DNA of 64,000 nucleotides from a virus. Taxonomy: Duplodnaviria > Caudoviricetes. The DNA lies in the IMG/VR virus record IMGVR_UViG_3300034126_000020, positions 1 through 64,000 of that record. One strand, given 5' to 3'. Shown piece after piece: positions 1 to 64,000 of this stretch. Under the pieces are notes generated by a model. The model made no database searches, was not told the origin of the DNA, and saw only the letters and a program-made list of their open reading frames with translations. A program made the position numbers and the translations under genes. How positions within the stretch are numbered: the stretch's first letter is position 1; each line of letters opens with the position of its first letter.

Positions 1-45
1 AAAAGCGACCGGGTTCCTCAGGAAGTAGCCTGTGAGGAATACGTC

Positions 46-510
46 ATGCTCTTGTCTGACGTTATAAAGGTCTTGGGGAACACTCCCTTAAAAGCGTTCC
101 CCTGGGGTTGCGTCGTTAAAGATACGGTAAACTTGTTCGTGGATGAGTCGAACAAGATCACGGAAGATGCTACTGGCATGGATGTCACTACCGCCTTGGA
201 CTCTCTTTCTGCCGAGACACGCGATCTGGTCCTTCGAGCTAACCTCGATCCAGCTCGACAATGTGTAGCCACTCCCGCTGGGGGCGGGATGGTTATCGAG
301 CATGAAGGGGAGTCCGCGACTCTCGATGACACTGCCGCTTTGCGCAGTGCCATGCTCAATCCAGTATTCATGACATGTCTGGCCATGGTGTTTGTTCCAG
401 TGTCCATGGCGTCGTACATGATCTCCAACCTGTCTGTCCACAAAGGCTTCCATTGGGGCGAGCTGTTCTCAGCCGTCTTCAAAGTCTTTGGCTTTTCATT
501 TGGAGATTGA
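46..510 (+). CDS. Hypothetical membrane protein
   Basis: 154-aa ORF with hydrophobic C-terminal segments; followed directly by a second + ORF. Confidence 0.7.
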   Translation: MLLSDVIKVLGNTPLKAFPWGCVVKDTVNLFVDESNKITEDATGMDVTTALDSLSAETRDLVLRANLDPARQCVATPAGGGMVIEHEGESATLDDTAALRSAMLNPVFMTCLAMVFVPVSMASYMISNLSVHKGFHWGELFSAVFKVFGFSFGD

Positions 511-512
511 TC

Positions 513-725
513 ATGAGCGAAGAAAGCAACTCCGTAGCACGGGCCACCAAGAAGCCCAGCTTCACCTCCTACATCGCCATTGCCATTGTCGTTCTGGTAT
601 TGGGTTCCTTTGCGATCGAAGCTATCGCCGCGCTCAAGGAAGGCAGGAGCATCAATTTCGAGCTGGTTAATAAACTCCTCGATACGTTGATGTCGCTGAT
701 GAATACTCCGTCACCGACTGAGTAA
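513..725 (+). CDS. Small single-pass membrane protein (holin-like size; function unproven)
   Basis: ATG at 513 just after the previous stop; MSEESNS... with one hydrophobic stretch YIAIAIVVLVLGSFAIEAIAAL. The ORF-track start at 375 is probably spurious. Confidence 0.65.
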   Translation: MSEESNSVARATKKPSFTSYIAIAIVVLVLGSFAIEAIAALKEGRSINFELVNKLLDTLMSLMNTPSPTE

Positions 726-728
726 CAA

Positions 729-775
729 CATAGAGAGCCTCCCGCCCTTAAACAGGCGGGAGGCTCTCTATGCCG
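729..775. terminator. Bidirectional hairpin terminator ending in TATGCCG
   Basis: Perfect inverted repeat CATAGAGAGCCTCCCGCC / GGCGGGAGGCTCTCTATG between convergent genes. Confidence 0.85.
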
Positions 776-1432
776 TCATTTGCGTTTATGCTGCGGGTTC
801 GGGATCTCGTAGTGGTTGGTGAACAGGTCACGCACGTACTCCGAGTCTTCTGCCGACTTCTTGCCTGGTTTGATGACACGAGTGATCTCGATCTTGAAGG
901 GGATCTTGATCTCTGCCACCGAGACGCCCTCAGGGACCTCCAGGTCGATCTTCACGACGTTGCACTGCTTACCGTCGGCATCATTGAAGACGTCGACTTG
1001 CAGCTCATGCTCAGTGCCTTCCAGCGGGAAGAAGTAGCGAGTCTTCACCAAGCCATTGGGTACGAGGCGAGAGAAGATACGGAAGGTAGGTTCACCAATC
1101 TCGATCTCGTTCTCATCGCTACCATCAGGCTGCTTCTCCTTGATGGTCTGTTCGTACTTGACTGGTGCATCCTCGCCTTCCCCTTCACGGGTCATCCGCA
1201 CTCGGATGCTGCCGAAGATGCCAGCGTCCTTACCGAAGTCGCACGGCATGCCCCATTGTTCCTGGTACTCTTTACCACGAGCCCCTGCTTGCATCGCTGC
1301 AAGGTCGTCTACGCGTCCGTAGATCTCGTATTCACGTTCCTTGACAGTCTGCCCGTCTGTTGGTGCCAACGCCTCCAGAGAGGTGGTCACAGGAGGGTTG
1401 AGGACGGTTGCCAATACTGCTTTTGCATTCAT
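776..1432 (-). CDS. CYTH-like (triphosphate tunnel metalloenzyme) protein
   Basis: ExE motif EREYEIY, acidic ENEIEI, KTRY, and DVF..KIDLEV motifs typical of CYTH folds. Likely start MNAKAV at 1432; TSLE motif near the N-terminus. Confidence 0.6.
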   Translation of the reverse strand: MNAKAVLATVLNPPVTTSLEALAPTDGQTVKEREYEIYGRVDDLAAMQAGARGKEYQEQWGMPCDFGKDAGIFGSIRVRMTREGEGEDAPVKYEQTIKEKQPDGSDENEIEIGEPTFRIFSRLVPNGLVKTRYFFPLEGTEHELQVDVFNDADGKQCNVVKIDLEVPEGVSVAEIKIPFKIEITRVIKPGKKSAEDSEYVRDLFTNHYEIPNPQHKRK

Positions 1433-1482
1433 GATCGTTATCCTTGCTTCAAACAAAGAAAAAATGAAGAGAGTCATAATAA

Positions 1483-1505
1483 ATGGGAGCCCGAAGGCCC
1501 CCATC
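1483..1505 (-). terminator. Hairpin terminator with cUUCGg loop
   Basis: Minus strand GATGGGGGCC-TTCG-GGCTCCCAT followed by a T-rich tract. Confidence 0.75.
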
Positions 1506-1518
1506 TACTAAACGCTCA

Positions 1519-3447
1519 TCAAACGGCACGAATACCGATGATGTCGCGTGCGCCACTGATCGGCACCAGCTCGAACACGAGGTTGTCCGCTGTCACCAGG
1601 TAAACACGACCAGCACCGGCAGTCTTACGCCCAATAGCGTAGAGTCCGTTCAGGGTGTCGACCATGGTTGGGTCAGCGCCTTCGCCGGTACGACGAGGGA
1701 CACGCACTTCTGCATCGACGAAGCCCAGTTGCTCAGCCATCAGCTTGATGTGAACCATCGCCACTGGCTTGAACAGCACAACCATGTCCTTACGGAACTG
1801 GGTGTACGCTTCTGGGTCGCCTTCGCCCGGTTGCAGCAGGTCCGTGCACTCCAGGAACTCTTCACGCAAGTCTTCCTCGGTGAGGTACTGCATGGAAGCC
1901 AGGAGGATACGGGTACGGCTGAGGAACTGGCTGGCGTAAGCCTGGCCTTGTTTCTTGAACGTGTTGCAGTTGAGCAGGTCTTCGAAGTCTTCGATGAAGC
2001 TTTCGATACGCGGCTTGGCCAGACCGAACTGGTCGCCCAAGGCAGCGTTCACTTCAGTGGTGAAGTGCTTGTCGAGGTAGTTCATCACGTTTTCGGCCAG
2101 AGTGCCACGCAACGACTTGAAGCGCTTCTGCAATTGCAGCAGGTCGCCTTCGTTCACGCCGATGGACTTGATCGATTCCAGAGCCTTCAGGCTGGTAGCA
2201 TCACCGGCCAACTGGATGGACATGATGTTGTTGGTAGCAGTAACGTCACCTTCGTTCTTGGTCGCGTCACCCGCCACACGGACGGCTGCTTCTTCCAGAG
2301 TGGCAACCGAGATCGCCTGCTCAGAGATGTACGGGCTGGTGATGTCCAGCTCTTGCAGCAGTTCTTTGGCAGCGTAGGTACGGGTCGCGTTGAGCGCGTC
2401 CAGATCTACGACGTCCAGGTCCTGGCCTTCGAACACGGCATCGCCTTCGAAACGCTCGGTGCCGGTACGTGGGCGGTTAGGACGCTGATGTGCACGGATG
2501 GCGTGTGCTTCTTCGACAAGATCGTCGGTCATTGCGATGAACTCCTCTCGGATTTGACCGTCGACGCCCTTGACGAGGAACCGCACCTCGTTGTCCGGGT
2601 CATACGCACGGCGGGATTGTTGTTTAGGGGACCAGCTCCACACAAACTTGGAGCGGTGAGCGATCTGCCAGTTCTCGCCCTTCATCCAGAAGTCGTCGTA
2701 TGGACGTTCCTGGCTCATGTCTGGACCTTCCTGAGACGGTGCACGGGTTTCACGTGCTGGCTCAGTACGCGCAGGCTCTTCACGACGAGCCTGCTCAGGT
2801 GCAGGTGGACGTTCACGCGTGGCTGCAAACGCAGAGCGAGGCGCAGACTCTGGCCGACGCTCATCACGGTCACGATTGAAGACAGGGCTTGTGCCACCTA
2901 CGTCACGACCAGCGAACACACTGTTGCTGGCACGTTCTTCACGCGGCTGGTCACGGTCAAACGCAGTGCCACGGCGAGCGCCGTAGGATTCATTGCGGTC
3001 GAACACGCTACGGCTGGTACCACCACCCGAGCCCCACGAACGCGTCTGAGACTGACGCTGATCACGACCACCGCCACGGGTGTTGCCGGACAGACGATTG
3101 AGAATGTCGTTCCACTTGGCATCTGCACGCTTCATTTCGGTGTAGACGTCGTCCGGTACGGCATTCGCCAATGTACGGTCAGACAACCCGAAGGAGCCGC
3201 AGTTCGCATCGACGATAGTCGTGATGACATCTTTGATGCATGCGTCTTCCTCACGGGTAGAACGGCAGCTACGCAGCTCATCTTCGCAGACAAGTGCCGC
3301 TACCTCAACAACGTTTGCCATCTCGTTGTTGTTCCAGTTACCCTTGGACATGTAAGTTGCGTAAGCTTCACGCAGGTCATTATCCCGGGCACGGTTCTCG
3401 ATGTAATCGACCGTACGTTCGTAGATAAAGTTGACGAAATCGCTCAT
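1519..3447 (-). CDS. Conserved phiKZ-like hypothetical protein downstream of the nvRNAP beta subunit
   Basis: 642-aa ORF with phage-like codon usage; Arg/Glu/Ser-rich low-complexity linker between two globular regions. Product inferred from position only. Confidence 0.75.
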   Translation of the reverse strand: MSDFVNFIYERTVDYIENRARDNDLREAYATYMSKGNWNNNEMANVVEVAALVCEDELRSCRSTREEDACIKDVITTIVDANCGSFGLSDRTLANAVPDDVYTEMKRADAKWNDILNRLSGNTRGGGRDQRQSQTRSWGSGGGTSRSVFDRNESYGARRGTAFDRDQPREERASNSVFAGRDVGGTSPVFNRDRDERRPESAPRSAFAATRERPPAPEQARREEPARTEPARETRAPSQEGPDMSQERPYDDFWMKGENWQIAHRSKFVWSWSPKQQSRRAYDPDNEVRFLVKGVDGQIREEFIAMTDDLVEEAHAIRAHQRPNRPRTGTERFEGDAVFEGQDLDVVDLDALNATRTYAAKELLQELDITSPYISEQAISVATLEEAAVRVAGDATKNEGDVTATNNIMSIQLAGDATSLKALESIKSIGVNEGDLLQLQKRFKSLRGTLAENVMNYLDKHFTTEVNAALGDQFGLAKPRIESFIEDFEDLLNCNTFKKQGQAYASQFLSRTRILLASMQYLTEEDLREEFLECTDLLQPGEGDPEAYTQFRKDMVVLFKPVAMVHIKLMAEQLGFVDAEVRVPRRTGEGADPTMVDTLNGLYAIGRKTAGAGRVYLVTADNLVFELVPISGARDIIGIRAV

Positions 3448-3465
3448 GATGACTCCAGCTGGATA

Positions 3466-5118
3466 TTAAACGCGTTGAATAAGACGTTGTACACCGTCTA
3501 GGACTGGTTGGTGCTCGGGACTTGGCACGGTAGTGCGTGTCTCCGGGTCAAGCTTCACACATGGGTTAAACCGGTTGTTGCCAATCGGTGTCGACTTGGG
3601 CAACACACCAAAGCCGGTGACTTCGGCAAAGGACGAGTCCAAGTACATGGTGGGGCCAATAGGCTTGGCATCCTGGGACTTCCCACGACCGTGTGTATCG
3701 GTCTGCTGGACGATCACCGAGGTGACCTTGAAGAACATGTTGTCGCTCGGGTTGGATACCGAACTGACTTCGGGATGCTCAGCTGCTGAGCTGATGCCAT
3801 GAATCAGCCAAGGGTTGAAATACTTGCGCAGGATGTCCTCGTACTCTTTCGGTTGGAGAACCTTCTTGCTGTTGCCGGTGATCTTGAACAAGAACTCGAA
3901 CATGCTGTTGTTGATGTTACGAAGCAGATAACGCAGAACTTCCAGACGCTTGTTGTACAAGCTGGCTTCTTTGCCCCGGTTGTTCTCCAGCATCGTGCGC
4001 ATTTCTCGCATGATGTGGGCCATCAGATCGTACAGATCCTTACAGTTCACCTGGACCTCTTGCAAGGTCTTGACCGTCTCTTGGTCGACATAACTGTCGA
4101 GAGACTTGAGGTGAGTTTCGACATCCTCTACCAGACGACCGTAGTTGTTACCTTCACCCCACTGGATGAACGCCATGAAGACGCACCACCACCAGGTCTC
4201 TTCCAACTCGGAAGGTTCGGTCACGAACTCTGGGAAGTGGTCGATAACGTAGAAGAAGCCCGCAGCGAAAGACTTCGTCATGTCAGTCCACGCACCCCGG
4301 TCCACCAGCATGATCAGCTGAGTGGCAATGTTGTGGTAGCCTGACTTACGCCGTGGGTTGATCCCATCGGGTTCTTTGCCGTGAGACGAGACCACAACCC
4401 AATGCTCCGAAGGGAACTTGGCTTCGTCGTAGTCTTCTTTCTTCATGATGATTGGGCGTGTGCCGCAATACTTCTCGAACGCCCCGTACATCCCGTACTT
4501 GCAGAACAGGTAGTGAGCCAACGAAGATTGCACGTGACCCAAGCGAATCAGCTCGGAACGGTTGCGCGACTTCTTGCCACCCTTGTTGTGCAGTTGCGAG
4601 TAGACCACATCAGCCTTCTCACGAGTGCCGTCAATGACGATCGTGTGGCTTTCACGGTTGAACGAGATCGGCGCCCGAGGAATCCGGATGAACACACTGT
4701 TCTCATCGATCTCAAACGCTCTATCCCCCATCACCGGCGCCACAGCGAACTGCTTGCCAGAGATGTAGAGCATACCGGCCTGGTGAACAAACGGCAGGTA
4801 CATGTACATCGGGTGTAACTCTTTACCGTGCAACGAGAACCGATACTTAACCAAAAACACTGAGCTGCGCGCAATGTCGTAGATCCGGTTGTTCCCAGCC
4901 CGAGCACGGGTAATTACGTTGTACTCCTCCAATGGATTACAACGCTCACTCGTAATGAACACAAATCCCTCGGGATACTGCTTTTCCCCGCAACGGATGA
5001 TGCTCTCTACATAACGCTGAGCACCTGGAACATCCTTGCAAGCAATCCCTTTCACCACATCCTGATTGAAGACAGGTGCACGCTTGCGGTGTGAGAACTC
5101 GTGTAGTTTGTCGTCCAT
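3466..5118 (-). CDS. Non-virion RNA polymerase beta-like subunit, N-terminal part (phiKZ gp123-like)
   Basis: 550 aa; C-terminal SFAEVTGFGVLPKSTPIGNNRFNP resembles the beta fork-loop region; synteny downstream of the major capsid gene as in phiKZ. Confidence 0.75.
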   Translation of the reverse strand: MDDKLHEFSHRKRAPVFNQDVVKGIACKDVPGAQRYVESIIRCGEKQYPEGFVFITSERCNPLEEYNVITRARAGNNRIYDIARSSVFLVKYRFSLHGKELHPMYMYLPFVHQAGMLYISGKQFAVAPVMGDRAFEIDENSVFIRIPRAPISFNRESHTIVIDGTREKADVVYSQLHNKGGKKSRNRSELIRLGHVQSSLAHYLFCKYGMYGAFEKYCGTRPIIMKKEDYDEAKFPSEHWVVVSSHGKEPDGINPRRKSGYHNIATQLIMLVDRGAWTDMTKSFAAGFFYVIDHFPEFVTEPSELEETWWWCVFMAFIQWGEGNNYGRLVEDVETHLKSLDSYVDQETVKTLQEVQVNCKDLYDLMAHIMREMRTMLENNRGKEASLYNKRLEVLRYLLRNINNSMFEFLFKITGNSKKVLQPKEYEDILRKYFNPWLIHGISSAAEHPEVSSVSNPSDNMFFKVTSVIVQQTDTHGRGKSQDAKPIGPTMYLDSSFAEVTGFGVLPKSTPIGNNRFNPCVKLDPETRTTVPSPEHQPVLDGVQRLIQRV

Positions 5119-5128
5119 TGGAACGCCT

Positions 5129-6259
5129 TCACTTGTCGGATCGTAACTTTGACAATATCCCGTAAACGGTTATTGCCGCCCCTAGCAGAGCGACTGTTGT
5201 CTTGGCCCATTCGACATAGTTACGCCGCATGGCGGCTTCTCTATCTTGCTGAGCCTTCGTCAGTGCCCCATCATTACGCAGGCGCTGGAGTTCGGCATCA
5301 GCCCCGAGCTGCTCACTGCGTAACTTTACTTCTTCGACTTTCTTAACGGTCGTTTCCCGCTCGATGATGGTCTTCGCCATGTCCGCCAAGGAGCCTCCCG
5401 TGTGGGCATCCTCGATGGTCCGGTGAAGTGCCAGCTTTACATCGGCCTCTTCGAATGTGAATGACCTGTGGATAACATCAGACACTGCCTCCCCGTTCTT
5501 GATCGGTGACCGACTGACGATGTGAACGCCAGTCTGATACTTCAGGTCCCTTTCTATCGGGATCATAAAGACATCACCACCTAGGTTAATGTAGCGAGTC
5601 GCTCGCTGGACGTTTTGTGCATTGTCCACCGCCTTGATCATAAAGACGAAGGTGGCTTCCCCGACACCCGGTGCAATGGATTGCAGTGTGGCTTCATCGC
5701 GCTTGATCTTGTCAAACGGATGGATCGCCCCATGGTCTGCCAACCACTCCACCAGAAGATCGACATCCGGCATATAGCAACGCCCACCGGCGTCCTGAAT
5801 ATCCCGGAAATAAATGATGTATTCGACACTGGCAGCCACAACGTGATGCGACTTGTTGTTGTACAGCGCTGCCTCGTACGCACGTATCCAATACTGACAT
5901 TCTCTCTCATCAGGATTGGCACGATTCTTTAAAATGTCCAGCGCCCGTTCCATTGACTCCTTGGGCATGGTGTGGGTCACGCAAACAATGAACTCATCGG
6001 CCGAGTAGTTCGCAACAGGAGGCACCACAACGCTGGAGCCATCCCGACTGGTCACTATAATGTCGCGCTCCATGTAATTGAAGTACGACACCGTAACCAT
6101 CGGCGAACCTTTGATACCATTCTCATGTTGACGACTTGCCAACCGAATACGACTGGCTGCCTTATGTTGAAACGGCAGTGCCGTCTTCGCTAGGTGATGT
6201 CTCTGGGTGTCTATACGCTTCGGCTGATGTGCACTGTCGATACGTGAGAACTCGTCCAT
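5129..6259 (-). CDS. Conserved phiKZ-like protein (gp122-like position)
   Basis: 376-aa ORF between MCP and the RNAP subunit; C-terminal coiled coil and hydrophobic tail. The true start may be the later MVTVSY. Confidence 0.65.
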   Translation of the reverse strand: MDEFSRIDSAHQPKRIDTQRHHLAKTALPFQHKAASRIRLASRQHENGIKGSPMVTVSYFNYMERDIIVTSRDGSSVVVPPVANYSADEFIVCVTHTMPKESMERALDILKNRANPDERECQYWIRAYEAALYNNKSHHVVAASVEYIIYFRDIQDAGGRCYMPDVDLLVEWLADHGAIHPFDKIKRDEATLQSIAPGVGEATFVFMIKAVDNAQNVQRATRYINLGGDVFMIPIERDLKYQTGVHIVSRSPIKNGEAVSDVIHRSFTFEEADVKLALHRTIEDAHTGGSLADMAKTIIERETTVKKVEEVKLRSEQLGADAELQRLRNDGALTKAQQDREAAMRRNYVEWAKTTVALLGAAITVYGILSKLRSDK

Positions 6260-6322
6260 ATAGGTTGGCTCTTTATTAAAAATTTACACGTGTATTTTAT
6301 TACCCCGTGTTTGCTCAAGTAA

Positions 6323-6330
6323 ATAATGTA
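6323..6330 (-). promoter_or_regulatory. Putative phage promoter core TACATTAT
   Basis: CAATACATTAT on the minus strand in an AT-rich intergenic gap; the motif recurs at 9 intergenic sites. Confidence 0.55.
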
Positions 6331-6381
6331 TTGCCGAAAAGACGTTCAACGCAATAGCGCATAGCCACTATCTCGGAGACA

Positions 6382-6416
6382 CGGCAAAAAGGCGGAGCCG
6401 AAGCCCCGCCTTTTTG
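6382..6416 (-). terminator. Terminator after the major capsid gene
   Basis: AGGCGGGGC-TTCG-GCTCCGCCT followed by TTTTGCCG on the minus strand. Confidence 0.85.
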
Positions 6417-6468
6417 TTTAGACTACAGCGACTAGCGCTGACGCCACTTTACCTTTGGCCCTTACGGG

Positions 6469-8730
6469 TTAAGGCTGGGTGGTGCCATTGCCGGTATCAC
6501 CTGGGGCAACAGGCTGCTGAGTTCCACCTTCACCACCGGTATTGGTGTCGTCGGTGTCGCCGGGAAATGTGGCGACAGGGAAGTGCCAGCCCTCCGACAG
6601 AACCTCGTCCAGGCCGATCACGTTGATCTTGCCGAAGATCGGCAGGTGGTTAACGTGACGGTTACGCGGTTGCACCATGGCTTCGCGGATCTGGGTCTCG
6701 TCACGCGATACGTTCACGTGGGAGATCAGCTCTGGAATCCAGAAGTGAGTACCGCAGTTCAGAGGGTCCAGGCCTTCGGTTTGACGCTTGAAGGTCCAGA
6801 AGATCTGCTTGCGGATACGCTGGTCAACTGCCGACACTTTCTCGAAAGTGATGTCGTCGCCCAGGGTACGGCTGTCGCCGGTCTGGATGATGTACGAGGC
6901 AGTCTTCGGATCGGAACCGATCAGAACGTGGACCTTCTCACCGGTGTAGCCGGTGTAGGCATCGAGCGCGGTCTTGTAGTTCGATTCCAGGATTGCGTCC
7001 TGGATGTCGCTACGCAGCACGTTCGACAGAGCTGCCTGAACGTCTTGCACGCGGTCGAAGGAACGCAGGGACACAACCAGCTTGCGCAGGTCGAGATCGC
7101 GTTCACGGTACCATGGCTTAACCAGGAAGCGAGCGATACCTTCAACTTCTGGGAGCAGGTCGTCAGAGTTGATGGAGTCAGTCAGGAACTTCCAGCGGCT
7201 CAGGCCGTCGGTGAAGCGCAGCAGGGTGGTGATCGCCATGTTGTCGTTACGCAGACGAGCTGCGGTCACGAGCAGGTCGATGTCGGCCATGCCACGGGCT
7301 TCTTGCAGCGGGCTCGGGATCGAGAACGGGCTGCCCAGCATTACTGGGTAACGCTCGGTGTACTCGGAGCTGTTCAGTTGCAGACCGCGCAGACGACGGT
7401 TGGCGTTGGACAGACGAGCGTTCGGCTCCCAGCCGATGATGACGAGGTCAGCCAGGGCATCAGCGATGTCCTTACCAGGACCTGCTTTGTCCAGAGCCAG
7501 GACTTCGCCAGCGGCGTTCACGATCTTGTCGACAGTGATCGGCGCAGCGTTGACAGTGGCGTTGGCCTTCTCGGTGTCTACGTTACCAGTTACGGTAACA
7601 GCCAGGGTCACACGGTAGTCACCGTCGACGATCTGCTTCAGAACCGGGTTGGTCAGTGCCACGCCCTTGTAGTTCACGCTGTTGGCGTTCAGCTGCAAGG
7701 AGCTGGTACGGAAGTTCAGCTCGAGTTCGCGAGCCAGACCTTGGTTGCCTTTGATGAAGGCAGCACGAGGCAGGGTTTCAACGTCGAAAGCCAGAACGTC
7801 GCTATCGCCCTTACGGACGTAGAGGGTCTTCAGACCAACGGCACGGTCCAGAGCATCGGTTTGGTTCGCTTGACCAGCGATCTTCACCAGGCTGTTCTGA
7901 GCCAGGCCGACCAGGTTCACGCGCTTGCCGATCAGCAGGGCGGAAGTGGTAACGGTACGGTTGCCCAGTTCAACGGAACGTGGCTCAACGACGCTTTCAG
8001 CGACGAAGAGGTCTTTGTTGCCGTCGTGGATTTCAGGAACCAGAGTGGTCGACTGGTCAGCCAGGATCTTGTAGTTGATCGCAGCTTCAAGCAGACGGCG
8101 CTGTTTGAAATCGGCGTGGTCGCCGCGGGTGTTGTGCAGGAAGTGGTTCAGAACCAGGTGGCTACGGATGGTGACGTCAGCGCCGCCTTGTTCCGGAGTC
8201 AGGATCACAGTGCGGTAGAACGCTTCAGCGAACTCGCCCTGTTTGGCCGCTTTCTGGTTGTAAACCATCGACAGACCGATGAAGTCGGTCAGGTTCGAGT
8301 TGTCGAACGCTTCCATGGACGGGTTGGCTTTGTCCTGGAAGTCGAAGTCGCCCATGGATTCAACCGAAACCACGGTGCCGACTTTAGGAGCCGATACGTC
8401 GCTGGCGCCCAGAGCACGACGAGCATAGTTGCCCGGCTCGAGAGCGGCCATTGCGATAACGCCCATGGCGTCTTTCTGTGCACGGGTCAGATCGGCGGTG
8501 TTGAGGCCGAAGTCACCCAGGCTTTCGATCGAAACGGTTTCGCCGATCGACTGGACCGCTGTCTCCATGGAGACGAACAGGTTTTCGTGGTCCAGGGTGG
8601 TCAGGGATTCCATGGAGGCAATGGCGGTATTACCGACGATGCCGCCTTGGGCGAACTTTTCCTGAATGGCGGTCGCTTGGGCATTCAGCGTTTGCTGACT
8701 GGTGCGAGCCGATTTACCTACTACGCTCAT
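6469..8730 (-). CDS. Major capsid protein precursor (phiKZ gp120-like)
   Basis: 753 aa; N-terminal propeptide with repeated S-x-E sites (ASME, VSME, VSIE, VSVE, PSME); strong codon bias; next to a DnaB-like gene as in phiKZ. Confidence 0.88.
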   Translation of the reverse strand: MSVVGKSARTSQQTLNAQATAIQEKFAQGGIVGNTAIASMESLTTLDHENLFVSMETAVQSIGETVSIESLGDFGLNTADLTRAQKDAMGVIAMAALEPGNYARRALGASDVSAPKVGTVVSVESMGDFDFQDKANPSMEAFDNSNLTDFIGLSMVYNQKAAKQGEFAEAFYRTVILTPEQGGADVTIRSHLVLNHFLHNTRGDHADFKQRRLLEAAINYKILADQSTTLVPEIHDGNKDLFVAESVVEPRSVELGNRTVTTSALLIGKRVNLVGLAQNSLVKIAGQANQTDALDRAVGLKTLYVRKGDSDVLAFDVETLPRAAFIKGNQGLARELELNFRTSSLQLNANSVNYKGVALTNPVLKQIVDGDYRVTLAVTVTGNVDTEKANATVNAAPITVDKIVNAAGEVLALDKAGPGKDIADALADLVIIGWEPNARLSNANRRLRGLQLNSSEYTERYPVMLGSPFSIPSPLQEARGMADIDLLVTAARLRNDNMAITTLLRFTDGLSRWKFLTDSINSDDLLPEVEGIARFLVKPWYRERDLDLRKLVVSLRSFDRVQDVQAALSNVLRSDIQDAILESNYKTALDAYTGYTGEKVHVLIGSDPKTASYIIQTGDSRTLGDDITFEKVSAVDQRIRKQIFWTFKRQTEGLDPLNCGTHFWIPELISHVNVSRDETQIREAMVQPRNRHVNHLPIFGKINVIGLDEVLSEGWHFPVATFPGDTDDTNTGGEGGTQQPVAPGDTGNGTTQP

Positions 8731-8855
8731 TGTGTTTCTCCGCGGAAGATGCAGCGCGCGCTGCTATTTACTGCGAGGCATACTGAGGTCTCTTTATCAT
8801 CGCTCAGCGCATTCGCAAGTTTTGCATACCATTGCAGTTTTTTACTACATGGCTC

Positions 8856-9401
8856 TCAATACAATACCGGGTTAAAAGGAATTTCCTTTACATACTGTTT
8901 GAACGCCCCGGTCTCTGCTGCCGCTCGAAGGCCGATTCGAGAGTAGAGAATGTGGGCCAATTGCTCAGAGAGCGAGCGACCTTCATTCTTCAGTTCTTCC
9001 GAAGCACGGCTGAACGGGATCAGACGGACACACAATACCTCACTGTCCGACATGTACGCTTGGGCATACAGTTGCTGTTCTTTATCACGGACGCACGTTG
9101 CACCGTAAATAAGAACGTCAACGGATTGGTTAGCGCAGAACGCACGCTCTTCCAAAGTCGGGACAGGGGTGGCAATCGGAAGCTCGGAAATGAGCTTGCT
9201 GGCCACTTGTTCGTTGCAGCCTGGGAGTCTCGCGATCACCTCGCAAGCATTCCAATTGAGCATCTTGTAAATCAAAAGATCTCTAGGCGATAGTATGCCT
9301 GAAAGTTTCTCCCAATCAACAAGATCATCGTTCGTGATGCCCAGCTCCTTCATAATGAGGTCGAGCCATGCGGGCACAATGACCAGTTTGATGTTGTACA
9401 T
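8856..9401 (-). CDS. Conserved protein between MCP and DnaB (gp119-like position)
   Basis: 181-aa ORF divergent from the helicase gene; synteny only. Confidence 0.65.
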   Translation of the reverse strand: MYNIKLVIVPAWLDLIMKELGITNDDLVDWEKLSGILSPRDLLIYKMLNWNACEVIARLPGCNEQVASKLISELPIATPVPTLEERAFCANQSVDVLIYGATCVRDKEQQLYAQAYMSDSEVLCVRLIPFSRASEELKNEGRSLSEQLAHILYSRIGLRAAAETGAFKQYVKEIPFNPVLY

Positions 9402-9415
9402 CAGTATTCACCCTC

Positions 9416-11002
9416 TTGGGACAAAGAATGGACATCAAGTTATTCCTAGTCAAGTCTGTTACCCTGTTGTACCTCGAGAGTCAGATCGAAGGGTACAGTT
9501 CGAGTAACGCATCAGTGATCCGTTCAATGTTGAACGAGATCAAGCTACCCGAAAACATCGGCGACATCGGCGACGGGAGGAACATCCTGTCGAATTTGCG
9601 CTCCACTGTTCTGGAGATGTTGAACAGCGGTGGTTCACAGAGATATGAGCCGGATATGCTGATGCAGCGTATTCGGATGAATCTCCAGTCCGACGATGTA
9701 ACGTATAAAGCTTTGGATAAAGTCATCCGCAAGTACCCGGATGAGTCGGTTGTCCGTAAGCACATCAACGATATTTCGAGGGAGATGCGTCGCTACAAGA
9801 ACCGGGAAAAACTGCACGACATCGTTAAGAAAGCTTCCTACACCCTGTCATTCAACGAAGCCGAGGTTGAAGACTGGGACACCTTTGTACTACAGACTGC
9901 ACAGGACCTCCTGTCGGTCGATATGGAGACAGACGAGCGGGTAGACCCTGCATTCATCACCAGTGTCAACTTCAACGACCCAGCCTCTGTTACAGCCGCG
10001 TTCGCGGACATGAACAAGTCCTTGTCCACCGAAGGTATCATCAAGTTCCCCTTCAAAGCGTTGAACCGCATGATGGGTGTACAAGGTGGTGGTCGTCGGG
10101 GTGAGTTTGGCTTGGTTAACGCCTTGCCACACAACAACAAGTCAGGCACCTTGCTTGACCTGTTCATCGGCACTTGCCTGTTCAACGATCCGTTCCTGTT
10201 TGACCCGGACAAGAAACCACTCTGTCTGTTCTACAGCACGGAAGATGACATCCCAATCATCATCCAGAAGACCTACGTCATTCTCAAGCAGATGGAACTG
10301 GGCATGGCAGTCTCTGTCAAGGGTCTCGACCCGGCAGAAGCTTCCGCCTACGTCATTGAGAAGCTGCAAGCCCGTGGCTGGTACGTAGAGATTCACCGGA
10401 TCAAGGGTTCGTCGTTCACGTACGCTAAGTACATCAAGCACTTGGAGCAATACAAGGCCAAGGGCTTCGAAGTCTGTGCGTCGTACGTCGACTACCTGGC
10501 CATGTTCAGCAAGGATGGTTGCGTCCAAGGCTCCACTGGCGATGACCTGCAAGATCTGTACAAACGGACACGTGAATACACGTCTGCCGAAAAGATCCTG
10601 CAAGTCACGGCTCACCAACTCTCGACCCAAGCCAAGGAAGAGAAGCGGATGAACCCGACGAAGTTCATTCGGGACATGCCAGGCGGAGGTTACTACCAAG
10701 GGTGTAAGAAGCTGGACACCGAGGTGGACTGGGAGTTCTACGTCAACAAGCAAGTTGTCAACGATGGCGCGTACCTTGAGTACCTGTGGGGTAAACACCG
10801 TGGCGTGGTGGAACCGACTCCAGAGGCGCACAAGTACTTCGTCCTCAAGTTCAACGACAACCCAATGTACGGCGTGGCTTACGACTTCCATCTGGAAATC
10901 GATCTCAGCTACAAGATCGTGGGTGGCAGACCAAGTTCCCAAGGTGGTGGGATGGCTTGGAATGACATCGATGAGATGAACGATTCCCGCATGGCGGCAT
11001 AG
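9416..11002 (+). CDS. DnaB-like replicative helicase (phiKZ gp118-like)
   Basis: Walker A variant ALPHNNKSG, STEDD, Walker B YVDYL, TAHQLS and W(G)KHRG motifs. Confidence 0.88.
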   Translation: MGQRMDIKLFLVKSVTLLYLESQIEGYSSSNASVIRSMLNEIKLPENIGDIGDGRNILSNLRSTVLEMLNSGGSQRYEPDMLMQRIRMNLQSDDVTYKALDKVIRKYPDESVVRKHINDISREMRRYKNREKLHDIVKKASYTLSFNEAEVEDWDTFVLQTAQDLLSVDMETDERVDPAFITSVNFNDPASVTAAFADMNKSLSTEGIIKFPFKALNRMMGVQGGGRRGEFGLVNALPHNNKSGTLLDLFIGTCLFNDPFLFDPDKKPLCLFYSTEDDIPIIIQKTYVILKQMELGMAVSVKGLDPAEASAYVIEKLQARGWYVEIHRIKGSSFTYAKYIKHLEQYKAKGFEVCASYVDYLAMFSKDGCVQGSTGDDLQDLYKRTREYTSAEKILQVTAHQLSTQAKEEKRMNPTKFIRDMPGGGYYQGCKKLDTEVDWEFYVNKQVVNDGAYLEYLWGKHRGVVEPTPEAHKYFVLKFNDNPMYGVAYDFHLEIDLSYKIVGGRPSSQGGGMAWNDIDEMNDSRMAA

Positions 11003-11041
11003 CAGCATAGAGAGCGGACCACTGGTCCGCTCTCTATGCCG
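11003..11041. terminator. Bidirectional hairpin terminator flanked by TATG motifs
   Basis: CATAGAGAGCGGACC-ACT-GGTCCGCTCTCTATG followed by CCG, between convergent genes. Confidence 0.85.
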
Positions 11042-11045
11042 TGTG

Positions 11046-11666
11046 TCAGGGAGTCGTAGGTGCAGCCAGTGCTTCAATGAGCGTGGCCTGTTCAGCGATG
11101 GTGACGTCACGTGCAGCAATCTCATCACTCAGACGAATGATAGTGGCTGTCAGAGTCTCGTTGTTGGTCTTGGCTGCTTCACGGGCTGCCGTCAGCTGGA
11201 TGTGCTGTTCCTCGCTCACGGTGTTGGTTACAGAGCCCCGAGCCAAGGTGACTTCAACATCAACACCCAGGTTGGCCTTGCACGATTCCTTCATCGACGC
11301 CATGACGTCATCAAGGTCTCGGTAGTTGGCCCACATGCCCAGATCCACTACACCGATCAGTCGGCTGTAAGGAACACTGCCCAAGCCGGGGTAGCTGTCA
11401 ATGTAGGTGTCAGGCACGTACATGACGTTACCTGCACTGTCACGCAAGGCAATGACAATGGCACCTTCGATCTGGTCTTCAGCGTAGGCAGAAGCTGTCA
11501 GGCCCACCGGGGTGTAGACCAGCTTCATGATGTCTTGACCGCGGGTGATCAATTCACTGAACTGACGGTGAGCGGTAACGGTGTAACTCTTGGCAGGGTC
11601 GGCTACGAACGGAGACCGAAGCAGAAACGGACCCGAGAGGTTCATCGGCGGAGTAATGCGAGCCAT
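11046..11666 (-). CDS. Conserved phiKZ-like protein (probable virion component)
   Basis: MARITPPMNLSGPFLLRSPF...; C-terminal coiled coil; likely start 11666. Confidence 0.65.
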   Translation of the reverse strand: MARITPPMNLSGPFLLRSPFVADPAKSYTVTAHRQFSELITRGQDIMKLVYTPVGLTASAYAEDQIEGAIVIALRDSAGNVMYVPDTYIDSYPGLGSVPYSRLIGVVDLGMWANYRDLDDVMASMKESCKANLGVDVEVTLARGSVTNTVSEEQHIQLTAAREAAKTNNETLTATIIRLSDEIAARDVTIAEQATLIEALAAPTTP

Positions 11667-11677
11667 AGCGTCCTCGG

Positions 11678-11727
11678 ACAAAGAAAAAAGAAAAGGGTGG
11701 CTAGGAGGGCCGAAGCCCTCCTGCCTA
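11678..11727 (-). terminator. Hairpin terminator with UUCG loop and U-tract
   Basis: GGAGGGC-TTCG-GCCCTCC followed by CCCTTTTCTTTTTTTCTTTG on the minus strand. Confidence 0.8.
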
Positions 11728-11733
11728 GAGCTG

Positions 11734-12282
11734 TCACATGATACCGGGGATCTGCCAGGGCATGGCGTCCTTCAGTTTCACACGACGTTTCTTCGAGTAA
11801 CGCTTGACTGCACGATGGCGGTGATTGGTGACCAACTCCATTGCAGCTTCGAAGTAGTGCCCGTGGGTGTTCTCGTTGCCTGCATAAGCGATGCACCCAG
11901 GCTCCTCAGCGATCGGTGTAGCGATGATCGCGTAGTAGTCCAGGTTACCCCTGTGCTGACGACGTACACAGACACCCACCGTCCCTGTGAGCCATTGCTT
12001 GTCGCAACGCTCCTTCAGAATACGACGCTTACCTTGCTTGAAGAACTCACCGTGTTCATGCAGATGCCGAATGGCCGCTTTGTACGATTCATCAGCATCG
12101 CCGTACACGTTGTCGTGGAAATAGCCGCGTTCGGTTAAGGTGTTGTCGTTGGTAGGCGACACAACCCAGCGCTCACGCCCCTCTGACTGATCCCGATAAA
12201 TGCCCTTGATGCGTGGCACCAAACCGAGACCGTCAACGATGTAGCCAGATTCCAATACCAATACAGACATGTTAAACCCCAT
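11734..12282 (-). CDS. Hypothetical protein
   Basis: 182-aa ORF in the leftward gene run; alternative start at 12270. Confidence 0.65.
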   Translation of the reverse strand: MGFNMSVLVLESGYIVDGLGLVPRIKGIYRDQSEGRERWVVSPTNDNTLTERGYFHDNVYGDADESYKAAIRHLHEHGEFFKQGKRRILKERCDKQWLTGTVGVCVRRQHRGNLDYYAIIATPIAEEPGCIAYAGNENTHGHYFEAAMELVTNHRHRAVKRYSKKRRVKLKDAMPWQIPGIM

Positions 12283-12323
12283 GGTGGTCTAGGGGAGCAC
12301 AATGGCACTCCCCGTACAGTTGA

Positions 12324-12587
12324 TTATTCTTGAGACAGGTAGCCCAGCGGCTTGTCGTCCTTGTCGAAGCAGAGGATGGTTTCACAACCACCGCCCAACT
12401 GATCGACGTTGGACTCCGTCACCGAAGGCAGGTACTTGCCCAACTGGGCAATCGGTACCTTCTTGCCGTTGATGTAGCAGTCGTCATCGGCGCGTGGGTT
12501 GCACCAGGCAGACTTGACGTCAGGGTAGCTCGGCTGAGCACTGACGTTGCACGACAACAGCAGCAAAGCGATGAGTATCCGTTTCAT
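12324..12587 (-). CDS. Small exported protein or lipoprotein
   Basis: MKRILIALLLLSC signal/lipobox-like N-terminus; four further Cys; GAGG SD. Confidence 0.7.
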   Translation of the reverse strand: MKRILIALLLLSCNVSAQPSYPDVKSAWCNPRADDDCYINGKKVPIAQLGKYLPSVTESNVDQLGGGCETILCFDKDDKPLGYLSQE

Positions 12588-12598
12588 GTTATCCTCAC

Positions 12599-13423
12599 TT
12601 AACTTGCCTGACTGAGGACTCGGGCGTATTCATCGAACACGTCTTTCTCCTCATCGTTGTATTCGAACGGTCCCCGCTGGCTATTGCCTTTGAGAGACAT
12701 CATCCATTCCTTGTTGGTGCCGTAGTCTGAACTGAACGCGGCACTGGTCTTTCCGGTGATCAGGTGCTTGACAAGAATGTCCTCACCTCCTTCACCCATG
12801 AACTGGGCATTGATCACCTGCACGGCAGCAACTACGCGCGAGGTGGAACCCAGACGGTAAGCGATCTCAGGGAGATCCTTACGTGCAGCACGACCACCTG
12901 ACTTCAGGTACTCGATGAGCTTTGACGAGGCAATCATGCTGACGCTGTGCAGCACGTTGATGTCGTGTTCGGTCAGTTCATCACGCACCGAGCGACTGCC
13001 CCGACGATCCCTGTCATTGCGAGGCTTAGCAGCCGCTTCGCCTTCAACAGGGGTTGGTTTGACAACCATGGACTGGTCGAACTTGATGTACAGTTCGGCA
13101 CCGTCATTGAGGCGCAGGTACAGGTCATCTGGTGTGGACTGCACTTCGTTCTGATTAGGACCGTATGCCGTGACCTGGATCGTGAAGTCACCACGAGGAC
13201 GGTTCAGCTCCTCCAAGGTGATGTAGGTCTGGAACACACCCAGCGGATAATCATCGCCGCGGACGGTAGCAGCCAGCCCCACGATGGACTTGATGTTCTG
13301 GTTGAACAGGTAGCCGTAGTAGAACTGGGCGAAGTAGTCCACAACCAGTTGAGGGTTGATGGCCCACTTGTTGTCACGTACGACTTGGCTAGCGAATTCA
13401 TGGATGGCTTCTGGACGAATCAT
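12599..13423 (-). CDS. Hypothetical protein
   Basis: 274-aa ORF with GAGG SD and a coding-like codon pattern. Confidence 0.7.
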   Translation of the reverse strand: MIRPEAIHEFASQVVRDNKWAINPQLVVDYFAQFYYGYLFNQNIKSIVGLAATVRGDDYPLGVFQTYITLEELNRPRGDFTIQVTAYGPNQNEVQSTPDDLYLRLNDGAELYIKFDQSMVVKPTPVEGEAAAKPRNDRDRRGSRSVRDELTEHDINVLHSVSMIASSKLIEYLKSGGRAARKDLPEIAYRLGSTSRVVAAVQVINAQFMGEGGEDILVKHLITGKTSAAFSSDYGTNKEWMMSLKGNSQRGPFEYNDEEKDVFDEYARVLSQAS

Positions 13424-13491
13424 GGTGTTTCCTCGGAAAGGACTTCAATGGGTGAAGAGGCTGAGATGTCCCAGCCTCCAATGCAGGTGTG

Positions 13492-13890
13492 TTACGCGCC
13501 GAGCTTCTCGTACAGACGGAAGCACTTGGCGGTTTCTTCCTCAGTCAGGTCGATACGTTCGTTCATCGTGAGTTGTTGATCTGGACGGTACACCTTCCAG
13601 AAACCCGGGCCAGGCAGACCTTTGTCTTTACCCGACTTGCGCACCACCAAGACCGTCAGGTGAGGCAGGTTAGCTTCTACGCAGAAGTTGAACACGTCGT
13701 ACAGCACCGGCGAGATCGACGCAGCCAGGGCGTTACCAGAGGACGGCAGGCCCATCATGAGCGCCAGCGTCTCGTAGTTGATCGTCTGATTACGCGCTGC
13801 AAGCATTTGCAGGGTGTTCAGGCAACCGATGGCTTTCAGTTTACGCAGGGATGCAGCGTCTGTTGCAGGTGCAGTCATTACAGCTTCCAT
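13492..13890 (-). CDS. Hypothetical protein, possible winged-helix DNA-binding domain
   Basis: TINYETLA...LPHLTVLVVRKSGKDKGLPGPGFW pattern; GGAG SD. Confidence 0.65.
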   Translation of the reverse strand: MEAVMTAPATDAASLRKLKAIGCLNTLQMLAARNQTINYETLALMMGLPSSGNALAASISPVLYDVFNFCVEANLPHLTVLVVRKSGKDKGLPGPGFWKVYRPDQQLTMNERIDLTEEETAKCFRLYEKLGA

Positions 13891-13903
13891 GGGAAGTCTC
13901 CAG

Positions 13904-14482
13904 CTACATTGGTAGCGATGAGTGAGGGATTGAGTTTTGGAGCGTGGTTTGTGCCACGTCCATCAAGCGTTGAATCTCGAGCCGGTGGAACGGATAGAAC
14001 AGCTCATCTACCGCTTCCAGATCGAGTTGTTCGACAATGGCCTCATGGAGGTCACGGTCGTGGGCCCAGCACTGACGGACATAAACCGCCAGCATCTCCA
14101 TTGCGACCATGACGATAATCCGAAGGTACTTGACGTCACCTTTCAAACCAAAATCACGGATCGCCTTGGAGAGCCCGTGTCCACCGATGAGAAGAGCATT
14201 CGCATCGTTGGGGTCTGCTACGCCATCGCACATAAATGCTTGGCTCGCATTCTTGCCACAGAGGTTCAAGATCCGGATGGCGGCAATGGCGCCTTTAACA
14301 GCATCATCCGGATTAATGACCTGCTGCTTACCGTCGTTCCAGATCTTGCGATTCACGGTCAGCAAGTCTTGGTCTAGCGCGGACAGTCTGTGGACTTTGG
14401 ACAGATCAGAATGACCTTTTTGGTAAGTCTGATCATGAAGCTCGACACGGTACTGAAGCAGGTGAGACGACTTGCTGAACAT
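13904..14482 (-). CDS. Hypothetical protein
   Basis: 192-aa ORF with GGAGG SD. Confidence 0.65.
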   Translation of the reverse strand: MFSKSSHLLQYRVELHDQTYQKGHSDLSKVHRLSALDQDLLTVNRKIWNDGKQQVINPDDAVKGAIAAIRILNLCGKNASQAFMCDGVADPNDANALLIGGHGLSKAIRDFGLKGDVKYLRIIVMVAMEMLAVYVRQCWAHDRDLHEAIVEQLDLEAVDELFYPFHRLEIQRLMDVAQTTLQNSIPHSSLPM

Positions 14483-14511
14483 GACACCTCCGATTAAGAG
14501 GACTCTGGTCC

Positions 14512-14721
14512 TCAGGGCTTATAGGTGAAGTAGAACATGTACGCGATGTACAGTGCTCCGTAGATCAACAACGCGCCCAACGGGAAGTAGACCAGCACCA
14601 GCATGAACGGCCCAGGAGCCGGCTTGCGAGGTACCAGCCACAACCACAGGGGCGTCATGACCAGATGTACGACAGCAGACAACAAGCCTGCTGCGACGAT
14701 GAGTAACGAGTTGTCGGTCAC
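14512..14721 (-). CDS. Small two-helix membrane protein
   Basis: GTG at 14721 preceded by AAGGA; 69 aa, almost entirely hydrophobic. Confidence 0.55.
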   Translation of the reverse strand: MTDNSLLIVAAGLLSAVVHLVMTPLWLWLVPRKPAPGPFMLVLVYFPLGALLIYGALYIAYMFYFTYKP

Positions 14722-14731
14722 TTCGAATCCT

Positions 14732-15706
14732 TTACGGTGTGACTCCACGGAACAGACCCCACGCAGCGGAGAGGCGTTCGAGGAAGGTGGGTGGTTTGCC
14801 AAACAGCAGATGTGCAGGGCGTTGGCTGACAGGTCCATGTGCAATGGAGAACGCAGAGGCTTCTGCATGACCACCACCACCGAAAAGCTCGGAGATAGTA
14901 GACGTGTCGAAACCACCCTTGCGAGCCCGGAGGCTGTAGACGGTGCGTTCTTTACGACGGGTGTACAGAACCACGAAGTCGTACTTGCCACTCAGACGAT
15001 CACCGATCTCATTGCGGAGGTGGTGAGGCGCGTTAACCATGACGTAACGTTGACCAGCATCGGTCTCGAAGACTTCAAGGTATTCCTTGATGACACTGCG
15101 GATGATCTTGTCGTCGTACTTCATCAGCGCACTGCCCACGGCGAGATACTCGCTTGGGATGTTGTCGCCGTGAGACATCAACTCGTCCACACGCTCAATG
15201 GTCAACCCGCCATTGATCAGCCACGCATTGAGCGGCTTGGTGTCATCGTACTTGTGTTGCCACAGGTCGTAGTCCTGGATCAGGCGGATGGCCATTGGCA
15301 CATCTTCCATCACGATACTGGACTGGTTGTTGAAGAACGCGTACGCCAGCACAGCGCCGGAGTATTCGTTGTCGAACAGGATGAACGACTGCTCACCTTG
15401 CGAACGGTACTTCAGGTATTCGCTGTAGGTGCGCACTGGGCGCATGATGGTCGTCAGAGGTTTGGCCGTCTTGTGGTGGTCGATGATCAGGATCGACTCC
15501 ACTTCAGTGGCCATCTTCTCAAGCATCTCTTTCGGGAGGCTCAAGTCGACCATGATGACGTGAGCACCAAAGACTTCAGCAGGCAGTTCTTCGCCGTACT
15601 GGTAAGCCATGTACTTGGCCGACTTACCGTAATGTGCGAAGGCAGCCCATGCAGCCACGATGCCGTCATTACAGCCACGGTGGTAGAGCACGATAATTGG
15701 TTTCAT
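14732..15706 (-). CDS. DHH/DHHA1 family phosphoesterase (NrnB-like)
   Basis: YHRGCNDG, VDLS, IIDHHKT, DYDLW and GGGHAEASAF motifs. Confidence 0.88.
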   Translation of the reverse strand: MKPIIVLYHRGCNDGIVAAWAAFAHYGKSAKYMAYQYGEELPAEVFGAHVIMVDLSLPKEMLEKMATEVESILIIDHHKTAKPLTTIMRPVRTYSEYLKYRSQGEQSFILFDNEYSGAVLAYAFFNNQSSIVMEDVPMAIRLIQDYDLWQHKYDDTKPLNAWLINGGLTIERVDELMSHGDNIPSEYLAVGSALMKYDDKIIRSVIKEYLEVFETDAGQRYVMVNAPHHLRNEIGDRLSGKYDFVVLYTRRKERTVYSLRARKGGFDTSTISELFGGGGHAEASAFSIAHGPVSQRPAHLLFGKPPTFLERLSAAWGLFRGVTP

Positions 15707-15713
15707 GATGTTC

Positions 15714-16094
15714 TCAGAATTTGACCAGGTCGTAGGTGATGACGTCGGCCACAGAAGCCTTGGTCACGATTCGAGCACCGAAGAGCAGTTGGTCTGGCTG
15801 ACCGCTCTCGATGCGACGCTGTACAGGTTGAGCATGCGGACCGAACGGAACAACAGTGCCGTAGATGTGGCCATCATCACCACGGCGGATCGAAGTGATC
15901 TTGGCACACACGCGATCAGCCAAGATGGCGCGGTAACGATCAGCCTTCTCTTGAGCAGGTACATCACGCACGAAACGTGGAGCACCGAACTCACAGTAGA
16001 GCATGTCGTCTTCAGCCTTGGCTTGGAGTTTCGCCAGCGTGCCGTCGGTGATGGTCTGTTGACCGATGCCCAGTTTAACTTCCGCTTCTTTCAT
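15714..16094 (-). CDS. Hypothetical protein
   Basis: Likely start MKEAEV at 16094 with GAGG SD, which removes the overlap with the upstream ORF. Confidence 0.6.
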   Translation of the reverse strand: MKEAEVKLGIGQQTITDGTLAKLQAKAEDDMLYCEFGAPRFVRDVPAQEKADRYRAILADRVCAKITSIRRGDDGHIYGTVVPFGPHAQPVQRRIESGQPDQLLFGARIVTKASVADVITYDLVKF

Positions 16095-16101
16095 GTCCGC
16101 C

Positions 16102-16452
16102 TCAGTGCGTAGTTGTAATGTTGGCCGAGCAGTCCATGACTGTCCCGGCTGTGACGTCGATCGCAATGAACGCAGCGACATCGGTTGCTTTCCCGTCCTG
16201 ATCGACTTTCATCAGGTGGAAGAAGACACGCTCATGTCCATCGGGTTCGGTATCGGTGGCGTCGAAGATGAAATCAGTCTTCTTGGTCAACATGGAGCCC
16301 AAGTAGGTGATGTTGTAGCCGCCGTCACGCAGCACTTCGATGGAGGTGAAGATCATGTCCGTGAGTGGTTCAGCACACACGGGGTTCAGAGCCTTCACGA
16401 TAGCGATAGCACGTTCGATGTCGTTTGCAACCAAGAGATCTGCATTGTTCAT
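16102..16452 (-). CDS. Hypothetical protein
   Basis: Likely start MNNADL at 16452, just after the dcd stop. Confidence 0.55.
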   Translation of the reverse strand: MNNADLLVANDIERAIAIVKALNPVCAEPLTDMIFTSIEVLRDGGYNITYLGSMLTKKTDFIFDATDTEPDGHERVFFHLMKVDQDGKATDVAAFIAIDVTAGTVMDCSANITTTH

Positions 16453-16466
16453 GGTGTCTATGCTCG

Positions 16467-17300
16467 TTAGACGCGTGCCATGGTCAGGCCGCGTTGTCCT
16501 TGGTATTTGCCCATCTTGTCTTTGTACGAACGCAGGCACGCTTCATCGCCTTGGAAGAAGACGAATTGAGCGATACCTTCTTCGAGGTAGCAACGCACCG
16601 GGCTGTTGGTGACGTTAGCGACTTCGATGACCACCTCACCTTCAAACTCAGGCTCGATGGGCGTCACGTTGCAGATCAAGGCAGAGCGTGCGTAAGTGCT
16701 TTTGCCCAGCACGATCACGAGCACGTCACGCGGGATGCGGAAGTACTCCATGGTCGGTGCTTGGATGTAGCTGTGGGCAGGGATCAGAACGTAGCGCGCC
16801 CCGTCTTCATCAACGCGAATGAAGGGCGTAGCAAAGTTCTTCTCCGACATGCGCTTCGGATCTATCTCCGGCATGAACACATTGGTGAAGACCTTGATCT
16901 GATCTTCCTTGCCTGTGATGCGCACGTCGTAGCCGTAGGAGGACGTTCCGTAAGAGATGATCTTACGGGCAGTCTCTGGTGGCTCTTCGCCGTAGGGGAC
17001 GTCTACAGGCTCCCCAGTGGTACGATCCACGTAGCGGACGGGTTTGTCCACTGCGCCATCGATCATCGGCTTCCAATTGTCCAGCAACTTACGACCTTCC
17101 ACCGAATTATCAATGGGGATGGCGATGTGCTTTCGAGGAGGGCGTTTGACCCCTATCTCAGGGTAGTCGTTGATCGCTTGCTGTTCGTACTGCGAATATG
17201 GCGGACCCACCATCATGTCTCGAGCGCCGTGGCGGCCGTAGAAGTGATGGGTAGGCTTAGCGTTCTGCCGGATGATCCAACGATCACTTTTGAGCGACAT
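16467..17300 (-). CDS. dcd: dCTP deaminase with N-terminal insertions
   Basis: MSLKSDRWI, ISYGTSSYGYDVR, YFRIPRDVL, GKSTYAR, VTPIEPEFEG, EGIAQ and GKYQGQRG motifs. Confidence 0.95.
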   Translation of the reverse strand: MSLKSDRWIIRQNAKPTHHFYGRHGARDMMVGPPYSQYEQQAINDYPEIGVKRPPRKHIAIPIDNSVEGRKLLDNWKPMIDGAVDKPVRYVDRTTGEPVDVPYGEEPPETARKIISYGTSSYGYDVRITGKEDQIKVFTNVFMPEIDPKRMSEKNFATPFIRVDEDGARYVLIPAHSYIQAPTMEYFRIPRDVLVIVLGKSTYARSALICNVTPIEPEFEGEVVIEVANVTNSPVRCYLEEGIAQFVFFQGDEACLRSYKDKMGKYQGQRGLTMARV

Positions 17301-17631
17301 GTTCTTTCCTGCCGTGTTCCTGCTCTTGTGGCGAGAACATCATGTTTCTGATCTCGTCGTCGAGCTTCTTAATGACTGGCACCTGTTTACGCATTTCTTC
17401 GCCGTAGAACATGGTGTCGATGATGGTGATCTTCCCGACAATATCCGCAAAGCGACCCACTTGCTCGAGCATTTCGCGATAGAGCGCTCTGACTTCTTCA
17501 GAGTGCTTGCTGTAGCCAACGAAGATGTCGGTAACGACCAGTCTACGGATGGCCTTGTGACTGATCTTGATGCTCTCGTACAGCCTGCGGCGCTCTTCAT
17601 GGCGAGCACGCAACCGTTTAATCCAGCCCAT
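17284..17631 (-). CDS. Hypothetical protein
   Basis: 115-aa ORF overlapping the dcd start. Confidence 0.6.
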   Translation of the reverse strand: MGWIKRLRARHEERRRLYESIKISHKAIRRLVVTDIFVGYSKHSEEVRALYREMLEQVGRFADIVGKITIIDTMFYGEEMRKQVPVIKKLDDEIRNMMFSPQEQEHGRKEHVAQK

Positions 17632-17640
17632 GTAGTTCCC

Positions 17641-17958
17641 CTAAGCGATTTCTGGTAGGCGAGCGTTATGCCGCTCTCTTAATGTCAGTGACAGGTTCAT
17701 ACGTCCTGTAGAGACACCGTACCCATTCTTTACAGCATAGTTCCTGACCAGCTTGGTGACCTGGTTCCGGACCTTGTCAAACTCCCCTTCTTTGAGCTGT
17801 GTGCTGAAGTAATCCCCAGCGAAGTACACGGTCACACTACCGGACTTCAACCCCTGCTCATCCTTTACCGTGACCGTTCCGAGTTTGCGAAACCCCGGTA
17901 ATTCGATCAAGCTAACGACGAGCTCTTCATTAAGCTTGTGTATTGTTAGCGCTTCCAT
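17641..17958 (-). CDS. Hypothetical protein
   Basis: 105-aa ORF with GGGG SD; first gene after the 18021 promoter motif. Confidence 0.6.
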   Translation of the reverse strand: MEALTIHKLNEELVVSLIELPGFRKLGTVTVKDEQGLKSGSVTVYFAGDYFSTQLKEGEFDKVRNQVTKLVRNYAVKNGYGVSTGRMNLSLTLRERHNARLPEIA

Positions 17959-18020
17959 AAATCCCCCTGATGTACATATAACAGCCCTTCTCCTTTTTAT
18001 TTTACATGTCCATCTCCTTG

Positions 18021-18079
18021 GTAATGTAGGGTTATATAACGGTTCAATTTACAAAATAAATAGAGGCCCGATACATTAT
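18021..18079. promoter_or_regulatory. Divergent pair of TACATTAY promoter-like motifs
   Basis: CCCTACATTAC on the minus strand (18021-18028 core) and CGATACATTAT on the plus strand (18072-18079 core), between divergent genes. Confidence 0.55.
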
Positions 18080-18141
18080 GCATAGAGGACCAAACATTCT
18101 TCAAACTTGGTCTCAGAATCACTAGCTAAGGCACAGCACCC

Positions 18142-20640
18142 ATGATCAAAGAGTTCATCAAACGTGACGGACGCATCGCGCCGTTCAATGCGCCTAAAGC
18201 CCTCGGCTGGGGTAAGTGGGGAGCCAAAGGCTTCGCCAAGTACATCGACTGGCAGTCCATTGTGGTAGCTACTGTGGCTCAGATGCCTGAGCGCTGCACT
18301 GCCAAGGAATTCAACAACGGCCTGATCCGTAACGCACTGAACACCGATACCTGGGCTGGCCAACTGATGGCCGGACGTATCTACGCAACGGAGATCCACA
18401 AAGAAGTATTCGGCGGTAAGAAGAAGCTCTCCCTTAAAGAAGTTCACACGGTCATGCAGGCGGCTAACGTCCTGGTGCCTTTGAACTACTCTGATGAAGA
18501 ATACGCTCAGATCGAGAAGTGGGTTGACCACGAGCGTGACTTCCATTGCGCGCACTACCAGCTCAAGCAAGGCCGTGACAAGTACGCCCTGCGTAACCGC
18601 ATCACCGGTCGCATCTACGAGACCCGTCAGCATGCGTTGGCACGTGTGGCCATGGTCGTGGCAGAGCACCATGATCCAATCACCCGTATGGCCCGTCTGG
18701 AGTCCATCTACAGTGACTTGGTGAACGAGCGTCTGTCTGCTCCTACGCCGAACCACAACAACATGGGCACTGGCCACAACGGCTTCTTCTCATGCTGCCT
18801 GTTTACCTGTGACGACACCAAGGAATCCATCGCGGCTTCCAGTCACATCGCTGAAGTCATGACCTACATGTCGGCAGGCTTGGGCGAGAACATGCAGGTG
18901 CGTTCGCTGGGCGATCCGATCCGCGGTGGTTCTATTGTTCACTCGGGCAAGATCCCGTACATGAACAAACAGACCGGTATCGTGAAGTCGAACAAGCAAG
19001 GCCCGCGTGGCGGCAGCTTGAACGAGTTCTTCAGTGGCTACGACCCAGAAGTCGTGGACATCATGGTCCTGAAGAACCCACGGACCCCAATCAACAAGCG
19101 CAACCGTTCCATCGATTACACGATGATGCTGAACCGTTGGCTGTTGCATAAGTCCTCGCTGAACGAGAACATCTTCCTGTTCAACGTCTACACTGCACCG
19201 GACCTGTACCGTGCGCTGTACGGCAAAGACCTGAACGAGTTCATCGCGCTGTACGAGCAGTACGAGCAAGACGAGAAGTTCAAGAAGATCTGGATCTCTG
19301 CTCGTCAACTGGTTGTCAATGCCCGTTCCGAAGGCTTCGAGACTGGCCGCTTCTACCTGGCCATGATCGATGAGATCAACTATCACACGCCACACCGCGA
19401 TGCGATCCATTCGTCGAACCTGTGCGTTGAGATCACTCAGCCGACTTGGTACTACGACATGCTCCTCGAGTTGTACAGCGAGAAGTTCATCGGGTTCATC
19501 AAGTTCGACACCATGTCCACCAAGGGCGTCTTCCTGGACAGTAACGTCCCGGTTGAAATCCAAGGCATCGTGGGTGAAGTGGCTGCACTGGAACTCAAAG
19601 CCGGCACCATGTTCCGCAGGGCTGCGAAGGACCGTAAAGAAGGCGATGACCAATGGCACACTGTGGCCAAGGTCTTGGAATCGCGTAAAGAGCCTGAAGT
19701 GTCCCTCTGCGCTCTGGCTGCGTTGATTCCGACGAACATCCACAGCGAAGAGCAGTACGCAGAGACTGCCTACAACGCGCTGTACATGATCGACTACTGC
19801 ATCGACCACAACCACTACGCCCTGCCACACATGAAGCTCACGGCACAAGCTCGCCGTAACGCCGGTGTGGGCCTGATGGACGTCGCGCACTACATGGCAC
19901 AGCGTAAGCTCTCCTACACGTCCCAAGAGGGCATGCTGGAGCTGCACAAGATCGCCGAACGTCATGCGTACCACTTGATCAACGCTTCGATCCGTCTGGG
20001 TCAAGAGCGTGGTAACGCCGAGTGGATTCACAAGACCGACTGGCCACGTGGCTGGACGCCGCAATCGACCTACAACCGTAACGTCGACACACTGGCTCCG
20101 TTCACCAACCAGTACGATTGGGATGACGTCTCTCGTCGTCTGATCGCTCAAGGCGGTGGTCGCTTCAGTTCCCTGATCGCCCACATGCCAGGTGAATCGT
20201 CGTCCAAGTACAGCGCCTGCACCAACAGCCTGATGGACCTGCGTGAACTGTCGATCATCAAGACCGATGCCGACAACTCGATGTACTGGGTCGCTCCAGA
20301 AGCCGACACTCTGAAAGAATGGTATTCCATTGCTTGGAACCGTACTCGCCGCCAACACAGCGAGACGTACGCCATCTTCCAGAAGTGGGCTGACCAATCC
20401 ATCAGCGCTGACTGGTACGCCACCTTCAAGGGTGACGAGAAGATCAGTTCCAGTGACCTGATCGAAGAGACCAACTACATGTCCTGGCTGGGGCAGAAGA
20501 CGGTCTACTACACCAACACTGACTCCTCAGACAAAGACGCTTTGGCTGGGGTGATGCAACGTGTACGTCGCGAAGTCGCAGAAGACGACGGCCTTGACGT
20601 TAGCGGTCCTGCATGTACTTCCGGCGGTTGCTCCGTTTAA
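18142..20640 (+). CDS. nrdA: Ribonucleoside-diphosphate reductase class Ia, alpha subunit
   Basis: N-terminal ATP-cone-like KRDGR, PTPN, SCCL, KQGPRGGS, SNLCVEI, SLCAL, MPGESSS, VYYTN and C-terminal CTSGGCSV. Confidence 0.97.
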   Translation: MIKEFIKRDGRIAPFNAPKALGWGKWGAKGFAKYIDWQSIVVATVAQMPERCTAKEFNNGLIRNALNTDTWAGQLMAGRIYATEIHKEVFGGKKKLSLKEVHTVMQAANVLVPLNYSDEEYAQIEKWVDHERDFHCAHYQLKQGRDKYALRNRITGRIYETRQHALARVAMVVAEHHDPITRMARLESIYSDLVNERLSAPTPNHNNMGTGHNGFFSCCLFTCDDTKESIAASSHIAEVMTYMSAGLGENMQVRSLGDPIRGGSIVHSGKIPYMNKQTGIVKSNKQGPRGGSLNEFFSGYDPEVVDIMVLKNPRTPINKRNRSIDYTMMLNRWLLHKSSLNENIFLFNVYTAPDLYRALYGKDLNEFIALYEQYEQDEKFKKIWISARQLVVNARSEGFETGRFYLAMIDEINYHTPHRDAIHSSNLCVEITQPTWYYDMLLELYSEKFIGFIKFDTMSTKGVFLDSNVPVEIQGIVGEVAALELKAGTMFRRAAKDRKEGDDQWHTVAKVLESRKEPEVSLCALAALIPTNIHSEEQYAETAYNALYMIDYCIDHNHYALPHMKLTAQARRNAGVGLMDVAHYMAQRKLSYTSQEGMLELHKIAERHAYHLINASIRLGQERGNAEWIHKTDWPRGWTPQSTYNRNVDTLAPFTNQYDWDDVSRRLIAQGGGRFSSLIAHMPGESSSKYSACTNSLMDLRELSIIKTDADNSMYWVAPEADTLKEWYSIAWNRTRRQHSETYAIFQKWADQSISADWYATFKGDEKISSSDLIEETNYMSWLGQKTVYYTNTDSSDKDALAGVMQRVRREVAEDDGLDVSGPACTSGGCSV

Positions 20641-20705
20641 TCTGCTCGGCATGATGCCGGTGCTTCCGCCGGCATTACCTCCAACACTTAATAGACGGCA
20701 ACGAC

Positions 20706-21905
20706 ATGTCTAATCTGAAAGAAGCTTCACCGATCGCTGCACTGCAATCCATCGTCCAACCCGCTATGTTCGATGTGAACATCTTCAACGCCGAAAAGCA
20801 GAACTACGGTGACAGCCGTTTGTTCCTCGGCGAACCGGCAGGCTTGCTGGACACCGTGAACGATCCGCATCCGAAGCTGTGGGACTTCTGGCGCTCGCTC
20901 CGTGGTCTGGACTGGGACACCAACGAGTTCGACTTCAGTCCGTGCTTGTTGGAATTCAAGACCGGCGATAAGTTCGTCGCTCAAGCCATGATCCAGAACC
21001 TGGGCTGGCAGTGGGAAGGTGACACCCTCGCAGCCAACAGCATCATGGCCGTGGGTAACCACTTCGTGACCAGTTCTGCACTGAAGGTAGTGTGGGACCA
21101 AATCGTGGCTAACGAGAACCTGCACGCTACGACCTACTCCGAGATCGTGCGTTACAGCTTCGACACGCCGAACGAAGTACTGGCCAACGTACTGGGCATC
21201 AAAGAAGCCATGTCCCGCATGGAAGTCATTGGCCGCACCATGGGCGAATGCTATCGCGTGGGTCTGAAGGTCTCTCTGGGCCTCATTGACCGTAACTCCG
21301 ACGAAGCCTACCGTGCTGCGTTCATGTTCACGGTTGCACTGTTCCTGCTCGAGCGTGTGAACTTCATGGGTTCGTTCGCAGTGACTGGCGGTATCGCACA
21401 GACTGGCGCCTACATGCCAATCTGCAAAGCGGTACAGCGTATTGCTCAGGACGAAGCTGAGATCCACGTCAACGTCGGTAAGTACGTGCTCCAGTACGAG
21501 ATGTCCACTGAACGTGGCCGTGCTTGCTGGAAAGCGAACCGTCACCTGATCGACGACATGACCCTCGAAGTGCGTGCATCTGAAATGCGTTGGAGAAACT
21601 TCCAGCGTGATTCGGGTTCGATCGTACCGGGTGTGGGCTGGGATGAGATTGGTTCGTTCATCAACTTCAACGTGGCTGATGCCTGTGACGTCCTGGAACG
21701 TCCTGTGGACTTCAAAGCCCCGCTGGAGATGCCATTGCCGTACATGGCGAAATGGTTGGACGTGGCGGCCACTCAGGCCTCCCCACAAGAACAGGACAAC
21801 GGTCAATACCGCGTGAACGTCGTACGCCATGACGACCACGATAAGGTGTTCCCGTTCCAACTGCACCGTCCGCAGAACCCTTCGCGCATCCTGCTACCTG
21901 TCTAA
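20706..21905 (+). CDS. nrdB: Ribonucleoside-diphosphate reductase class Ia, beta subunit
   Basis: W..EFDFS, ENLHATTYSEI, ERVNFMGSF and IAQDEAEIH di-iron motifs; follows nrdA. Confidence 0.95.
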   Translation: MSNLKEASPIAALQSIVQPAMFDVNIFNAEKQNYGDSRLFLGEPAGLLDTVNDPHPKLWDFWRSLRGLDWDTNEFDFSPCLLEFKTGDKFVAQAMIQNLGWQWEGDTLAANSIMAVGNHFVTSSALKVVWDQIVANENLHATTYSEIVRYSFDTPNEVLANVLGIKEAMSRMEVIGRTMGECYRVGLKVSLGLIDRNSDEAYRAAFMFTVALFLLERVNFMGSFAVTGGIAQTGAYMPICKAVQRIAQDEAEIHVNVGKYVLQYEMSTERGRACWKANRHLIDDMTLEVRASEMRWRNFQRDSGSIVPGVGWDEIGSFINFNVADACDVLERPVDFKAPLEMPLPYMAKWLDVAATQASPQEQDNGQYRVNVVRHDDHDKVFPFQLHRPQNPSRILLPV

Positions 21906-21912
21906 GCATCTG

Positions 21913-21950
21913 CCCCCTACAGCTCGAAAGGCTGTAGGGGGTTTATGCCG
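21913..21950 (+). terminator. Hairpin terminator + TATGCCG
   Basis: CCCCCTACAGC-TCGAAAG-GCTGTAGGGGG then TTTATGCCG. Confidence 0.85.
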
Positions 21951-22004
21951 ACATCCTATGTACAGCAATTCCTTCGCTGTATTTGCTCACATGAGGATCT
22001 TCAT

Positions 22005-22529
22005 ATGAACGCTGCTCACGCTGGCCGTGCTTTGCTGCTGGCCGCTCTGAACGTCGCTGCTGCTGCTCAGGGCAAAACCCTGTTGGCCTCCGACTTCACC
22101 TTCGGCGCTGTCGCCGCCTCCACCAACCCGAACCGCGAAGTTCAGGTTGAACTGACCGCTGCTCCGGAGTCTCTGTTCTCCGGCGAACAGACCGTCTTCT
22201 TCGACCGTCTGGACGTGCAGGGCATCTTCACTACCGCTGGCATCACCGACGTGACCGTGCTGAAAGGCGCTGCCACTGTTGGCGAAGTTGTCGACGCGAT
22301 CAACACCCGTTACGGTCTGGGCTTCAACGCCGAAGACTTCGACCTGACTGCCGCCGTTGCTGAAGACGACACCGAAGTCGTTCTGACCGCTCTGGCCGGT
22401 TCTTACGCTTTCAAAGGCGACCTGCTGGTGACTTTGGCGGTAGCTAAAACCCCTTTGGCTGAAGCCGTCGTTAACCCAGAGCTCGGCGGCCTGGAAGTAA
22501 CTCCTGTTGACTCCGAAGCTCAAGGCTAA
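22005..22529 (+). CDS. Virion structural protein of the RLDL paralog family
   Basis: VFFDRLDV..AINTRYGLGF..ALAGSYAFKG aligns by eye with 57750-58265; ATG 22005 with GAGG SD. Confidence 0.75.
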   Translation: MNAAHAGRALLLAALNVAAAAQGKTLLASDFTFGAVAASTNPNREVQVELTAAPESLFSGEQTVFFDRLDVQGIFTTAGITDVTVLKGAATVGEVVDAINTRYGLGFNAEDFDLTAAVAEDDTEVVLTALAGSYAFKGDLLVTLAVAKTPLAEAVVNPELGGLEVTPVDSEAQG

Positions 22530-22559
22530 GGGTTGACCCGATAGGGTGAGGGAATAATC

Positions 22560-22982
22560 ATGGCAGAGCCAGAAGTGCCCCAAGGCTGGACCAGCACTAT
22601 TGGACAGTTGACGCCCATTGATCCCTCGCTGCTGTCTGGCGAAGAGAGCGTAGAACTCACCGTCACCACTCGTGAAGACGGTGGAGCGGGCATGGCTAAG
22701 AAAACTTACCGTGCCCGCATCTACGACCTCCTCTCTATCTACGCCGCAAGGCGAGATAACCCGAACCATGTCACTGCTGAGCAGACTGGTGCTTTCACCA
22801 AAGAGAAGACACAAGAGCTTCTCGATGGAAAGTTGGGTGCGGATGAAGTGGCGGTGGATGCTCTGAAGCTGGGCGGTAAGCTGGCTGAAGACTACCTGCT
22901 GGTTGCAGAGTTTCAACAGACGTTGCAAAACGTCACAAGTGACATTGACGACATTACTGATACGCTTGTTGCGGCTCCGTGA
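22560..22982 (+). CDS. Tail-fibre-associated protein
   Basis: RRDNPNHVTAEQTGA (NPHxVTxxQ-type fibre motif) and DALKLGGK. Confidence 0.65.
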   Translation: MAEPEVPQGWTSTIGQLTPIDPSLLSGEESVELTVTTREDGGAGMAKKTYRARIYDLLSIYAARRDNPNHVTAEQTGAFTKEKTQELLDGKLGADEVAVDALKLGGKLAEDYLLVAEFQQTLQNVTSDIDDITDTLVAAP

Positions 22983-23100
22983 TGATGTCCCTGGCGCGCG
23001 GTCCTGAGTCGTTTAAGGATCGTGCGTCAGACCTCGTCTATTTTATGTGACGACGCCACACCGGCTTCCTCACTAACCCTTCCCAAGAGAGGAATGTTCC

Positions 23101-24291
23101 ATGGCACTGTCCAACGCCGCACTTGAAGCCGCACTAAAAGCGGCGATTGCACGTCTTGTAGCCGCACTGGCCAACAAGGATGCACTCAACAGCCTGAAGC
23201 TTGAAGGCAAAACCCTCGCCGAGATCACCACCCTGATCCTGGCAGGCAAAGCAGCCACCGCTGGTGAAGCTGATAACGCCCTCAAACTTGGCGGGAAGGA
23301 CCTCGCTACTCTGCAAGCTGATTACGCTGCCGCTATCGAAGCTGCCGTAACAGCTGCGAAGACAGAACTCGAAGGCGTCATTGGCGCTATCGATAAAGCT
23401 TCCATCGGTCTGGGCAACGTCGAGAACTTCGGCGTCGCGACTGAAGCGGAAGCATTGGCAGGCGCGACTGACAAGTACGTCACCGCCTTCCTGGCCGATC
23501 TGATCGCTCAGAAGAAGATCGACGAACTGGTTGGTGCTGCTCCAGAAACCCTGGACACCATCAAAGAGATCGCCGACGCTCTGAACAACGATCCGGACAT
23601 CATCAACACGATGTTGAGCCAGATCGGCAGCAAAGAAACCCCTGAAGGCGCGCAAGCCAAGGCCGACGCTGCACAGACCGCTGCGGTCGCTGCTGCCAAG
23701 ACCTACGCTGACGAAACCTTCCTGGGCAAAGACGACAAAGCGGTCGACTCCGACAAGCTGGAAGGCAAGACTCTTGCTGAAATCCTGCAACTGTCCGGCG
23801 TTACCCCTGACGACTTCACCGTTGCTCCGCTGAACGTCTTCCTGGGCGTTGATTACGTGGCAATGGCTTCGTCCGTCACTGGCGAATGGTCCGGTCCTGC
23901 TGCCGTAGGCGCAATGGCTGCCGACACCACCCTGACCAAACACGGCGCCGCTACTGGCTTCCTGTCGGTCAGCGTTGTGGAAAGCGCTGTTAATGGCGTA
24001 GCGTCGAAAGTCGTTACCCGTCGCGTTGAACTGGCTGATAAAGACGGCGTGGGCAAAACCTACGTTGAAATCTTCAGCCTCAGCATCGCTGACGTTTCTG
24101 TTAAAGGCACCGGCTTCCAACTGCTGGTTTCCGCTGCTGAAGTTCAAGTGGCTGTTGATGCTGCTGTTGCTCCTGTCCTGACTCAGGTCGAGACCAACAC
24201 TGCCGACATCGACGCACTGGCTCAAGCCCTGATCGACGCTTTCAACGAAGCGTCTGATGGTCTGGAACCAGAAGAGCCGCCTGTAGTTTAA
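23101..24291 (+). CDS. Tail-fibre-like protein
   Basis: APETLDTIKEIADALNNDPD, IGLGNVENF and three KLEGK/KLGGK repeats, all typical of fibre proteins; Ala-rich. Confidence 0.75.
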   Translation: MALSNAALEAALKAAIARLVAALANKDALNSLKLEGKTLAEITTLILAGKAATAGEADNALKLGGKDLATLQADYAAAIEAAVTAAKTELEGVIGAIDKASIGLGNVENFGVATEAEALAGATDKYVTAFLADLIAQKKIDELVGAAPETLDTIKEIADALNNDPDIINTMLSQIGSKETPEGAQAKADAAQTAAVAAAKTYADETFLGKDDKAVDSDKLEGKTLAEILQLSGVTPDDFTVAPLNVFLGVDYVAMASSVTGEWSGPAAVGAMAADTTLTKHGAATGFLSVSVVESAVNGVASKVVTRRVELADKDGVGKTYVEIFSLSIADVSVKGTGFQLLVSAAEVQVAVDAAVAPVLTQVETNTADIDALAQALIDAFNEASDGLEPEEPPVV

Positions 24292-24298
24292 GGCGACG

Positions 24299-24338
24299 CG
24301 ACATAGAGCGAGGGCCTAGGCCCTCGCTCTTTATGCCG
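24299..24338. terminator. Bidirectional hairpin terminator + TATGCCG
   Basis: AGAGCGAGGGCC-TA-GGCCCTCGCTCT flanked by CGACATA and TTATGCCG. Confidence 0.85.
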
Positions 24339-24902
24339 TTAGTCGAGAGAACCGTTCTCAACGAACCGGATCTGTCCTTCGTCGGTAATGCGCAGACGCC
24401 CTTCATCAGTGATCCGACGGATACCGCCAGACCAGAACAAATGGATCTTCTTGTCCCCGATGTAGATGAGGGACTTCTCTTTAGCAAAGATGTCCACGTC
24501 CATGAACTGGAACAGGGAGTTGAATGGATCGTTGATGTCGACATCGAACTCACCGTCCACCAAGTTGAACTTGCCGTCAAGGTAAGCAATCAATGCCGCC
24601 TTGTCTGCAATGTCCTTCACCTCTTCCAAGTCAATGGTAAAGGTTGGGTAGTGGGTGTTGATGTCAGCACGGGCGTAGTACAGGTCTTCCTGTCCTTTGA
24701 ACGGCCCGCCTTTCTTGGCCTTGACCAAGATGACAGTGTTATCGCCGTCGTCGTCCTCACCGTCTTCCAGAGCACGAGGGAGTTCTACTTCCACCATGTT
24801 GGGATTCAGCTTAACGCGGTTGGTCCGATAGATCAGGGCGAAGAGGTTCTCCAGCGCTGTCTTGTCGGGGTCGAACTTGAAGTTGTCAGTCTTGCACGCC
24901 AT
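24339..24902 (-). CDS. Virion structural protein, distant member of the RLDL family
   Basis: NTVILVKA..FKGQEDLYYARADI..LDGKFNL..SLIYIG pattern. Confidence 0.65.
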   Translation of the reverse strand: MACKTDNFKFDPDKTALENLFALIYRTNRVKLNPNMVEVELPRALEDGEDDDGDNTVILVKAKKGGPFKGQEDLYYARADINTHYPTFTIDLEEVKDIADKAALIAYLDGKFNLVDGEFDVDINDPFNSLFQFMDVDIFAKEKSLIYIGDKKIHLFWSGGIRRITDEGRLRITDEGQIRFVENGSLD

Positions 24903-24926
24903 GAGATAGCCTCAGTAAAGCCCTAG

Positions 24927-25292
24927 TCATAGTATTTCGCCACGCACTACCAAACGGTATCCATTGTCCTCTGCCACATCCTTAATGAACTCAACAAAGA
25001 TGTGCCGGTGACAGAACTTTCCAGCTTTGCAGTAACAGGCAACACAGATAGGACCCTCTTGCTCGAGGAACTCTTGGAAGGCTTCAGGATGGAGCCTGAA
25101 CTGCTCCCTGAGGCGTTCTAGGTACAAGACCGTGTACTGCTCGTCTGAGACTTCATTACGCTTGTAAGCCCACAGTACGGACGGCTCAGGTGCAAAGACA
25201 GCGAGACCTGACTTGACAGTGATGTCGATCAGTGTGACTTGCTTCTCCTTAGCCTTGCGCCATTGGGAGAGAGCGATGGTGTAGAGTTCCAT
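24927..25292 (-). CDS. Small protein with C-x-C-x5-CHR motif (DUF488-like)
   Basis: VACYCKAGKFCHRH; AGGAGGG SD. Confidence 0.65.
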   Translation of the reverse strand: MELYTIALSQWRKAKEKQVTLIDITVKSGLAVFAPEPSVLWAYKRNEVSDEQYTVLYLERLREQFRLHPEAFQEFLEQEGPICVACYCKAGKFCHRHIFVEFIKDVAEDNGYRLVVRGEIL

Positions 25293-25320
25293 GATTCCCT
25301 CCTTCGTCTATACAGTGACA

Positions 25321-25755
25321 CGGCATAATAAAAATAAAAGCCATCCGCAGTGCATCCCCCAATGTTCTACCCGAAGACAGAATATTGGAGGCTGCACTAA
25401 AGATGGCATCACTCCGTGAGGAGTGGCACTTCGTGACGCCTGACGTCCCCTTTCAGCCGGATCGGGAGACATCATTGGCAGCGACGTGGAGCACACGCTC
25501 AGACGCGTCATCGTTTACCGTAACACACCACGGGTAGCGTTGGCGTGGGGCTACGGAACCGCAACAACCCTGACTATCACGACGAGTTCATCAGGGGCAA
25601 CGAAATAGTAGCTGAGGGCGCAATGCCCTCAGCTGTGTGGTCCGCCCAATGGGGGAGTGGGAGGGTGCCACGAGTGCGAGAGCAAACGCTCTCCTCTATT
25701 CTACGCAATCAAGCGCATCAGGATGCTGGATTATCTGTTAAAGAACAGGTCCTAC
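25321..25755 (-). ncRNA. Candidate ~430-nt structured ncRNA
   Basis: No credible ORF; at least 8 stems with G-U pairs favouring the minus strand; cUUCGg terminal hairpin + U-tract + TATGCCG; GTATGTA motif at the 5' end. Confidence 0.5.
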
Positions 25756-25778
25756 ATACTATACACGCTTTTTGCGTA

Positions 25779-27221
25779 TCAGAGGTCCATCAGCGCTTGC
25801 AGTGCACGGGTGTTGGTTTCCCCGTCACGGATGCAGGCCGCAACCCAGGTGTCGTAATGGCGAACCAGAACGTCACCGGCACGGTCAACAACCATGTTGG
25901 TGGTCAGGCAGAACTCATGGTTGACTTCGGCTTCAAGAGCAGCCTTGCCATCAGCGGTCAGGAGACCGTTGGAGTCCAGCCACGACATCAACTGACGCTG
26001 AATGCCAACAACGGCATCGACGTCTTGAACGCGAGTGGTGATGTTTTCGATGACGATCGGATCAGCAACCGATTCGGTCGAAACCTTTTTCTTCGGATTG
26101 CCTTCTTCATCCAGCTCGTCTTCTTCCGGATCGACTGGGTCGACCGGATCAGCATCAGGGTCCACTGGGTCCGCATCCGGATCTACTGGATCAGCATCGG
26201 CGTTGGCCGCTTCGATTTCAGCTTCCGGATCAACCGGATCTGCATCCGGGTCGACAGGGTCGACTGGATCAACAGGATCGGCGTCTGGGTCGATTGGATC
26301 GACCGGGTCAGCGTCAGGATCGACAGGGTCGATCGGATCTGCATCGGGGTCAACCGGATCAGTGCTATCGCCCAGCGCAGGATCTGCGTCAGGATCGGTA
26401 GGCACGTCGCCTTCGCCATTGTCCGGATTCGTCGGGGTGTCTTTCTCGATGGTGTTGGCAGTCACGCCGTCATCAAGTTTAGGACCCGACGGATTGTCGT
26501 CACGATGCTGCTCGATCAGATCACCGATACGGTCATCGCCTTCGCTACCAATAGAGGCAGCTTCAGCACGGGCCGATTCAGCGCTTTCTTCAGCAGCTTC
26601 TTTGGCAGTGGCAACCAACGCCTCGATACGGTCAACCGCATCAGACATCTCGCCCAGTACCTGAGTCTGCTCCAGGTCTTCCATGGAGACGCCCAGTGCA
26701 ACCAAGCCATCGCCCATGCGACGAGCGACGTTGAGCACCAGCGGACGGGCCGCTTCGATGGTCATGCCTTCCATGGAGATCACGGCGCGTACGGTGTCGA
26801 TGTTTTCCTTGAACAGACCCAGGGCTTCAGCCTTGAAGTTCAGGGATTCCAGCGATGCCGAGGTTTCGGAGTCACGGGTGGTGAACGGCACTGGCTCGTC
26901 GGAGTCGGCCTTGGCTTGCAGGGCTTGCTCGATGGCCTCGACTTCAGTCAGGCGTGGAGTGAGCACGTCCTGCATGATCAGTTCGACTTGAGCTTGAGGC
27001 TCAGTCACGCCATCGACGACCTGCAAGTCGGCTTGATGATCAGCTTGTTCGAGCACGTCTTCAGCCAACACCATGAAGGAAGAAGCGGAGTCGCTTTCCA
27101 ACGATGGAGTGAGCAGAAGTGCCCGGCCAACCGACATCAGGGCTTCGAGGCTGGTACGGTAGCCTTGAGCCTCATGGAGCATTTGAGCCGCGTTAGGTCG
27201 TGCGGTGGTATTGTGCGTCAT
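25779..27221 (-). CDS. Acidic internal head protein with S-x-E cleavage sites and a Pro-Asp repeat tract
   Basis: TSLE, PSLE, ASLE, ISME, VSME and VSTE sites; (DPVDPDA)n tract. Confidence 0.75.
   Translation of the reverse strand: MTHNTTARPNAAQMLHEAQGYRTSLEALMSVGRALLLTPSLESDSASSFMVLAEDVLEQADHQADLQVVDGVTEPQAQVELIMQDVLTPRLTEVEAIEQALQAKADSDEPVPFTTRDSETSASLESLNFKAEALGLFKENIDTVRAVISMEGMTIEAARPLVLNVARRMGDGLVALGVSMEDLEQTQVLGEMSDAVDRIEALVATAKEAAEESAESARAEAASIGSEGDDRIGDLIEQHRDDNPSGPKLDDGVTANTIEKDTPTNPDNGEGDVPTDPDADPALGDSTDPVDPDADPIDPVDPDADPVDPIDPDADPVDPVDPVDPDADPVDPEAEIEAANADADPVDPDADPVDPDADPVDPVDPEEDELDEEGNPKKKVSTESVADPIVIENITTRVQDVDAVVGIQRQLMSWLDSNGLLTADGKAALEAEVNHEFCLTTNMVVDRAGDVLVRHYDTWVAACIRDGETNTRALQALMDL
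26110..26410 (-). repeat. Coding tandem repeat (DP[V/I]DPDA units)
   Basis: Degenerate 9-21-nt in-frame units rich in GGATC/GGGTC on the plus strand; boundaries approximate. Confidence 0.85.
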
Positions 27222-27252
27222 GTTATGACCCTCTTCTCAGATATACTCCCCT

Positions 27253-30093
27253 TTGAGGAATATAGGAATGTACGCCAGCTTTTCGCGCATGTTGGGGATA
27301 ATCTCTGTCAAAGAGACTGACTCTCACATTATAGTGAACGGAATACCCGGTCTGCGCTTTTCAAAAGACATCTACAACTTTTGGAAAACCAGCAAGATCG
27401 CCAACAACATCTTTACTTCGGTGTCACGGTCCTCCGTTAAGTTTCCGAAGTTCTTCGCCATCGAAGTCCTGTACATCCTGGAGCAGTTACAGGATTCCCG
27501 ACGTACTTTCAGCGGACGACGGACATTGTCCAAGGTCGCCGAAGAGCTCGTCAAGTCCACATGGTTGCGCAACGTTGGCGTGACAGGCTTCAGCCCTCGC
27601 TTGAATTACAAGGCGTTGGATGACCTCAATGTCACATTATTTCAGCACCAACTTAATTTTTTACGGGAGTACGACCGGACTACGTTTGAATATGCCCTTA
27701 ACGGCATGCTCATGGACGTGGCAGCAGGTGGCGGTAAAACCATTACCAACTTTGCACTCGGTCATGTCCTCGGTGCGGATACGAAAGTGTTCATCGTACC
27801 GAAGAACTCTGTGTTCGACGTGTGGGTCAAGACGATCAAGATGCTCTTCAAGAAGGGCGTCCCGAACTATTGGCATAGTCTAAGTGGCGATGAGCCCAAG
27901 ATTGGTCAAGAGTACTACATCGTCCACTACGACTACATGGACAAGTTCCTCACTTTCGTGAAGCAGAACCGTGGCTCGTTCGGTAAGGTCTTTGTGGCCA
28001 TTGATGAATCGCACAACTTCAACGAACAGTCCGCTCGGACCCAGTTCTTGGTGGACATCTGCCATGGCCTTAAAGCACGCGATGTGGTGCACGCATCTGG
28101 TACGCCGTTCAAAGCAATGGGGTCTGAAGCGATCACCTTGCTCAAGACCGTGTGCTCGGACTTCACCGCTGAAGTAGAGAACTCCTTCCGTAAGCTGTTC
28201 GGTAAGGAAGCCAAGAAGGCGCTGGAGATCCTGGCCAACCGAATTGGTATCGTTTCCTTTAAGGTGCCCAAGCAGGACATCGAGACTCCGGGTGTGGATT
28301 ACCACGAAGTCAAGATCCCGCTCAAGAACGGTAACGACTACACCTTGGTGTCAGTGCGCGACAAGATGACTGGATTCATCGAGACCCGCCTGAAGTACTA
28401 CAAGGATGGCATGAAGGAGTACGAGGGTCTGTACGAACGCTGCCTGGCGATGCACGAGTCCAAACTCAAGTCGCCGTCTGAGCGTCAAGCGTTTACGCAG
28501 TACCAGACCTACGTCAAGACCATCCGTAAAGGCTACGACCCAGTCACCATGAAAGACATGGTGATGTACTGCAACCGGTACGAGCTGAAGAACATTGTTC
28601 CGTCACTGCCTGATACCTACCGTAAACCGTTCTTGAACGTGCGGGCGATCATCAAGTACGTGGAACTGAAGGTGATGGGTGAAGCGCTGTCCCAAGTACT
28701 GGGTCGGATGCGCATCCAGTGCCACCTCGACATGCTCCCTAACATGCCACTGGACACCATCATTGACAATGCCTTGTCGAAGACGGTGATCTTCACCAGT
28801 TACGTGGAAGTGGTCAAGGAATTGGAAGTCTTGCTCAAAGCCGCAGGGTACAAACCTCTGCTGGTGTACGGTGAGACCAACAAGGACCTGACGAATATCG
28901 TCAAGCAGTTCGAGAACGATCCTGATGCCAACCCATTGATCGCGACCTTCAAGTCGTTGTCGACGGCGGTGCCTCTGACCATGGCCAACACGGAGATCTT
29001 CACCAACTCCCCGTTCCGTGATTATGAGCGCACTCAGACCATCGCACGGGTAGACCGGATTGGTCAGAAGCATCGTTGCCATGTGCACGAGACCTTCCTC
29101 GATACCGGTCAAGAGCCGAACATCTCCACACGTTCCAAAGACATCATGCAGTGGTCCAAGCAGCAAGTCGAGGCGATCCTTGGCGTGCAGTCTCCGGACG
29201 ATCTGGAAGCGTCTCTGGAAGCGTTGGTTGAAGACCCACAAGCCAGTATCGACGACGGTGAGCAATTCATCGAGAAGCTGCGTGGGATGCTTCCTGTGGA
29301 CACCTTGCCTCAGGACGATGTTGCGTCCATGGAAGGGTTGTTCACCAGTGCCCCAACGGGCAACATCTATAAGCCGGCTGAACTCTTGAAGACGCTCAAG
29401 GAAACCTACCTGAACACTGGGTGGATGGCCAAGCGCAAATTCAAGGACGGCACGGTGCGGATGGAGAACGGTCATCTGGCCAACCTGAAGAACGCCGGGG
29501 AAACCAAACGGGTCCTCGACAAGTACGTCAGTGAGGCAAGAAACCGCAGCGCTACGTTGACCGGCATTGCCCGAGACTTCTTGGGTGGTGGGTGGAAAGA
29601 TGCTGGTAAGGTCGCCAAGTGGATGTCCCAGATCAAGAAGGACGACCGCTATGGCAAATACAGCAAGCAAGAGATTGACGTGATCGCCAAGTTTGGTGAA
29701 TTGCCCGGCATGACGAACTATCGTATCGGTGGTGTGGATACGGTGAACCGTCTGTCTGAGTCGTCTGATGTGACCGCACTGGCCAAACAGCTCGAAGCCC
29801 TTCTGGGTCACAGCGGGTCGTACATGTGGGGTCTGGTGGAAGAGAACTTCACTGAGAAGCGTCTCGGTGCTTTCCATGCTCAGTCCGATGATGACATCGA
29901 ATTGCAAGAAGACATCCGCACCAGTGGCCTGGCTCACGCTAAAGATGCACTGACGGTGTTCAAAGCCATTCGTAACACGGTCGAGAAGGTCGAGTCTGAT
30001 TTCCTCAACTCGCCTAAGGTACAAGTCTTCGAGCGTCACTTCGAAGCCACGTATCGTGCTTGCTGGGGTCTGTTGACCAAGTCCACCAAATAA
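27253..30093 (+). CDS. SF2 (SNF2/DEAD-like) helicase with a C-terminal head-protein-like extension
   Basis: DVAAGGGKT (motif I), IDESHNF (II), ASGTP (III) and QTIARVDRIGQ (VI); extra ~250 aa after ASLE/ASME. Confidence 0.88.
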   Translation: MRNIGMYASFSRMLGIISVKETDSHIIVNGIPGLRFSKDIYNFWKTSKIANNIFTSVSRSSVKFPKFFAIEVLYILEQLQDSRRTFSGRRTLSKVAEELVKSTWLRNVGVTGFSPRLNYKALDDLNVTLFQHQLNFLREYDRTTFEYALNGMLMDVAAGGGKTITNFALGHVLGADTKVFIVPKNSVFDVWVKTIKMLFKKGVPNYWHSLSGDEPKIGQEYYIVHYDYMDKFLTFVKQNRGSFGKVFVAIDESHNFNEQSARTQFLVDICHGLKARDVVHASGTPFKAMGSEAITLLKTVCSDFTAEVENSFRKLFGKEAKKALEILANRIGIVSFKVPKQDIETPGVDYHEVKIPLKNGNDYTLVSVRDKMTGFIETRLKYYKDGMKEYEGLYERCLAMHESKLKSPSERQAFTQYQTYVKTIRKGYDPVTMKDMVMYCNRYELKNIVPSLPDTYRKPFLNVRAIIKYVELKVMGEALSQVLGRMRIQCHLDMLPNMPLDTIIDNALSKTVIFTSYVEVVKELEVLLKAAGYKPLLVYGETNKDLTNIVKQFENDPDANPLIATFKSLSTAVPLTMANTEIFTNSPFRDYERTQTIARVDRIGQKHRCHVHETFLDTGQEPNISTRSKDIMQWSKQQVEAILGVQSPDDLEASLEALVEDPQASIDDGEQFIEKLRGMLPVDTLPQDDVASMEGLFTSAPTGNIYKPAELLKTLKETYLNTGWMAKRKFKDGTVRMENGHLANLKNAGETKRVLDKYVSEARNRSATLTGIARDFLGGGWKDAGKVAKWMSQIKKDDRYGKYSKQEIDVIAKFGELPGMTNYRIGGVDTVNRLSESSDVTALAKQLEALLGHSGSYMWGLVEENFTEKRLGAFHAQSDDDIELQEDIRTSGLAHAKDALTVFKAIRNTVEKVESDFLNSPKVQVFERHFEATYRACWGLLTKSTK

Positions 30094-30096
30094 CTA

Positions 30097-30124
30097 TCGG
30101 GGGCCTTCGGGTCCCCGCCTTTTA
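30097..30124 (+). terminator. Hairpin terminator
   Basis: GGGGGCC-TTCG-GGTCCCC followed by GCCTTTT. Confidence 0.7.
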
Positions 30125-30134
30125 AGGATCGACA

Positions 30135-31256
30135 ATGAAAAACGGTATTCTTGGTCAGTACATGATGTCTGACGCACGCGAAGCAGGTCGTAACCTGTTG
30201 GCCTCTCTGGAGTCCATTGAAGAGATGGAGATCGGCGAGGAGAAGAAAGCCGATGCGGTCGAGGAAGCCAGTTCTTTAGCATTGCGCGTTGGACGTGACT
30301 TCCCTGAAGACAGTGACATGCACCAGAGCATGTTCAAGGTTCTTGAGAACATGGGTGCAACTGAAGGCATCAATGTTTCCAATGAAGGACTGCTGTCTCT
30401 GGCATCTAAGCTGTCTGGGTTCTGGCGGAAACCGAAGCCTGACCCTACACAGATCTCCGATGAGGAGAAGACAGACTGGAGCAAACGCCAACAAGCGATC
30501 CTTCAGTTCATCAAAGACATGGAGAAGACTTACCTAAACTCTGTCTGGCTGGGTAAGCAGAAGTACGTTGAAGGTACGGTGCCTGCCAAAGACTTCTCGG
30601 GTGCGTTCCAACTCGACGGGAAACCTGTCACGGACCCACTGGCAAACATCGAACAGCACAAGAAGAACACGGGGGCGTTTGTCAAAGCATGGCATGGCGT
30701 ATTGGACAACTTGAACACTCAGGTGCAAGCGATCCATCAACGTACCGTGAAGGCCACTGCTGGTGCGGCAGAGGATGATGAAGCAGCAATCGAGATCGTT
30801 CGGAAAGCGGTTGATGAACTCAATGCGCTGCCGGACCCCACTGCCAAGTTCCCTTCGTTCTCCGGCACTGCGCTGTCCAACATGATCCCTGTCGTCAAGA
30901 CTCGCCTGAATGTGCCTTGGGTGAAGGTCGAAGCGAAGATGCCGATGACCCCAAGTGACACCCTGCCTGCGCTGGATAAAGACGGCGTGCTCAAGGTGGC
31001 TAAGTTGGTCGCTGAGATGATGAAGAACCCGAACTTCTGGCCATACATGGAATGGATCAAGTGGCTGGACTTCAAGGACGGTAGCAAGTTCAGCGATTGG
31101 ATCTACGACGCCGACAACAGCGTCTACATGGATTACTACCACCGCTTCTATTGGCAAGGTGCTAACGATGCGTGGTCGGATGACATCTTCGCATTGAACA
31201 GTCACTACCGTGTCATCATCGGCTTGATCAAGTGGATGGACCGCTCGATCAAGTAA
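30135..31256 (+). CDS. Internal head protein with S-x-E sites
   Basis: ASLE and VSNE|GLL propeptide-type sites; KTYLNSVWLGKQKYVEGTV resembles the helicase C-terminal extension. Confidence 0.7.
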   Translation: MKNGILGQYMMSDAREAGRNLLASLESIEEMEIGEEKKADAVEEASSLALRVGRDFPEDSDMHQSMFKVLENMGATEGINVSNEGLLSLASKLSGFWRKPKPDPTQISDEEKTDWSKRQQAILQFIKDMEKTYLNSVWLGKQKYVEGTVPAKDFSGAFQLDGKPVTDPLANIEQHKKNTGAFVKAWHGVLDNLNTQVQAIHQRTVKATAGAAEDDEAAIEIVRKAVDELNALPDPTAKFPSFSGTALSNMIPVVKTRLNVPWVKVEAKMPMTPSDTLPALDKDGVLKVAKLVAEMMKNPNFWPYMEWIKWLDFKDGSKFSDWIYDADNSVYMDYYHRFYWQGANDAWSDDIFALNSHYRVIIGLIKWMDRSIK

Positions 31257-31277
31257 ACAAAGAAAAAAGAAAGCACT

Positions 31278-31311
31278 GGAGAGCAGCCCTAGGGCTGCTC
31301 TCCTTATGCCG
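31278..31311. terminator. Bidirectional hairpin terminator + TATGCCG
   Basis: GGAGAGCAGCCC-TA-GGGCTGCTCTCC then TTATGCCG, between convergent genes. Confidence 0.85.
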
Positions 31312-31617
31312 TTAGTGCAGTATTGGAATGCCTTCACATTGCAGGTTGTCGAGGGTACGTTTTACCCAGTCTTCACTGGGTGGTCGTTTCTGATTGCGGA
31401 TGGCTACTTCTTCACGTTTGTCGGGGGTGACGAACAACAGGGACAGCGGGTAGTAACCGCACTGGCCTGTGAACGGGTTGCCATGACGGACCAACAGGCC
31501 CTTCGTGGTATCGGTCCACTTCAGTTCCTCAAGAGGAACGGAGATGTAGCTGATCCCCGTTTCGCCCTCGAGCTTCCGGAAGATCAGGCCGTTTTCTTCG
31601 TGATAAACTTGTGTCAT
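31312..31617 (-). CDS. Hypothetical protein
   Basis: Start MTQVYH at 31617 in an ATGA overlap with the upstream stop. Confidence 0.6.
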   Translation of the reverse strand: MTQVYHEENGLIFRKLEGETGISYISVPLEELKWTDTTKGLLVRHGNPFTGQCGYYPLSLLFVTPDKREEVAIRNQKRPPSEDWVKRTLDNLQCEGIPILH

Positions 31618-32267
31618 TTGGGATCTCCCAGGCTGTTGATGACTTCTTGATTCTTCTCGAGCCATTCGATTTCGGTGATAGCGTCGTTAAAGCTGACAGC
31701 CACGTCGACATCGTTGAACAGACGAGACATTGGTTGGTACACGTAACGACCGTTCACAACGAAGCGGACCATGTACGTATCAGGGATGAACACCCCAGTG
31801 CCTTTCTTAACGAATCGCTCGTTAAGGATGGACAGGGTGAGTTCGGTGACCGCAGCGTAAGTATCGCCACCACGGGTGAAGACAACGCCAGTGGTTTCGT
31901 GCTTCAGGGCACGGCCGCCGAGTACAGCCTCGTTGTAGTACACGCCGTTAGGCGCGTTAACGAGTACTTCGATGCGATGGATCTTCTTGCCCAGTTTGAT
32001 CTTGGTCACACCGTAGTGCAACTGCATGATCACACCGAAGATGCGTGGCAGGTGGTCGTGAAGCTCGTACGGCATTTGAGCGGTGATGTTCATACGACCA
32101 TCCTCGTTCTCTTCGTACTTGACCACCAGCATATCGTCGATACGCTCGTAGCCGACTTCTTCACACTCACTTGGGAGACGAGTGATGAACAGGTCTTTAA
32201 ACGGCTCACGGGTGTTAGCCTGAGCTTCTGCAACTTCGCGGGAATCAACGATGATAGTGTAAGTCAT
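31614..32267 (-). CDS. Hypothetical protein
   Basis: 217-aa ORF with AAGGAG SD. Confidence 0.7.
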   Translation of the reverse strand: MTYTIIVDSREVAEAQANTREPFKDLFITRLPSECEEVGYERIDDMLVVKYEENEDGRMNITAQMPYELHDHLPRIFGVIMQLHYGVTKIKLGKKIHRIEVLVNAPNGVYYNEAVLGGRALKHETTGVVFTRGGDTYAAVTELTLSILNERFVKKGTGVFIPDTYMVRFVVNGRYVYQPMSRLFNDVDVAVSFNDAITEIEWLEKNQEVINSLGDPK

Positions 32268-32299
32268 GACATGCTCCTTAGCATGGGGTAGGGGTAGGG

Positions 32300-32662
32300 T
32301 TAGTGCAAGTGTTGCTTTGTATCAGATACTTCCGCCCAATCAACCGACAGGATGATCTTGGCGCTTTCGATGACCACTTTGGCTCGGTACTCAGGTTGCA
32401 GTTCCTGCCGCATGGAGAAGATCGGTATCCCTTGCAACGTATCCGCTAAGGTACGCATGCTTTCAAAGGGGAAGTTGATCTGTTCTGTGTGGAGAACGCT
32501 GCCGTCGAAACCAAGGACGTTAATCGTGGTGAGGTAGCCTTGAATGATTTCAATGGCCACCGCGTAGGTGTGAGCGGAAACGAACCCGCTCAAAAGTGTA
32601 GAGTGTCCTGTCCAGATCCGAAGAGCTGGAGCAAAGATCGCGACAACAGCGTCGAGGTACAT
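32300..32662 (-). CDS. Hypothetical protein
   Basis: Likely start MYLDAV at 32662 with AAGGAG SD. Confidence 0.6.
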   Translation of the reverse strand: MYLDAVVAIFAPALRIWTGHSTLLSGFVSAHTYAVAIEIIQGYLTTINVLGFDGSVLHTEQINFPFESMRTLADTLQGIPIFSMRQELQPEYRAKVVIESAKIILSVDWAEVSDTKQHLH

Positions 32663-32672
32663 GGGGCTCTCC

Positions 32673-32837
32673 TTAGCGAGAGGGCTTGTTATAGCCAGGG
32701 ACATCCTTGATCAGGTGGCCCACGGTGGCACGGACTTGTGCCATCTTCTTTTCTTCTTTACGTTTGAGGTAATACGACATCCCCAAATAGCCGACAAGAA
32801 GACCACCGACAGCGCAAGCACCGTAAGTCTTAGACAT
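32673..32837 (-). CDS. Small membrane-anchored protein
   Basis: MSKTYGACAVGGLLVGYLGMSYYL...; AAGGAG SD. Confidence 0.6.
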   Translation of the reverse strand: MSKTYGACAVGGLLVGYLGMSYYLKRKEEKKMAQVRATVGHLIKDVPGYNKPSR

Positions 32838-32854
32838 GATGAAGCTCCTTACTA

Positions 32855-32960
32855 GGTTAGGTTGAGTACTGTATTCCTTACTCACCGCTATCATGTATTG
32901 TTGAAAAGAATTCGAATCGAATCGGCATAAAGGCCAGGAGCACTCGCTCCTGGCCTATGC
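32855..32960 (-). promoter_or_regulatory. Terminator-promoter cassette (copy 1)
   Basis: Hairpin + TTATGCCG followed by CAATACATGAT; near-duplicate at 37186-37278. Confidence 0.6.
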
Positions 32961-33209
32961 TTACTTGGGGGCTGCTTTGTTAGCGGCATTGATCAACCGA
33001 ATGTCAGCGTTGCAGTCAGTGAGCGACTGGGTCTGACGGATGTAGGCAGAGGTCATCTGCACCAACTTCTCATCCGGGGTGGCGTTGGTGTACCGTTCAC
33101 CTTTCGGTGGGGACGCAGAACTGCATTCAGGCACTGCTTGGTACTGACGAGTGTCACACCCTGCCAACAGCAGGAGAGCACCCACGAGGATCACTTGAAG
33201 GGCGCGCAT
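32961..33209 (-). CDS. Outer-membrane spanin (o-spanin, Rz1-like lipoprotein)
   Basis: Lipobox LLLAGC, 82 aa, two more Cys; overlaps the 3' end of the upstream TM coiled-coil gene. Confidence 0.75.
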   Translation of the reverse strand: MRALQVILVGALLLLAGCDTRQYQAVPECSSASPPKGERYTNATPDEKLVQMTSAYIRQTQSLTDCNADIRLINAANKAAPK

Positions 33210-33694
33210 GTCTCGTCCTCATTCTTGATGGAGATGCAATAGGCCTTCCATGCGTTGTTGAGTGACTGCAAGGCAATCTCCTCATTCACAGGGCGCAGTT
33301 CAGACACCTTAGGGTCAAAGGTCTCGGCCTTAGTGATGTCAGTGGTCGGGCAGTTGGATACACGGTCCCGATACTTGACCACTTCCACAATCTGAGGGGT
33401 CGACGCTGAAGGCGGGGCGAGTGGGGTGTTGTTACGGGCAGCACACACCAGATCGACTTGAGCATCCTCCAGTTCATCGAACCACATCTTGTTCTGTTTC
33501 TTGTTCGAGGTGTAAGTCTCGATCTCGGTACGGAGCGAAGCAATGGTGCCATCGCGATCACTGATAGCCGTCTTCTGATCTGCCACCTGAGTGTTCATGT
33601 CCAACGACCAATTGACCCAGTAGGCCAAGGCACCTAGGACGATTGCAATTGCCACAATCCACTTGAGATTGATGAGCGATAATAGCTTACTCAT
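33191..33694 (-). CDS. Inner-membrane spanin (i-spanin, Rz-like)
   Basis: N-terminal TM helix, coiled coil and periplasmic Cys; overlapping lipoprotein gene downstream. Confidence 0.75.
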   Translation of the reverse strand: MSKLLSLINLKWIVAIAIVLGALAYWVNWSLDMNTQVADQKTAISDRDGTIASLRTEIETYTSNKKQNKMWFDELEDAQVDLVCAARNNTPLAPPSASTPQIVEVVKYRDRVSNCPTTDITKAETFDPKVSELRPVNEEIALQSLNNAWKAYCISIKNEDETCAPFK

Positions 33695-33706
33695 GAGAAC
33701 TCCTCA

Positions 33707-33735
33707 TAAAGGGGAGAGCCGAAGCCCTCCCCTAG
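33707..33735 (-). terminator. Hairpin terminator
   Basis: AGGGGAGGGC-TTCG-GCTCTCCCCT followed by TTATGAG on the minus strand. Confidence 0.75.
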
Positions 33736-33741
33736 ATTCAC

Positions 33742-34113
33742 TTACTCGGCGCAGGTGTCGAGGAAGTTGATGACCAGTGCGGCCACCAATGCAGCAGGGG
33801 TAACGCCCATGCGGGCAGCTTCTTTGATCAGGACTTCTTTCTGCGCTTTGGTGATCTTGCCACCCAGCGATTCAGAACGAGTCAAGCCGCCTTTGGCGAA
33901 GCCTTCGAAGATCTTGGCCAGACGAGCTGGGATCTTGTAGACCTTCTTGGCGGGGATTGCGGTCTTCTTGATACCGTCAGCAGGCGCTACCTTGGCTTTC
34001 GGTTTAGCCTGAGCGGCAGGAGGAACGCTGATCGAAGCAACGCGCGCCTTCTTGGCAGCAGGTTTGGCGGCTGGTTTCTTCTTTGCTGGTTTGGTTTCGT
34101 CGATAACGGCCAT
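33742..34113 (-). CDS. Lys/Ala/Pro-rich (histone H1/AlgP-like) DNA-binding protein with a possible C-terminal RHH
   Basis: KPAKKKPAAKPAAKKA repeats; C-terminal ITKAQKEVLIKEAARMGVTPAALVAALV. Confidence 0.6.
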   Translation of the reverse strand: MAVIDETKPAKKKPAAKPAAKKARVASISVPPAAQAKPKAKVAPADGIKKTAIPAKKVYKIPARLAKIFEGFAKGGLTRSESLGGKITKAQKEVLIKEAARMGVTPAALVAALVINFLDTCAE

Positions 34114-34147
34114 GGTGATTCCCTAGATAGTTGGCAGAGGACTTTAA

Positions 34148-34726
34148 TCAGTCCTTCATACTATCCTCGTCATGGCCTTCTCGCAGGGTAAACAGGCTGA
34201 TGGTTCTACGTCCATCCGCGTGGATCACAGGCTCGACGCCAGCCTGACCCATCCGGTCAATCACATCGAACATGATGTTGCTCATCTCCATCTGTACCGC
34301 AGGACGGTCCGACAGTTTATTGAACAGGTGATCGCCGAACTGGAAGTAGAGTCGCTTAGCCTTGATGCCTTGCTCGTGAATGAACACGAACTTCTCCCGT
34401 TGAGGAGTGGGGCTGTACGTCCCCAGGATCATGATCTTTTCACTCCAGTCACACAGATCCCGTGCGATGTCTGTGTAGAACTGAAGCCCTAGATCCTTCT
34501 CGATGTACATGGCACGCACCATGTCGTACATGGAGTCACGTAACATGGCTCTGGCGTATTCAACACCGAGGCCCACACTGAGCCCGTAGAAGATGTAATA
34601 GGTGTGCTTGTCCAACAAGGTCGCGTGAATGCTGTCGCGCAGTACCTTACGATACTTCTTCTTTCTCCGCGGCAACAAGCAAAGGTCCAAGAGCATCCGC
34701 AGACGTTTCATAAGCGTACGTGCCAT
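34148..34726 (-). CDS. Hypothetical protein
   Basis: 192-aa ORF; start uncertain because of an 80-nt overlap with the upstream ORF. Confidence 0.55.
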   Translation of the reverse strand: MARTLMKRLRMLLDLCLLPRRKKKYRKVLRDSIHATLLDKHTYYIFYGLSVGLGVEYARAMLRDSMYDMVRAMYIEKDLGLQFYTDIARDLCDWSEKIMILGTYSPTPQREKFVFIHEQGIKAKRLYFQFGDHLFNKLSDRPAVQMEMSNIMFDVIDRMGQAGVEPVIHADGRRTISLFTLREGHDEDSMKD

Positions 34727-35147
34727 CCTTAAAACTCTCCAAACGCTGTTTGAGATCCATGTCCATCACTTCCGACACTGCTTTAGGTAGGCGCCAGATG
34801 CTGACCATGACATTGTTCTTGTGTACTACTGCTCGGCAATTAACCAACTTGCCTTTTCGCCATTCGGGCTTGAAGAATTCTGTTGAAGCGAGGTAAGCGG
34901 CTTCGGTGAATGCGTAGCCAGTCGTGCCCTCACAGACGATGTGCCAGAAGTCGTACTTGTCATCGTCTTTAAACGTCACGTCCCACGTCGAGGCGTGCAA
35001 GGACAGTGTACCGCTGTAGACCCCGAATTGATCACGCGCATCAAGGTCAAAGAAATCTCCACGAACAGCCTCGCTATCGTATAGGTAGTCATCCAACTCC
35101 CGAGAGTCAGGATGCAAGCCTTCACGGAATACCAACAACTTTTTCAT
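34647..35147 (-). CDS. Hypothetical protein
   Basis: 166-aa ORF with ATG start. Confidence 0.6.
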   Translation of the reverse strand: MKKLLVFREGLHPDSRELDDYLYDSEAVRGDFFDLDARDQFGVYSGTLSLHASTWDVTFKDDDKYDFWHIVCEGTTGYAFTEAAYLASTEFFKPEWRKGKLVNCRAVVHKNNVMVSIWRLPKAVSEVMDMDLKQRLESFKDGTYAYETSADALGPLLVAAEKEEVS

Positions 35148-35210
35148 GGTGTAAGGCCTTAGCTAGTTCTACACCATCTCATCACTTTTTCTTTATTAAC
35201 GGTGAACCTC

Positions 35211-35678
35211 ATGTCCCACCTGTACCATGGATCTGGCTACAAGCACCCGGAGCTTAAACCCGGCATCATGCACTCTGGTGAATTGCAGCAGTGGGACAAG
35301 ACCGAATCCAACGAGTACCTCTACGCCACCACGTTGATGGAAGAAGCCATTGCTCAGGGGCTGGCTTCAGTCATTGAGAAGCACTGGAACCTTGCTCGGT
35401 ACCAGTCGGCTGGCGATAGCATCACAGTCATCGTAGACGGGCCTCTGCCTACCCTCAGAGAGCTTCAAGCCCTCACGGTGTATCTGTATCGCATTCACTG
35501 GGACAAAGCCACCTGGGTCCTTGTAGACAACCTGCACAACGGGATGTCCAACGAGTACAAGACCAAGCAAGTCATCGGCCCCAAGATGATCGAAAGCTGT
35601 GAAGCAGTGAACTTGAGTGACTGGCTCAAAGGCAAGAAGATCGAGATCAAAGCCAAGTCAGCGTCGATGCGTTGGTAA
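35211..35678 (+). CDS. Hypothetical protein with an ADP-ribosyltransferase-like HGS...YxT signature
   Basis: LYHGS..ELKPG..YLYATT..VYLYRI; lone + gene within a minus-strand run. Confidence 0.55.
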   Translation: MSHLYHGSGYKHPELKPGIMHSGELQQWDKTESNEYLYATTLMEEAIAQGLASVIEKHWNLARYQSAGDSITVIVDGPLPTLRELQALTVYLYRIHWDKATWVLVDNLHNGMSNEYKTKQVIGPKMIESCEAVNLSDWLKGKKIEIKAKSASMRW

Positions 35679-35700
35679 CAAAGAAAAAAAGGATGGTAAA

Positions 35701-35733
35701 GACTGGGGACCCGAAGGTCCCCAGTCTATTCCG
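35701..35733. terminator. Bidirectional hairpin terminator
   Basis: GACTGGGGACC-CGAA-GGTCCCCAGTC followed by TATTCCG; A-tract upstream. Confidence 0.85.
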
Positions 35734-36102
35734 TTACGACATCAGCCAGATCGGCTTGATGTCTTTGAGTGGATATGCATCACCGTCAACAACGATCATG
35801 ACAGTGTCCGTTGAATCGCCCGAGTAGGTGACACCTTGGATAGACCCCATCCCAGCGGGAGTCTTGACCAACATGCCAACCGACGGGTTCCACATGACGC
35901 CTTCGCCATCGAACTCCACTGTGCCACCTTCAGCGTCCGGACTGGCCAGACTCTTCTCTAAGCGAGCGATGATCTCGCTGTTCATTGAGCGGTGGCTGCC
36001 ACGGGCCACTTCTGCGATACGTTCACGCATGCCATCAGGCAGACGGACAACGAACTTATCGGCAGTACGGCTGGAGTAGATTGCTTGTTTCAAAGGACGC
36101 AT
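35734..36102 (-). CDS. amrZ: AmrZ/AlgZ-like Arc-family ribbon-helix-helix regulator with a non-host C-terminal domain
   Basis: [52 protein letters not shown] matches my recollection of Pseudomonas AmrZ residues ~1-52 almost exactly. Confidence 0.88.
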
Positions 36103-36172
36103 GGTAAAGCCTCTTGCAAGTGGGACCCTAGAGTCCCGGGTTATGGTGGTGAAGTGCCATTATGGCGATGTA

Positions 36173-36826
36173 TCAACGACCGGTCAAGAAGTTCTTCGCT
36201 TGCTCGTGACTCAGGTTAACCAACCCCTTGCCATTGAAGCGACTACCCGAAGTACTGATCCCGGTGAACTCGTCTCCGCCCATGTGCAGCACGGCAGAGA
36301 CGTTGGACTTGGTCACGTGCAGAATCCCATCAACGCCATCCACGCGGCATTTATGGTACCCACGAGCCAAGTCACCATTGCGAGTCTCGAAGTCCTTCGA
36401 AGACATCTCGACGACTTCAGGACGGCGCAATTTGCTTTCGAACGAACTCCAGAACATCGGAGTCTGATCGGGTTGTACTGGAGTGGTCACCACCCGAGGA
36501 CGGGAGATGCTCACGACCTTTTCACCATGTACACCTTCGAGTACCTCGACGATGGCTGGTGGTACTTCTGCATGGAGGATGTCTTGAACGACGCTCTCCA
36601 TGCTTGGTGCTGGTTCTTGCACTTCGGTTTCCATGACCACCACCTCAACTTCTTGAGTGGTCACGGTTTGCAGGCGAGCGCGCAGAATAGCTTTACGCTC
36701 TTCCATTTGCTCAGCAGTGAGTTTGTCACCGCCAGTACGACCCTTGAGAGTCTTCCAGCCCAGACCGCCTACCAGAGCAGCGGCTACAGCACCAACACCT
36801 ACGATTACGGCTACTTGCTTTTCCAT
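36173..36826 (-). CDS. N-terminally membrane-anchored hypothetical protein
   Basis: VAVIVGVGAVAAALVGGLGW TM segment; AAGGAG SD. Confidence 0.7.
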   Translation of the reverse strand: MEKQVAVIVGVGAVAAALVGGLGWKTLKGRTGGDKLTAEQMEERKAILRARLQTVTTQEVEVVVMETEVQEPAPSMESVVQDILHAEVPPAIVEVLEGVHGEKVVSISRPRVVTTPVQPDQTPMFWSSFESKLRRPEVVEMSSKDFETRNGDLARGYHKCRVDGVDGILHVTKSNVSAVLHMGGDEFTGISTSGSRFNGKGLVNLSHEQAKNFLTGR

Positions 36827-36852
36827 GGTGAAACTCCTTCAGTTCCGGGGGA

Positions 36853-37167
36853 TTAGAATGCGTTACGCAGCAGTTCGGCTTGGAATGCTTTATCAGCAGC
36901 CTGCTCCAACAGCTCGTCCACTTTGACGCGGTCTTTCATGCCGATGGTCTTCATGACCAGTTCATCGGATTCTTTCATCAACTCATCAGCCTTGACAGAG
37001 TTGCTCTGAGCCAGTTGCGCTTTCTCTGCACGCTTGGCTTTTGCCACGGCTTGGAATTTACGTTTGCCTTTCCAGCTACGGATGGCATTCTTGATTGCGC
37101 CCCAGATAGAAACTTTCACTTCTACTTGTGGCTTGGATTCTTCGAGTTTACGGATGAGGTCGAACAT
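36853..37167 (-). CDS. Hypothetical helical protein
   Basis: Likely start MFDLIR at 37167 with GGAG SD, downstream of a promoter motif. Confidence 0.65.
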   Translation of the reverse strand: MFDLIRKLEESKPQVEVKVSIWGAIKNAIRSWKGKRKFQAVAKAKRAEKAQLAQSNSVKADELMKESDELVMKTIGMKDRVKVDELLEQAADKAFQAELLRNAF

Positions 37168-37185
37168 GTTGATCTCCATTGATCG

Positions 37186-37278
37186 GGTTAGGTTGTTACT
37201 CACTGCAATCATGTATTGTTTCAAAAAGTTTGAATCGAATCGGCATAAGAGCCAGGGCAGTTGCCCTGGCTCTATGTC
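37186..37278 (-). promoter_or_regulatory. Terminator-promoter cassette (copy 2)
   Basis: AGAGCCAGGGCA/TGCCCTGGCTCT hairpin + TTATGCCGATTCGATTC...CAATACATGAT. Confidence 0.6.
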
Positions 37279-37579
37279 AGCATTTCGTGCAGGCCATCTT
37301 GTAGAATTCGTTATTGATCTCGATGAGCTGATCAATCGATGTAGCGGTATGCAGTGCATCAATGAAGCATCCAGCCGCACCTTGGATGGTCTTCATCAAA
37401 TGCTTGGCGGCTTCGAACTCATCGCCCGAGAGTTTGTCATACGTGGTTCGTTTGACCAGTTGCAACATGACGTTCATGTGACTGGCAGTAATGCGCCCCG
37501 CCATCCAACGCTCAGGGATGTCTTTATGCCCGGGAGAACTGGTATTTGCAAAGGAAGTAGTAACGTGGACGAGTGACAT
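37277..37579 (-). CDS. Hypothetical protein
   Basis: Likely start MSLVHV at 37579 with GAGG SD. Confidence 0.55.
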   Translation of the reverse strand: MSLVHVTTSFANTSSPGHKDIPERWMAGRITASHMNVMLQLVKRTTYDKLSGDEFEAAKHLMKTIQGAAGCFIDALHTATSIDQLIEINNEFYKMACTKC

Positions 37580-37616
37580 GAGACACCTCAAATTCAAGAC
37601 TATAGGATTGGTATCT

Positions 37617-38498
37617 CGGCAAAACAAAAAAAGAAAGAAGTCTTGGGGCAATCGTTCGGACGCACCTCAATGGGAGATCAACCCCACCATAGGAACGACT
37701 ATCGACGATGCCCCGTAACCTTGTGTAGCGCTTGTCTTCCTCATCCCTCGAGCCCTTTCACCAAGTGCGTCATCGCGTAGTGCGAGGCCTTGCGTTAATC
37801 GGTCGTAGGTTTGGATCAGACTGGAGGCCATTGCCATCCAATTCAACCGAACTCAATCGGAATCAATAGTCATCAAATGTGTTCACTGACACGGACTATT
37901 GATTAGCTCTCGTGCACCTTAGGCACGCGCTGGATAGTCCGCTCAGACACTGCCGTGCGATGTCCCTCTGCTGGTTTCACAACGCACGCTTGCGACGCTC
38001 GTGCCATGAAGAGTACACCTTCTAAGCGAGCCATTTCTGGCACCGCCCTTGGGAGAAGACCTTTCCCCAAGTCCTGATGGTGTATCTTATCCGACGACGC
38101 AATTGCGCTCTTCTCTTGCTTAGCGAACGCACGATTGTGCTCTTCCGCTTGGGCAGACAAGGTGACAGCTAGGGCCAACGCCACGAGAGTGGAGAAGCCG
38201 CGGGTTCTGATCAGTAGCTCCTTAGAGGCTTAATTGAACGCTCATGAGTTATCAATGGTCTCCAGTGCTACGGTGCACCTACCGTTCCACGCGCCTTATG
38301 CGTGAGGTAGGGCACCGAAGTCACTGAAACGGATGAAACGGTACCGGTAATGCGCGGCGGGTCATCGGTCTCATTCGGCGGCGTCACGAGTGACACGGCC
38401 TTTAGAAGACGTTGTACTGACGACCAGACGCGGCGCACGGAACCTAAGATCGATCCGAACAATGGCACTATCCTTAGACGATGTCACAGTGCTACTAC
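37617..38498 (-). ncRNA. Candidate ~880-nt structured ncRNA (or long leader plus small ORF)
   Basis: About 970 bp between well-supported genes with only one weak ORF; several clear stems; GTATGTA at the 5' end; hairpin + long U-tract + TTTTGCCG at the 3' end. Confidence 0.4.
37903..38184 (-). CDS. Possible small exported protein (doubtful)
   Basis: Signal-peptide-like LVALALAVTLSAQA; no ATG start; lies inside the candidate ncRNA. Confidence 0.3.
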   Translation of the reverse strand: MALALAVTLSAQAEEHNRAFAKQEKSAIASSDKIHHQDLGKGLLPRAVPEMARLEGVLFMARASQACVVKPAEGHRTAVSERTIQRVPKVHES

Positions 38499-38550
38499 AT
38501 ACAACTCGAGCCAAACGTATTTATTTACCCGGAGTCCTTATGTCCTTGAT

Positions 38551-39147
38551 TTAACGGGGTAATCTTGGCCGGGGAATGTTACGACCACGACGATAACCCG
38601 ACGGGACTTCATCGTCAGCGGCAGGATCGGGATCGGGATAGTCTTTGTTGAGACGTTCAACGATCTCCTCAACCGACATCCAGACGATTGGGTAGTTAGC
38701 GCCCACCGCCATGCCGTTGGTGTCTTGCTGGAACTTCTCCTCATCCTTCCATGCAGCCAAAGCACCCAACAACGAATCACGTGTACTGATCTCAGAACAC
38801 ATGACGTAGGTCGATTGACCCGATGGCAACCCATGGAAGTCCAGCGTCCAGCGCTTTTCATCAGGACTGTTGTTGTTCTTGAAGAGGTCGACCTGTGTGA
38901 TCGCGCCCTGCTTGGTGATCATGAACGCCATCATGGTCATGGAGACACGGGGATGGCTGGCCAGTTTCAAGCGACCGCTCACCACGTCAGCGATGTTCGG
39001 GCCAGTGCCGGACAATGGGTAGATGAAGCCTTCTTTGCTGAAGTACGTGCCGATGTCAGCTTCGAGTACCTTGAAGTGTACGCCTTCGTTGGCCTCGTGG
39101 ACCTCAGGGAACCCGACCATGCCACGGCGGTAGATTAGGAAGTTCAC
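38551..39147 (-). CDS. Possible inactive paralogue of the upstream HslV-like peptidase
   Basis: MNFLIYRRGMVG parallels MTAIVYHDGKLIG; ATGA coupling to the upstream gene; no N-terminal Thr. Confidence 0.5.
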   Translation of the reverse strand: MNFLIYRRGMVGFPEVHEANEGVHFKVLEADIGTYFSKEGFIYPLSGTGPNIADVVSGRLKLASHPRVSMTMMAFMITKQGAITQVDLFKNNNSPDEKRWTLDFHGLPSGQSTYVMCSEISTRDSLLGALAAWKDEEKFQQDTNGMAVGANYPIVWMSVEEIVERLNKDYPDPDPAADDEVPSGYRRGRNIPRPRLPR

Positions 39148-39665
39148 AGAGTAGTCCCCTTGATAACAAATGGCTTCAGACGGCTGGCGTAAATCACATC
39201 GACCTTCGAGCCGGTCAACAGATCCAAACGCTCAACGACTGGCATCGCCGCTTTAATAGTCATGCCGCACTTCAACATGGCAGCGAGTAGCGTACCGCCC
39301 GTCCCACAGCCGTGTGTATGGCCCGCTAAGCGACGAAAGCGCGAACCGTACTGCATGATACCGAATTGCTGGTCACGGGTCATGAGGGTGCCGTGAGTGA
39401 AGCCTTCGATATTGTCTTCCAAGATGTCTTCCAGAGGGACGACGTCTCGTTTGTCGATGACTAGGCGTTCAAGAACAACGCGGAGTTTGAGTTCCAGTTC
39501 ATCACGAATGGACTCGTCGATGGCGGAGCCAGTGGCACCGTAAGCAAATTGCTTATCGCGGCTGATGAAGACTTTGGGACCGTCTTCGAATGTTGTAGGT
39601 ATTACCAAGGCTACCTGTTTACGGTCGCCGATCAGTTTCCCATCATGGTACACAATAGCAGTCAT
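39144..39665 (-). CDS. HslV/proteasome-beta-like Ntn peptidase
   Basis: N-terminal Thr after Met (MTAIV..GDRK), downstream K in PKVF, GATGS and GCGTGG motifs. Confidence 0.65.
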   Translation of the reverse strand: MTAIVYHDGKLIGDRKQVALVIPTTFEDGPKVFISRDKQFAYGATGSAIDESIRDELELKLRVVLERLVIDKRDVVPLEDILEDNIEGFTHGTLMTRDQQFGIMQYGSRFRRLAGHTHGCGTGGTLLAAMLKCGMTIKAAMPVVERLDLLTGSKVDVIYASRLKPFVIKGTTL

Positions 39666-39682
39666 ACGAACTCCAAAAATAA

Positions 39683-39712
39683 AGAGAGGACCCGAAGGTC
39701 CTCTCTATGCTG
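39683..39712. terminator. Hairpin terminator
   Basis: AGAGAGGACC-CGAA-GGTCCTCTCT with TATGCTG on one side and a minus-strand T-tract on the other. Confidence 0.8.
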
Positions 39713-39714
39713 GC

Positions 39715-40038
39715 TTAGTAGCCGCCGCGCGATTCACGCAGTTCGGCGTGCGAGCTGCAAGACTTGCGAGGGCTGGACTTTGGCAGTTCGCCCTGAGGGG
39801 CTACGCCGGTTTCGGAGACCAAGGTCACAACGCCAGTTTCGACGTCGATGGCGATGGTGCTGCCGGCCTTGATGGTCTTGTCGTAGTCTTCGACTTCCAC
39901 GGACATCTGGATAGTCTTGTCCACTTGGAACACCAGCTCTTTCTTGTCAGCCTTTGCTACGTAGGCTTCGAAAGGTTTCTTATCCTTGGCCAGGAAACCC
40001 AGGATTGCTTGGTGCTTCTCGATTTCTTTGATTTTCAT
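39715..40038 (-). CDS. Hypothetical protein
   Basis: 107-aa ORF with GAGGAG SD. Confidence 0.6.
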   Translation of the reverse strand: MKIKEIEKHQAILGFLAKDKKPFEAYVAKADKKELVFQVDKTIQMSVEVEDYDKTIKAGSTIAIDVETGVVTLVSETGVAPQGELPKSSPRKSCSSHAELRESRGGY

Positions 40039-40080
40039 GCAAGACTCCTCAGTCTTTGGGTTGGGTGTAGCAGGGATGGA

Positions 40081-41346
40081 TTAGTTGGCTTGGCCAGCGG
40101 CAGGGTGATGTTTGCTGGACAACATGGCTTCACGACCAGCGAACTCGGTAGCGTTATCACCAGTGGCAACGGGACCCTCGCTCAGGTAGCGACCGATCCC
40201 ACCCGGCTTCTTTTCGTCGTAAGTTTCCGTTGGGGACAACATGGTTGTCGAGCTGTTGTACTCGAAACCGTAGCTCAGCGTGATGTTGAGCTTACGATGG
40301 CCCTGGTAGGTGACGACACGAGTGCCTTCAGATTCTTCCAGGCCTTCGATGTGCAGCTGGGCTTCCTTCAACATCGGATCGGGAGTCTGACCCAGTGACA
40401 GGAAACTGTTGTTGCCAGACTTGCGGCTTTCGGTGATGCGGATGGTCAGGTCGCTACGACTGTGGCGGTTGGAGTAAACCTGATACCCGAAGCCTGCGAC
40501 TTCTTCCGGAGTGTCCAGCACTTCCACACGAGAGACGAACCACTGCATGCGCGGGAAGTCCGGCACGTTGAGGATCTCGCACATGTCGGCCACTTCGATG
40601 GCGTCTTTGCAACCCGCCGACTCACGGATGACGCAGAGCAGGGAGTCGAAGTTCAGCTTGCCGCTTTCACGCTTCACGTACGCTTCGAACGCCTTGTGCA
40701 GATGCTCGGAGACCTGCATTTTGGCCATGATGTCGTGCAGGGTGTCCAGGTCAATGCTGCTGCCAAACCCGATGTTGTAACGGAAGCGCTGAGGGCGGTT
40801 GACCAGGTAGTCAGAGAACTCTTCCGCCTCGTTGCCAGTGATGACGAACATCACGCCCAGGAACGACGTATCGCTGAACAGAGGCAGCAGACGCTCACGC
40901 TCGACCTTTTCACTGTAGGTCTTGCCGAACTCATCAAAGTAGACCATACATGGTCCGATGGCCTTGATGATGATGCTCAGTTCTTCAGCGCCCATGGCCT
41001 CAGTGACCATGATGACCGGCAGGTCTTGCGCGATCATCCAGTTGCCCAGTTCTTCTGCCAGCAGGCTCTTACCCGAACCCTTCATGCCGTGCAACAGAAC
41101 GCCATTGCTCTTACCGAAGCGGTCGTAGCTGGCAGTGATCTGCTTGACGCGGGAGTTGTGCTTACCAAAGCGCAGCTGAGGCAGCGTGAAGGTTGGACGG
41201 TCTTTGACCATGATAATGCCAGGACGACCGATGGACGCCTTGTACACCATGGCCGGCACGTGGTCGATGAGGTTGGACTCATCGTTCATGCGGATGACCA
41301 TGTGGTTGTCGAAGTTGTTGATGCTGATAGAAGCCTTGCGATCCAT
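40081..41346 (-). CDS. AAA+ ATPase
   Basis: Walker A LLHGMKGSGKS, Walker B VYFDEFGK, ITGN, and R-finger NRPQRF. Confidence 0.9.
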   Translation of the reverse strand: MDRKASISINNFDNHMVIRMNDESNLIDHVPAMVYKASIGRPGIIMVKDRPTFTLPQLRFGKHNSRVKQITASYDRFGKSNGVLLHGMKGSGKSLLAEELGNWMIAQDLPVIMVTEAMGAEELSIIIKAIGPCMVYFDEFGKTYSEKVERERLLPLFSDTSFLGVMFVITGNEAEEFSDYLVNRPQRFRYNIGFGSSIDLDTLHDIMAKMQVSEHLHKAFEAYVKRESGKLNFDSLLCVIRESAGCKDAIEVADMCEILNVPDFPRMQWFVSRVEVLDTPEEVAGFGYQVYSNRHSRSDLTIRITESRKSGNNSFLSLGQTPDPMLKEAQLHIEGLEESEGTRVVTYQGHRKLNITLSYGFEYNSSTTMLSPTETYDEKKPGGIGRYLSEGPVATGDNATEFAGREAMLSSKHHPAAGQAN

Positions 41347-41397
41347 GGGTAGTTCCTTGGTGAATTTCAGAATGAATGTACGAAGGTAAAGCGCCGA

Positions 41398-42180
41398 TTA
41401 CTCGGCGTTTACGCGGGCGGTCTCTGCGATGGATTCGGCAATCAGGAACGCGAGGTACACGCCCTTGAGTTGCAGCCAGCCGTGGTAGACAGAACCGCCG
41501 TGTTCGGTGAAGCCTGCTGCATCAACGATGTAGCCGATGAACAGCATGGCATTACCCAGCAAGCCTTTGTCGTACGTGGTCGAGTCCAGGGCTGCTTTAC
41601 GGGCTTCTTCAGTTACGATGATCGGGTGGTTACGCTGAGTGTCGATGAAACGACCCAGTGCCACAACAGCACCCGCGTTATCACCACAGCCACATGCACC
41701 ACCGCCGTCTTTCGGCATCACGAGGTTCAGGATCACGGAGTCAATATCGCCGTGCCAGCACTCGTCCTCAACCGGGGTCCAGTTCAGGCCATCATTGTCG
41801 CTGTAGGTCCCGCCTTCAATGCCCACAGTAGACCAGTCCAACATCAGGCCACAGAAGTGAGCCGTGGTTGGGTTGACGTAGAAGCGGTTGCACTTGTCAC
41901 GAGTGACGACCATCAGCTCGGAGTCGATGTAACCGAAAGCGTCTTGCGCCTTCTTGGTGTACAGGACTTCGAACTCGGTGAAGGACGCATCAGCCTTGTC
42001 GAACTTCTCTTTGTTCAGGTAGCCGAGCTTCCAGTCGCCGGGCATATCGAGGAACGTGAAGTTGTCGGACAACTGAGGAATGGTTTCGTCAGTCTTGTGC
42101 ATCAGGACGAACGCGGTGAGCAGTTTGCCCGGAGTTGCGGTTACGTCAGAAGAAGCAGACATGATAGCTTTGTTATCCAT
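41398..42180 (-). CDS. Hypothetical protein
   Basis: 260-aa ORF with strong phage codon bias. Confidence 0.7.
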   Translation of the reverse strand: MDNKAIMSASSDVTATPGKLLTAFVLMHKTDETIPQLSDNFTFLDMPGDWKLGYLNKEKFDKADASFTEFEVLYTKKAQDAFGYIDSELMVVTRDKCNRFYVNPTTAHFCGLMLDWSTVGIEGGTYSDNDGLNWTPVEDECWHGDIDSVILNLVMPKDGGGACGCGDNAGAVVALGRFIDTQRNHPIIVTEEARKAALDSTTYDKGLLGNAMLFIGYIVDAAGFTEHGGSVYHGWLQLKGVYLAFLIAESIAETARVNAE

Positions 42181-42207
42181 GGTGAGGTTCCTGGGTGTAT
42201 GTGCGGG

Positions 42208-42642
42208 TTAAGGGGTGGCGTTGTGCAGTGCTGCGAGGATGTCTAAGTAGGCTTCCATCGCATCGGCACAGATTTCAATCGGGATGTCTTGCAGGCCGTG
42301 ATAGTAAGGAGCTTCGTTGCGCCCCGCACTACCTAACTTGAAACCGTACAACGGCAGTACAAGAAGGAAACGGTTGATGCCATCGGGATTGGATTCCCAG
42401 TTGTGCATCAGACCAAATACCATCGGACCCACTTTCAGGTAGATGGTTTTACCACGAGCACCCATCATCTTGGTGCTGACTTCGATGACGGGGTTGTCAA
42501 TCACCCAACGCCAGTCCAACAAAAGCTTGCGGAGGTCTTCAACAGTCGGAGGTAACTTCTCAGTCCCCGGGCTTGCATGGCGTCGAATCATTTCGGATTC
42601 AATCAGCTGGACAATCTGTCCGGCCAGTTTACGCATCTTCAT
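42208..42642 (-). CDS. Hypothetical protein
   Basis: Likely start MKMRKL at 42642 with AGGGG SD, downstream of the promoter motif at 42673-42680. Confidence 0.6.
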   Translation of the reverse strand: MKMRKLAGQIVQLIESEMIRRHASPGTEKLPPTVEDLRKLLLDWRWVIDNPVIEVSTKMMGARGKTIYLKVGPMVFGLMHNWESNPDGINRFLLVLPLYGFKLGSAGRNEAPYYHGLQDIPIEICADAMEAYLDILAALHNATP

Positions 42643-42672
42643 AGTGTCCCCTAGGTAGGTGTATACACGTGA

Positions 42673-42750
42673 ATGATGTAGGGTCACAATCTTTTTGAAC
42701 GGCATAAAGGGCGAGGGGTTGGCCCCCTCACCTCTGGTGCCGCTTTTACT
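42673..42750 (-). promoter_or_regulatory. Terminator + TATGCCG followed by the promoter-like CCCTACATCAT
   Basis: Same architecture as the 32.9, 37.2 and 56.9 kb gaps. Confidence 0.55.
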
Positions 42751-42997
42751 CGGCTGCTGCTTCAGCAACCGGCTCGAACGACCAGCTTTCTGCCAATTGC
42801 TTGGCCAGATCGCGGGTGACGCTGTTCGGCGTGCCGTCAACGGTTTCGATGGCGGTGTCTACGATGGTCATGGTGCCTTGGATAGCGAAGTCGATGGCTT
42901 GAGCCTTGTCTTCGATAGCGTTGGCATCACGGCGGATGTCGTTCAGGCAGGTTACAGCGTCAGCACGGGCTTGTTCAGCGGATACAGTCGTGGACAT
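42746..42997 (-). CDS. Hypothetical protein
   Basis: 83-aa helical ORF. Confidence 0.65.
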   Translation of the reverse strand: MSTTVSAEQARADAVTCLNDIRRDANAIEDKAQAIDFAIQGTMTIVDTAIETVDGTPNSVTRDLAKQLAESWSFEPVAEAAAE

Positions 42998-43024
42998 CAG
43001 TGATGCTCCTAATGGGTGCAGCGA

Positions 43025-44152
43025 TTATTGTGGGAGTTCGGTGCTTTGAGCAGCAGCCAGTTCGGCCAACTGGTCAGCCAGGGAACCGCCTTGTGGGTCA
43101 GCCAGTTGAGGCTGCTCGGTGAAGCACTTGTCACGCAGGACAGCTTCCAGACCAGCCATGTGCTCGGTCAGGTAACGGGTCCATGGCTCGCAACGGGAAG
43201 CCATTTCGATCACTTCAGCGCTGGTCTTCCAGCCGACAGTGGTGTACTTCTCTTCCAGCACCTTGAACTCCATGTCTTCTTTGACACGGAACACGGCGAT
43301 CACGCCCAGGTGGGTGTTGCCAACGAAGCCTGGCTTCTTCATGTCACGGTCGGACACGAAACCGCACGGCACGACGTTGCTGTTCAGTTCAGCCGGAGCT
43401 TCTGGACGGATTGGCGCTTTGCCGGTGATCAGTTGGAACACCTGAGCCACGGTGGTGCCTTCCAGAACGAAGAAGGTGCCCACGCCTGGGTTGGTCGCAT
43501 CACGGCGCAGAACGAATTCAGGTGCCGGGATCATGGCATCTTTCTTCAGTTCGTCGGTGAGTTCAGCAACCACTTCCATGGTCAGGCCTTCAACCAGACC
43601 CAGACCTTGGCTCAGCACTGCCAGTGCTTCTTCATCGGTGAGCGGACGCTCTTTGTTTTCCGGTGCAGTGAATGCCACTTCTTCGGACAGTTCACGGATA
43701 CCGGAGGTCAGCGTGGTGTAGAAGCTGGACGGCACTTCGTCAACCTGCACGAGTTGACCTTCCTGTGGACCGGCCTCGTAGTGAGGAACCAGATCACGGA
43801 ATTCCAGGTGACCGCCGAAGCCGATGGAGAAACCGTCTTTCAACTGAGCTTCAGCACCTGCCGCACGCTGGTACATGGCCCAGTAAGCGGTATCGCCGAC
43901 GATCTTGCCAGCCAGGGTGTAGAGGATCAGTTGACGAACGTTTTCCAGCTTGTCGATGGTCGAACGACGCATGCCCACGAAACCAGCATCCATTTCCATC
44001 ATCAGGTCGTGGACTTCGTTTGGCTCGTACAGGCGGGCATCACCGGCCATGTTGCCGACCAGGTTGTTTGGAACGAACTCAGGCAGGATGCCGAAGGTCA
44101 TTTCGTCACGCTTGGTGCGGGTGTACAGTTTCGGCATTTGTGCTTCGGACAT
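43025..44152 (-). CDS. Nudix-family phosphoesterase (COG4112-like) with an internal insertion
   Basis: RQLILY, SIGFGGH, RELSEEV and VGNTHLGV motifs; likely start MSEAQ at 44152 with AGGAG SD. Confidence 0.7.
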   Translation of the reverse strand: MSEAQMPKLYTRTKRDEMTFGILPEFVPNNLVGNMAGDARLYEPNEVHDLMMEMDAGFVGMRRSTIDKLENVRQLILYTLAGKIVGDTAYWAMYQRAAGAEAQLKDGFSIGFGGHLEFRDLVPHYEAGPQEGQLVQVDEVPSSFYTTLTSGIRELSEEVAFTAPENKERPLTDEEALAVLSQGLGLVEGLTMEVVAELTDELKKDAMIPAPEFVLRRDATNPGVGTFFVLEGTTVAQVFQLITGKAPIRPEAPAELNSNVVPCGFVSDRDMKKPGFVGNTHLGVIAVFRVKEDMEFKVLEEKYTTVGWKTSAEVIEMASRCEPWTRYLTEHMAGLEAVLRDKCFTEQPQLADPQGGSLADQLAELAAAQSTELPQ

Positions 44153-44215
44153 GGTGTAACTCCTAATGGACAACGAATGGGATGGATGGGGTGAGCAAGA
44201 CTCACCCCTAACAGG

Positions 44216-46099
44216 TTAGACCGACAGTTGAGACATCGGTGCGGATTCTGCTGCTGGGGCCACTTCTGGCTCGGCAACAGCGTTACGATCACGGATGACC
44301 GGCAGACCAGCAGTCACTGGCTTGATCTTGTAACCGCAGCCATCCACAACGAAGCGGATGTCTTTGGCACCGAACAGCACTTGACCAGCTTCGTTCAGAC
44401 GAGCGTGCAGCGTGATCTTGACTTCACCTTGCTGGTTCGGGTGACGTGGGCCGAAGGTCAGGCCGATAGCCTGTTGTTCTTCAGCACGTGGCACCTGAGT
44501 TTCACGGGAGTAGTCTTCGATCGCACGACGGTGCTCGTACAGTTCGCCTTTGACAGCGTCTGCGAACAGAGCAGGGTGTGGAGCGTACGGCATGGTGATA
44601 CCGCCGAACCAAAGCATCAGAGCTTCGCTTTCAGTGCCTGGGGTGTGGTAGCCGACGATGGTCGACGACGACAGCGACAGGACTGGCAGGATAACGCGAC
44701 CGTTCTGAACGACCGACTTGTCCTTGACCAGCTCTTGAGCACGGAAGTTCTGGTTGTAGGTCCACGGCACGAACGGAGCACGGCGTTCATCAGTGTCCCA
44801 CTTGAAGATCGGCTTGGCGTTCAGATCAGCCATGATGTTCAGCAGCGAAGGTTTCCAGGTCATGTCAGTCATGTCCACGCCCAGGGCGTCCACATGCTTC
44901 AGCACTTCGTTGAAGAAGTAGCCGACGTCCATGACGATCGGTGCTTTGATCTGCTCCACTTCCACACCCTTGCGAGATGCGAACTCGGAGAAGTCAGTTT
45001 GCGCCGACATCTTCTTGCCTTCGATCCAGGTCCAACGCTCCTTGGCTTCCCACAGAGCAGGCACGTCTTTCTCAGACGCTTCACGCTGTTGGAAAGACGG
45101 CAGCCAGTCGTTCTCTTGCAGGAAGTTGGCAGTACGTTCCAGTTGACCCGACGAAGCCGGAGCAGTGGTACGACGGAACTTCACAGCCGAGGTCTGGGAT
45201 TTCCAGAACGACACCAGGCCCAGTTCGTGAGCTTTGGTGCGGTGTTCGTTGGCCATCAGCTTGGCAGCTTCTTTCAGCAGCGCGCCCAGCATGGAACCAC
45301 GCAGTGCAGCCAGCGCCCGGTGTTTCATAGCGAAGACCCAGATGCGGTTGACCAGCAGGGTTTCTTTCTGGTAATCGTTGGCCGAAGTGTACGACACCAA
45401 CGACTGAGCCACTTGCAGGTTCGCCAGCAGGTCAGCAAACGCCTTGATGGTCGCTTCGCTGTTTTCCAGATGGTCCAGGGTACGCGCTTGGAACAACTGC
45501 TCTACCCACATCACGGTCGGAAGGTCGATTTCCTTGGTGAGTTTGATCAGCGAGTTGACGCGGTCAGCCTGCTTGGCCACTTGATCGAAATCGATCTCGC
45601 GGTCCAGACCGGCGTAGCGGTGACGCAGGTAGTTCGGCTGGATGAAGTAGTGCTGCCAGGTATGAGTGCCGTCTTCGGACTTGGTGATGTTCTGGTAGTT
45701 CTTGTACGGACCTTCAGGGTTGAACAGCGTAGTGATACGCCCTTCTTCCACGAAGATCTTCATCAGCTTGACCACTTCCTTGAAGAAAGGATCGGTCACA
45801 GCCTCTGGGTTCCAGAACACCGATTCCAGGCCGTTAGCGCCGTCAGCCACCAGATGACCCACACGGGACATGAAGCGGGAGCACTGGGCGCAGTTGTAGT
45901 GCTGCACGATTTCACGGATGTGATCCGGGTACGCAGCCTTGGCTACCTTCTCGATGGAGAGCAGGTAGTGTTTCATCAACTTCTTGCGCTGCTGGGTTGC
46001 GAAGATCGCACCGACGCCTGGGGCCAGTTTCGATTGCGCAGCGATTTGCAGTTGGTCGAGCGATTCGTGGTACTTGAAAGCTTCAGCAACTTGAGACAT
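44216..46099 (-). CDS. Large hypothetical protein with a YNCxxC motif
   Basis: 627 aa; HYNCAQCSRF and WQHY; strong codon bias; AAGGA SD. Confidence 0.75.
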   Translation of the reverse strand: MSQVAEAFKYHESLDQLQIAAQSKLAPGVGAIFATQQRKKLMKHYLLSIEKVAKAAYPDHIREIVQHYNCAQCSRFMSRVGHLVADGANGLESVFWNPEAVTDPFFKEVVKLMKIFVEEGRITTLFNPEGPYKNYQNITKSEDGTHTWQHYFIQPNYLRHRYAGLDREIDFDQVAKQADRVNSLIKLTKEIDLPTVMWVEQLFQARTLDHLENSEATIKAFADLLANLQVAQSLVSYTSANDYQKETLLVNRIWVFAMKHRALAALRGSMLGALLKEAAKLMANEHRTKAHELGLVSFWKSQTSAVKFRRTTAPASSGQLERTANFLQENDWLPSFQQREASEKDVPALWEAKERWTWIEGKKMSAQTDFSEFASRKGVEVEQIKAPIVMDVGYFFNEVLKHVDALGVDMTDMTWKPSLLNIMADLNAKPIFKWDTDERRAPFVPWTYNQNFRAQELVKDKSVVQNGRVILPVLSLSSSTIVGYHTPGTESEALMLWFGGITMPYAPHPALFADAVKGELYEHRRAIEDYSRETQVPRAEEQQAIGLTFGPRHPNQQGEVKITLHARLNEAGQVLFGAKDIRFVVDGCGYKIKPVTAGLPVIRDRNAVAEPEVAPAAESAPMSQLSV

Positions 46100-46130
46100 G
46101 GGAACTTCCTTTGGTTACGAAATGGATGGA

Positions 46131-46490
46131 TTACTGAACGGATTCGAGAGTAGAGGTCTTGTCAACCAACGTACCGTCGTTGAAGTCGAGAACCCAGAAC
46201 ACCTGTACCACGGCGTGGGTCGCAATGTCAGCAACTGCTGCTTTGTCGCCCATGTCCAGGATGTTAAGGAGCCACACGCCTTCGGGAAGAGCTTGAGCAT
46301 CACTGCTCAGCAGCGACGCATCGTTGGACATGCGAGTAACCAGACCACGAGTCCGGCCGCGTTTAGCAACCAACTCATTGATGGTTTTATCCAGCTTCTC
46401 ACGGAACTCTGGATAAATCGCAGGACACTGTTTGCGCACCATTTCAAAGATGGCATAGATGTCGTACTGCGTAATGGGTGCTGTTGGCAT
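46131..46490 (-). CDS. Hypothetical protein
   Basis: 119-aa ORF in the leftward run. Confidence 0.6.
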   Translation of the reverse strand: MPTAPITQYDIYAIFEMVRKQCPAIYPEFREKLDKTINELVAKRGRTRGLVTRMSNDASLLSSDAQALPEGVWLLNILDMGDKAAVADIATHAVVQVFWVLDFNDGTLVDKTSTLESVQ

Positions 46491-46500
46491 GACGATGATC

Positions 46501-46773
46501 CTATTTGCCGTTTCCGGCGCGGTCGTAATAACGTTGAAGTTTGGCGTACAGTGAGGCTTTCTGGCGAGTCAGCCTTTTACTGATACCTTTCTGATTGTTG
46601 CACTGGGGGTTCCAGAGCACATCACGCAGGTTGGTGTGTGCCAGCAGGATCTGCACCATGTAGGTGTCGAACAGACGCCGCTTTGGGTTCCAGTGGGACT
46701 TGTCAGCCTTCAGTTGCTCAATGCCGTCAGTCCCAACGTACTGAGAATGTTTCTTGCCGAGTCGTCTGCACAT
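46501..46773 (-). CDS. Hypothetical protein
   Basis: 90-aa ORF, TGATG-coupled to the Nudix gene. Confidence 0.55.
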   Translation of the reverse strand: MCRRLGKKHSQYVGTDGIEQLKADKSHWNPKRRLFDTYMVQILLAHTNLRDVLWNPQCNNQKGISKRLTRQKASLYAKLQRYYDRAGNGK

Positions 46774-47249
46774 CAGTCAGACCTCAATCGGGTCATGCCT
46801 TCATTTACCTTGAGGCTGGTATAGACCTTTTCCATGTAGTTCTTGAACGGCAGGAACAGAGGTTCGGGCAGCTCAGCCAGATCGTACCAATCCCAGCCTT
46901 CGCACTTCTCAGGTTCGAGGTTCTGCGGTTCGCCTTCGTTGAAACGGGACGCCACAAAGAGGGTAGCGTAATGCTTGTTTTCCTCTTTGAAGTGATCGTT
47001 GGTGAACCCGGCCTGGAACAACGGGTCGTGCAGGACGATACCAGTCTCTTCCAACACTTCACGCTTGGCACAGGTGCCGACCGTTTCACCGAACTCCAGA
47101 TGGCCGCCGGGGACAGAGTAAGTGCCTGCACCATGACTGCCCTTGCGTTTACCCATGAGGATCTTGGTGCCACGCATGATGATGACACCAACACCCACAC
47201 GAACGTGCTGAGCTACATCTGAAACGCCTACATCCGACTTCTCAACCAT
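46773..47249 (-). CDS. Nudix hydrolase (MutT/NUDT15-like)
   Basis: RVGVGVII..RKGSHGAGTYSVPGGHLEFGET...AKREVLEETG Nudix box; EPEKCEGWDW. Confidence 0.93.
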   Translation of the reverse strand: MVEKSDVGVSDVAQHVRVGVGVIIMRGTKILMGKRKGSHGAGTYSVPGGHLEFGETVGTCAKREVLEETGIVLHDPLFQAGFTNDHFKEENKHYATLFVASRFNEGEPQNLEPEKCEGWDWYDLAELPEPLFLPFKNYMEKVYTSLKVNEGMTRLRSD

Positions 47250-47252
47250 TTG

Positions 47253-47540
47253 TTACGTCCTTTTGATATACGCCGCGCCATCGAGGAGGCTCTTGCACAC
47301 CAAACCATGAACTTTGATGCCGCGGGAGTTCTTGGCGGTGTACTGAGTGCGGTAGAAGTTGCGATCACAGCCGAAGTACTGACGGCCACCAACCTCGATG
47401 TCAGTGTAGCCTTCATCTTCCAGCACTTTCTTGGTACCGACTGGGTCTGCGTAACCCATGTTGCCGATAATTACAGCGGCAATGGTCAACAGGGTGATGA
47501 TCTCCGTGATCCCCACCTTGCTCTTACGTGTTCTACTCAT
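47253..47540 (-). CDS. Small membrane-anchored hypothetical protein
   Basis: One TM segment, then a short Cys-containing domain. Confidence 0.65.
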   Translation of the reverse strand: MSRTRKSKVGITEIITLLTIAAVIIGNMGYADPVGTKKVLEDEGYTDIEVGGRQYFGCDRNFYRTQYTAKNSRGIKVHGLVCKSLLDGAAYIKRT

Positions 47541-47546
47541 GCTTAC

Positions 47547-48686
47547 TTACTCGATTACGTTGCGGACTTGTTTCTTTGGGATCTGGACCGACGTCAGCAG
47601 GTCATAAGCGACGGTGGACGCATGGTCACCTTTCAGACCCAGACGGATCTTCGGGTAAGCCAGTACGATCACGCCGGCTTCGTCTTTGCTGATCTTGCCA
47701 CTGACTTCAATCGCCTGCTTCTTGAAGAAGCCACGCCATGCCTCTGGCAACTCGTGACGATTGATACGCAGGTCGAACATGTCACCGTCCGACGCCTTGG
47801 TCCAAAACGACTCGTACGCCTTCGAGAGAGACAAAGCAGCATCGGCTGTCTTCAACTGGATCTCGAGACCGTAATAGAAGTCGTTGGAGGATGGCTTACG
47901 CTCATTGAACGTCGGTGCAAAGTGCTTCTCTGCCTCGATTGGCGGATTGAGGTACGCTTGCAGTGTCAGGTGGTACGCCAGATCGGCACGACCTGCTTTG
48001 GTCAGGTGGCCTTTCTGTTCAGCGAACCATTGCGGCAGGTTCTTGCGAATCCATGGACGCAGTGCAATCTGGTCACGGATCGATTCAGCCTTGTGGTCAC
48101 CGAAGGTGTCGGAGTACAGCAGCAGACTGCGAGAGGCATCAACCATCTCTTCGGTCATGTTGTACGAGTCAGGTACGATGACGTGAGTCTTGCCGACCTG
48201 TTCCAAATCACGCAGGCACGGCGGTAAGGAATCAATCAGACACAGAATCGTCGGATCGTCATTCGCTGCGGACTTCAACTTGTCCAGCCATTCTTCAGCA
48301 TTGAAAGGGTTAGGTACAGCCGCGGCTTCTTCGACCCATGTCGGGACTGGGCGGTCCCATTCACCGGTGGTGTCCATCAGGTGCTCATCCAGAGGATAGA
48401 GGAGCATGCCCACAAGGACCTTGTTGTAGCGAACGAAGTACTTGCCACCATGTCCGGTGGCGTGCGCCAGCACTTCGATGTTGGCACGATCGGGTAACTG
48501 ACTCAGTGTCTCAGTCTTCATGATGACTTCGAGCAAAGCGTCCATATTACTTTCAAGTTTGATCCCGTCGCCAAACGAGGCTTGCGTGTCGCCGACAGAG
48601 ACGGCGGGATGAAACAGGTTTTGAAGTGCCATGGGTGAGTTCTCTTTGGTTGACATACTTGTTGAAGGGTTCGTTTCTTTTGACAT
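47547..48686 (-). CDS. Hypothetical protein
   Basis: 379-aa ORF; the start may be 48632 (MALQN). Confidence 0.7.
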   Translation of the reverse strand: MSKETNPSTSMSTKENSPMALQNLFHPAVSVGDTQASFGDGIKLESNMDALLEVIMKTETLSQLPDRANIEVLAHATGHGGKYFVRYNKVLVGMLLYPLDEHLMDTTGEWDRPVPTWVEEAAAVPNPFNAEEWLDKLKSAANDDPTILCLIDSLPPCLRDLEQVGKTHVIVPDSYNMTEEMVDASRSLLLYSDTFGDHKAESIRDQIALRPWIRKNLPQWFAEQKGHLTKAGRADLAYHLTLQAYLNPPIEAEKHFAPTFNERKPSSNDFYYGLEIQLKTADAALSLSKAYESFWTKASDGDMFDLRINRHELPEAWRGFFKKQAIEVSGKISKDEAGVIVLAYPKIRLGLKGDHASTVAYDLLTSVQIPKKQVRNVIE

Positions 48687-48721
48687 GCGGCATAAACGCC
48701 GCCCCGAAGGACGGCGACGAA

Positions 48722-49201
48722 TCAGCGGTAGGTGTCGTAACTCGGATGCGTGAAAGGCACGCTCTTACGAGAGAGACTACCCAGCAGTTCGGTGCGCTCC
48801 TTACGTTCCAGCAAGTTGATTGCGAAACGTGCAAGCTTCAGCGGAGTGAGATCACCCTGCCGTTCAAAGATGTACCAGTTGTTGAGCTCAACCGCACGGA
48901 AGGCTCCTGGCAATGTGTTGTTGATGTAGCCCTGTACGAGCGTGGCTTCTCGTTGGGTCACACCTTCAAGATCGACGTCAAGGACTTGGAGTTCCTTCAC
49001 TCGGGTTGGACGGTTCTTTGGTGAACCTGTCTTTTCCCACAGCCGTTCCAGTGCCTTCTCGTCTTTGATGCAGAGCCCCCGCTCTACACTGAATCTGACG
49101 AGTGCCATCCCTTGCTTAGCCGGAACTTCTCCCTTGACCAAAAACAGCTCATTACCCGGTTGCCCCAGAATCACCGGTACTACATATTTGCCTTTCGACA
49201 T
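48722..49201 (-). CDS. Hypothetical protein
   Basis: 159-aa ORF downstream of the promoter motif at 49278-49285. Confidence 0.65.
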   Translation of the reverse strand: MSKGKYVVPVILGQPGNELFLVKGEVPAKQGMALVRFSVERGLCIKDEKALERLWEKTGSPKNRPTRVKELQVLDVDLEGVTQREATLVQGYINNTLPGAFRAVELNNWYIFERQGDLTPLKLARFAINLLERKERTELLGSLSRKSVPFTHPSYDTYR

Positions 49202-49277
49202 GGAGAGTTATCCCTTAAAACTCAGCTCGACTCTTATTCTTCACGGTTATGTGTTGGCTTTATTGTCATGCTCGTGG

Positions 49278-49352
49278 ATAATGTAGGGTCATTTAATGAT
49301 TGAGTGGAATACCCAATCATACAATGATACGGAATAAGAGGAGGGCCGAAGC
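49278..49352 (-). promoter_or_regulatory. Terminator hairpin followed by the CCCTACATTAT promoter-like motif
   Basis: GAGGGC-TTCG-GCCCTC hairpin at ~49340-49355; TGACCCTACATTAT on the minus strand. Confidence 0.55.
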
Positions 49353-49359
49353 CCTCGCC

Positions 49360-50526
49360 TTATAAAACGGCAGGTGAACCCAGCGCAATGAAGTTACCTT
49401 CAAAGTCCAAGTAGTACGCCGTATAGTTCGGTCCTTCAGTGTTCTTGTACAGTCGACCCGGCGGCAACACAGCACTGTTGTTGGCCTTGCCTGCGTTGAC
49501 CCAAGTGCCGGAGGTGTTGTTCCAGCGCCAGACAGTCAGGTCACGGGTGTCGACGATGTCAGCCTTGGACGTAGGAAGTTTGTTGTTCTTCCAACTGGCC
49601 GCTGGCTGAGAGACCGATGCGTAACCGACAGCGCACTTGCTCAGGAAGAGAGCAGGCAGACTGCCCGACCATGCCACTGCGTTAGGCCATGCCGAACCAT
49701 CAGCACGTGTGCACGTGATCTCGATCAACCCCGAGACACTGCGCTTGGCGTTCAGCTTGATGCCCGGGGCAAGGTCTGCGCCATTGAAGCCCTGAGCAGG
49801 AATGCCCAGTTCTTTGACTGCCAGCACTTGCTGCCCTTGAGCAGTAGTCTGACCTTGGTTGACGATTACCAATAGCTTTGGAGTCTGCCCGTTAGCCACT
49901 TGTCCAAGGGCGTTCATGCCGCCGCCGCTCACCATGACAGTCACGGTGTGCTCTTTATCGCCGACCTTCTTGAAAGCCAAGACCATGCCGATGCCATCGT
50001 CGTCGTTGTTATTCGACTTCATGATGGTCTCGAACTCGTAGCTGTCAAAACGATCCTGACTGACAATGCCGATCACACTGACACTGTTGATGGTCGAAGC
50101 GATACTGTCAGTAGCGCTGTCGTACGACCATCCGTCCAGTTCAGCAGGTACGCTAGGAAAGAGTCCATTGGTGCCATGACTGAACCGAGACCATTTGTTG
50201 TAAACGGTGTCGAAAGAGACTGTACTGCTTTTGAGGTTGGCGATAGCGGTGTCATCCGCCGCCATGCGGATCTTGGTCAGTAGTTCGCCACTGACAAAAG
50301 ACATAGGTGTACCTTCTTCACCGAAGAATGGCAACTCACCTTTACGGCCGTTGATCTGACCGAGGTTCTCTTGCACGACTGCCGCTTGAACTTGAGCCAA
50401 CGTCTTACCGCCCAACATAGCCGCATCAGCAGCTTGTGCAGTGGCATCAAGCTTACTGGAAATCTTTGTACGAATTGCTTTAAGGATGCCATCAAATTTG
50501 ACAGCCAACTGCGATGGGGTAGCCAT
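49360..50526 (-). CDS. Tail-fibre/receptor-binding-like virion protein
   Basis: ADAAMLGGKTLAQV fibre motif; beta-rich C-terminal part with DDDGIGMVLAF; start MATPSQ at 50526, preceded by GTATGTA. Confidence 0.65.
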   Translation of the reverse strand: MATPSQLAVKFDGILKAIRTKISSKLDATAQAADAAMLGGKTLAQVQAAVVQENLGQINGRKGELPFFGEEGTPMSFVSGELLTKIRMAADDTAIANLKSSTVSFDTVYNKWSRFSHGTNGLFPSVPAELDGWSYDSATDSIASTINSVSVIGIVSQDRFDSYEFETIMKSNNNDDDGIGMVLAFKKVGDKEHTVTVMVSGGGMNALGQVANGQTPKLLVIVNQGQTTAQGQQVLAVKELGIPAQGFNGADLAPGIKLNAKRSVSGLIEITCTRADGSAWPNAVAWSGSLPALFLSKCAVGYASVSQPAASWKNNKLPTSKADIVDTRDLTVWRWNNTSGTWVNAGKANNSAVLPPGRLYKNTEGPNYTAYYLDFEGNFIALGSPAVL

Positions 50527-50575
50527 TTGTCTGTCCCTGTTGAAAGACGGAGATACATACAATTACAAAAAATAA

Positions 50576-50597
50576 AAGGAGGGCCGAAGCCCTCCCG
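50576..50597 (-). terminator. Hairpin terminator
   Basis: GGGAGGGC-TTCG-GCCCTCC followed by TTTTATTTTTTG on the minus strand. Confidence 0.8.
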
Positions 50598-50600
50598 TTA

Positions 50601-50951
50601 TTATCTTGCACCGCTCCCCACCCTTTCAAGGCAGTTATGCTCAATCACTTCCTCGTAAGGCGTGTTGGCATTGAAGTCGCTTTCGAAGTACTCGTACGCC
50701 ATGTCGAGGCTGTACGGAAGGATGTCCAGATAGAGCACCCGTTCCATTCCCGACAGTTTGGTGTACCCTTCAACCCGCTCACGCACGTACTGAGGGTAAT
50801 CGAGTCCCGCAGTCTTGGCAGTGATCGCCATGTAAGCGTGTTGCTTCAACAGAGCGCAGTGAGCTGCGGTCATGATGAATTGAGGTTTCTCTTTCTCTTC
50901 AGCAGCGGCGGAGAAGATGCACAGCGACAACAATACCAATAGCCATTTCAT
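50601..50951 (-). CDS. Exported hypothetical protein
   Basis: MKWLLVLLSLCIFSAAA signal peptide. Confidence 0.7.
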   Translation of the reverse strand: MKWLLVLLSLCIFSAAAEEKEKPQFIMTAAHCALLKQHAYMAITAKTAGLDYPQYVRERVEGYTKLSGMERVLYLDILPYSLDMAYEYFESDFNANTPYEEVIEHNCLERVGSGAR

Positions 50952-50958
50952 GATTGAG

Positions 50959-51477
50959 TTACCCTGGGTGTTTCTCGTAGGTGTTGAAGACCAGTCGGTT
51001 ATCGACGTAAGAGGTCTCTACACACTTGTAACCATTCCAGACAGGATCTTCATCCTCTGGTTTGAGTACACGTGCCAACTTGCCTTCAAGAGGATGGTTG
51101 AGGACCATGGTCCGATAGATGGTGTCAGCTTTACCGATGAGTTCATTGAAGATGCCAGCACCTCCGATGACAAAGATCTCTGTCATGTCGAGTTTACGGG
51201 CTTCAGCAAGAACCTGCTCGATGCTGTTCAGAAACTGTACGCTGTCCATACGGCCGAGACGAGGGAGACCTTTCCCGCGAGTCAGCACATAATGGAATCG
51301 ACCCGGCAACAGTCTAGGGAGGCTGTCGAAGGTGTCCATGCCCATGAGTAGCGGCTTGCCCTTCGTCAACTCCTTAAACCGTGCCAGGTCTTCGGGGTGA
51401 TGCCACGGAAGTGGATGGGGGCCGGCATAGCCGATCGCCCCATCTTCGTTCTGGGCATAGATCAGATTGATCTTCAT
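50959..51477 (-). CDS. folA: Dihydrofolate reductase
   Basis: GAIG..LPWHHPEDLARFKELT, LMGMDTFDSL..LPGR, and IFVIGGAGIF motifs. Confidence 0.95.
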   Translation of the reverse strand: MKINLIYAQNEDGAIGYAGPHPLPWHHPEDLARFKELTKGKPLLMGMDTFDSLPRLLPGRFHYVLTRGKGLPRLGRMDSVQFLNSIEQVLAEARKLDMTEIFVIGGAGIFNELIGKADTIYRTMVLNHPLEGKLARVLKPEDEDPVWNGYKCVETSYVDNRLVFNTYEKHPG

Positions 51478-51492
51478 GCCTAGTGCTGCTCC

Positions 51493-52101
51493 TTAAACGG
51501 TGGTTTCAACACCATCGACGACAACCTTGACATCAGGCGTCTTGACGTTGGCCTTCTCTTCGGCCTCTTTGCGCTCGCGCAGGATGCGGATCAGTTTCGA
51601 TGCATCCGGCTCGATGTAGAAGTTCAGCGAGGATTCGAAGATGGCGAACTGCTCGTCGTCTTTGAACACCACGATCACTTCCAGGCCGACGCCTTTACCA
51701 GCCGCTTGCCACTGACGCACGAAAGCATGAGTACGCTCGAACTTCTCGTACTCGCCGAGCACCACCTTGGAGACGGCAGTGGACTCTTTCAGGAACATGT
51801 CTTCGTCGATGCTGGCAGCGCGCAGGATGGCAGTCAGTTCCACCTGGCTACGACCGGGCAACGAAGTCCACGGCGATTGCTGGGGAGCGGTCAGACCGGC
51901 GAGGTACTGAGCCACGACTTCCGAATCAGCCCCGAGGGCCGACAGGTCACCGCGGTACAGGACCTTGGTCAGCAGGTTGTCGCGCTTGTAGTGAACGCGG
52001 ACGTTCTGGTTGCCATGGCCGGCTTTACCGGCGAGGGTCAGTTGAACGTCGTCGGTCGCCAGTGGCTTGAGCGCGTTTACGATGGTGTCAAAGATAGTCA
52101 T
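51493..52101 (-). CDS. Hypothetical protein
   Basis: 202-aa ORF, TGATG-coupled to the upstream gene. Confidence 0.7.
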   Translation of the reverse strand: MTIFDTIVNALKPLATDDVQLTLAGKAGHGNQNVRVHYKRDNLLTKVLYRGDLSALGADSEVVAQYLAGLTAPQQSPWTSLPGRSQVELTAILRAASIDEDMFLKESTAVSKVVLGEYEKFERTHAFVRQWQAAGKGVGLEVIVVFKDDEQFAIFESSLNFYIEPDASKLIRILRERKEAEEKANVKTPDVKVVVDGVETTV

Positions 52102-52556
52102 CAGTAGGTCTTCTTCGGCAGGATGTTGTTGACATTGATGTGGTCGCCGTACTCACGCAGTTGCGTGTAGATGTAGCCGACGGCTTTGTGGTCATCGTCG
52201 AGGATCAGGAGCATCAGGCCTTGTTGTTCCTCAGGCGTGAGTTCCTGGATGACGTGGACTTCGTGGTTGTCGAAGTGACCGATCAGGGAGTTGACTTGAT
52301 CAGTACGCTTGAAGTGATCCGGGTTGGTGATAGCGCCTTCAGGCAGGTCGTACAAGTACTGACCAATACCCGGTGTCACACCCAGAGCATAGCGGTAATG
52401 CTCCGAGCGTGCAGCGGCCAGCAACACCATCGAGCGGACCGTGTCGACCACCATGGACTGGATACCCCAGCCCAATGCCTTGTTGTGATCCGGAGCCTTG
52501 GCAACGGCTTCAGTCACGGTGAGGGGGTGATCGAACATGATCATTTCATTGCTCAT
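52101..52556 (-). CDS. Hypothetical protein
   Basis: 151-aa ORF overlapping the ligase stop. Confidence 0.65.
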   Translation of the reverse strand: MSNEMIMFDHPLTVTEAVAKAPDHNKALGWGIQSMVVDTVRSMVLLAAARSEHYRYALGVTPGIGQYLYDLPEGAITNPDHFKRTDQVNSLIGHFDNHEVHVIQELTPEEQQGLMLLILDDDHKAVGYIYTQLREYGDHINVNNILPKKTY

Positions 52557-54579
52557 TGGTTTCTCCAGTTGCGGTGAGACCGTTATCGGTCGTCAGGATC
52601 GTGGTAAGGGAGTTGGGGTTGGTGAACTTGATCCCATCTTGGATGAAATGAAGTTCTTTGGCCTTCTTGACTTTGTCAGGTCCGGCACCTACGCCCGCAT
52701 AGAGGATGTCGGTGTTCTTGCTGACAGACTTCGTCAACTTACCACCCCGTGAGATCACGTCATCTTCCATTGCGCGTCGTGTCAAACCATCGAAGTCCGA
52801 CCCACTGACGACAACTGTCTTGCCAGCCAGGTCTTGGATCTCAGCTTTCGGGATCACCACATCGGTGTACGTAAAGACGGAGTCCAGAGCGTGCAGGTCA
52901 ACGTCGTTAGCAACGTAGGTCAGCATGATGCTTGTTGCTACCGCTGGGCCAACGTCGTCCACTTCCTGCAACGTCTTGAAGCTAGCCTTACCCAAGTCAC
53001 GGAAAGATGGGAATCGAGCTGCCAGAGCCCTTGCAGTGCTGTCCCCGACATCCGGGATGCCTACCGCGCGCAGCGCTTTGTAGAACGGCAGCTTCTTGCA
53101 ACGGTTCAGACCGGCGATGATCTTGTCCGTCATGGCTTCACCCAAGCCAGCGGCGTAGAAGTCCTGCTCACCCAAGTAGAACAATGAGCTGAACGACCCC
53201 AAAGACCCGACAGCAATCAAGGACTCGACCGCAGCAGGGCCAAGGTTCTTGACATCGATGCCATCACGGCTCACGAAGTACGCCATCCGGTTGATAAGCT
53301 GGGCCGGACAGTTGATCAGGTTGGTGCAGAACAGCTTCACCCCTTCTTCTTTGCCCACATCCCGCTTGGTCACCTTGGAACCACAGCACGGACACTCGGT
53401 CGGTGTGTGAATCAGACCGTGTTGATCCGTGCGCAGTGCCAGCACCACGCTTTCGATCTTCGGAATCACGTCACCACGACGAGAAACCACAACGGTGTCA
53501 CCGATCCGCAGGCCTAGACGCTCGATCTCTTCGAAGTTGTGCAGTGTGACACTGGAGATCGTGACCCCACAGAGCTTCACTGGACGAATCTTCGCTACTG
53601 GAGTCAACACCCCAGTCCGACCCACCTGCACATCCACACTTTCCAGCACGGTTGTGGCTGTCTGAGCCTCGAACTTGTACGCTGTCGCCCAACGAGGGGA
53701 GGTAGAGCGCTGTCCAAGGGTCTGACGTTCAGCAGGTTTGATGAGTTTGATCACCAAGCCGTCGATGTCGTGCCCTAAGTTCGGTCTGTCTTCGGTCACT
53801 TCTTCGATTGTCTCGATGATGTTACCGATGTCACTGGTCAACCCTTCCCAAACCGGCAAAGAGATGAAGAACTGAGACTGAACTTCCTCGCTGAAGAAGG
53901 ACATGGGCACTGAGATCGGTCCGGCAGCAGTATGGATGACCGCATCGTAGGCAATGAAACGAATTCCCATGCCTTGAAGCTGCGCACCTTCCTTCTTCCG
54001 GGCCAAACCGGCCACCATGTTGCGTGGATTGGCGTACACCTTCTTGCCCTGCGCTTCACGCAGCTCACAAACACGTTTAAAGTGCTTGTGTGGCACTACG
54101 GCTTCACCGCGGATCTCCACTTTGCCATCGTAACCCTTGAGTTCTTCTGGCACACCTTCGAAGTACACGGCATTTTCAGTGATGTCATCACCAATGTCGC
54201 CATCGCCACGGGTAGCGGCGTACTTCAGCTTGGTTTTGTTGTACAGCAAGCCAATTGCAAGGCCATCGTGCTTGAGTTCCATCTGCGCATACGCAGCATA
54301 ACCCAAACCGAGGCACCAATCTGTCAACTCTTCCTCGTTATAGACGTTACCGAGGCTGAGCATGGGCGTCAGGTGTTTGATCTTCTCAAACCCACCGTCA
54401 GAAACGGCCCCGACTTGGTTCAACGGCGACAACGGGTCGTCGGTTTCCCCTTCCAGCTCACGCAACTCAGCTTTGAGGGAGTTGTAGACTTCATCATCAA
54501 CGTCTGACTCCCCCTCGTTGTAGTAGAGGTGGTTCAGACGACTGATCTCTGCTCGCAGAGCTTCGATACGGTTGTCCAT
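52546..54579 (-). CDS. ligA: NAD-dependent DNA ligase
   Basis: YY..D..YD/N, H..PMLSL, ELKHDG (KxDG), TRGDG, EIRGE, NPRN, DGLVIK, PRWATAYKF, VGRTG, TLHN, Zn finger CPCC..C..C, HhH and BRCT. Confidence 0.97.
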   Translation of the reverse strand: MDNRIEALRAEISRLNHLYYNEGESDVDDEVYNSLKAELRELEGETDDPLSPLNQVGAVSDGGFEKIKHLTPMLSLGNVYNEEELTDWCLGLGYAAYAQMELKHDGLAIGLLYNKTKLKYAATRGDGDIGDDITENAVYFEGVPEELKGYDGKVEIRGEAVVPHKHFKRVCELREAQGKKVYANPRNMVAGLARKKEGAQLQGMGIRFIAYDAVIHTAAGPISVPMSFFSEEVQSQFFISLPVWEGLTSDIGNIIETIEEVTEDRPNLGHDIDGLVIKLIKPAERQTLGQRSTSPRWATAYKFEAQTATTVLESVDVQVGRTGVLTPVAKIRPVKLCGVTISSVTLHNFEEIERLGLRIGDTVVVSRRGDVIPKIESVVLALRTDQHGLIHTPTECPCCGSKVTKRDVGKEEGVKLFCTNLINCPAQLINRMAYFVSRDGIDVKNLGPAAVESLIAVGSLGSFSSLFYLGEQDFYAAGLGEAMTDKIIAGLNRCKKLPFYKALRAVGIPDVGDSTARALAARFPSFRDLGKASFKTLQEVDDVGPAVATSIMLTYVANDVDLHALDSVFTYTDVVIPKAEIQDLAGKTVVVSGSDFDGLTRRAMEDDVISRGGKLTKSVSKNTDILYAGVGAGPDKVKKAKELHFIQDGIKFTNPNSLTTILTTDNGLTATGETNEQ

Positions 54580-54593
54580 GGTTGACTCCTAAC

Positions 54594-55046
54594 TTACTTC
54601 GGGCTTACCAGCAAGCGAGCCAGTTGGAATACGCGCCGACCCTTTGTAGGATCGCCACGCTCGATGTCGACACTGAGGGCTACCAGCCGCGGAGACGTTA
54701 ACAGGTCATTGTTGACATGGCGTCCACCGTTGTAGTGCACCCTCCCATGTAATACCCAATGTTCATTTTCCTTTACAAACTCGATCGGCTGGAAGAGACC
54801 GATCTGCTTGGACTTCAGGTAACTGTAGATGTCACCGACACCCGAATTGCCCCAGTTACGCTTAGGCCAAGAAGAAAAGATAGGCAGGAAGTCATCCGGC
54901 ATCAACCGGCGGACCTCCTCATCACTCAACGACTCACAGCCTGGCACAACGACGCAGGTAATACTGTCGTGAGCAGGTGCGCTGTTGAATCGATCATGGG
55001 CATCAAAGATGGTGATCTCCTCGAACAGCTTTATTTGTCCCGTCAT
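54594..55046 (-). CDS. Hypothetical protein
   Basis: Likely start MTGQIK at 55046 in an ATGA overlap. Confidence 0.6.
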   Translation of the reverse strand: MTGQIKLFEEITIFDAHDRFNSAPAHDSITCVVVPGCESLSDEEVRRLMPDDFLPIFSSWPKRNWGNSGVGDIYSYLKSKQIGLFQPIEFVKENEHWVLHGRVHYNGGRHVNNDLLTSPRLVALSVDIERGDPTKGRRVFQLARLLVSPK

Positions 55047-55393
55047 TTGATGTCTCTGGGGTTGAGGCACAGATAGTCCGTCTCACAACTCTCCTTGACT
55101 TGTTTCAGGAGCGCTGCACGGGCCTTCTTAGCTTTGATCGGATACTCGAACAACCGGATCTCAGCATCCTTGGCGTAAAGCCCGTTAAGGAGCTTACAGG
55201 GATGCTTACCGATGGCGAGCAAGGAAAGTTGTTTGTCTACTTCAGATGAAACGTTCTCGCTTTGGCCCAGATAGAAACGCCCAGTCGCTACATGCTCTAA
55301 CATGTAGCAACCTTGGTTAGTGGTATCGCTTCGTTTACTGCGGCCCGAGGAGGAGTGTAGCCATTTGACAACATTCACCAGGGCGTCAGTCAT
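55043..55393 (-). CDS. Stand-alone GIY-YIG-like nuclease
   Basis: GCYMLEHVATGRFYLGQS (GIY-x-YIG variant), later H and terminal LN. Confidence 0.7.
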   Translation of the reverse strand: MTDALVNVVKWLHSSSGRSKRSDTTNQGCYMLEHVATGRFYLGQSENVSSEVDKQLSLLAIGKHPCKLLNGLYAKDAEIRLFEYPIKAKKARAALLKQVKESCETDYLCLNPRDIK

Positions 55394-55394
55394 T

Positions 55395-55763
55395 TCAGGT
55401 CTCGGTTTTCATAAGGACGAAGGTCAGGCGTGGTTGGCCTTCCAGTGATTCGGTGATGAAGTCCACACTGCCATCAGGCTGAGTGAAGTTTTCACAACCA
55501 ACTGCCGTACGATAGGCGCCGTTCATGAAGAAGAATGTGCGCAGGAACTCCATCGCTACGTGATAGCAGTCGAAGTCAGGACCAGGACCCATCCAGCCTA
55601 CGTGGGAGCGGAACAGTTTGGCCTCACTGACATCGGTGGTGTACTCGAGCATTGGCTTACCGCCTTCACCGGCACCGAATGTCTTCATGTACTTCTTTTC
55701 TTCGCCTTTGGCTTGAAAGCACACGCGGGAGTTGTAGCAGGCTGGCAGATTGCTCTGTGTCAT
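55395..55763 (-). CDS. Hypothetical protein
   Basis: 122-aa ORF with AGGAG SD. Confidence 0.65.
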   Translation of the reverse strand: MTQSNLPACYNSRVCFQAKGEEKKYMKTFGAGEGGKPMLEYTTDVSEAKLFRSHVGWMGPGPDFDCYHVAMEFLRTFFFMNGAYRTAVGCENFTQPDGSVDFITESLEGQPRLTFVLMKTET

Positions 55764-55773
55764 GGTGATACTC

Positions 55774-55983
55774 CTAAGCCCACTTGTCGGTGATGGCTTT
55801 CAGTTTGGCGCCCTTCATCACTTCCTTGTACGTGTCGACCTGCTTGAGCTGATCGAACCCCTTACGACACTCCAAGAGCGTACGGGCTTCTTCCGTGGAC
55901 AGAACTTCCCCTTTATTGACGCGCTCCAGCAGGTTGTTCAGGCTGCGCTGGATGTTGGTGATGTTTGCGTCGATGTCTGCCAT
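55774..55983 (-). CDS. Small hypothetical protein
   Basis: 69-aa coiled-coil ORF. Confidence 0.6.
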   Translation of the reverse strand: MADIDANITNIQRSLNNLLERVNKGEVLSTEEARTLLECRKGFDQLKQVDTYKEVMKGAKLKAITDKWA

Positions 55984-56054
55984 GATAATCTCGATGATGG
56001 TGTACTGGTAGTTGTGCGGGAGGCACCCTGCCTCCCTGTTCTTGGTGTATTTGC

Positions 56055-56804
56055 TTAGCGGCAGAACTGCTCGTAACTGACCACTGGGGCTTTCTTCTTG
56101 GTGGCAAAGACGTACTGATCCGCTTGAGGCAAGATCATGACGCCACGTTCACCCATGTCGGCGAACTTGTTCCACCAGCTACCATCTTTGTTGATGCCCA
56201 CCACAGTGATCGGATCACCCTTGATGTCGATGATAGTCTTCTGTTCGATGTCCTTGTCCAGACGGAAGTGAACACCGAACAGCGAGCGTTCCAGATAGGA
56301 GAACTCACGTTTGCCAGTGATCTCGACGCCCAGCTTCTCGTCAACGAAAGAGCAGGTGCGGAAGTCCACCATACGTTTACCCGGCTTGGTAAATTCGTAA
56401 TAGCCGTACCCCGCAGCCCCCGCCACGAGTAACACGACTGCGCTGATGATCAGGATGTAAGTCCGGACCACGGCACGCTTTACCTTCTGCCCACGAGTGA
56501 GGACACGTTCACGAGCATTGGCACCTGGATCGCGCCGAACCATGAGTCGACGCAGATCAACGGAGTCAGTGCCTTCACGTTGCTCAGGTGGAAGAGTCGC
56601 AAGTAAACGCAACTTCTCCACATCAGACATCAACATCGCACCCGAGTTGGTCTGGGCGGTTGCTGGACAATCGTCAGTAGCATCGTGGTAGCTGTAAATC
56701 TCGATCAGGTTACCGTGTTCGTCTTTCAGTGTTTCCACCACAGGGCGACGTTCGGTCATGTCCAAAGAGTCACCTGGGTTAGAATCGTGGAGGTTGTTAC
56801 GCAT
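56055..56804 (-). CDS. Single-pass membrane protein
   Basis: Central TM TYILIISAVVLLVAGAAGYGYY; AAGGGG SD. Confidence 0.7.
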   Translation of the reverse strand: MRNNLHDSNPGDSLDMTERRPVVETLKDEHGNLIEIYSYHDATDDCPATAQTNSGAMLMSDVEKLRLLATLPPEQREGTDSVDLRRLMVRRDPGANARERVLTRGQKVKRAVVRTYILIISAVVLLVAGAAGYGYYEFTKPGKRMVDFRTCSFVDEKLGVEITGKREFSYLERSLFGVHFRLDKDIEQKTIIDIKGDPITVVGINKDGSWWNKFADMGERGVMILPQADQYVFATKKKAPVVSYEQFCR

Positions 56805-56848
56805 TACAGTTTCCCCTTACTTTCGGTTATGGTTGTAGTTCCACGATT

Positions 56849-56920
56849 ATAATGTATTGCCTTATAATTTTTAATTACAATCGGGAAAGCGGCATAAAGG
56901 CGGGACTAGCCCGCCTATGC
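56849..56920 (-). promoter_or_regulatory. Terminator + TATGCCG followed by the CAATACATTAT promoter-like motif
   Basis: AGGCGGG-ACTAG-CCCGCCT hairpin flanked by CGGCATA and TATGC; AT-rich spacer. Confidence 0.6.
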
Positions 56921-57331
56921 TCAACGACGATAGCCAAGATCGGCGTGTGGATCATCTTTCTCTGCCAAGCCTTCAAACACATTGCTGAAGCCTACTGGCA
57001 TGGAGGACTTCAACACCCGGACCTCGTCGTGACTGGGTTTAGGACGGGACATGAGCTTCTTCATCCAGTCCACGTTGAACCCGATGAACTCACGCTTGCC
57101 TTTGACCGAGAGTACGCCACGACGGACATTGAACCGGTTGGCGTAGCTCTTCATGTTTTCAACGGGACCGTTCAGGACAGCGATGAAGACCTCGTTCTCC
57201 AAGTCCGGCATGAGCAGATGAGGCAGGGCTTCGATCAGGTGGGTCTCGGTGATCCCTAACCCAGCAGCAATCGTTAACGCCTCGTCTTCAGAGTCGGCAA
57301 TGATGATACTGATACCGTTTTCATTACGCAT
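56921..57331 (-). CDS. Hypothetical protein
   Basis: Likely start MRNENG at 57331 with AGGAG SD. Confidence 0.65.
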   Translation of the reverse strand: MRNENGISIIIADSEDEALTIAAGLGITETHLIEALPHLLMPDLENEVFIAVLNGPVENMKSYANRFNVRRGVLSVKGKREFIGFNVDWMKKLMSRPKPSHDEVRVLKSSMPVGFSNVFEGLAEKDDPHADLGYRR

Positions 57332-57357
57332 TAGATTAACTCCTGAGAAATGTCTAT

Positions 57358-57507
57358 CGGCATAAATGGGCAGCATGAGTTTGAGCCCATGCTGCCCGGT
57401 ACAGGCGCCGTTGAAACGTATGCTACTGGCTCCCGCCGATGCTAAACCGTTTCGGGTTAAGCGTGTGCTGGATCACCCCCTCACTAGACAGAATCTACTG
57501 CCTGTAC
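57358..57507 (-). ncRNA. Candidate small RNA (~110-nt body plus terminator)
   Basis: 8-bp closing stem GTACAGGC/GCCTGTAC (57507-57500 with 57406-57399), two inner hairpins, a 10-bp terminator stem (57368-57397) and TATGCCG. Confidence 0.55.
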
Positions 57508-57587
57508 ATACAATAGGATCGCCCTTATTAGTTTTTGGTTACGAGGGTAATGTATCGTTTGAGTAAAATCAAATCCACTATAAACAG

Positions 57588-57613
57588 GGGATACAGGCCA
57601 AGGCCTGTATCCC
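57588..57613. other. Inverted repeat in the divergent promoter region
   Basis: GGGATACAGGCC-AA-GGCCTGTATCCC; role (terminator, insulator or operator) unknown. Confidence 0.6.
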
Positions 57614-57749
57614 TTCCTTATTTGCTTTGTATCTTTTATAGATACCCCTAGGTATCCGAGGCAGCCAAATGATGTGTAGCTGCTCTCTTTATCTCATCTT
57701 GATTTATTGAGTGTCAGCCGCTCTTTAAATCCACTTCGGGTACCAAGAC

Positions 57750-58265
57750 ATGTCTGACATTTCCCTGCTTTCCAAGGACCAAGTACTTGCCTTGGTCAAC
57801 GAGCAAAACCCGGGTCTCAACCTGACGCATGAGAAAGTCACTTTCGGTGATCCTGTCGCAGCGTCTGGTGAAAACCCGGAACGTAACACTGAACTGGTCC
57901 TGACCGGTATTCCAGGCAAGGGCTTCAAGAACACGTCCACCATCCTCTACAACCGGATCGATCTGGCCCAGTTCGAAGTCCAGATCCCGTCGCAGATCCA
58001 AGTAGAAGGTGACGTCACCATCCAATCCATTCTGGATGGTTTCAACCTGTTCTACGGGGCCAACCTGCAACTGAACGACGTGCGTAGCGACCTCACGTTG
58101 CCAGGCGATCTGACCAGCACTCCTGAAGACTTCACCTTGATCGCTGCGGCAGGCTCGTACGCTTATCGCGGTCAGGTGGTCATCAGCATCCAGATGGCTG
58201 ACCAAGATCTGAACGCTGCTATCACCAAGAAAGTCCTGGATGGCTTGACGCTCTCCCTGAGCTAA
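57750..58265 (+). CDS. Virion structural protein, RLDL paralog family
   Basis: LALVNEQNP..VTFGDP..NTELVL..YNRIDL..FNLFYGANL..GSYAYRG. Confidence 0.8.
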   Translation: MSDISLLSKDQVLALVNEQNPGLNLTHEKVTFGDPVAASGENPERNTELVLTGIPGKGFKNTSTILYNRIDLAQFEVQIPSQIQVEGDVTIQSILDGFNLFYGANLQLNDVRSDLTLPGDLTSTPEDFTLIAAAGSYAYRGQVVISIQMADQDLNAAITKKVLDGLTLSLS

Positions 58266-58343
58266 TGGTGCTGGTAGTTGACCAGAACGCGCACTGGGGC
58301 TCTCGGGTCCCAGTGGCATTAGTCTCTTAACCGGGAAAGAATC

Positions 58344-59183
58344 ATGTCAATCTACAGTCAGTCGCCCGACCAGATGGTGCGCGAACTGATCAACAATGCC
58401 AACACCCCACTCGTACCCTTTTCTCCTCAGAACTTGACCTTCGGTAAACCGGCCATCGTGACGGGCAACCCTTTGGTCAACGCTACGGTGAATGTACGAG
58501 GTATCCAGGGTGAGGTCTACGCTGGTCAGCTTGCAATTTCGTACAACCGACTGGACCTTAGCGTCCTGTTCCGCGGTAACTACCGCCCAGAATTCACGGC
58601 ATTGGGTCAGTCGACTCTCTACCGTCTATTGCCTGAGATCAACAAGGCCCTCGGCCTGAACTTGACACAAAACGACTTGACTGACGTTGACCTCAAGTTG
58701 TTGGAAGAAGGTGATCAGGTCAACCTTGAACTACGTGCTAAGCCTGAGTCGTTGGCATTCACGGGTCTGGCCACTATTCTGTTCAACCGTCGTCAACTGA
58801 TGCTGACAGACGTTGTAGCAGTTGAGGCGTATGACGAGTTCAAACATGCCGACCCAGTCCTTGAGGGTTACCTCAGTGCTGGCTTGCTGACGTGGGGCCA
58901 GGATTTCACGATCATCGCCCAGTACCTGAAAGTGAACCGTTACGGCAACAACTACAAAGGTAGCTGGATCGACGAAGCCGGGCTCAGAGCAGGCCTGGCT
59001 CAGTATTTCGGCATCGAGAATTGGCCGAGGATCGACACGAGTGCAAACTCCAAGATGACGATCAGGGATTACGCCACGAAAGATCACCCGGATGCCAACC
59101 GTAACTACCAGCGGGTGGTGGTTCAAACCAGCCTGCGCAGCGACGGTTACTCCGGTACTGCTTTCTTCCACTATAACGCCTGA
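58344..59183 (+). CDS. Virion structural protein, RLDL paralog family
   Basis: ELINNAN..YNRLDL..INKALGLNL; C-terminal ANRNYQRVVV..FFHYNA. Confidence 0.8.
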   Translation: MSIYSQSPDQMVRELINNANTPLVPFSPQNLTFGKPAIVTGNPLVNATVNVRGIQGEVYAGQLAISYNRLDLSVLFRGNYRPEFTALGQSTLYRLLPEINKALGLNLTQNDLTDVDLKLLEEGDQVNLELRAKPESLAFTGLATILFNRRQLMLTDVVAVEAYDEFKHADPVLEGYLSAGLLTWGQDFTIIAQYLKVNRYGNNYKGSWIDEAGLRAGLAQYFGIENWPRIDTSANSKMTIRDYATKDHPDANRNYQRVVVQTSLRSDGYSGTAFFHYNA

Positions 59184-59196
59184 TCGGAGATGACCC

Positions 59197-60045
59197 ATGT
59201 CTCTTTATAAGAACCCCGTCACGACGCTTTTGAACGTCGTCGGGAGTTACAACGGGATCACGCTTGATCCGGCTGACTTCGATTTCATTGATCCTCGGCC
59301 GAACACCAGCGGAAAGCATCCTGAGCAAAACTCCATCGTTACCATCAAGGCCAACAACGCCTTTGCCCCTTATCAGGGCGAGACGGAAGTCTACTACGTC
59401 CGTCTGGACTTGGCAGACCTTGAGAAGCTGGTCACGATGACCATGAAAGCCCCAAGCGTCACCAACTCCCATGACATCCTGCCTTTCCTGAATGACCGTT
59501 TCGGTCTGAACCTGGAAGAGTCGGATCTGGAACTGGTTGATGCCGTGGACCATGTCGACTACAAGACCGTCCAGTTGACGGCTGTGCCTGGTAGCCTGGG
59601 GTGGATCGGCACCGTGTCTGTTTCGGTGGCGCAGGGTGACATTCCTCTGACCACGTACCTGACAGTGACGGCCCTCAACGGTCTGAACTACCCAACGCCG
59701 TACGCTACGCTGCCGTTTGCGCAGATGTACAGCTACTGGCGTGACTTCTCAGCCCACGTGAATTACCTGAAGACCATCACGGTCGGTCAGGCGATCCCAC
59801 AAGAGCTGGCTGACATCCTCTCCAGCGTCACTGGTGATGCGTGGTTCCTTTCGGGCTACCATGAGTTCAGTCTGGGTAGAGCGCAGGTCATTTGGGCCGG
59901 TAAGGCGGTTGACAACGGCCTGATGAACCCATCGTACGGTTACGGTATTCAGGTTCGCCTGAACCATGACGATGCGTTCGGTATCACTGGCGACCTGATC
60001 ATCCACTTCAGCGATCCGGTAGACCCGTTCGCCGAACCTACGTGA
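59197..60045 (+). CDS. Virion structural protein, RLDL paralog family
   Basis: YVRLDL..LNDRFGLNL..SLGWIG; C-terminal NPSY..IIHFSD. Confidence 0.8.
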   Translation: MSLYKNPVTTLLNVVGSYNGITLDPADFDFIDPRPNTSGKHPEQNSIVTIKANNAFAPYQGETEVYYVRLDLADLEKLVTMTMKAPSVTNSHDILPFLNDRFGLNLEESDLELVDAVDHVDYKTVQLTAVPGSLGWIGTVSVSVAQGDIPLTTYLTVTALNGLNYPTPYATLPFAQMYSYWRDFSAHVNYLKTITVGQAIPQELADILSSVTGDAWFLSGYHEFSLGRAQVIWAGKAVDNGLMNPSYGYGIQVRLNHDDAFGITGDLIIHFSDPVDPFAEPT

Positions 60046-60053
60046 GGTGAGTC

Positions 60054-60857
60054 ATGGACGGACGTGATCTGATTATCCAGATGGTCAACGAACAGAACAC
60101 TCTGTATCGTCCGATTACTCTGGACAACGTGGCAATGTCGCTGCCTGTGAAGAAAGGGCAGAACGATCCCCGCAACACAGGGGTGACGCTCAACGGGGTG
60201 CACGGTAAAGGCTACAAAGGTCAGACGGAGATCTTCTACAACCGCCATGACCTGCCAGAGCTGTTTGATGAAGCGGGCATTACGCCTAACCTTCGTCACA
60301 ATGCCGAGATCACCCCGGCATGGATCATTGATAAGTTGAACAGCAAGTACGGCCTGTACCTTGAGGCCACCGACCTGAACAACATCGATGTCCCCATCTT
60401 CGACCAATTGGAAACCACCAAGCCCATCGAGATCGTCGTCAAAGACAACTCGTGGAACTGGGTCGGTACCATTACCCTCGAAATGACCTTCGGTAACCCA
60501 TTACTGGAAACCGTGGTCTTGGTACAGCTTCTTCCTGTGCTGGAACACCCAGTAGAGTTCAAGGAGCTTCGAGGTCGAAAGTCCGGGTACATGTGCACGT
60601 ACAACTTCGACTTCACAGCCTACAAAGCTGACCTGCAACGTGATCCAAAGAATGGCCGTTGGGCTAACTTCGACTTGGTCATGGCGGCAGGGGCTAAAGC
60701 AGGCTTGCCCGCATGGGGTAATGCAGGCGGGATCGTTGACCTTCCAACCAGTGCTGTGCCAAGTGCCAACCCCAAGTTCCAACGGGTGATGGTTCAGAGC
60801 TACGCCACAGGTTCTGTGATGGGTCCGATCTTATTCCACTACGACCTGGACTGGTGA
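60054..60857 (+). CDS. Virion structural protein, RLDL paralog family
   Basis: YNRHDL..LNSKYGLYL..SWNWVG; C-terminal ANPKFQRVMV..LFHYD. Confidence 0.8.
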   Translation: MDGRDLIIQMVNEQNTLYRPITLDNVAMSLPVKKGQNDPRNTGVTLNGVHGKGYKGQTEIFYNRHDLPELFDEAGITPNLRHNAEITPAWIIDKLNSKYGLYLEATDLNNIDVPIFDQLETTKPIEIVVKDNSWNWVGTITLEMTFGNPLLETVVLVQLLPVLEHPVEFKELRGRKSGYMCTYNFDFTAYKADLQRDPKNGRWANFDLVMAAGAKAGLPAWGNAGGIVDLPTSAVPSANPKFQRVMVQSYATGSVMGPILFHYDLDW

Positions 60858-60887
60858 TTCCTGTCCTTTCTTGAGAAGGTTTAGCTC

Positions 60888-61892
60888 ATGGCTATCTATA
60901 GCAAAACGACCAAGCAGATGATGGTCGATCTGATCAATGCGGGTAACCCGCAACTGCCATTCCCAGTCAACGAGATGGACTTCGAGTTTGGGCTACCTGA
61001 GGTCATCGCTGATCCAGGCAATGGTCACAACACCCGTATCCGTGTAACGGCCAAGCCAAACACCAACTACGTCGGCAACGTGCAACTCACGTACCGCCGT
61101 CTGGATGTGGGGCGCATCTTCCGCAACATGACGCTTGAAGTCTACCGTTGGATTGCCAACTCCGGCGCAAGCGGTGCAACGTTGCTCCAGCTCAACGATC
61201 TGTACCCATTGTACAGTGAGAAATACGGGTTCAACTTCACCGTGGGCGAATGGGTTAACCAAGCGCTGTCCGGTCTGAACGGTATCCGTGGTGACTTGTT
61301 CAACATCGCGCCAATCACCACCAACCTGGCTTTCGTCGGGAACGTCAGCGGCAAGTGGACCATCGGTGAACGTACGCTGGAATCCCTGCTGACTGTGGAC
61401 GTGGTTCCAGGTCGTCGCTACCCAGGCGGTAACGACTTCGTCACCCCAGGTCACAAGTACTGGGTCACCCCAGATGGCTTCGATACGGACTACTCGTTCG
61501 CCAAGGATGCTCTGGAAGCGAATACGGTTGCAACCGGCACCGCCGGTGCTATCCGCGGTAACGTCTACGTGGGCGACAACTACGGTGATGGGGCTCAGGT
61601 GACTCGTCAGTACATTGAGAACAACTGCCTCAAGACACTGAAGAACCGCAATGGCGATTTCTACACCGTGGCCACGGCCGGCGGACCTACTGGTATTACC
61701 GAAGGTCTGTCGATCCCGTTCCGCCTCAACGGCGCGTACTTCCGTCGCTACGCCCTGCCACACCCTGACGTTCCAGAAGCCAACTCTGAGTTCTACAACC
61801 GCTGCATGGTAATCAGCATGGCGGATTACTTCGGTGGCGGTGGTCCTCGTGAATGGGGCACTGGTCGCATCTTCCTCCACTACAACGTCTAA
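60888..61892 (+). CDS. Virion structural protein, RLDL paralog family
   Basis: YRRLDV..EKYGFNF..NLAFVG; C-terminal VPEANSEFYNR..FLHYNV. Confidence 0.8.
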   Translation: MAIYSKTTKQMMVDLINAGNPQLPFPVNEMDFEFGLPEVIADPGNGHNTRIRVTAKPNTNYVGNVQLTYRRLDVGRIFRNMTLEVYRWIANSGASGATLLQLNDLYPLYSEKYGFNFTVGEWVNQALSGLNGIRGDLFNIAPITTNLAFVGNVSGKWTIGERTLESLLTVDVVPGRRYPGGNDFVTPGHKYWVTPDGFDTDYSFAKDALEANTVATGTAGAIRGNVYVGDNYGDGAQVTRQYIENNCLKTLKNRNGDFYTVATAGGPTGITEGLSIPFRLNGAYFRRYALPHPDVPEANSEFYNRCMVISMADYFGGGGPREWGTGRIFLHYNV

Positions 61893-61903
61893 GGGCAGGT
61901 GCC

Positions 61904-62782
61904 ATGACTATTCATTTCAACTCCAAGCAGAGTTTGGTGAACTACATCAACGCTGCTAACAGTTCACCACTGACTGTGGACGAGCTGGACTTCGGTACAC
62001 CACAGCCGACGGCTGGTACGTGGCGCGAAGGGTTGGTCAATGCCAACACTGCAATCAAGATCACTGCTAAAGAAGCTTCGGTATTCCAAGGCTCTCGCGT
62101 GATCTGCTACGACCGCTTGAACCTGCCAGACCTTTCCACATTGGCGAATGGACTGTCGGTCAAGTGCTACCAACCCGCGACCAACTTCGACGTGCTGCCT
62201 GCGTTGTTCCGTCGTTACGGGATCGTGCTGAGCAAGGAAGACTTCATCGAAGAGCCGTTCGCTCACAATGGGGCCAACCCGACACCGTGTGTGTTCAAAG
62301 CCAAGCCGGGCGCTATTGGTTGGACGGGTCAACTGACCGTGATGTCGACCTCGGGTTCTGCTGTTCTGGGCCAACACTTGACAGTGGCAGCACTGCCGGG
62401 TCTGAACTACCCAGTGACCGGTGACGGTTCTCAGGGTTCGGCACTGACCTACCTCTACGGGTATGATTTCACAGCGTACAAGTCGACGCTTGAGAACTAC
62501 CAAGTGGGGACCAAGTTGGGTGCGTCCGATACAGCTCTTCTGGCTGCGATCAAGGCGATCGACACCAACGCCGGTAAGTCGCTGTGGAACTTGGACCCGG
62601 CAAGCACTGCGTGGTCTCTGGAAGGCGCTGAAGTCGTCTACAGCGGTATCAACAGCAACGTCCTGCCAACCAACCAGTCGTACAAGTACGCACTCGGTCT
62701 GTTGCTCAAGGCGACCAACATCACGCCTCCGGGTGTGTGCTACCTCCACTACGACGATCCGTTCGATCCGAACGAGGTGTGA
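61904..62782 (+). CDS. Virion structural protein, RLDL paralog family
   Basis: Start MTIHF at 61904; YDRLNL..RRYGIVL..AIGWTG; C-terminal YLHYDD. Confidence 0.8.
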   Translation: MTIHFNSKQSLVNYINAANSSPLTVDELDFGTPQPTAGTWREGLVNANTAIKITAKEASVFQGSRVICYDRLNLPDLSTLANGLSVKCYQPATNFDVLPALFRRYGIVLSKEDFIEEPFAHNGANPTPCVFKAKPGAIGWTGQLTVMSTSGSAVLGQHLTVAALPGLNYPVTGDGSQGSALTYLYGYDFTAYKSTLENYQVGTKLGASDTALLAAIKAIDTNAGKSLWNLDPASTAWSLEGAEVVYSGINSNVLPTNQSYKYALGLLLKATNITPPGVCYLHYDDPFDPNEV

Positions 62783-62828
62783 GTAAACGGCCCTGGGTAA
62801 CTGGGGCCATCATAAAGGAAGACTGAAG

Positions 62829-63692
62829 ATGTCGTCTTACTACTCAAAACCTCAGGTCGAATTGTTGCTGAAGCTGATTAACGAGTCCAACCCAGGGCTG
62901 CTAGAGCTTCGTGATTTGGTGAACACCCGTCTTGGTCCTCCGACTGTTCGGACACCGGGAGCAGGTGAGATCCAGAACACGTCGATTGAACTCTACGCAT
63001 TGCCTGGGTCGTTCTACATCGGCAAGAAGATCGTTACCTACCGACGAATCGATCTGGCTAAGCTGTTTGCCAACATGACGTTGGAGTTGGACACCTGGAC
63101 AGCGGGTAACCTGCCCCGGCCTACGTGGGTCGCACTGATCAACGAGAAGTACGGTCTTGCGCTGACTGAAGAGGACATGGGCATCTACGGGGCGATGTCG
63201 GAAACGACCAACACCCTCACGGTAGGTCCTTCATCCCTTGCCTACGTCGGTAACTTCCGAGTCCGGTACGTCAAAGGCAAACGTGCCATGGATCAGATCC
63301 TGACGCTAGATCGGTACGCCGGTCTGTATTGGGATAGTTCCTATGTGCAAGGTAAGCCTCTCCTCACTCCGGTGAACTTTGGATTGGACTACAGTCGGTT
63401 TTTCAACATCGACACGATCACGAACGGCATCACGTTGAACGACTCAGGTGCGTTCTACAGTGAGGTCCGGACATTGATTGACTGGTTCAACAAGTGCTCC
63501 GGCATGACGCTGAGTCTGGCCGTGGATAACGCTCTGCCTAACGGAGTGAAAGGCCTGACCATGTCTCGCTTCACGCTCCCGAACGCTAACGTCCCTGAGG
63601 CAAACAGCGCCAAGTACAACCGGGTGTTGGTAATCTCCAGTCGTACCACCAGTTGGTTCGGTGGCAAGATCCTCCTTCACTACAACGTCTAA
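62829..63692 (+). CDS. Virion structural protein, RLDL paralog family
   Basis: YRRIDL..INEKYGLAL..SLAYVG; C-terminal VPEANSAKYNR..LLHYNV. Confidence 0.8.
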   Translation: MSSYYSKPQVELLLKLINESNPGLLELRDLVNTRLGPPTVRTPGAGEIQNTSIELYALPGSFYIGKKIVTYRRIDLAKLFANMTLELDTWTAGNLPRPTWVALINEKYGLALTEEDMGIYGAMSETTNTLTVGPSSLAYVGNFRVRYVKGKRAMDQILTLDRYAGLYWDSSYVQGKPLLTPVNFGLDYSRFFNIDTITNGITLNDSGAFYSEVRTLIDWFNKCSGMTLSLAVDNALPNGVKGLTMSRFTLPNANVPEANSAKYNRVLVISSRTTSWFGGKILLHYNV

Positions 63693-63703
63693 CGAGGACG
63701 CCC

Positions 63704-64000
63704 ATGGCTCTTATTCAAGGTTCAAAAGTTGACCTCGTGTCAGCATTGAACCGGGAGACGCCAGTCGCATTGGACTACACTGGGTTGGTTTTCAGCCCAG
63801 TCGTACCGCTCCAGTCTGATCCGTCCGGCAAGTTGGTCAAGGTGCGTTTGTCGACGCTCCCTACCTACACGTACAGGGGCAGTGATGCTCTTGAATACAG
63901 CCGGCGTAATCTGGCCGATCTACCCGGTATCTTTCCGGTACTCCCACGCTGCGTCCCCGGTGCTACGTTGTACGCCATGTTGGCGGCCTTGGCCGATGGG
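63704..64000 (+). CDS. Virion structural protein (partial, runs off the window)
   Basis: ATG 63704 with GAGG SD; MALIQGSKVDLVSALNRE...YRGSDALEYSRRNL resembles the family N-terminus. Confidence 0.65.
   Translation, partial: MALIQGSKVDLVSALNRETPVALDYTGLVFSPVVPLQSDPSGKLVKVRLSTLPTYTYRGSDALEYSRRNLADLPGIFPVLPRCVPGATLYAMLAALADG

Follow-up and report, generated by a model that had tools for sequence, protein, structure and literature searches.

A new family of large structured RNA, predicted to form its own transcription unit, in one clade of nucleus-forming jumbo phages

A 486-bp gap between two minus-strand ORFs of a phage genome contains a real and conserved RNA structure on the minus strand, a conclusion that we hold with near certainty. 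The RNA (25326-25755, minus strand) measures about 425-430 nt from its predicted start to the end of its U-run, as delimited by alignments and by the covariance models R1-R3, and it represents a new family, unlike any described RNA family. Judged from sequence, it is reasonably likely to be, taken as a whole, an independently transcribed, trans-acting, structured non-coding RNA (ncRNA) of ~425 nt. Coordinates refer to the window analyzed here, which covers the first 64 kb of a virus record that is 276,810 bp long and has direct terminal repeats. The gap spans positions 25293-25778, with one ORF starting at 25292 and the other ending at 25779. The initial annotation of the window had described this gap as devoid of a credible ORF; its boundaries were confirmed, and no ORF, stop-free frame or peptide was common to the homologues.

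Folding, covariation and architecture of the RNA

The minus strand of the gap folds with a minimum free energy (MFE) of -202.7 kcal/mol, compared with -161.6 ± 6.0 kcal/mol for dinucleotide shuffles (z -6.9), and none of 100 shuffles was as good. The density of stems is therefore real and far beyond chance, and the claim that the region is highly structured, for which this shuffle comparison had been named beforehand, was borne out. The fold of the plus strand gave a z of -7.6.

In nine sequences, RNAalifold predicted 87 pairs, and 33 of these show compensatory changes. Three covariance models (R1, central; R2, 5'; and R3, 3') span nearly the whole RNA, and covariation in syntenic relatives, proposed as a check in the initial annotation, was scored on them: 73 of the 108 modeled pairs changed on both sides with pairing kept, in alignments that were fitted to the models and are thus biased towards structure. 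Over the models, 91-98% of the paired cells could pair, vs. 73-82% in shuffled and 27-62% in slid controls, and no shuffle or slide matched the true arrangement. In the central domain (R1), 20 of 35 pairs were both-sided and 97.7% of cells paired (shuffled 82.0%, 0 of 500 as good; slid 27-62%). The corresponding values were 19 of 27 pairs and 93.2% for the 5' domain (R2; shuffled 78.9%, slid 41-61%), and 34 of 46 pairs and 91.4% for the 3' domain (R3; shuffled 73.4%, slid 37-47%). Helices 1-3 of model R3 are not claimed, being poorly paired or one-sided. Model R2, built on one sub-clade alone, recovered the other lineages at E values of 1e-5 to 1e-11, and variable regions folded member by member gave an identical hairpin architecture from differing sequences.

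About 200 of the ~1620 paired cells, summed over the three pair tables, are G-U. Each of these would be an A-C mismatch on the plus strand, which identifies the minus strand as functional and the molecule as RNA, in agreement with the earlier reading of the wobble pairs on that strand.

From 5' to 3' on the minus strand, the RNA begins with the 5' strand of helix H1, GUAGGACCUGUUCUU (25741-25755), whose partner at 25417-25432, in the RNAalifold model of nine sequences, lies within the invariant block GUGCCACUCCUC. H1 is the probable closing helix of the RNA, in which the 5' end (GUAGGACCUGUUC) would pair with that block. The two strands of H1 are highly conserved; most of the changes affect one side alone, and in divergent lineages the pairing register is shifted; single-sequence MFE folds often favor local pairings over H1. 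An invariant small hairpin follows (25702-25717; UGCGC/GCGUA with a 6-nt loop, UUNANU), identical in all members. Three variable hairpins come next: Ha (25678-25693; GAGAGC/GCUCUC), with 5 of 5 pairs both-sided and present in every homologue folded alone; Hb (25637-25671), with 8 of 11 pairs both-sided and a C-rich loop (ACUCCCCCA) in most lineages; and Hc (25610-25634; AGCUGAGGGC/GCCCUCAGCU), with 6 of 6.

The central domain (25511-25603) is closed by UCGUU/AACGA and contains hairpins H6 and H7. Neither this closure nor the UGCGC/GCGUA hairpin ever varies, so covariation is uninformative at both. H6 (25568-25596; 6 of 7 pairs both-sided) is capped by a 15-nt loop that is invariant, GAACUCGUCGUGAUA (25575-25589). 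H7 (25518-25556), a nested hairpin, carries a conserved CGCUACC, with 6 of 7 outer and 4 of 4 inner pairs both-sided. Hairpin H8 (25483-25509; GACG/CGUC, 4 of 4 pairs both-sided) has a conserved GCUCC in its loop; a pairing of the 5' UGUU with an H8 strand was dropped, since its changes were one-sided. A conserved GCUGCC (25477-25482) lies 5' of hairpin He (25442-25473), in which 11 of 11 pairs are both-sided and the loop bears a nearly invariant CCGGCU; 15 of 16 members retain the CCGG, and L010 has UCGA instead. The GCUGC may pair with CGGC of the He loop, as a pseudoknot, or with GCAGC (25391-25395) at the base of the terminal hairpin, and GCUGC:GCAGC was the single candidate when extra covarying column pairs were sought in a pseudoknot scan. 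The long terminal hairpin (25340-25407) has the core AGUGCAGCCUCC ... GGGGGAUGCACU, with 13 of 22 and 3 of 3 pairs both-sided, and is followed by a U-rich tract and then a conserved GCCGU (25321-25339), read as the tail of an intrinsic terminator. A U-rich run 3' of this hairpin is found in all homologues, although it is weak in L008.

Eight stems had been claimed at the outset. Five are kept and covary in the homologues, namely 25610-19/25625-34, 25678-83/25688-93, CCCUGA/UCAGGG, GAUGUCUCCC/GGGGACGUC and the 68-nt terminal hairpin (25340-25407) with its U-run. The other three were replaced or proved limited to a lineage: CACUCC/GGAGUG (25410-15/25420-25) is limited to the window and the two relatives nearest to it, and GUAGC/GCUAC and CCGUGG/UUACGG gave way to CCGUAGC/GUGUUACGG, a nested helix that covaries and has CCA/UGG inside it. 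The UUCG loop is seen in the window, but it is lineage-specific.

Members of the family and comparison with described RNAs

The family has 16 members: the window, Pseudomonas phage pPa_SNUABM_DT01 (DT01) and 14 distinct uncultured jumbo-phage contigs. With duplicates removed they represent about 11 lineages, with a pairwise identity of 49-94%. Among deposited phages, blastn found a single relative, DT01, in which the RNA occupies an unannotated 513-bp gap in the matching position. When the downstream DUF488 protein was used as a query against IMG/VR, 17 loci were obtained, and those at 53-96% protein identity carry the RNA sequence. Extra viral and metagenomic copies came from pattern scans with invariant motifs, which also returned duplicates of three members. 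From these scans, candidates L042, L045 and L047 were dropped because they appear to be coding, and L048, L049 and L054 because they scored 12.7 bits and lack the invariant loop. The RNA is present in one copy per genome.

Model R1 had no match in five more distant DUF488-bearing jumbo contigs, with the positive controls DT01 and L010 recovered, nor in phages 201phi2-1, Viktualia and Erwinia phage pEa_SNUABM_54; in 201phi2-1 and Viktualia the DUF488 gene adjoins its upstream neighbor without a gap. An exact pattern scan of GTDB, with one genome per bacterial species, gave no matches. The phage genome encodes an RNA polymerase beta-like subunit and tubulin, and DT01 was reported to have both a virion (vRNAP) and a non-virion RNA polymerase (nvRNAP) and to be a relative of Noxifer and phiKZ (PMC8541153). 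On these genes and the published polymerases and kinship of DT01, the RNA is placed in one clade of nucleus-forming (phiKZ-like) jumbo phages around DT01. Nucleotide identity to the distant members is 65-75% for the RNA vs. 63-78% for an adjacent core gene, and twelve loop or junction sequence blocks are invariant while the neighboring proteins are 50-80% identical.

No Rfam 15 family matched the window at the gathering threshold. At E values up to 10, the window gave only a 22-bit match of the terminal hairpin to Lambda_thermo (gathering threshold 50) and a 13-bit snoRNA match, and the nine homologous loci gave only three junk matches, outside or unrelated to the RNA. The families covered include GOLLD, ROOL, OLE, HEARO, raiA, RNase P, tmRNA, 6S, SRP and pRNA, as well as group I/II introns and riboswitches. 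ARAGORN found no tRNA or tmRNA gene in the window, and the universal blocks of RNase P were absent, as judged by eye. The first impression that the RNA does not fit tRNA, tmRNA or RNase P thus agrees with these searches, and the Infernal/Rfam scan advised in the initial annotation returned no family for either the window or the nine homologues. A hammerhead-like CUGAUGA in the window was discarded because it is not conserved in the homologues. The segment GUAAACGAUG resembles a stretch of 16S rRNA, and CCUCC tracts resemble the anti-Shine-Dalgarno sequence; we take both likenesses to be too short to mean anything.

In the literature, no paper describing this RNA was found. A catalogue of structured RNAs built from the same data source, IMG/VR contigs, holds 10,006 unnamed candidates, and the paper names neither jumbo phages nor Pseudomonas (PMC10690425); fragments of the RNA may be among those candidates. 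Work on phiKZ ncRNAs concerns the same phage type (PMC13282480 and the work cited there), and the phiKZ-group genomes tested here are without this RNA. Since no model matched and no paper describing it was found, the RNA is filed as a new family, set apart by Rfam models and the literature.

Transcription boundaries and alternative explanations

The gene upstream of the RNA (25779-27221, minus strand) encodes an acidic 480-aa protein with about 15 PVDPDAD-type repeats, with no match to any Pfam or PHROG family. The C-terminal part of this protein is kept beside the RNA in the window group, L005, DT01, L033, L031, L010 and L032, the lineages whose upstream flank was read as protein or codons. 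In the distant L010 and L032, recognizable similarity is limited to the C-terminal ~90 residues. The downstream gene (24927-25292, minus strand) encodes a 121-aa DUF488-N3a protein (Pfam PF22751, E 1.9e-07), a homologue of phiKZ gp151 through the annotation of 201phi2-1. By tblastn, the DUF488 protein is found in 289 deposited phage records, and the genomes bearing it are mostly those of jumbo phages of Vibrio, Pseudomonas, Erwinia, Salmonella and Serratia. The literature on DUF488 function offered nothing useful for a link to the RNA. Virion-protein and late structural genes surround the locus.

At the 5' edge, a promoter-like box, GTATAGTATGTA (25753-25764, minus strand), contains a phiKZ-type TATG at 25758-25755. 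Of 15 aligned homologues, 13 have the TATAGTATG box unchanged; the variant forms are TATAGTGTG and TATATTATG, and L043 has TATGTTATG. The TATG itself is kept in 15 of 16 members. Late promoters of the phiKZ non-virion polymerase follow the rule T-3 A T G+1, with the start at G (PMC7598289), and by this rule the predicted +1 is G25755, the same start that the initial annotation had placed from GTATGTA at 25759-25753. No sigma-70-like promoter was found in the region. In 276.8 kb there are 6 copies of the extended box T[TA]GTATG[TC]A, as against about 6 expected by chance, so that only its placement argues for function: five of the six copies are intergenic and at the head of a unit (25761, 38504, 50562, 57513 and 184624). 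The sixth, at genome position 71660, lies in apparent coding sequence, and the shorter GTATGTA copies within genes lack the T[TA] prefix. The copies at 38504, 50562 and 57513 (minus strand) head two ORF-poor structured intervals and a tail-like gene. From its placement, the extended box looks like one promoter class of the phage.

At the 3' edge, the terminal hairpin and its U-run (about 25330) form a predicted intrinsic terminator. The hairpin was not called by a simple terminator scan, owing to internal mismatches in its stem, and its reading as a terminator is drawn from sequence and conservation. The (U)GCCGU that follows the U-run (25321-25327) is kept in most homologues, and GCCGU may be part of a polymerase termination signal or of the start of the next unit. 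A second, TATAG-type box (25307-25313, minus strand) is located past the terminator, ahead of the ribosome-binding site of the gene that follows, and a TATAG, TATG or TATAA box is found at the matching site in most homologues. The gene 3' of the RNA encodes DUF488 in most members, a Kelch-repeat protein in L032 and a small uncharacterized protein in L010, the last two having one additional gene between the RNA and DUF488. In L032, Kelch-repeat-like proteins (752-1762 and 2315-3226; NNKMYIYGG...LYEYDP) flank DUF488, and the first sits between the RNA and DUF488. A terminator-like hairpin with a T-run precedes the box, after the stop codon of the upstream gene, in L008 and L032. Taken together, the conserved edges, the upstream terminators, the inserted genes and the second box favor an independent unit over a DUF488 leader, and the RNA is quite probably its own transcription unit. 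In the window, no terminator is present between the upstream gene and the RNA, so read-through and processing from the upstream mRNA is possible.

A cis-acting role is one alternative. The RNA could be a leader or attenuator, in effect a very large riboswitch or antiterminator, whose body senses a signal and whose terminal hairpin stops or passes transcription. A terminator-like hairpin does stand 45-75 nt short of the next gene, which is on the same strand, and pairing of the conserved GCUGC (25478-25482) with GCAGC (25391-25395) would exclude the lower stem of that hairpin; if real, this pairing would link the body to the terminator in an attenuator-like manner. A C-G pair is replaced by U-A, on both sides together, in L032 and L010, and L031 is compatible, but the pairing is broken in L009 and the hairpin-side change of L010 is also explained by the hairpin itself. 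Given that most lineages have a promoter-like box after the terminator and before the next gene, that this gene is not constant, that no Rfam riboswitch or leader matches, and that the size (425 nt, twelve invariant blocks) is far above known riboswitch aptamers, we consider attenuation unlikely. It is similarly doubtful that the RNA is a structured 3' UTR of the acidic (head/inner-body-like) protein gene, which stabilizes the message or is cut by an RNase. The RNA begins 15-60 nt past the stop codon of the homologue in the seven groups read, even in L010 and L032, where the downstream neighbor differs, and the window has no terminator in this interval. However, a hairpin and T-run separate the stop codon from the box in L008 and L032, the box, which also stands at the head of other units, fits the late start signal of phiKZ, and the invariance of the loops goes beyond what stabilization of a 3' end needs.

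Two further explanations are both very improbable. The idea that the hairpins act in DNA, for instance as a replication origin or a packaging or recombination site, draws on the equal folding energy of the two strands, on a divergent transcription point ~1.5 kb away and on a local cumulative GC skew minimum nearby. The ~200 conserved G-U cells, however, make the fold strand-specific, as for RNA, whole-genome GC skew gives no signal at the locus, repeats and iterons are absent, and the promoter-like and terminator-like bounds share one orientation. The remaining explanation, a coding gene that is hidden or decayed, or what is left of a mobile intron or insertion, draws on the fact that the region is an insertion relative to 201phi2-1 and Viktualia and that in some members a frame begins at an invariant AUG (in AACGAUG). 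That frame is closed in half of the lineages, its peptides diverge by frameshift, and the AUG lacks a preceding ribosome-binding site. No frame is open or similar across lineages, indels among homologues are not multiples of three, and the variation follows paired columns rather than a codon-like pattern; the group I/II intron models found no match and the flanking genes are complete. The genome as a whole lacks a reverse transcriptase, which removes retron and diversity-generating readings.

Possible mode of action and significance

In the proposed way of working of the independently transcribed RNA, the phage RNA polymerase would transcribe it alone, from the G of TATG (25755) to the terminal hairpin and U-run. 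The transcript would fold into a body that opens with the probable closing helix and the invariant small hairpin, continues through three variable hairpins and the central domain with its two hairpins, and finishes with another two hairpins and the terminal hairpin. The stable folded RNA would then act in trans, its invariant single-stranded blocks contacting a conserved partner, which might be a protein, another RNA or a second copy of itself; alternatively, the blocks might build a pocket for catalysis or for a ligand. Contacts could be made by the 15-nt H6 loop, the C-rich Hb loop, the CGCUACC and the CCGGCU loop. At such a size, helices that drift while loops and junctions stay frozen point to a trans-acting folded RNA with contact blocks, and we consider a role in trans to have an even or slightly better chance of being correct; the partner and the biological role are speculative. 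A search of the phage genome for antisense targets of the invariant loops returned only the self-complement. The CCGG in the He loop is self-complementary, and this, together with the UCGA of the single lineage without it, fits a kissing dimer, although it could easily be chance. We see a small chance that the RNA is a functional machine, either a ribozyme or a self-assembling multimer joined through the CCGG loop, comparable to ROOL/GOLLD cages or the ring of phi29 pRNA, which serves a step specific to nucleus-forming phages; such a step could be virion assembly or packaging, or the traffic or protection of nucleic acids at the phage nucleus.

Among known kinds of RNA, GOLLD and ROOL are the closest and phi29 pRNA more loosely so, and model search related none of them to this RNA. 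Like GOLLD and ROOL, the RNA is phage-borne, is several hundred nucleotides long, has many covarying helices and invariant loops and junctions, and forms its own unit (here predicted). It is shorter (about 425 vs. about 580-800 nt), the GOLLD and ROOL covariance models are unmatched even at E values up to 10, and, unlike them, it does not lie beside tRNA genes and occurs in only a single clade of lytic nucleus-forming jumbo phages. We know of no established biochemical role for GOLLD or ROOL. In recent cryo-EM work they reportedly form RNA-only multimers by loop-loop contacts, a feature that may be compared with the nearly invariant, self-complementary CCGG hairpin loop of this RNA. The pRNA of phi29 is phage-encoded, independently transcribed and trans-acting, and it oligomerizes by loop-loop pairing, and the present RNA lies among virion-protein genes; pRNA, however, is about 170 nt long, has another fold, and its Rfam model is unmatched. 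RNase P RNA, tmRNA, 6S RNA and SRP RNA are of similar size and likewise have a multi-helix body shut by a helix of the 5' and 3' ends (here probable), with a terminator hairpin (here predicted) after the mature body, but their Rfam models gave no match. The pattern of drifting helices and frozen loops and junctions is common to RNase P RNA, tmRNA, OLE, ROOL and GOLLD.

A second ORF-free unit of ~295 nt is present in the same genome (G000:C1:184325-184627, minus strand; L037:1030-1328, minus strand), with the 5' box CTGTATAGTATGCAAGG. A terminator precedes it, and it ends in its own hairpin and T-run, followed by a GTATAGA box and a gene. The unit is purine-rich, with 14 GGA motifs vs. 8 ± 2.2 in shuffles. 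It reaches an MFE z of only -2.7, and at the DNA level its conservation across DT01 and three related contigs is 74-82%. On its motif content, it is a candidate RsmA/CsrA-sponge-like RNA, although a CsrA gene is absent from the whole phage genome.

Few large RNAs combine many covarying helices with frozen loops, and historically those that do have proved to be ribozymes, ribonucleoprotein cores or self-assembling RNA structures. In nucleus-forming jumbo phages, the compartment, the polymerases and the evasion of defense have been intensely studied, whereas, to our knowledge, their ncRNAs are almost uncharted. The alignment and the three covariance models could seed a new RNA family. The RNA is conserved like a core gene of these phages, and the cultured pair of pPa_SNUABM_DT01 and P. 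aeruginosa allows direct tests of its role.

Follow-up and report, generated by a model that had tools for sequence, protein, structure and literature searches.

Putative phiKZ-type promoter cores at the heads of two conserved non-coding RNAs and a small-ORF unit in a DT01-like jumbo phage

The stretch analyzed here (the window) comprises the initial 64 kb of a 277-kb genome belonging to a phiKZ-like jumbo phage; among named phages, Pseudomonas phage pPa_SNUABM_DT01 (DT01), which can be cultivated on P. aeruginosa, is its nearest relative. The window carries three minus-strand units, designated A, B, and C, each headed by the heptamer GTATGTA (TACATAC on the plus strand), along with two further copies of this heptamer associated with protein-coding genes (Table 1). 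These features were compared across up to 8 related genomes or contigs: DT01, which was the only relative yielded by the phage collection, three 276-kb genomes and one fragment from IMG/VR, and, from a single metagenome scan, one new lineage (L075), two variants (L076, complete, and L072, partial), and three near-duplicates. All genomes compared are collinear. No relatives of the units were found in bacterial genomes, and no sequence similarity of the units was found to phages outside the DT01-like clade. The phage encodes split RNA polymerase beta/beta' domains in separate ORFs (RNA_pol_Rpb2_6 above the cut-off, Rpb1_2 as a weak match), and both virion and non-virion RNA polymerase subunits have been assigned in DT01 (PMC8541153). 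A search for potential partner proteins returned no TROVE/Ro60, reverse transcriptase, or CsrA genes in the phage genome, and ARAGORN detected no tRNA or tmRNA in the window.

Table 1. Positions of the heptamer copies, the three units, and their component features in the window.
Feature	Positions	Strand	Remarks
GTATGTA, fifth copy	8889..8895	-	Inside conserved 181-aa gene 8856-9401, last codons Q-Y-V-K; in all four genomes
TATGCCG after A	25321..25327	-	Follows T-rich tail of RNA A
RNA A	25328..25755	-	~430 nt (435-nt unit); no ORF; ~17 predicted helices
Promoter-like 9-mer TATAGTATG	25755..25763	-	Heads A; G at 25755 is the putative +1; heptamer 25753-25759
Small hairpin, A-rich loop	25764..25778	-	Between stop codon of upstream 480-aa gene and 9-mer
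Unit B	37617..38498	-	882 nt; 882-906 nt in 5 genomes (aligned); not purely non-coding
Tail of B	37625..37902	-	~280 nt; no conserved frame; long hairpin, T-run, TGCCG at end
ORF2 in B	37903..38211	-	99-108 codons; signal-peptide-like N-terminus
ORF1 in B	38268..38468	-	66 aa from GTG; 66-77 aa in relatives
Head of B, TTGTATG	38498..38504	-	G at 38498 is the putative +1; heptamer 38496-38502
Upstream block GGGTAAATAAATACG	38516..38530	-	About -32 to -18 of unit B
GTATGTA, tail-like gene	50554..50560	-	Upstream of virion-structural/tail-fibre-like gene 49360-50526
3' hairpin of C and tail	57358..57397	-	Hairpin 57368-57397, then AUUUAUGCCG; TATGCCG at 57358-57364
RNA C core	57399..57507	-	109 nt; predicted three-way interior; whole unit C 150 nt
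Promoter-like 9-mer TATTGTATG	57507..57515	-	Heads C; G at 57507 is the putative +1; heptamer 57505-57511

Unit A displays the features expected of a large structured RNA. Complete copies span 433-443 nt, no reading frame is conserved among them, and their indels are not multiples of three. Within the predicted fold, 37 of 123 pairs have changed on both sides, compared to 15.7 +/- 2.6 in shuffles (0/500) and to 3-8 in slid controls. The predicted partner of the 5' GUAGGA (25755-25750) is UCCUC (25422-25418); the helix they would form begins at +1 and is invariant, and therefore without covariation support. At about 25340-25407, a long terminal hairpin whose loop is UUCG is predicted. At the head of the unit, the 9-mer does not vary among 8 genomes or contigs, in contrast to the diverging DNA upstream of it; the stem of the small hairpin preceding it varies yet stays complementary (CGC/GCG, GGC/GCC, CCGT/ACGG, CTGAC/GTCAG, GGCA/TGCC). 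A 67-aa ORF overlapping A (25308-25511) was considered and rejected as a gene, being shortened to 21 codons in G002 and to 33 in DT01. A window scan against Rfam 15 at the gathering score provided no match for A, and only chance-level matches were obtained up to E = 10. Based on these comparisons, A is in all likelihood a genuine conserved, folded non-coding RNA of no known family, in agreement with an earlier note that had proposed it as a non-coding structured RNA from the sequence of the window. It resembles the GOLLD, ROOL, OLE, HEARO, and raiA RNAs of Rfam, some of which are phage-borne, in its size, helix count, and strong covariation, but unlike these it fits no Rfam 15 model even at E = 10 and is known only from one narrow clade.

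The same proposal held for unit C, which is conserved and ORF-free. The core of C is 89-94% identical to DT01 and G002, i.e. at the ~99th percentile of 150-nt windows of the genome, and its 9-mer is invariant in 6 genomes or contigs in which the upstream DNA is unalignable. The closing helix, in which GUACAGGC (57507-57500) pairs with GCCUGUAC (57406-57399), starts at +1 and is itself invariant. With little variation to work with, 5 of 45 pairs have changed on both sides, against 2.1 in shuffles. A covariance model search for paralogues indicated that C is single-copy in each genome, and no Rfam match was obtained even at E = 10. A 17-codon frame within C was discarded as a candidate gene, being broken by a 2-nt insertion in relatives. 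In DT01, the counterpart of the 3' hairpin has a different stem sequence and carries TTTTGCCG; the two stems are unrelated and have no shared complement to the core, and inspection by eye identified no conserved alternative pairing of the aptamer-terminator type. These features indicate that C, like A, is a genuine conserved, folded non-coding RNA of no known family.

Unit B departs from this description. The earlier note had listed three non-coding RNA candidates in ORF-poor intervals, which stands for A and C as ORF-free structured RNAs but not for B, in which two reading frames within the first 600 nt are open in all five genomes. The frame of ORF1 is open over 71-86 codons, with indels in multiples of three and an AAGGA box before a start codon in each genome, and it is annotated in DT01 as PA10_00292. 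Substitutions at third positions are only mildly in excess, and base pairs in this stretch covary as well (17 pairs changed on both sides, vs 5.3 in shuffles). ORF2 is preceded by an invariant TAAGGAG (38218-38224) with an ATC (38209-38211), also invariant, 6-8 nt downstream, and its first canonical start is a GTG at 38184; its indels are likewise multiples of three, and its C-terminal ERT[IV][QK]RV is conserved. In the tail of B, 11 of 83 pairs have changed on both sides, vs 5.1 +/- 1.4 in shuffles. Only chance-level Rfam matches were obtained for B up to E = 10. B is thus best described, from its comparative profile, as a probable structured transcript with two small conserved ORFs and a structured tail, and not as purely non-coding. 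At its head, TATGTAGTAGCACTGTGACATC is invariant in 5 genomes, with position -4 being C in DT01 and G003, and the closing helix of B begins at +3. The upstream block is conserved in G000, G003, and DT01 and variant in G002, and a similar block is found at the head of the tRNA operon.

As the earlier note had described, the three intervals end in a hairpin and a T-rich stretch followed by TATGCCG (25321-27 and 57358-64) or TTTTGCCG (37617-24). This arrangement does not single out these units, however, since hairpin-TATGCCG is a genome-wide module, found 36 times between genes in this genome and 26-28 times in those of relatives (TATGCCG itself has 36 intergenic vs 14 coding copies in the genome). 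A scan for classical intrinsic terminators, defined as a GC-rich hairpin with no fewer than 5 T among the 8 bases directly after it, did not call the ends of A, B, or C, which conform to the phage-specific hairpin-(T)TATGCCG module instead. As these ends do not follow the classical hairpin-plus-U-tract rule, termination at the 3' hairpins is putative. Upstream of A and B, no strong terminator lies between the preceding gene and the motif, and read-through followed by processing is possible at both.

We next consider the heptamer itself. All four positions reported in the earlier note (25753-59, 38496-502, 50554-60, and 57505-11) carry TACATAC, and the gene following the third one is indeed tail-like, with matches to virion-structural and tail-fibre PHROGs. 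The heptamer is not special to these sites: the fifth copy, absent from that list, is located 160 nt upstream of a major head gene (6469-8730), and five copies in the window are not above chance (2.72 expected; 16/100 shuffles reach 5). The comparison of intergenic and coding DNA suggested in the same note, run on the 9 copies of the whole genome, yielded an intergenic bias (P = 4e-4 vs the 8.5% baseline); with TATG in general as the baseline, this bias vanishes (P = 0.17). None of the four copies located beyond the window is conserved. All five window copies are oriented along local transcription, and in relatives four are kept as TATGTA and all five as TATG, the latter being invariant across four genomes at each of the five sites. 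The heads of A, B, and C keep TATGTA in DT01, G002, and G003, and sequence conservation begins at the motif; it is because of this conservation, with its boundary on the motif, that GTATGTA rises above chance.

This conservation does not extend to all seven bases as a signal, nor is it specific to non-coding units, as had been suggested. Position -4 is not a constant G, given the C found in B of DT01 and G003, and at 50554 the relatives read CCTATGAC, with TATGAC in all three, such that TA at +2/+3 is lost and only TATG is kept. Conserved TATGTA is also found upstream of protein genes at 17978, 74003, 148064, and 232378. The remaining core matches that of a known signal: the non-virion RNA polymerase (nvRNAP) of phiKZ recognizes TATG on the non-template strand and starts at its G (Yakunina et al. 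2015, PMC4666361), T-3 A-2 T-1 G+1 being necessary and further determinants lying upstream and downstream (PMC4666361). Structurally, these four bases are bound by the beta-like subunit, and opening of the transcription bubble begins at -8 (de Martin Garrido et al. 2026, PMC12809450). By homology with phiKZ, TATG would thus be the start site in this phage as well. In intergenic statistics that rest on a home-made gene caller, with ~16 missed small genes patched by hand, TATG is 4.9x denser between genes (197 copies in 26 kb) than in coding DNA (384 copies in 251 kb). No host sigma-70-like promoters were detected on the RNA strand of A, B, or C.

Taken together, these observations suggest, with a probability of roughly two in three, that GTATGTA spans -4 to +3 in a promoter of the phiKZ type used by the phage's own nvRNAP, rather than to a tag for RNA genes. 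The suggestion in the earlier note that the motif marks transcription starts is borne out to the extent that it behaves like a start signal, with a conservation boundary, closing helices at +1 to +3, polymerase genes in the genome, and a higher density of TATG between genes; the heptamer is not an RNA-gene tag because the same core stands upstream of structural and replication genes. As such, the heptamer itself is ordinary, i.e. the known TATG start signal plus two incidental flanking bases. The likeness to phiKZ nvRNAP late promoters includes the same four bases at the putative start, homologous split polymerase genes, intergenic TATG enrichment, and flanking bases that matter without forming a strong consensus. 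Unlike phiKZ, this lineage has the extended forms hairpin-YTATGCCG and ATWGTATG/TATWGTATG, at sites known here from sequence.

Greater specificity is found in a longer shared element, TATWGTATG (-8 to +1), present at the heads of A, C, and E, the last being a fourth RNA, ORF-free and located at 184.6 kb, with the G of its TATG at genome position 184618. This 9-mer has exactly three sites in each of four genomes, always A, C, and E, vs 0.85 expected, although it was defined after the fact from these same three sites, and the lack of other copies is weak evidence of specificity. From -9 to +1, the three heads agree at 9 of 10 bases, those of E and A being identical. E is GGA-rich (12 GGA in 189 nt), ranks with C among the most conserved DNA in the genome, and provided only chance-level Rfam matches up to E = 10. 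It follows a terminator hairpin and therefore needs its own promoter. Full-length duplex folding among A, B, C, and E gave z-scores of -1.8 to +1.5, a method that is not meaningful at these lengths. The shorter form ATWGTATG is found upstream of the tail sheath and DnaB-like helicase genes, headed by the one-mismatch 9-mers AATAGTATG and GATAGTATG.

In the scheme we propose, TATG-type promoters would head the three conserved minus-strand units A, B, and C. Each transcript would begin with GUA, its first bases being at once locked into the closing helix, and would end at the generic module of hairpin, T-rich stretch, and (TA)TGCCG, where transcription of the next gene would either restart or read through. 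Any expression timing and any function attributed to A, B, C, and E is putative.

Several other explanations can be offered for the motif. A chance recurrence in AT-richer intergenic DNA would be in line with the window count, which 16% of shuffles reach (5 copies vs 2.7 expected), and with the unconserved copies elsewhere in the genome, but appears extremely improbable given that 4/5 window copies are conserved as TATGTA and 5/5 as TATG in ~70%-identical genomes, all of them facing the direction of local transcription. The motif could instead represent an RNA processing site or the first RNA helix, with A and B being structured 3' parts cleaved from upstream mRNAs. No GC-rich terminator separates the upstream stop codon from the motif at A (20 nt), B (50 nt), or C in DT01 (10 nt), and the closing helix does take in the first bases after the motif (from +1 in A and C, from +3 in B). 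We nevertheless regard such processing as highly unlikely, since E shares the head of A yet follows a terminator, C is located in a divergent intergenic region of the window with no upstream gene on its strand, and TATWGTAT upstream of +1 is invariant even though it would lie outside of the mature RNA. Closer to the original proposal of a co-regulated RNA set, GTATGTA/TATWGTATG might be a dedicated signal for non-coding RNAs, forming a regulon apart from the promoters of protein genes. TATGTA is common to all three window units, A, C, and E are the only TATWGTATG sites in four genomes with 9/10 bases alike, and few stretches of the genome are as conserved as C and E. This remains rather improbable, however, because the heptamer is also conserved before protein genes, one-mismatch 9-mers head the tail sheath and helicase genes, B has ORFs and a different head, and the 9-mer was defined post hoc.

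A further alternative concerns function rather than the motif, namely that A and C are cis-acting leaders, attenuator- or riboswitch-like, with conditional termination before the genes downstream (DUF488-N3a after A, a 136-aa protein after C). The order of promoter, structured RNA, hairpin, and gene is what such leaders would display, and the tail of A reads TTTGCCG without TATG in 5/6 other complete copies (G001, G003, L076, G002, and DT01), where the DUF488 gene may need read-through. In addition, phiKZ and 201phi2-1 make abundant short structured 5'UTR RNAs by premature termination (Putzeys et al. 2023/2024, doi 10.1101/2023.10.13.562163; PMC11512511), in which a promoter is closely followed by a terminator upstream of a gene, an arrangement similar to A and C and conserved among related jumbo phages. 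Conversely, A and C are each followed by their own TATGCCG in this genome, the terminator stem of C is wholly different in DT01 and no alternative pairing between it and the core is conserved, and A (435 nt, 17 helices) is far larger than known leaders, including these 5'UTR RNAs. Synteny is uninformative on this point because all genomes are collinear. We consider a leader function possible but doubtful. Returning to promoter recognition by the nvRNAP, TATWGTATG may be a dedicated strong form of the promoter co-expressing A, C, and E as a small regulon of stable RNAs that is restricted to DT01-like jumbo phages and acts in trans on host or phage expression during infection, with A as a new class, C as a closed three-way-junction RNA of 109 nt, and E potentially titrating host RsmA/RsmN-type translational regulators; we view this as an unlikely extension.

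A resemblance to the middle promoters of phiKZ (AAanTTACc near -24, some with a start TATG; PMC4666361) can be noted for unit B and the tRNA operon, which share a conserved AAATAC(G/A) from roughly -24 to -18, with TCTATGT or TTGTATGT downstream. This likeness is a resemblance only and rests on these two loci. A -24 element was also tried as a general rule and set aside as too ad hoc, the loose pattern being present at 9/203 intergenic vs 5/378 coding TATG sites.

Overall, this analysis yields a promoter grammar to work with in a so far unstudied clade of jumbo phages of the nucleus-forming type, with three elements: hairpin-YTATGCCG, ATWGTATG, and an AT-rich early-like motif. It also highlights three strongly conserved RNAs, A, C, and E, which contain no ORF and belong to no known family; among these, A is of interest for research on large structured RNAs because of its size and complexity. 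The jumbo-phage literature holds little beyond the observation that phiKZ expresses non-coding RNAs (PMC13282480), and these three RNAs therefore represent concrete candidates for study. Finally, the comparison corrects the annotation of DT01 in two places: a 40-aa CDS had been called on the opposite strand across RNA C, and the signal-peptide ORF of unit B (ORF2), which had no CDS, can now be added.

The virus record (276,810 bp, 54% G+C, its initial 64 kb forming the window) encodes the beta and beta' domains of RNA polymerase on different ORFs. Its closest named relative is Pseudomonas phage pPa_SNUABM_DT01 (DT01), which is phiKZ-like and for which subunits of a virion and of a non-virion multisubunit RNA polymerase have been assigned (PMC8541153). 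We compared it with DT01, three IMG/VR genomes (G001, G002 and G003, with 94%, about 70% and 82-93% identity over the studied regions), one IMG/VR fragment and six metagenome contigs, a single narrow clade of ~4 independent lineages; genes were called with our own caller and then patched following a conservation check.

The heptamer GTATGTA, proposed in an earlier note as the common head of three minus-strand non-coding RNAs (units A, B and C), does lie on the minus strand at 25753, 38496, 50554 and 57505, along with a copy omitted there at 8889, within the final codons of a conserved 181-aa gene and 160 nt ahead of the major head gene. Five copies in the window against 2.7 expected is not significant (at least five in 16 of 100 shuffles), the intergenic bias of the nine copies genome-wide is gone when that of TATG itself is the baseline, and the four copies beyond the window are not conserved in relatives. 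Despite these chance-level numbers we consider the motif real, because it is the edge where the conserved block of each unit starts. At C, (C/G)TATTGTATGTACAGGCAG is unchanged in six sequences and DNA further upstream is unalignable; at A, GTATAGTATGTAGGACCTGTTCTTT is invariant whereas the bases from the stop codon to it differ between genomes. Unit lengths are near-constant in relatives (A, 433-443 nt; B, 882-906 nt; C, 153-157 nt).

Judging from these alignments, the constant part of the heptamer is TATG alone: the preceding base (-4) is C at unit B in DT01 and G003, and the 50554 site reads TATGAC in 3/3 relatives. Intergenic DNA carries TATG at 4.9 times the density of coding DNA. The phiKZ non-virion polymerase requires T-3 A-2 T-1 G+1 and transcribes from the G, with additional undefined determinants upstream and downstream (PMC4666361); its beta-like subunit contacts the four non-template bases TATG, the bubble opening from about -8 (PMC12809450). 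Given this requirement, the heptamer would represent positions -4 to +3 of a phiKZ-type non-virion polymerase promoter. A scan of the unit regions found no sigma-70-like site on the RNA strand.

As a mark of non-coding RNAs the heptamer fails, since TATGTA kept in 4/4 genomes also stands upstream of protein genes (see table), and GTATG-type heads are found ahead of virion and replication genes alike. The heads of A, C and a fourth RNA locus, E, have (G/C)TAT(A/T)GTATG in common; TATWGTATG occurs at exactly three sites per genome in four genomes (0.85 expected), only at these three ORF-free loci, an apparent specificity to be read with caution as the pattern was built from the sites themselves. 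By analogy, it would cover -8 to +1, which corresponds to the stretch that melts in the phiKZ complex. AATAGTATG, heading the tail sheath gene, and GATAGTATG, heading the DnaB-like helicase gene, are each one mismatch away from TATWGTATG. Before the tail sheath gene lies a divergent intergenic region of 160 nt (genome 195152-195311; L079) that is 94-95% identical to DT01 and G002, ranks among the most conserved DNA of the genome, and carries AATAGTATG on the plus and TGGTATG on the minus strand.

Coordinates of the RNA loci and promoter-like elements
Feature	Position	Strand	Remark
RNA A	25328-25755	minus	
Unit B	37617-38498	minus	
RNA C	57358-57507	minus	
RNA E	genome G000:C1:184330-184618 (= L078:131-419)	minus	beyond window
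TATGTA	17978		conserved in all four genomes; before 105-aa gene
TATGTA	74003		conserved in all four genomes; before tail-fibre or decoration-like gene
TATGTA	148064		conserved in all four genomes; before helicase gene
TATGTA	232378		conserved in all four genomes; before 126-aa gene
AT-rich extended motif	window 32889-32918, 37207-37240 (-); genome 127905, 182322, 203225, 263137		
TTC(T/C)TT(T)AAC	window 25737-25745, 8871-8881; genome 73983-73993, 231090, 234795		

For RNA A, RNAalifold on eight sequences predicts 123 pairs in 17 helices, with 94.6% of cells paired and double-sided changes at 37 pairs, against 15.7 +/- 2.6 when shuffled (0/500 reach it) and 3-8 in slid controls. No reading frame is conserved across relatives, indel lengths do not keep to multiples of three, and no Rfam model matches. 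The predicted partner of the 5' GUAGGA is an invariant UCCUC lying 335 nt further 3', a long-range helix that lacks covariation support because it never varies; a terminal 68-nt hairpin follows. Invariant loops include CACUCCCCCAU and GCCACUCCUCA, and the downstream gene encodes a DUF488-N3a protein. In single-copy RNA C, an 8-bp helix (nucleotides 1-8 with 102-109) encloses a predicted three-way interior, and the 3' part holds a 12-bp hairpin, then AUUUAUGCCG. Its core shares 89-94% identity with DT01 and G002, a conservation equalled by just ~1% of 150-nt genome windows, and thus offers little variation for covariation (5 double-change pairs vs 2.1 in shuffles); nothing in Rfam matches. The 40-aa CDS that overlaps RNA C on the opposite strand in DT01 (L003:1531-1653) is probably spurious. 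A perfect 13-bp hairpin in the divergent region upstream (57586-57615) scores as a terminator in either direction, yet no minus-strand gene leads into it.

Unit B cannot be kept as a plain non-coding RNA, since two frames are open in 5/5 genomes. ORF1 (nucleotides 31-231, 71-86 codons; PA10_00292 in DT01, L002:1249-1482) has an AAGGA box and start codon in each genome, and every indel is a multiple of three. ORF2 (nucleotides 288-596, 99-108 codons), with a signal-peptide-like N-terminus, has no CDS in the DT01 annotation. At ORF2, an invariant TAAGGAG precedes by 6-8 nt an invariant ATC (window 38209-38224, minus), a candidate conserved AUC initiation codon; the codons from it to the first canonical start, 9-10 codons 3', encode a positively charged signal-peptide start in 5/5 genomes. 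Both ORFs display only a mild excess of third-position substitutions. The first 300 nt show 17 compensatory pairs vs 5.3 in controls, and the 5' AGUAGC could pair with a GCUACU that is flanked by the Shine-Dalgarno box and the ATC; the last 280 nt show moderate covariation and no conserved frame across relatives. Unlike the A, C and E heads, that of B reads T(G/C)TATGTAG and carries a conserved block, GGGTAAATAAATACG, around -32 to -18, similar to this phage's tRNA operon head (131133) and loosely like the phiKZ middle-promoter element (PMC4666361).

RNA E, ORF-free and conserved (89% identity to DT01 and G002; folding z = -3.0; no Rfam match), has its head GTATAGTATG directly behind a terminator hairpin and hence needs its own promoter. 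It is purine-rich, with 12 GGA in 189 nt against a genome mean of 2.8 (sd 1.65, maximum 13), and could be a CsrB/RsmZ-like sponge, but the phage itself encodes no CsrA.

The interval ends described earlier, a hairpin and T-rich stretch followed by TATGCCG or TTTTGCCG, are present in all three units, but the module is genome-wide: 36 intergenic TATGCCG copies lie mostly right behind a GC hairpin. In this genome A and C both end in TATGCCG; 5/6 other complete copies of A have TTTGCCG. Most likely, A, B and C follow a start-lock-stop scheme. The phage polymerase would initiate at the G of TATG, a closing helix would capture the nascent 5' end and also protect it from 5'-end-dependent decay, and transcription would end or pause at the hairpin-T-rich-TGCCG module; a TATG inside it, or else read-through, would serve the next gene. 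A and C may act either in trans or as leaders of the next gene.

CATG lies directly 3' of many TATGCCG copies (TATGCCGCATG...; window 48660-48700; genome 102605, 146977, 178714, 240203); if the G of TATGCCG were +1, such mRNAs would have only ~5-nt leaders. At least six occurrences of an AT-rich extended motif, GATTCGAA-N6-8-TTCAACAATACAT(G/T), usually right behind hairpin-TATGCCG, are candidate early (virion polymerase) promoters by their likeness to phiKZ's long AT-rich early consensus. Finally, TTC(T/C)TT(T)AAC, possibly a downstream promoter or 5'-leader element, follows several TATG sites that are conserved, namely those at RNA A, at 8889, ahead of the 74003 gene and at two further loci, at a distance of 6-15 nt.

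Follow-up and report, generated by a model that had tools for sequence, protein, structure and literature searches.

A regulator of a Noxifer-like jumbo phage that couples an AmrZ-type ribbon-helix-helix head to a predicted Tudor/SH3-like barrel

The ribbon-helix-helix (RHH) regulator AmrZ (AlgZ) controls motility, exopolysaccharides, c-di-GMP, and type VI secretion (T6SS) in Pseudomonas, and CRISPR-Cas in P. aeruginosa; its C-terminal tail is reportedly needed for both tetramerization and function, as Xu et al. are said to have found in 2016. RHH proteins of phages have long been typified by Arc and Mnt, which regulate phage genes. That phages also mimic AmrZ is an idea published as early as 2019. 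Borges et al. (bioRxiv 10.1101/673095) described AmrZ homologues on 14 Pseudomonas phages and plasmids, for which they used the term 'hijacked' genes; five of the six homologues tested, including that of phage PaBG, complemented a PA14 ΔamrZ mutant, and those of PaBG, phi3, and JBD68 repressed the expression of Csy (type I-F CRISPR-Cas). A 2026 study (PMC13650114) characterized Gp53 of the 94,085-bp phage PhiPA1019, an early 126-aa RHH protein with 78 DAP-seq sites, which bound the fleQ, pslA, amrZ, and ftsZ promoters in EMSA and depended on R15, R21, M35, and N36 for DNA binding (PMC13650114). Its overexpression resulted in filamentation with reduced motility and biofilm, phenotypes that differ from those of AmrZ overexpression (PMC13650114).

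Here we analyze a related gene in a 64-kb stretch of phage DNA (hereinafter the window), which opens a phage genome of 276,810 bp bearing direct terminal repeats. The ribonucleotide reductase of this phage is 84% identical to that of pPa_SNUABM_DT01 and 78% identical to that of Noxifer, both Pseudomonas jumbo phages, and the source is accordingly a Noxifer-like jumbo phage of ~277 kb. A reading of the window made from its letters alone (the sequence-only reading) had proposed a Pseudomonas host, and this agrees with the hosts of the relatives: Noxifer infects P. fluorescens SBW25 and pPa_SNUABM_DT01 infects P. aeruginosa, so that the host is very probably a Pseudomonas and likely a strain of the fluorescens group. 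The whole record of pPa_SNUABM_DT01 (MW735835.1), which by ribonucleotide reductase is the nearest relative in culture, has no homologue of the AmrZ-like gene, which marks the gene as accessory or dispensable in this group of phages.

The regulator gene (P0001) occupies positions 35734..36102 on the minus strand and, by the open reading frame list and its translation, encodes a 122-aa protein with an ATG start (stop codon included in the coordinates). The product divides into three parts, all encoded on the minus strand: residues 1-52 (35947..36102) form an AmrZ-type RHH head with an N-terminal arm, a recognition strand (RTADKFVVR, 36043-36069), helix A, and helix B; residues 53-69 (35896..35946) are an acidic, poorly conserved linker, modeled with pLDDT <60 and variable in length and sequence across an alignment of 54 relatives; and residues 70-122 (35737..35895) form a predicted SH3/Tudor-like β-barrel with a W-x-P-x-x-G-x-L-V motif near its start and D-I-K-P near its end.

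We examined the DNA flanking the gene for expression signals. A sigma-70-like promoter, TTGACC-17-CATAAT (36159..36187, minus strand), is predicted directly upstream, where it shares bases with the stop codon of the preceding gene; it matches the consensus at 10 of 12 positions and is the sole site recovered by a consensus scan of 3.5 kb, a yield no greater than expected by chance for that length and hence without statistical enrichment. This predicted promoter is kept in the related loci L006 and L009, and not in L007 or L008. Between the upstream gene, which encodes a 217-aa protein, and the regulator gene lies a short leader hairpin or palindrome, GGGAC...GUCCC (36122..36137, minus strand), whose pairing is preserved by compensatory changes in L007 and L008 (GCGGC...GCCGC); its predicted fold is no more stable than those of shuffled sequences (fold energy z 0.3). 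A ribosome-binding site, AAGAGG (36110..36115, minus strand), is situated 7 nt before the ATG and is kept in all five aligned relatives. After the stop codon, a 12-bp GC-rich hairpin with a UUCG loop is followed by a U-rich stretch (35700..35727, minus strand); its fold energy of −27.7 kcal/mol corresponds to z −5.9, with none of 200 shuffles as good, and a simple terminator scan had missed it because the U run is interrupted. The hairpin likely functions as a bidirectional terminator shared with the convergent gene at 35202-35678 on the plus strand. As judged from these signals, the predicted promoter, the ribosome-binding site, and the strong terminator make the regulator gene a self-contained unit, and we infer that it is expressed early from a host-type promoter.

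The convergent gene encodes a 158-aa protein that matches PHROG 13483 (function unknown; E 2e-33) and no Pfam family, and it is syntenic in loci L006-L011. Further along, positions 33742-34113 on the minus strand code for a 123-aa protein without a Pfam or PHROG match; its N-terminal half is rich in lysine, alanine, and proline, and its C-terminal stretch resembles, by eye, another small helical DNA-binding module.

The affinity of the N-terminal head was established through profile and sequence searches. The Pfam Arc profile (PF03869) matches residues 11-55 with 74.7 bits against a cutoff of 20.4, placing the head in the Arc/MetJ RHH superfamily. A sequence search of solved structures ranks P. 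aeruginosa AmrZ first (3QOQ; E 8.7e-22 over residues 1-55, with one 2-residue gap), and the alignment takes in both the N-terminal arm and the RTADKFVVR strand. Against an AmrZ of the fluorescens/putida type (P0070, 108 aa), the ungapped alignment shows 51 of 59 residues identical, with 49 of 52 (94%) in the RHH itself, and beyond about residue 59 the resemblance is lost. The two proteins do not differ in the N-terminal arm or at the K/V/R positions: K16, V18, and R20 of the phage protein correspond to K18, V20, and R22 of AmrZ, which have a documented role in DNA binding, and the N-terminus of helix B (M-N-S-E) is identical too. The residues equivalent to those essential for DNA binding in Gp53, namely R20, R26, M40, and N41, are invariant in the alignment of 54 relatives. 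The sequence-only reading had recognized an AmrZ-like RHH in residues 1-52, the recognition strand included, and these comparisons confirm it. The contrary outcome, in which the closest homologues would be generic phage Arc repressors, was also checked: in the PDB search Arc and Mnt match far more weakly than AmrZ (Mnt, E 0.06; the pArc entry 1u9p, E 0.015). The profile of the ICE conjugation regulator TprA (NCBIfam NF052309) likewise scores only 42.1 bits against a cutoff of 150. Judged by its sequence, then, the head is AmrZ-specific rather than generically Arc-like.

The same searches bear on the reading of the protein as a plasmid-type partition or antitoxin RHH protein, either ParG-like or antitoxin-like, which we regard as very improbable. 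Related PHROGs and JGI names do read 'partition protein ATPase' or 'plasmid stability protein', and the Pfam scan returned a FitA-like RHH match that is weak and below the cutoff (E 0.006). However, these labels are transferred from generic RHH similarity, and the specific best match is AmrZ. Moreover, no ParA-like or toxin gene adjoins the locus, its neighbors being ORFans without Pfam matches, and the gene has its own predicted promoter and terminator. Both the partition and the antitoxin versions were rejected because partner genes are missing beside the regulator gene.

The helical C-terminal tetramerization domain of AmrZ is not present in the phage protein: the alignment stops at residue 59 and the tail is predicted to be all-β. 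When folded alone with AlphaFold2, using the 54-sequence alignment, the tail yields a barrel of five to six strands (pLDDT 83) with a 3-10 turn before the last strand. The nearest solved folds are Tudor, KOW, NdhS, and R67 DHFR; the best VIA Z score is 6.0 (6if4, 7dm4, 6hq9), short of the level of 8 that the tool takes as confident, with an rmsd of 1.7 Å over 48 residues, and the matches overall show an rmsd of 1.2-2 Å over 44-50 residues, scores in a range that is common for unrelated barrels. A shape search of the ESM Atlas recovered the PcrA/UvrD Tudor domain (TM 0.58/0.76). With the barrel as query, Foldseek searches against the PDB, the AFDB clusters, and BFVD gave best E-values of only 0.03 or more; a Pfam scan of all 54 barrels recovered no family at E <0.005, and a feature search of a protein atlas returned nothing. 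Only W71, P73, and P117 are invariant among the barrels of the 54 relatives. The structural scores are modest and favor a Tudor/SH3-like fold class for residues 70-122 but no specific family, and in this the model agrees with the sequence-only reading, which had placed an SH3/Tudor-like barrel where AmrZ has its helical tail. Described domains of the same fold class include the C-terminal Tudor of PcrA/UvrD, the RNA polymerase-interacting domains of CarD and Mfd, KOW, and R67 DHFR, none of which has sequence similarity to residues 70-122. Since the structural scores lie in the range of unrelated barrels and there is neither sequence similarity nor a Pfam match, we draw no functional conclusion from the fold.

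The two-domain architecture defines a family. PHROG 38161 ('Arc-like transcriptional regulator') covers both domains, with residues 9-118 aligning to positions 4-122 of the 137 in the profile (E 3.5e-26). Full-length relatives recovered by tblastn include those of Noxifer (50% identity), PaBG (45% over residues 9-118; one record annotates it as 'alginate and motility regulator'), the 93-kb Samunavirus group of SM1, PaMx31, and PA_L9 (about 40%), and EL (31%). A large protein collection yielded about 50 further metagenomic two-domain relatives of 119-174 aa, mostly on contigs of 250-277 kb; the family alignment (A1) comprises 54 full-length relatives. SM1 gp115 is homologous in both domains (BLAST E 2e-23, 37% identity over 115 residues), and its tail is matched by the barrel profile with an hhalign probability of 97.3% (E 1.8e-11); the tails of PaBG, Noxifer, and EL are matched weakly (PaBG, hhalign E 5e-3). 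At 126 aa, SM1 gp115 has R15, R21, M35, and N36 at exactly the positions reported for Gp53. From the protein length, the residue numbering, and the 94-kb genome, we infer that Gp53 is the Samunavirus (SM1 gp115-type) member of this family. Judged through SM1 gp115 as a proxy for Gp53, the window protein shares with it both an RHH head carrying the essential residues and a homologous barrel. Likewise, as in the mobile-element homologues that Borges et al. recognized by perfectly conserved DNA-contacting residues, K16, V18, R20, and the N-terminus of helix B are all retained. The protein is thus a further member of a published family of phage AmrZ look-alikes. No partner gene is conserved across distant members, and synteny is seen only within the Noxifer-like clade.

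A search of 1.84 billion representatives with the barrel profile recovered about 30 small proteins matched in a single stretch, nearly all of which combine an RHH with the barrel and whose heads range from generic RHH to AmrZ-identical. The top matches by score were long WD40-repeat proteins, in which 5-11 weak stretches are summed; we judged these to be spurious, arising from the 'W-x-P..G..L/V' strand motif.

Several variants of the architecture were encountered along the way. One subfamily of 159-174 aa, on contigs of about 264-268 kb (P0030, P0038, P0042, P0047, P0048, P0053, P0104, P0107, and positions 4001-4525 of L012), follows the AmrZ head and barrel with a third, helical-looking C-terminal module ending in ...H-[KRT]-A-L-E-R-I-A.... 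Four IMG/VR contigs of 76-228 kb (L036-L039, match at 4001-4309) encode instead an AmrZ-like protein of 103 aa in which the helical C-terminal tail of the host type is retained, and its neighboring genes match only phage PHROGs of unknown function; it thus seems that some phages have AmrZ in full and not the chimera with the barrel. Separately, about twenty short 'viral' contigs (L015-L035; IMG/VR UViGs of ~11-22 kb, one of 50 kb) terminate precisely at a host-type amrZ of 107-108 aa. Such ends point to predicted prophages or islands that border on amrZ in several Pseudomonas genomes, and an integration hotspot adjoining amrZ is possible.

We next consider how the resemblance to AmrZ arose. 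At the DNA level, the 52 head codons are 69-77% identical to those of 85 host amrZ genes, against an amino acid identity of 94%, and synonymous sites relative to host amrZ are saturated (pS at least 0.78); among related phage copies, none exceeds 0.83 DNA identity. The sequence-only reading had spoken of a captured domain; in the sense of a recent transfer this does not hold, and recent capture from a host was rejected, because the best head DNA identity among the 85 host genes is 0.77 with synonymous differences at saturation. Phage head and AmrZ resemble each other only as proteins, and this likeness is old and maintained by selection, the head being under purifying selection with an omega of 0.08-0.21. 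Host AmrZ heads are even more constrained than the phage head (pN 0-0.025). A tree of 61 RHH heads (56 columns) is an unresolved star, which gives no signal on the direction or number of transfers.

The two domains have different evolutionary tempos. Across the 54 relatives, mean identity to the window protein is 88% for the head and 43% for the barrel (down to 19%), a contrast that is partly one of ascertainment, as the word-based search favors conserved heads and the barrel-based search shows diverged heads too. The barrel evolves much faster than the head. L009 is the nearest locus for the DNA upstream of the gene and for its first 30-50 codons (0.90-1.00 identity), whereas L006 is nearest for the barrel and for the genes downstream, with a barrel pS of 0.11 versus 0.60 for L009; at the protein level, the barrel encoded in L009 shares only about 30% identity, against 72-79% for the flanking genes. 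A recombination breakpoint therefore lies at the head/barrel junction, and the conserved head-coding DNA may provide a patch of homology for the exchange of barrels.

An alternative to host targeting is that the protein is an Arc/Mnt-type phage-internal repressor acting on phage promoters, its own included (for instance, in early-gene shut-off), with the likeness to AmrZ reflecting shared ancestry alone. The classical phage RHH proteins Arc and Mnt act in this manner, and the RHH-barrel proteins with generic, non-AmrZ heads indicate that the architecture is older than the mimicry. The DNA upstream of the gene also offers a candidate operator, as read from the sequence: a perfect 11-bp palindrome, GCCAT-A-ATGGC (36156..36166, minus strand), overlaps the predicted −10 element and is kept in the window, L006, and L009, so that autoregulation through it is possible. 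However, it is absent from L007 and L008, both of which have the regulator gene, and the order of its half-sites (GCC-N5-GGC) is the reverse of that in the amrZ1 operator (GGC-N5-GCC), which renders its labeling as an AmrZ operator speculative. We also scanned for amrZ1-type operators, as GGC and GCC separated by an A/T-rich 5 bp, and found no enrichment either in the 277-kb phage genome (12 observed versus 8.9 ± 2.9 expected) or in the 64-kb window (2 versus 1.1 expected). As AmrZ operators are degenerate, this only weakly favors host over phage targets. In addition, synonymous sites are saturated while 52 residues remain nearly identical to AmrZ, a combination that is difficult to account for unless selection has favored a match to some host feature. 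On balance, we consider a phage-internal repressor unlikely.

Our preferred reading, to which we assign a probability of about 0.72, is that the protein is a phage transcription factor whose AmrZ-type head mediates dimerization and recognizes, on the host chromosome, GGC half-sites of the AmrZ type, so that genes under AmrZ control are reprogrammed. With virtually all residues of AmrZ retained in it, the K/V/R strand that reads DNA among them, the head would be expected to dimerize and to recognize GGC-type half-sites. Its targets in the host would be the promoters of fleQ, exopolysaccharide genes, genes for c-di-GMP enzymes, and T6SS genes, along with CRISPR-Cas where the host has it, and occupancy of these AmrZ sites would reprogram host transcription during infection. 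The sequence-only reading had proposed such an occupation of AmrZ sites, and members of the family lend it support by analogy: the PaBG homologue complements ΔamrZ and Gp53 binds the fleQ, pslA, and amrZ promoters. Binding to AmrZ targets and complementation of ΔamrZ are activities of these homologues, which are 37-45% identical overall to the window protein, and by extension the latter would have the same activity. As regards the barrel, AmrZ needs its own tail and yet the PaBG homologue complements ΔamrZ; by this analogy the barrel probably gives an alternative mode of assembly or a partner contact, and in our scheme such higher-order assembly or contact would make for stable operator occupancy.

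The strength of the head's resemblance to AmrZ raises a different prospect, namely that AmrZ is poisoned rather than replaced. In such a dominant-negative scenario, which the sequence-only reading had also raised, chains of phage and host origin would fold together into mixed RHH dimers with one helical tail and one barrel; these could not tetramerize properly, and AmrZ would be inactivated. The dimer-forming head, at 94% identity to host AmrZ, is closer than DNA binding alone seems to need, given that Gp53 binds AmrZ targets while the head of Gp53/SM1 gp115 is only 46% identical to AmrZ. The reported need of AmrZ for its tail and the different overexpression phenotypes of Gp53 and AmrZ fit such poisoning as well. 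However, the PaBG homologue, in complementing ΔamrZ, acts as an AmrZ substitute where host AmrZ is lacking, which argues against poisoning as the sole mode, and Gp53 binds DNA alone in vitro. Further, given how constrained the host heads themselves are, the conservation may just reflect a small, tightly packed domain. We accordingly hold the dominant-negative scenario to be doubtful.

A more tentative elaboration, of low probability in our estimate, takes the barrel to be an exchangeable adaptor and not simply a device for oligomerization. The Tudor-like domains of PcrA/UvrD, CarD, and Mfd dock RNA polymerase. By extension, a near-invariant head that reads AmrZ operators could be recombined, with the junction as the homology patch, with rapidly diversifying Tudor-like barrels, each docking a different partner, such as RNA polymerase or host AmrZ itself. 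If so, an arms race would have shaped the phage protein into a poison or super-repressor fitted to particular hosts.

Under the preferred reading of a transcription factor acting on host AmrZ sites, a phage copy of the DNA-reading head of AmrZ would give the phage direct influence over the host's surface receptors, biofilm, and immunity. The idea of such influence is already established for P. aeruginosa phages; the present locus extends AmrZ mimicry to Noxifer-like jumbo phages of environmental pseudomonads, in which the head reproduces that of the host protein almost perfectly. Neither Borges et al. nor the Gp53 paper discusses the conserved Tudor/SH3-like barrel that stands in place of the tetramerization tail, and knowledge of its role would explain how the mimics work without the tail that AmrZ needs. 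What remains of interest in the system is the barrel with its rapid evolution, the junction at which recombination took place, and the occurrence of AmrZ mimicry in environmental jumbo phages.

Set against the known systems, the window protein shares the Arc-type RHH fold and Pfam family with P22 Arc and Mnt, to which its sequence similarity is weak; Mnt, too, has an extra C-terminal module after the RHH, but this is a coiled coil and not a barrel. With host AmrZ it shares the arm and the RHH head, and differs in bearing the barrel in place of the helical tetramerization tail; further, AmrZ is encoded by a chromosomal core gene of Pseudomonas, whereas the window gene is phage-borne and its DNA has diverged from host amrZ to the extent given above. 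It is therefore not an AmrZ orthologue. PaBG gp184 is a phage-borne AmrZ-like RHH protein and a full-length relative with the same W-x-P ... R-P layout in its tail, although its head is much less close to host AmrZ than is that of the window protein; the phi3 relative shares the head only. The homologues studied by Borges et al. originate from elements of P. aeruginosa, and the assay applied to them was one of CRISPR-Cas repression, whereas the likely host of the present phage belongs to the fluorescens group. Gp53/SM1 gp115 has the same two-domain architecture with a homologous barrel, but comes from a 94-kb siphovirus and has a head less close to AmrZ (46% versus 94% identity); the repression of ftsZ and the filamentation are phenotypes of Gp53. 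Relative to this published work, what is new here is the match to AmrZ at the protein level only, the fast evolution of the barrel, and the breakpoint at the junction of head and barrel.

Follow-up and report, generated by a model that had tools for sequence, protein, structure and literature searches.

Genomic Setting and Features of the Locus

The locus described here belongs to a phiKZ-related jumbo phage. The window, that is, the whole stretch of 64,000 nucleotides that was analysed, covers the opening 64 kb of an IMG/VR jumbo-phage genome that is 276.8 kb long and has terminal repeats, and a multisubunit-RNA polymerase beta-like protein is encoded in the same genome. A unit of about 875 nt lies between a minus-strand gene of 198 aa (ending at 38551), located downstream of an HslV-like gene, and a minus-strand gene of 100 aa (starting at 37579); all adjoining genes share its strand. 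An earlier note, made from the sequence alone, had proposed this stretch as a candidate large structured RNA of about 880 nt. The impression of a gene-free stretch did not hold, as two open reading frames (ORFs) are conserved inside it and open in 11/11 relatives. No tRNA or tmRNA was found in the window, and no sequence similar to the unit occurs elsewhere in the 277-kb genome. The features are as follows:

38516-38530, minus strand: A+T-rich block GGGTAAATAAATACG, which precedes TATG by 15-30 nt and is retained in most relatives according to the alignments
38480-38501, minus strand: invariant 22-mer TATGTAGTAGCACTGTGACATC, identical in 11/11 phages, with TATG at 38498-38501
38268-38468, minus strand: ORF-A, 66 codons, start GTG 38468 (or TTG 38462), stop TAG 38268-38270
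38340-38444, minus strand: RNA domain I, formed within ORF-A by a long irregular hairpin (consensus helices 2-6), compensatory changes in 15/30 pairs
38262-38327, minus strand: RNA domain II, a nested hairpin of three stems and an outer helix, compensatory changes in 11/23 pairs
37903-38211, minus strand: ORF-B, 102 codons, AUC at 38209-38211 behind AAGGAG at 38218-38223, stop TAA 37903-37905
38146-38211, minus strand: predicted Sec-type signal peptide of ORF-B, ending at the AQA-EE junction
37911-37927, minus strand: hairpin CGUGC-CUAAGGU-GCACG (helix 19), located in the 3' end of ORF-B and closely resembling the apex of domain II
37621-37902, minus strand: non-coding structured 3' domain, about 285 nt, with more helices besides the hairpins listed below, compensatory changes in 13/43 pairs
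37861-37904, minus strand: hairpin of the 3' domain with a perfect 11-bp stem (37861-71/37894-904)
37847-37860, minus strand: CCGA/UCGG hairpin of the 3' domain
37822-37840, minus strand: further hairpin of the 3' domain
37621-37721, minus strand: terminal long stem-loop, AGGUU/AGACU and GGGGCA/UGCCCC, apex GGGGUUGAUCUCCC, stem 37639-37721
37580-37620, minus strand: conserved leader of the next gene, outside the unit, GCCGAGATACCAATCCTATAG followed by GAGG and by ATG at 37577-37579, from alignments

Distribution Among Related Phages

Relatives were recovered by exact-match scans with the 22-mer and by one protein-anchored scan. The unit was found in 11 distinct phages: that of the window, Pseudomonas phage pPa_SNUABM_DT01 (DT01), and those designated L003, L004, L005, L007, L009, L010, L011, L013 and L014. 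Measured between the 22-mer and the U run at its end, it is 851-902 nt long in all of them. Two further 18-mer matches in the genome collection, L015 and L016, were rejected as unrelated DNA. DT01 is the sole GenBank phage in which the flanking genes or the unit were found, and its authors described phiKZ-type virion and non-virion RNA polymerases (PMC8541153). DT01 carries an identical copy of the 22-mer, even though its flanking proteins share only 28-63% identity.

In L005, the unit is flanked by different genes, and thus it behaves as an autonomous module. Segment-wise identities form a mosaic in which the pattern of relatedness differs between ORF-A, ORF-B, the first hairpins of the 3' part and the terminal stem, which points to recombination between conserved islands.

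The 5' End and Its Invariant 22-mer

The late-promoter signal of the phiKZ non-virion RNA polymerase (nvRNAP) is TATG, with +1 at its G, as defined experimentally (PMC4666361). Sequences downstream of TATG also matter for nvRNAP promoters, for reasons that are not understood (PMC4666361, PMC12809450). In the genome studied here, TATG is 2.8-fold enriched in non-coding DNA, with 128 of its 581 copies in the 8% of the genome that is non-coding; many of these non-coding copies lie directly 3' of GC-rich hairpins, as TATGCCG. Because TATG is the phiKZ nvRNAP signal and is enriched in this way, the transcript is predicted, by likeness to phiKZ, to start at the G at 38498. The GTATGTA at the upstream edge, to which the earlier note drew attention, is present at 38496-38502. 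A scan for sigma-70 promoters gave none in the region, and a composite promoter motif (A/T-TAC N15-19 TATG) was rejected since it does not recur in the genome. The A+T-rich block is likewise not a repeated motif in the genome.

Even when 6 mismatches are tolerated, the 22-mer occurs once in the 277-kb genome, which argues that it is more than a generic promoter. It has a CAC-T-GTG palindromic core. In the consensus fold, the invariant leader pairs with 37715-37725, and these pairs never vary. This helix was treated as unsupported, given that its pairs are invariant and that the best leader duplex differs among phages and is no better than those of shuffled leaders. Neither within the unit nor genome-wide was a complement to the leader found that was better than for shuffled leaders; the best non-self site in the genome (128675-128695) falls within their range.

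The 9-nt direct repeat CAGTGCTAC, pointed out earlier, does occur at both 38263 and 38487, with no further copy in 277 kb. It is at chance level, as about 1.4 repeated 9-mers are expected per 880 nt and distant relatives do not retain the second copy.

Two Small Open Reading Frames

ORF-A and ORF-B, both on the gene strand, are the only frames in which no stop occurs in any of the 11 phages. Together they cover 510 of about 880 nt (58%), do not overlap, and are separated by a gap of about 56 nt. Across the 11 phages, stops number 0 in the ORF-A frame versus 55 and 32 in the two alternative sense frames; for ORF-B, the counts are 0 versus 48 and 50. Antisense ORFs were rejected, as every plus-strand frame of the relatives contains stops (18-58 in each antisense frame over the ORF spans). 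A third ORF of 59 codons (37667-37846, minus strand) was also rejected because of stops in L003, L004 and L007. An open frame of 90 codons arises by chance in about 3% of cases (1/33 frame-by-sequence cases in the 3' 270 nt).

The ORF-A start is preceded by AAGGA (38471-38475), and AAGGA followed by ATG, GTG or TTG is found in all relatives. In DT01, ORF-A is annotated as PA10_00292. Substitutions were counted in an RNAcode-like manner, with a true neighbouring gene (mean BLOSUM +2.28) as the reference. Codon differences in ORF-A comprise 78 synonymous and 270 non-synonymous ones, with a mean BLOSUM of +0.20 versus -0.66 and -0.91 in the other frames, and the column-shuffle coding score (z 2.1-3.3) is positive in its own frame alone. 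Changes by codon position are 61/57/88, a weak signal (p=0.016), and language-model (ESM) recognition is low at 1464, that is, un-protein-like. ORF-A is probably translated, judging by its open frame and start signals, and its product is poorly conserved.

ORF-B has an unusual start. AAGGAG followed 6-8 nt later by ATC is present in 11/11 phages, and at this spacing no canonical start codon occurs in any of the 11. AUC is a very poor bacterial initiator. AAGGAG is not start-specific in this genome, where 36 of its 135 copies precede a canonical start. Translation of ORF-B would begin at the AUC, a weak and conserved start that a strong AAGGAG precedes. In both ORFs, synonymous changes exceed expectation. 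Of the differing codons in ORF-B, 141 are synonymous and 368 non-synonymous; the mean BLOSUM is +0.71 versus -0.77 and -0.49 in the other frames, and the column-shuffle coding score (z 1.8-4.8) is again positive in its own frame alone; changes by codon position (88/81/111, p=0.07) give a weak signal. In close phage pairs, the only ones in which indel lengths are informative, distant pairs being too noisy, 3-nt indels fall within ORF-B and 1-nt indels within the 3' domain.

From its n-region, core and cleavage site, ORF-B appears to encode a Sec-type signal-peptide protein, which may be exported. In 11/11 phages, residues 2-7 carry a net charge of +1 or +2 and a 13-residue hydrophobic window reaches a Kyte-Doolittle value of 2.2-2.8. 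A small-x-small site (AQA, VQA, AHA, ANA or ANS) is present in 9/10 homologous sequences, the exception being VQD in L009; the ORF-B of L005 has no such cleavage site. The residues of the signal peptide vary freely while the n-h-c layout stays. A long polar tail follows, and the whole protein is 99-108 aa long across relatives. ESM recognition (2454) is protein-like, and AlphaFold2 modelled the N-terminal helix alone (pLDDT 57). Gene finders have called ORF-B homologues elsewhere as truncated forms of 92-100 aa, and in the GenBank record of DT01 ORF-B is left unannotated.

Neither ORF belongs to a family in Pfam, PHROGs, PADLOC or NCBIfam, no relatives beyond this phage clade were found, and the ESM Atlas gave no usable ones. 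The dN/dS values of the ORFs (0.4-0.8) are high, a weak result for proteins; such values are to be expected where synonymous sites are also under constraint from RNA pairing. Two conserved ORF-B peptide motifs, GLLPRAVP and RTIQRVPKVH, coincide with conserved RNA helices and so may reflect selection at the level of RNA rather than protein. Among the observations that the earlier note had set against a structured RNA were conserved small proteins with coding-type substitutions; ORF-A and ORF-B, with their frame-specific signal, go part of the way towards this.

A Conserved and Covarying RNA Fold

The unit is a conserved, unusually base-paired RNA whose fold has been kept far beyond chance. As a single sequence, the 878-nt minus strand folds at -332.7 kcal/mol (z = -3.1, 20 shuffles). 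In the alignment of 11 sequences, RNAalifold gives 139 consensus pairs, of which 54 show compensatory changes, compared with 26 +/- 3 for shuffled partners (0/500 reach 54) and 12-21 when partners are displaced by 1-3 columns (slid); covariation is scored at 0.273 versus 0.155 (shuffled) and about 0.07 (slid). The covariation across related phage loci that had been proposed as a check is therefore present, above both controls. This alignment also served to derive the structure, so neighbouring DNA was put through an identical procedure for comparison with the unit. Against column-shuffled alignments, the alifold z is -8.9 in the 5' third (positions 0-300, the ORF-A part), -3.7 in the middle third (the ORF-B part) and -8.35 in the 3' third (the 3' domain), versus +0.65 to -1.9 in six coding segments from the flanks, whose identity is no higher than that of the unit. 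Conserved pairs per column amount to 0.21 in the unit versus 0.06-0.10 in the controls.

The individual stems described earlier can be read from the sequence: the nested set at 38271-76/38312-17 (CGGTGC/GCACCG), 38278-83/38306-11 (CCTACC/GGTAGG) and 38288-92/38300-04 (CACGC/GCGTG), the perfect 11-bp stem, and the CGTGC/GCACG, GTCAC/GTGAC and CTTGGG/CCCAAG hairpins. What stood of the large structured RNA is thus its conserved, covarying fold; the idea that it is purely non-coding did not, as ORFs extend over 510 nt of it.

Individual helices are convincing in domains I and II, the hairpin domains with the strongest folding, through which ORF-A runs; several hairpins also lie in ORF-B. The apical loop of domain II is AUAAGGC, in which AAGG is invariant in 11/11 phages, and the stop codon of ORF-A lies in the 3' strand of this domain. 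Its CACGC/GCGUG stem becomes CACCC/GGGUG or CACGG/CCGUG in relatives, and in domains I and II one G-C pair becomes U-A or A-U in five sequences. Some compensatory changes in the ORF-A region alter the encoded residue. In L005, where the ORF-A frame is shifted relative to the hairpins, the domain II hairpin is kept in a different reading frame. Both observations indicate that the 5' third is under selection as RNA as well as for an open frame. Hairpins with a UAAGG-type loop number five in the whole genome, two of them in the unit; as a genome-wide motif they were rejected, five copies being average for any loop core.

Long-range helices of the consensus fold are either invariant or weakly supported. 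One such helix, 38096-38115/37750-37771, shows one clear compensatory event (in L007) and several mismatches, and is considered tentative.

The gene strand is favoured by the fold in the 5' part (z -8.8 vs. -5.5; G-U cells 66 vs. 30), and in the 3' domain the fold does not separate the strands (z -6.4 on the gene strand vs. -8.1 on the opposite one). The choice of the minus strand rests on the gene context and the ORFs, together with TATG and the U run. A minus-strand element with its own putative start signal and terminator agrees with the strand implied by the earlier note.

The Non-Coding 3' Domain and the Putative Terminator

The truly non-coding part of the unit is the last ~285 nt (37621-37902) alone. 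Stops occur there in all three sense frames (64, 69 and 36 over the 11 sequences), and nucleotide identity in the main clade is 76-88% versus 56-61% for ORF-B. At its end, the previously noticed hairpin with a U-rich tail was located as the terminal stem, which ends at AGACU, with the U-rich run 37621-37638 directly 3' of it; a run of about 19 nt is found in all relatives. Stem stability across relatives is -33 to -40 kcal/mol. Two alleles of the stem exist (fold z -2.8 and -2.2), whose distribution cuts across overall relatedness, and the stem-loop is 84% identical to that of DT01. A stable stem directly followed by a U run, as in intrinsic terminators, is terminator-like and would place the transcript end here. 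A simple consensus terminator scan missed the stem because it is long and irregular.

Proposed Interpretation and Its Alternatives

The fold, the two frames, the AUC start and the 22-mer are all conserved. On balance, we judge it somewhat probable that the unit is a self-contained minus-strand transcript of about 875 nt that carries two small ORFs and an elaborate fold, both of which are constrained. The transcript ends, translation, export and regulatory coupling between the parts that we infer from sequence would combine as follows. The phage non-virion RNA polymerase would start at the G of TATG (38498). Ribosomes on the leader-like ORF-A would have to open up domains I and II. Initiation at AUC, at a low and controlled level, would then yield a small exported ORF-B protein. 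The folded 5' and 3' domains may provide RNA stability and/or timing control, and the transcript would close at the long terminator stem.

Another reading, which we hold possible although short of probable, is that of a dual-function RNA, in which the transcript of about 880 nt is translated while its folded domains and invariant 5' end also do a job at the RNA level. Possible jobs are binding of phage or host proteins, ribosome capture via the UAAGG loops, and export from, or localisation at, the phage nucleus. With a z of about -9, the fold is as strong as those of bona fide structured RNAs, and the flanking genes have none like it. The genome-unique, invariant 22-nt 5' end is explained by nothing tested, the twin hairpins expose UAAGG loops whose AAGG is invariant, the 3' domain is better conserved than ORF-B, and the length of the unit is nearly constant. 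However, neither the unit nor the phage genome offers the leader a partner beyond those of shuffled leaders, the long-range helices are not well supported, and structure in an mRNA can serve stability alone.

Could the unit instead be a large, purely non-coding structured RNA with two untranslated open frames? The strong structure running through the ORF-A part, with compensations that change encoded residues, would suit such an RNA, as would the lack of a canonical start codon in ORF-B, the poorly conserved and un-protein-like ORF-A product, and the chance open frame of 90 codons seen in the 3' domain. Nevertheless, we find it unlikely. Both frames are free of stops in 11/11 phages, in lineages that are 50-60% identical, whereas each of the four remaining frames over these spans is interrupted by 18-58 stops. 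The signal peptide retains its architecture despite changes in sequence, Shine-Dalgarno-like motifs are correctly spaced in all relatives, and the indel lengths of close pairs (3 nt in ORF-B vs. 1 nt in the 3' domain) as well as the frame-specific coding score speak for translation; a match to an Rfam family is also missing.

An ordinary small two-gene operon (moron) with incidental structure is already disfavoured and very improbable: it would account for the promoter-like and terminator-like ends, the variable gene context and the mosaic recombination pattern, but not for z values of -3.7 to -8.9 against +0.65 to -1.9 in the neighbours, nor for compensatory pairs far above both controls. A DNA-level element (an origin of replication, or a site for packaging or recombination) with hairpins formed in DNA is scarcely credible, since, for all that the 22-mer is unique, invariant and palindromic at its core, that the fold signal of the 3' domain is nearly strand-symmetric and that mosaic breakpoints lie at conserved islands, the 5' G-U pairs and z values favour the gene strand, the open frames and Shine-Dalgarno signals would be left unexplained, and a replication origin here was rejected on cumulative GC skew, whose global extremes lie at 85.6 and 231 kb and not at the unit.

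Comparison with Known Systems

GOLLD, ROOL and OLE share with the unit a size class of several hundred nucleotides and many covarying helices, and GOLLD and ROOL also an association with phages. They are ORF-free, whereas the unit has two conserved ORFs over 58% of its length, and it is confined to one small clade of Pseudomonas-type jumbo phages. The kinship with these giant RNAs suggested in the earlier note was not borne out, as Infernal searches of the whole window against Rfam returned 0 matches at gathering thresholds, with GOLLD, ROOL and OLE absent and thus no covariance-model match. At E up to 10, the region itself gave three noise matches of 12-17 bits to unrelated families.

Dual-function regulatory RNAs with coding capacity are represented by Staphylococcus aureus RNAIII/hld, SgrS/SgrT and SR1/SR1P. 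Like these, the unit is a conserved RNA with many hairpins and an apparent coding capacity for small protein; unlike them, it has two ORFs, is mostly coding, phage-encoded and about 880 nt long, and no trans target or base-pairing region for it was found in the phage genome.

Type I toxin mRNAs of the hok/sok type carry the mok leader frame. They resemble the unit in their compact mRNA fold, an upstream leader ORF before a membrane-targeted product and a possible 5'-3' contact, and for both one expects translation to depend on how the RNA folds. The differences are several: ORF-B has 99-108 aa and a signal peptide of the cleavable type, versus a hydrophobic toxin of about 50 aa; the ORFs of the unit do not overlap, whereas the hok/sok leader ORF does; no conserved antisense promoter was found in the unit, a plus-strand TATG at 38300 not being conserved; and its 5'-3' helix is unsupported.

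The genomes of MS2 and Qbeta are heavily folded coding RNAs in which the fold gates translation. Here the likeness lies in coding sequence and conserved secondary structure being superimposed, with weak or occluded starts under structural control. In contrast, the unit would be a transcript of a DNA jumbo phage, and no gating helix was found over the ORF-B start.

Implications for Jumbo-Phage Biology

To our knowledge, phage transcripts conserved both as proteins and as elaborate folds are rare outside RNA phages. More speculatively, and only as a tentative proposal, the unit may represent a new large "coding ribo-architecture" class of nucleus-forming jumbo phages, in which an RNA machine, an ORF-A switch and an AUC-protein output are joined. 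The parts of such a machine would be the 5' and 3' folded domains, the invariant 19-nt 5' end and the exposed UAAGG loops; its candidate jobs are ribosome or 30S capture, a handle for RNA-binding proteins, and export or localisation of a secretory-protein mRNA from the phage nucleus.

Gaps that appear ORF-poor and hairpin-rich in genome scans can hide genes without canonical starts. An AUC codon kept behind a strong Shine-Dalgarno sequence in 11/11 phages argues for selected weak initiation. The invariant 22-nt start region may report the sequence needs of a phiKZ-type nvRNAP downstream of TATG, or a factor-binding site. As pPa_SNUABM_DT01 is a cultured phage of P. aeruginosa, it offers an experimentally tractable case.

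Terminal stem-loop and gene neighbourhood of the unit

The terminal stem-loop that forms the 3' end of the structured minus-strand unit occurs as two sequence alleles with a common architecture (window 37640-37721 versus L003:5430-5510), and both carry the apical hairpin GGGG(U/C)UGAUCUCCC. Different alleles of the stem-loop are found in the related phages L003 and L014 despite an overall identity of 96% between the two, which implies module exchange.

The surroundings of the unit vary in a more distant phage (L005, IMGVR_UViG_3300011868_000001), where two additional genes of 218 and 92 aa (L005:2117-3070) separate the unit from the homologue of the downstream 100-aa gene, and a different gene is found upstream as well. 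In the window, the 100-aa gene (37277-37579) overlaps by about 100 nt with a mechanically listed 175-aa ORF (36853-37380). Matches to this ORF in relatives cover, in one piece, only the part from residue ~39 onward; its real start therefore probably lies further downstream than listed.

In the GenBank record of Pseudomonas phage pPa_SNUABM_DT01 (MW735835; 4279-4605, minus strand), the homologue of ORF-A, one of the unit's two small frames, is annotated as PA10_00292. The homologue of the other, ORF-B, carries no annotation, although in DT01 an in-frame ATG occurs nine codons into it.

The 23-nt sequence GTATGTAGTAGCACTGTGACA has an exact copy in an unrelated bacterium (Lachnospiraceae MAG JAZOSF010000129.1, L016:3207-3229), with a chance expectation of ~0.02 such matches in the genome collection. 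The DNA around this copy is apparently coding, and a CRISPR array at the site was ruled out.

Conserved block and genome-wide hairpin sites

Just past the U-rich run lies a conserved block:

37617-37625: conserved block, GTTTTGCCG on the minus strand and CGGCAAAAC on the plus strand

This block resembles AmrZ-type operator half-sites. The phage encodes an AmrZ look-alike at 35734-36102, with an Arc-like domain (Pfam, E=5e-21).

Over 30 intergenic sites across the 276.8-kb genome are made up of a perfectly paired, GC-rich hairpin and, directly after it, (T)TATGCCG; they are often arranged as back-to-back pairs on both strands. Examples in the window are:

11006/11038: hairpin-(T)TATGCCG
32926/32959: hairpin-(T)TATGCCG
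56893/56919: hairpin-(T)TATGCCG

Such sites appear to be a punctuation mark of this phage that combines terminator and promoter.
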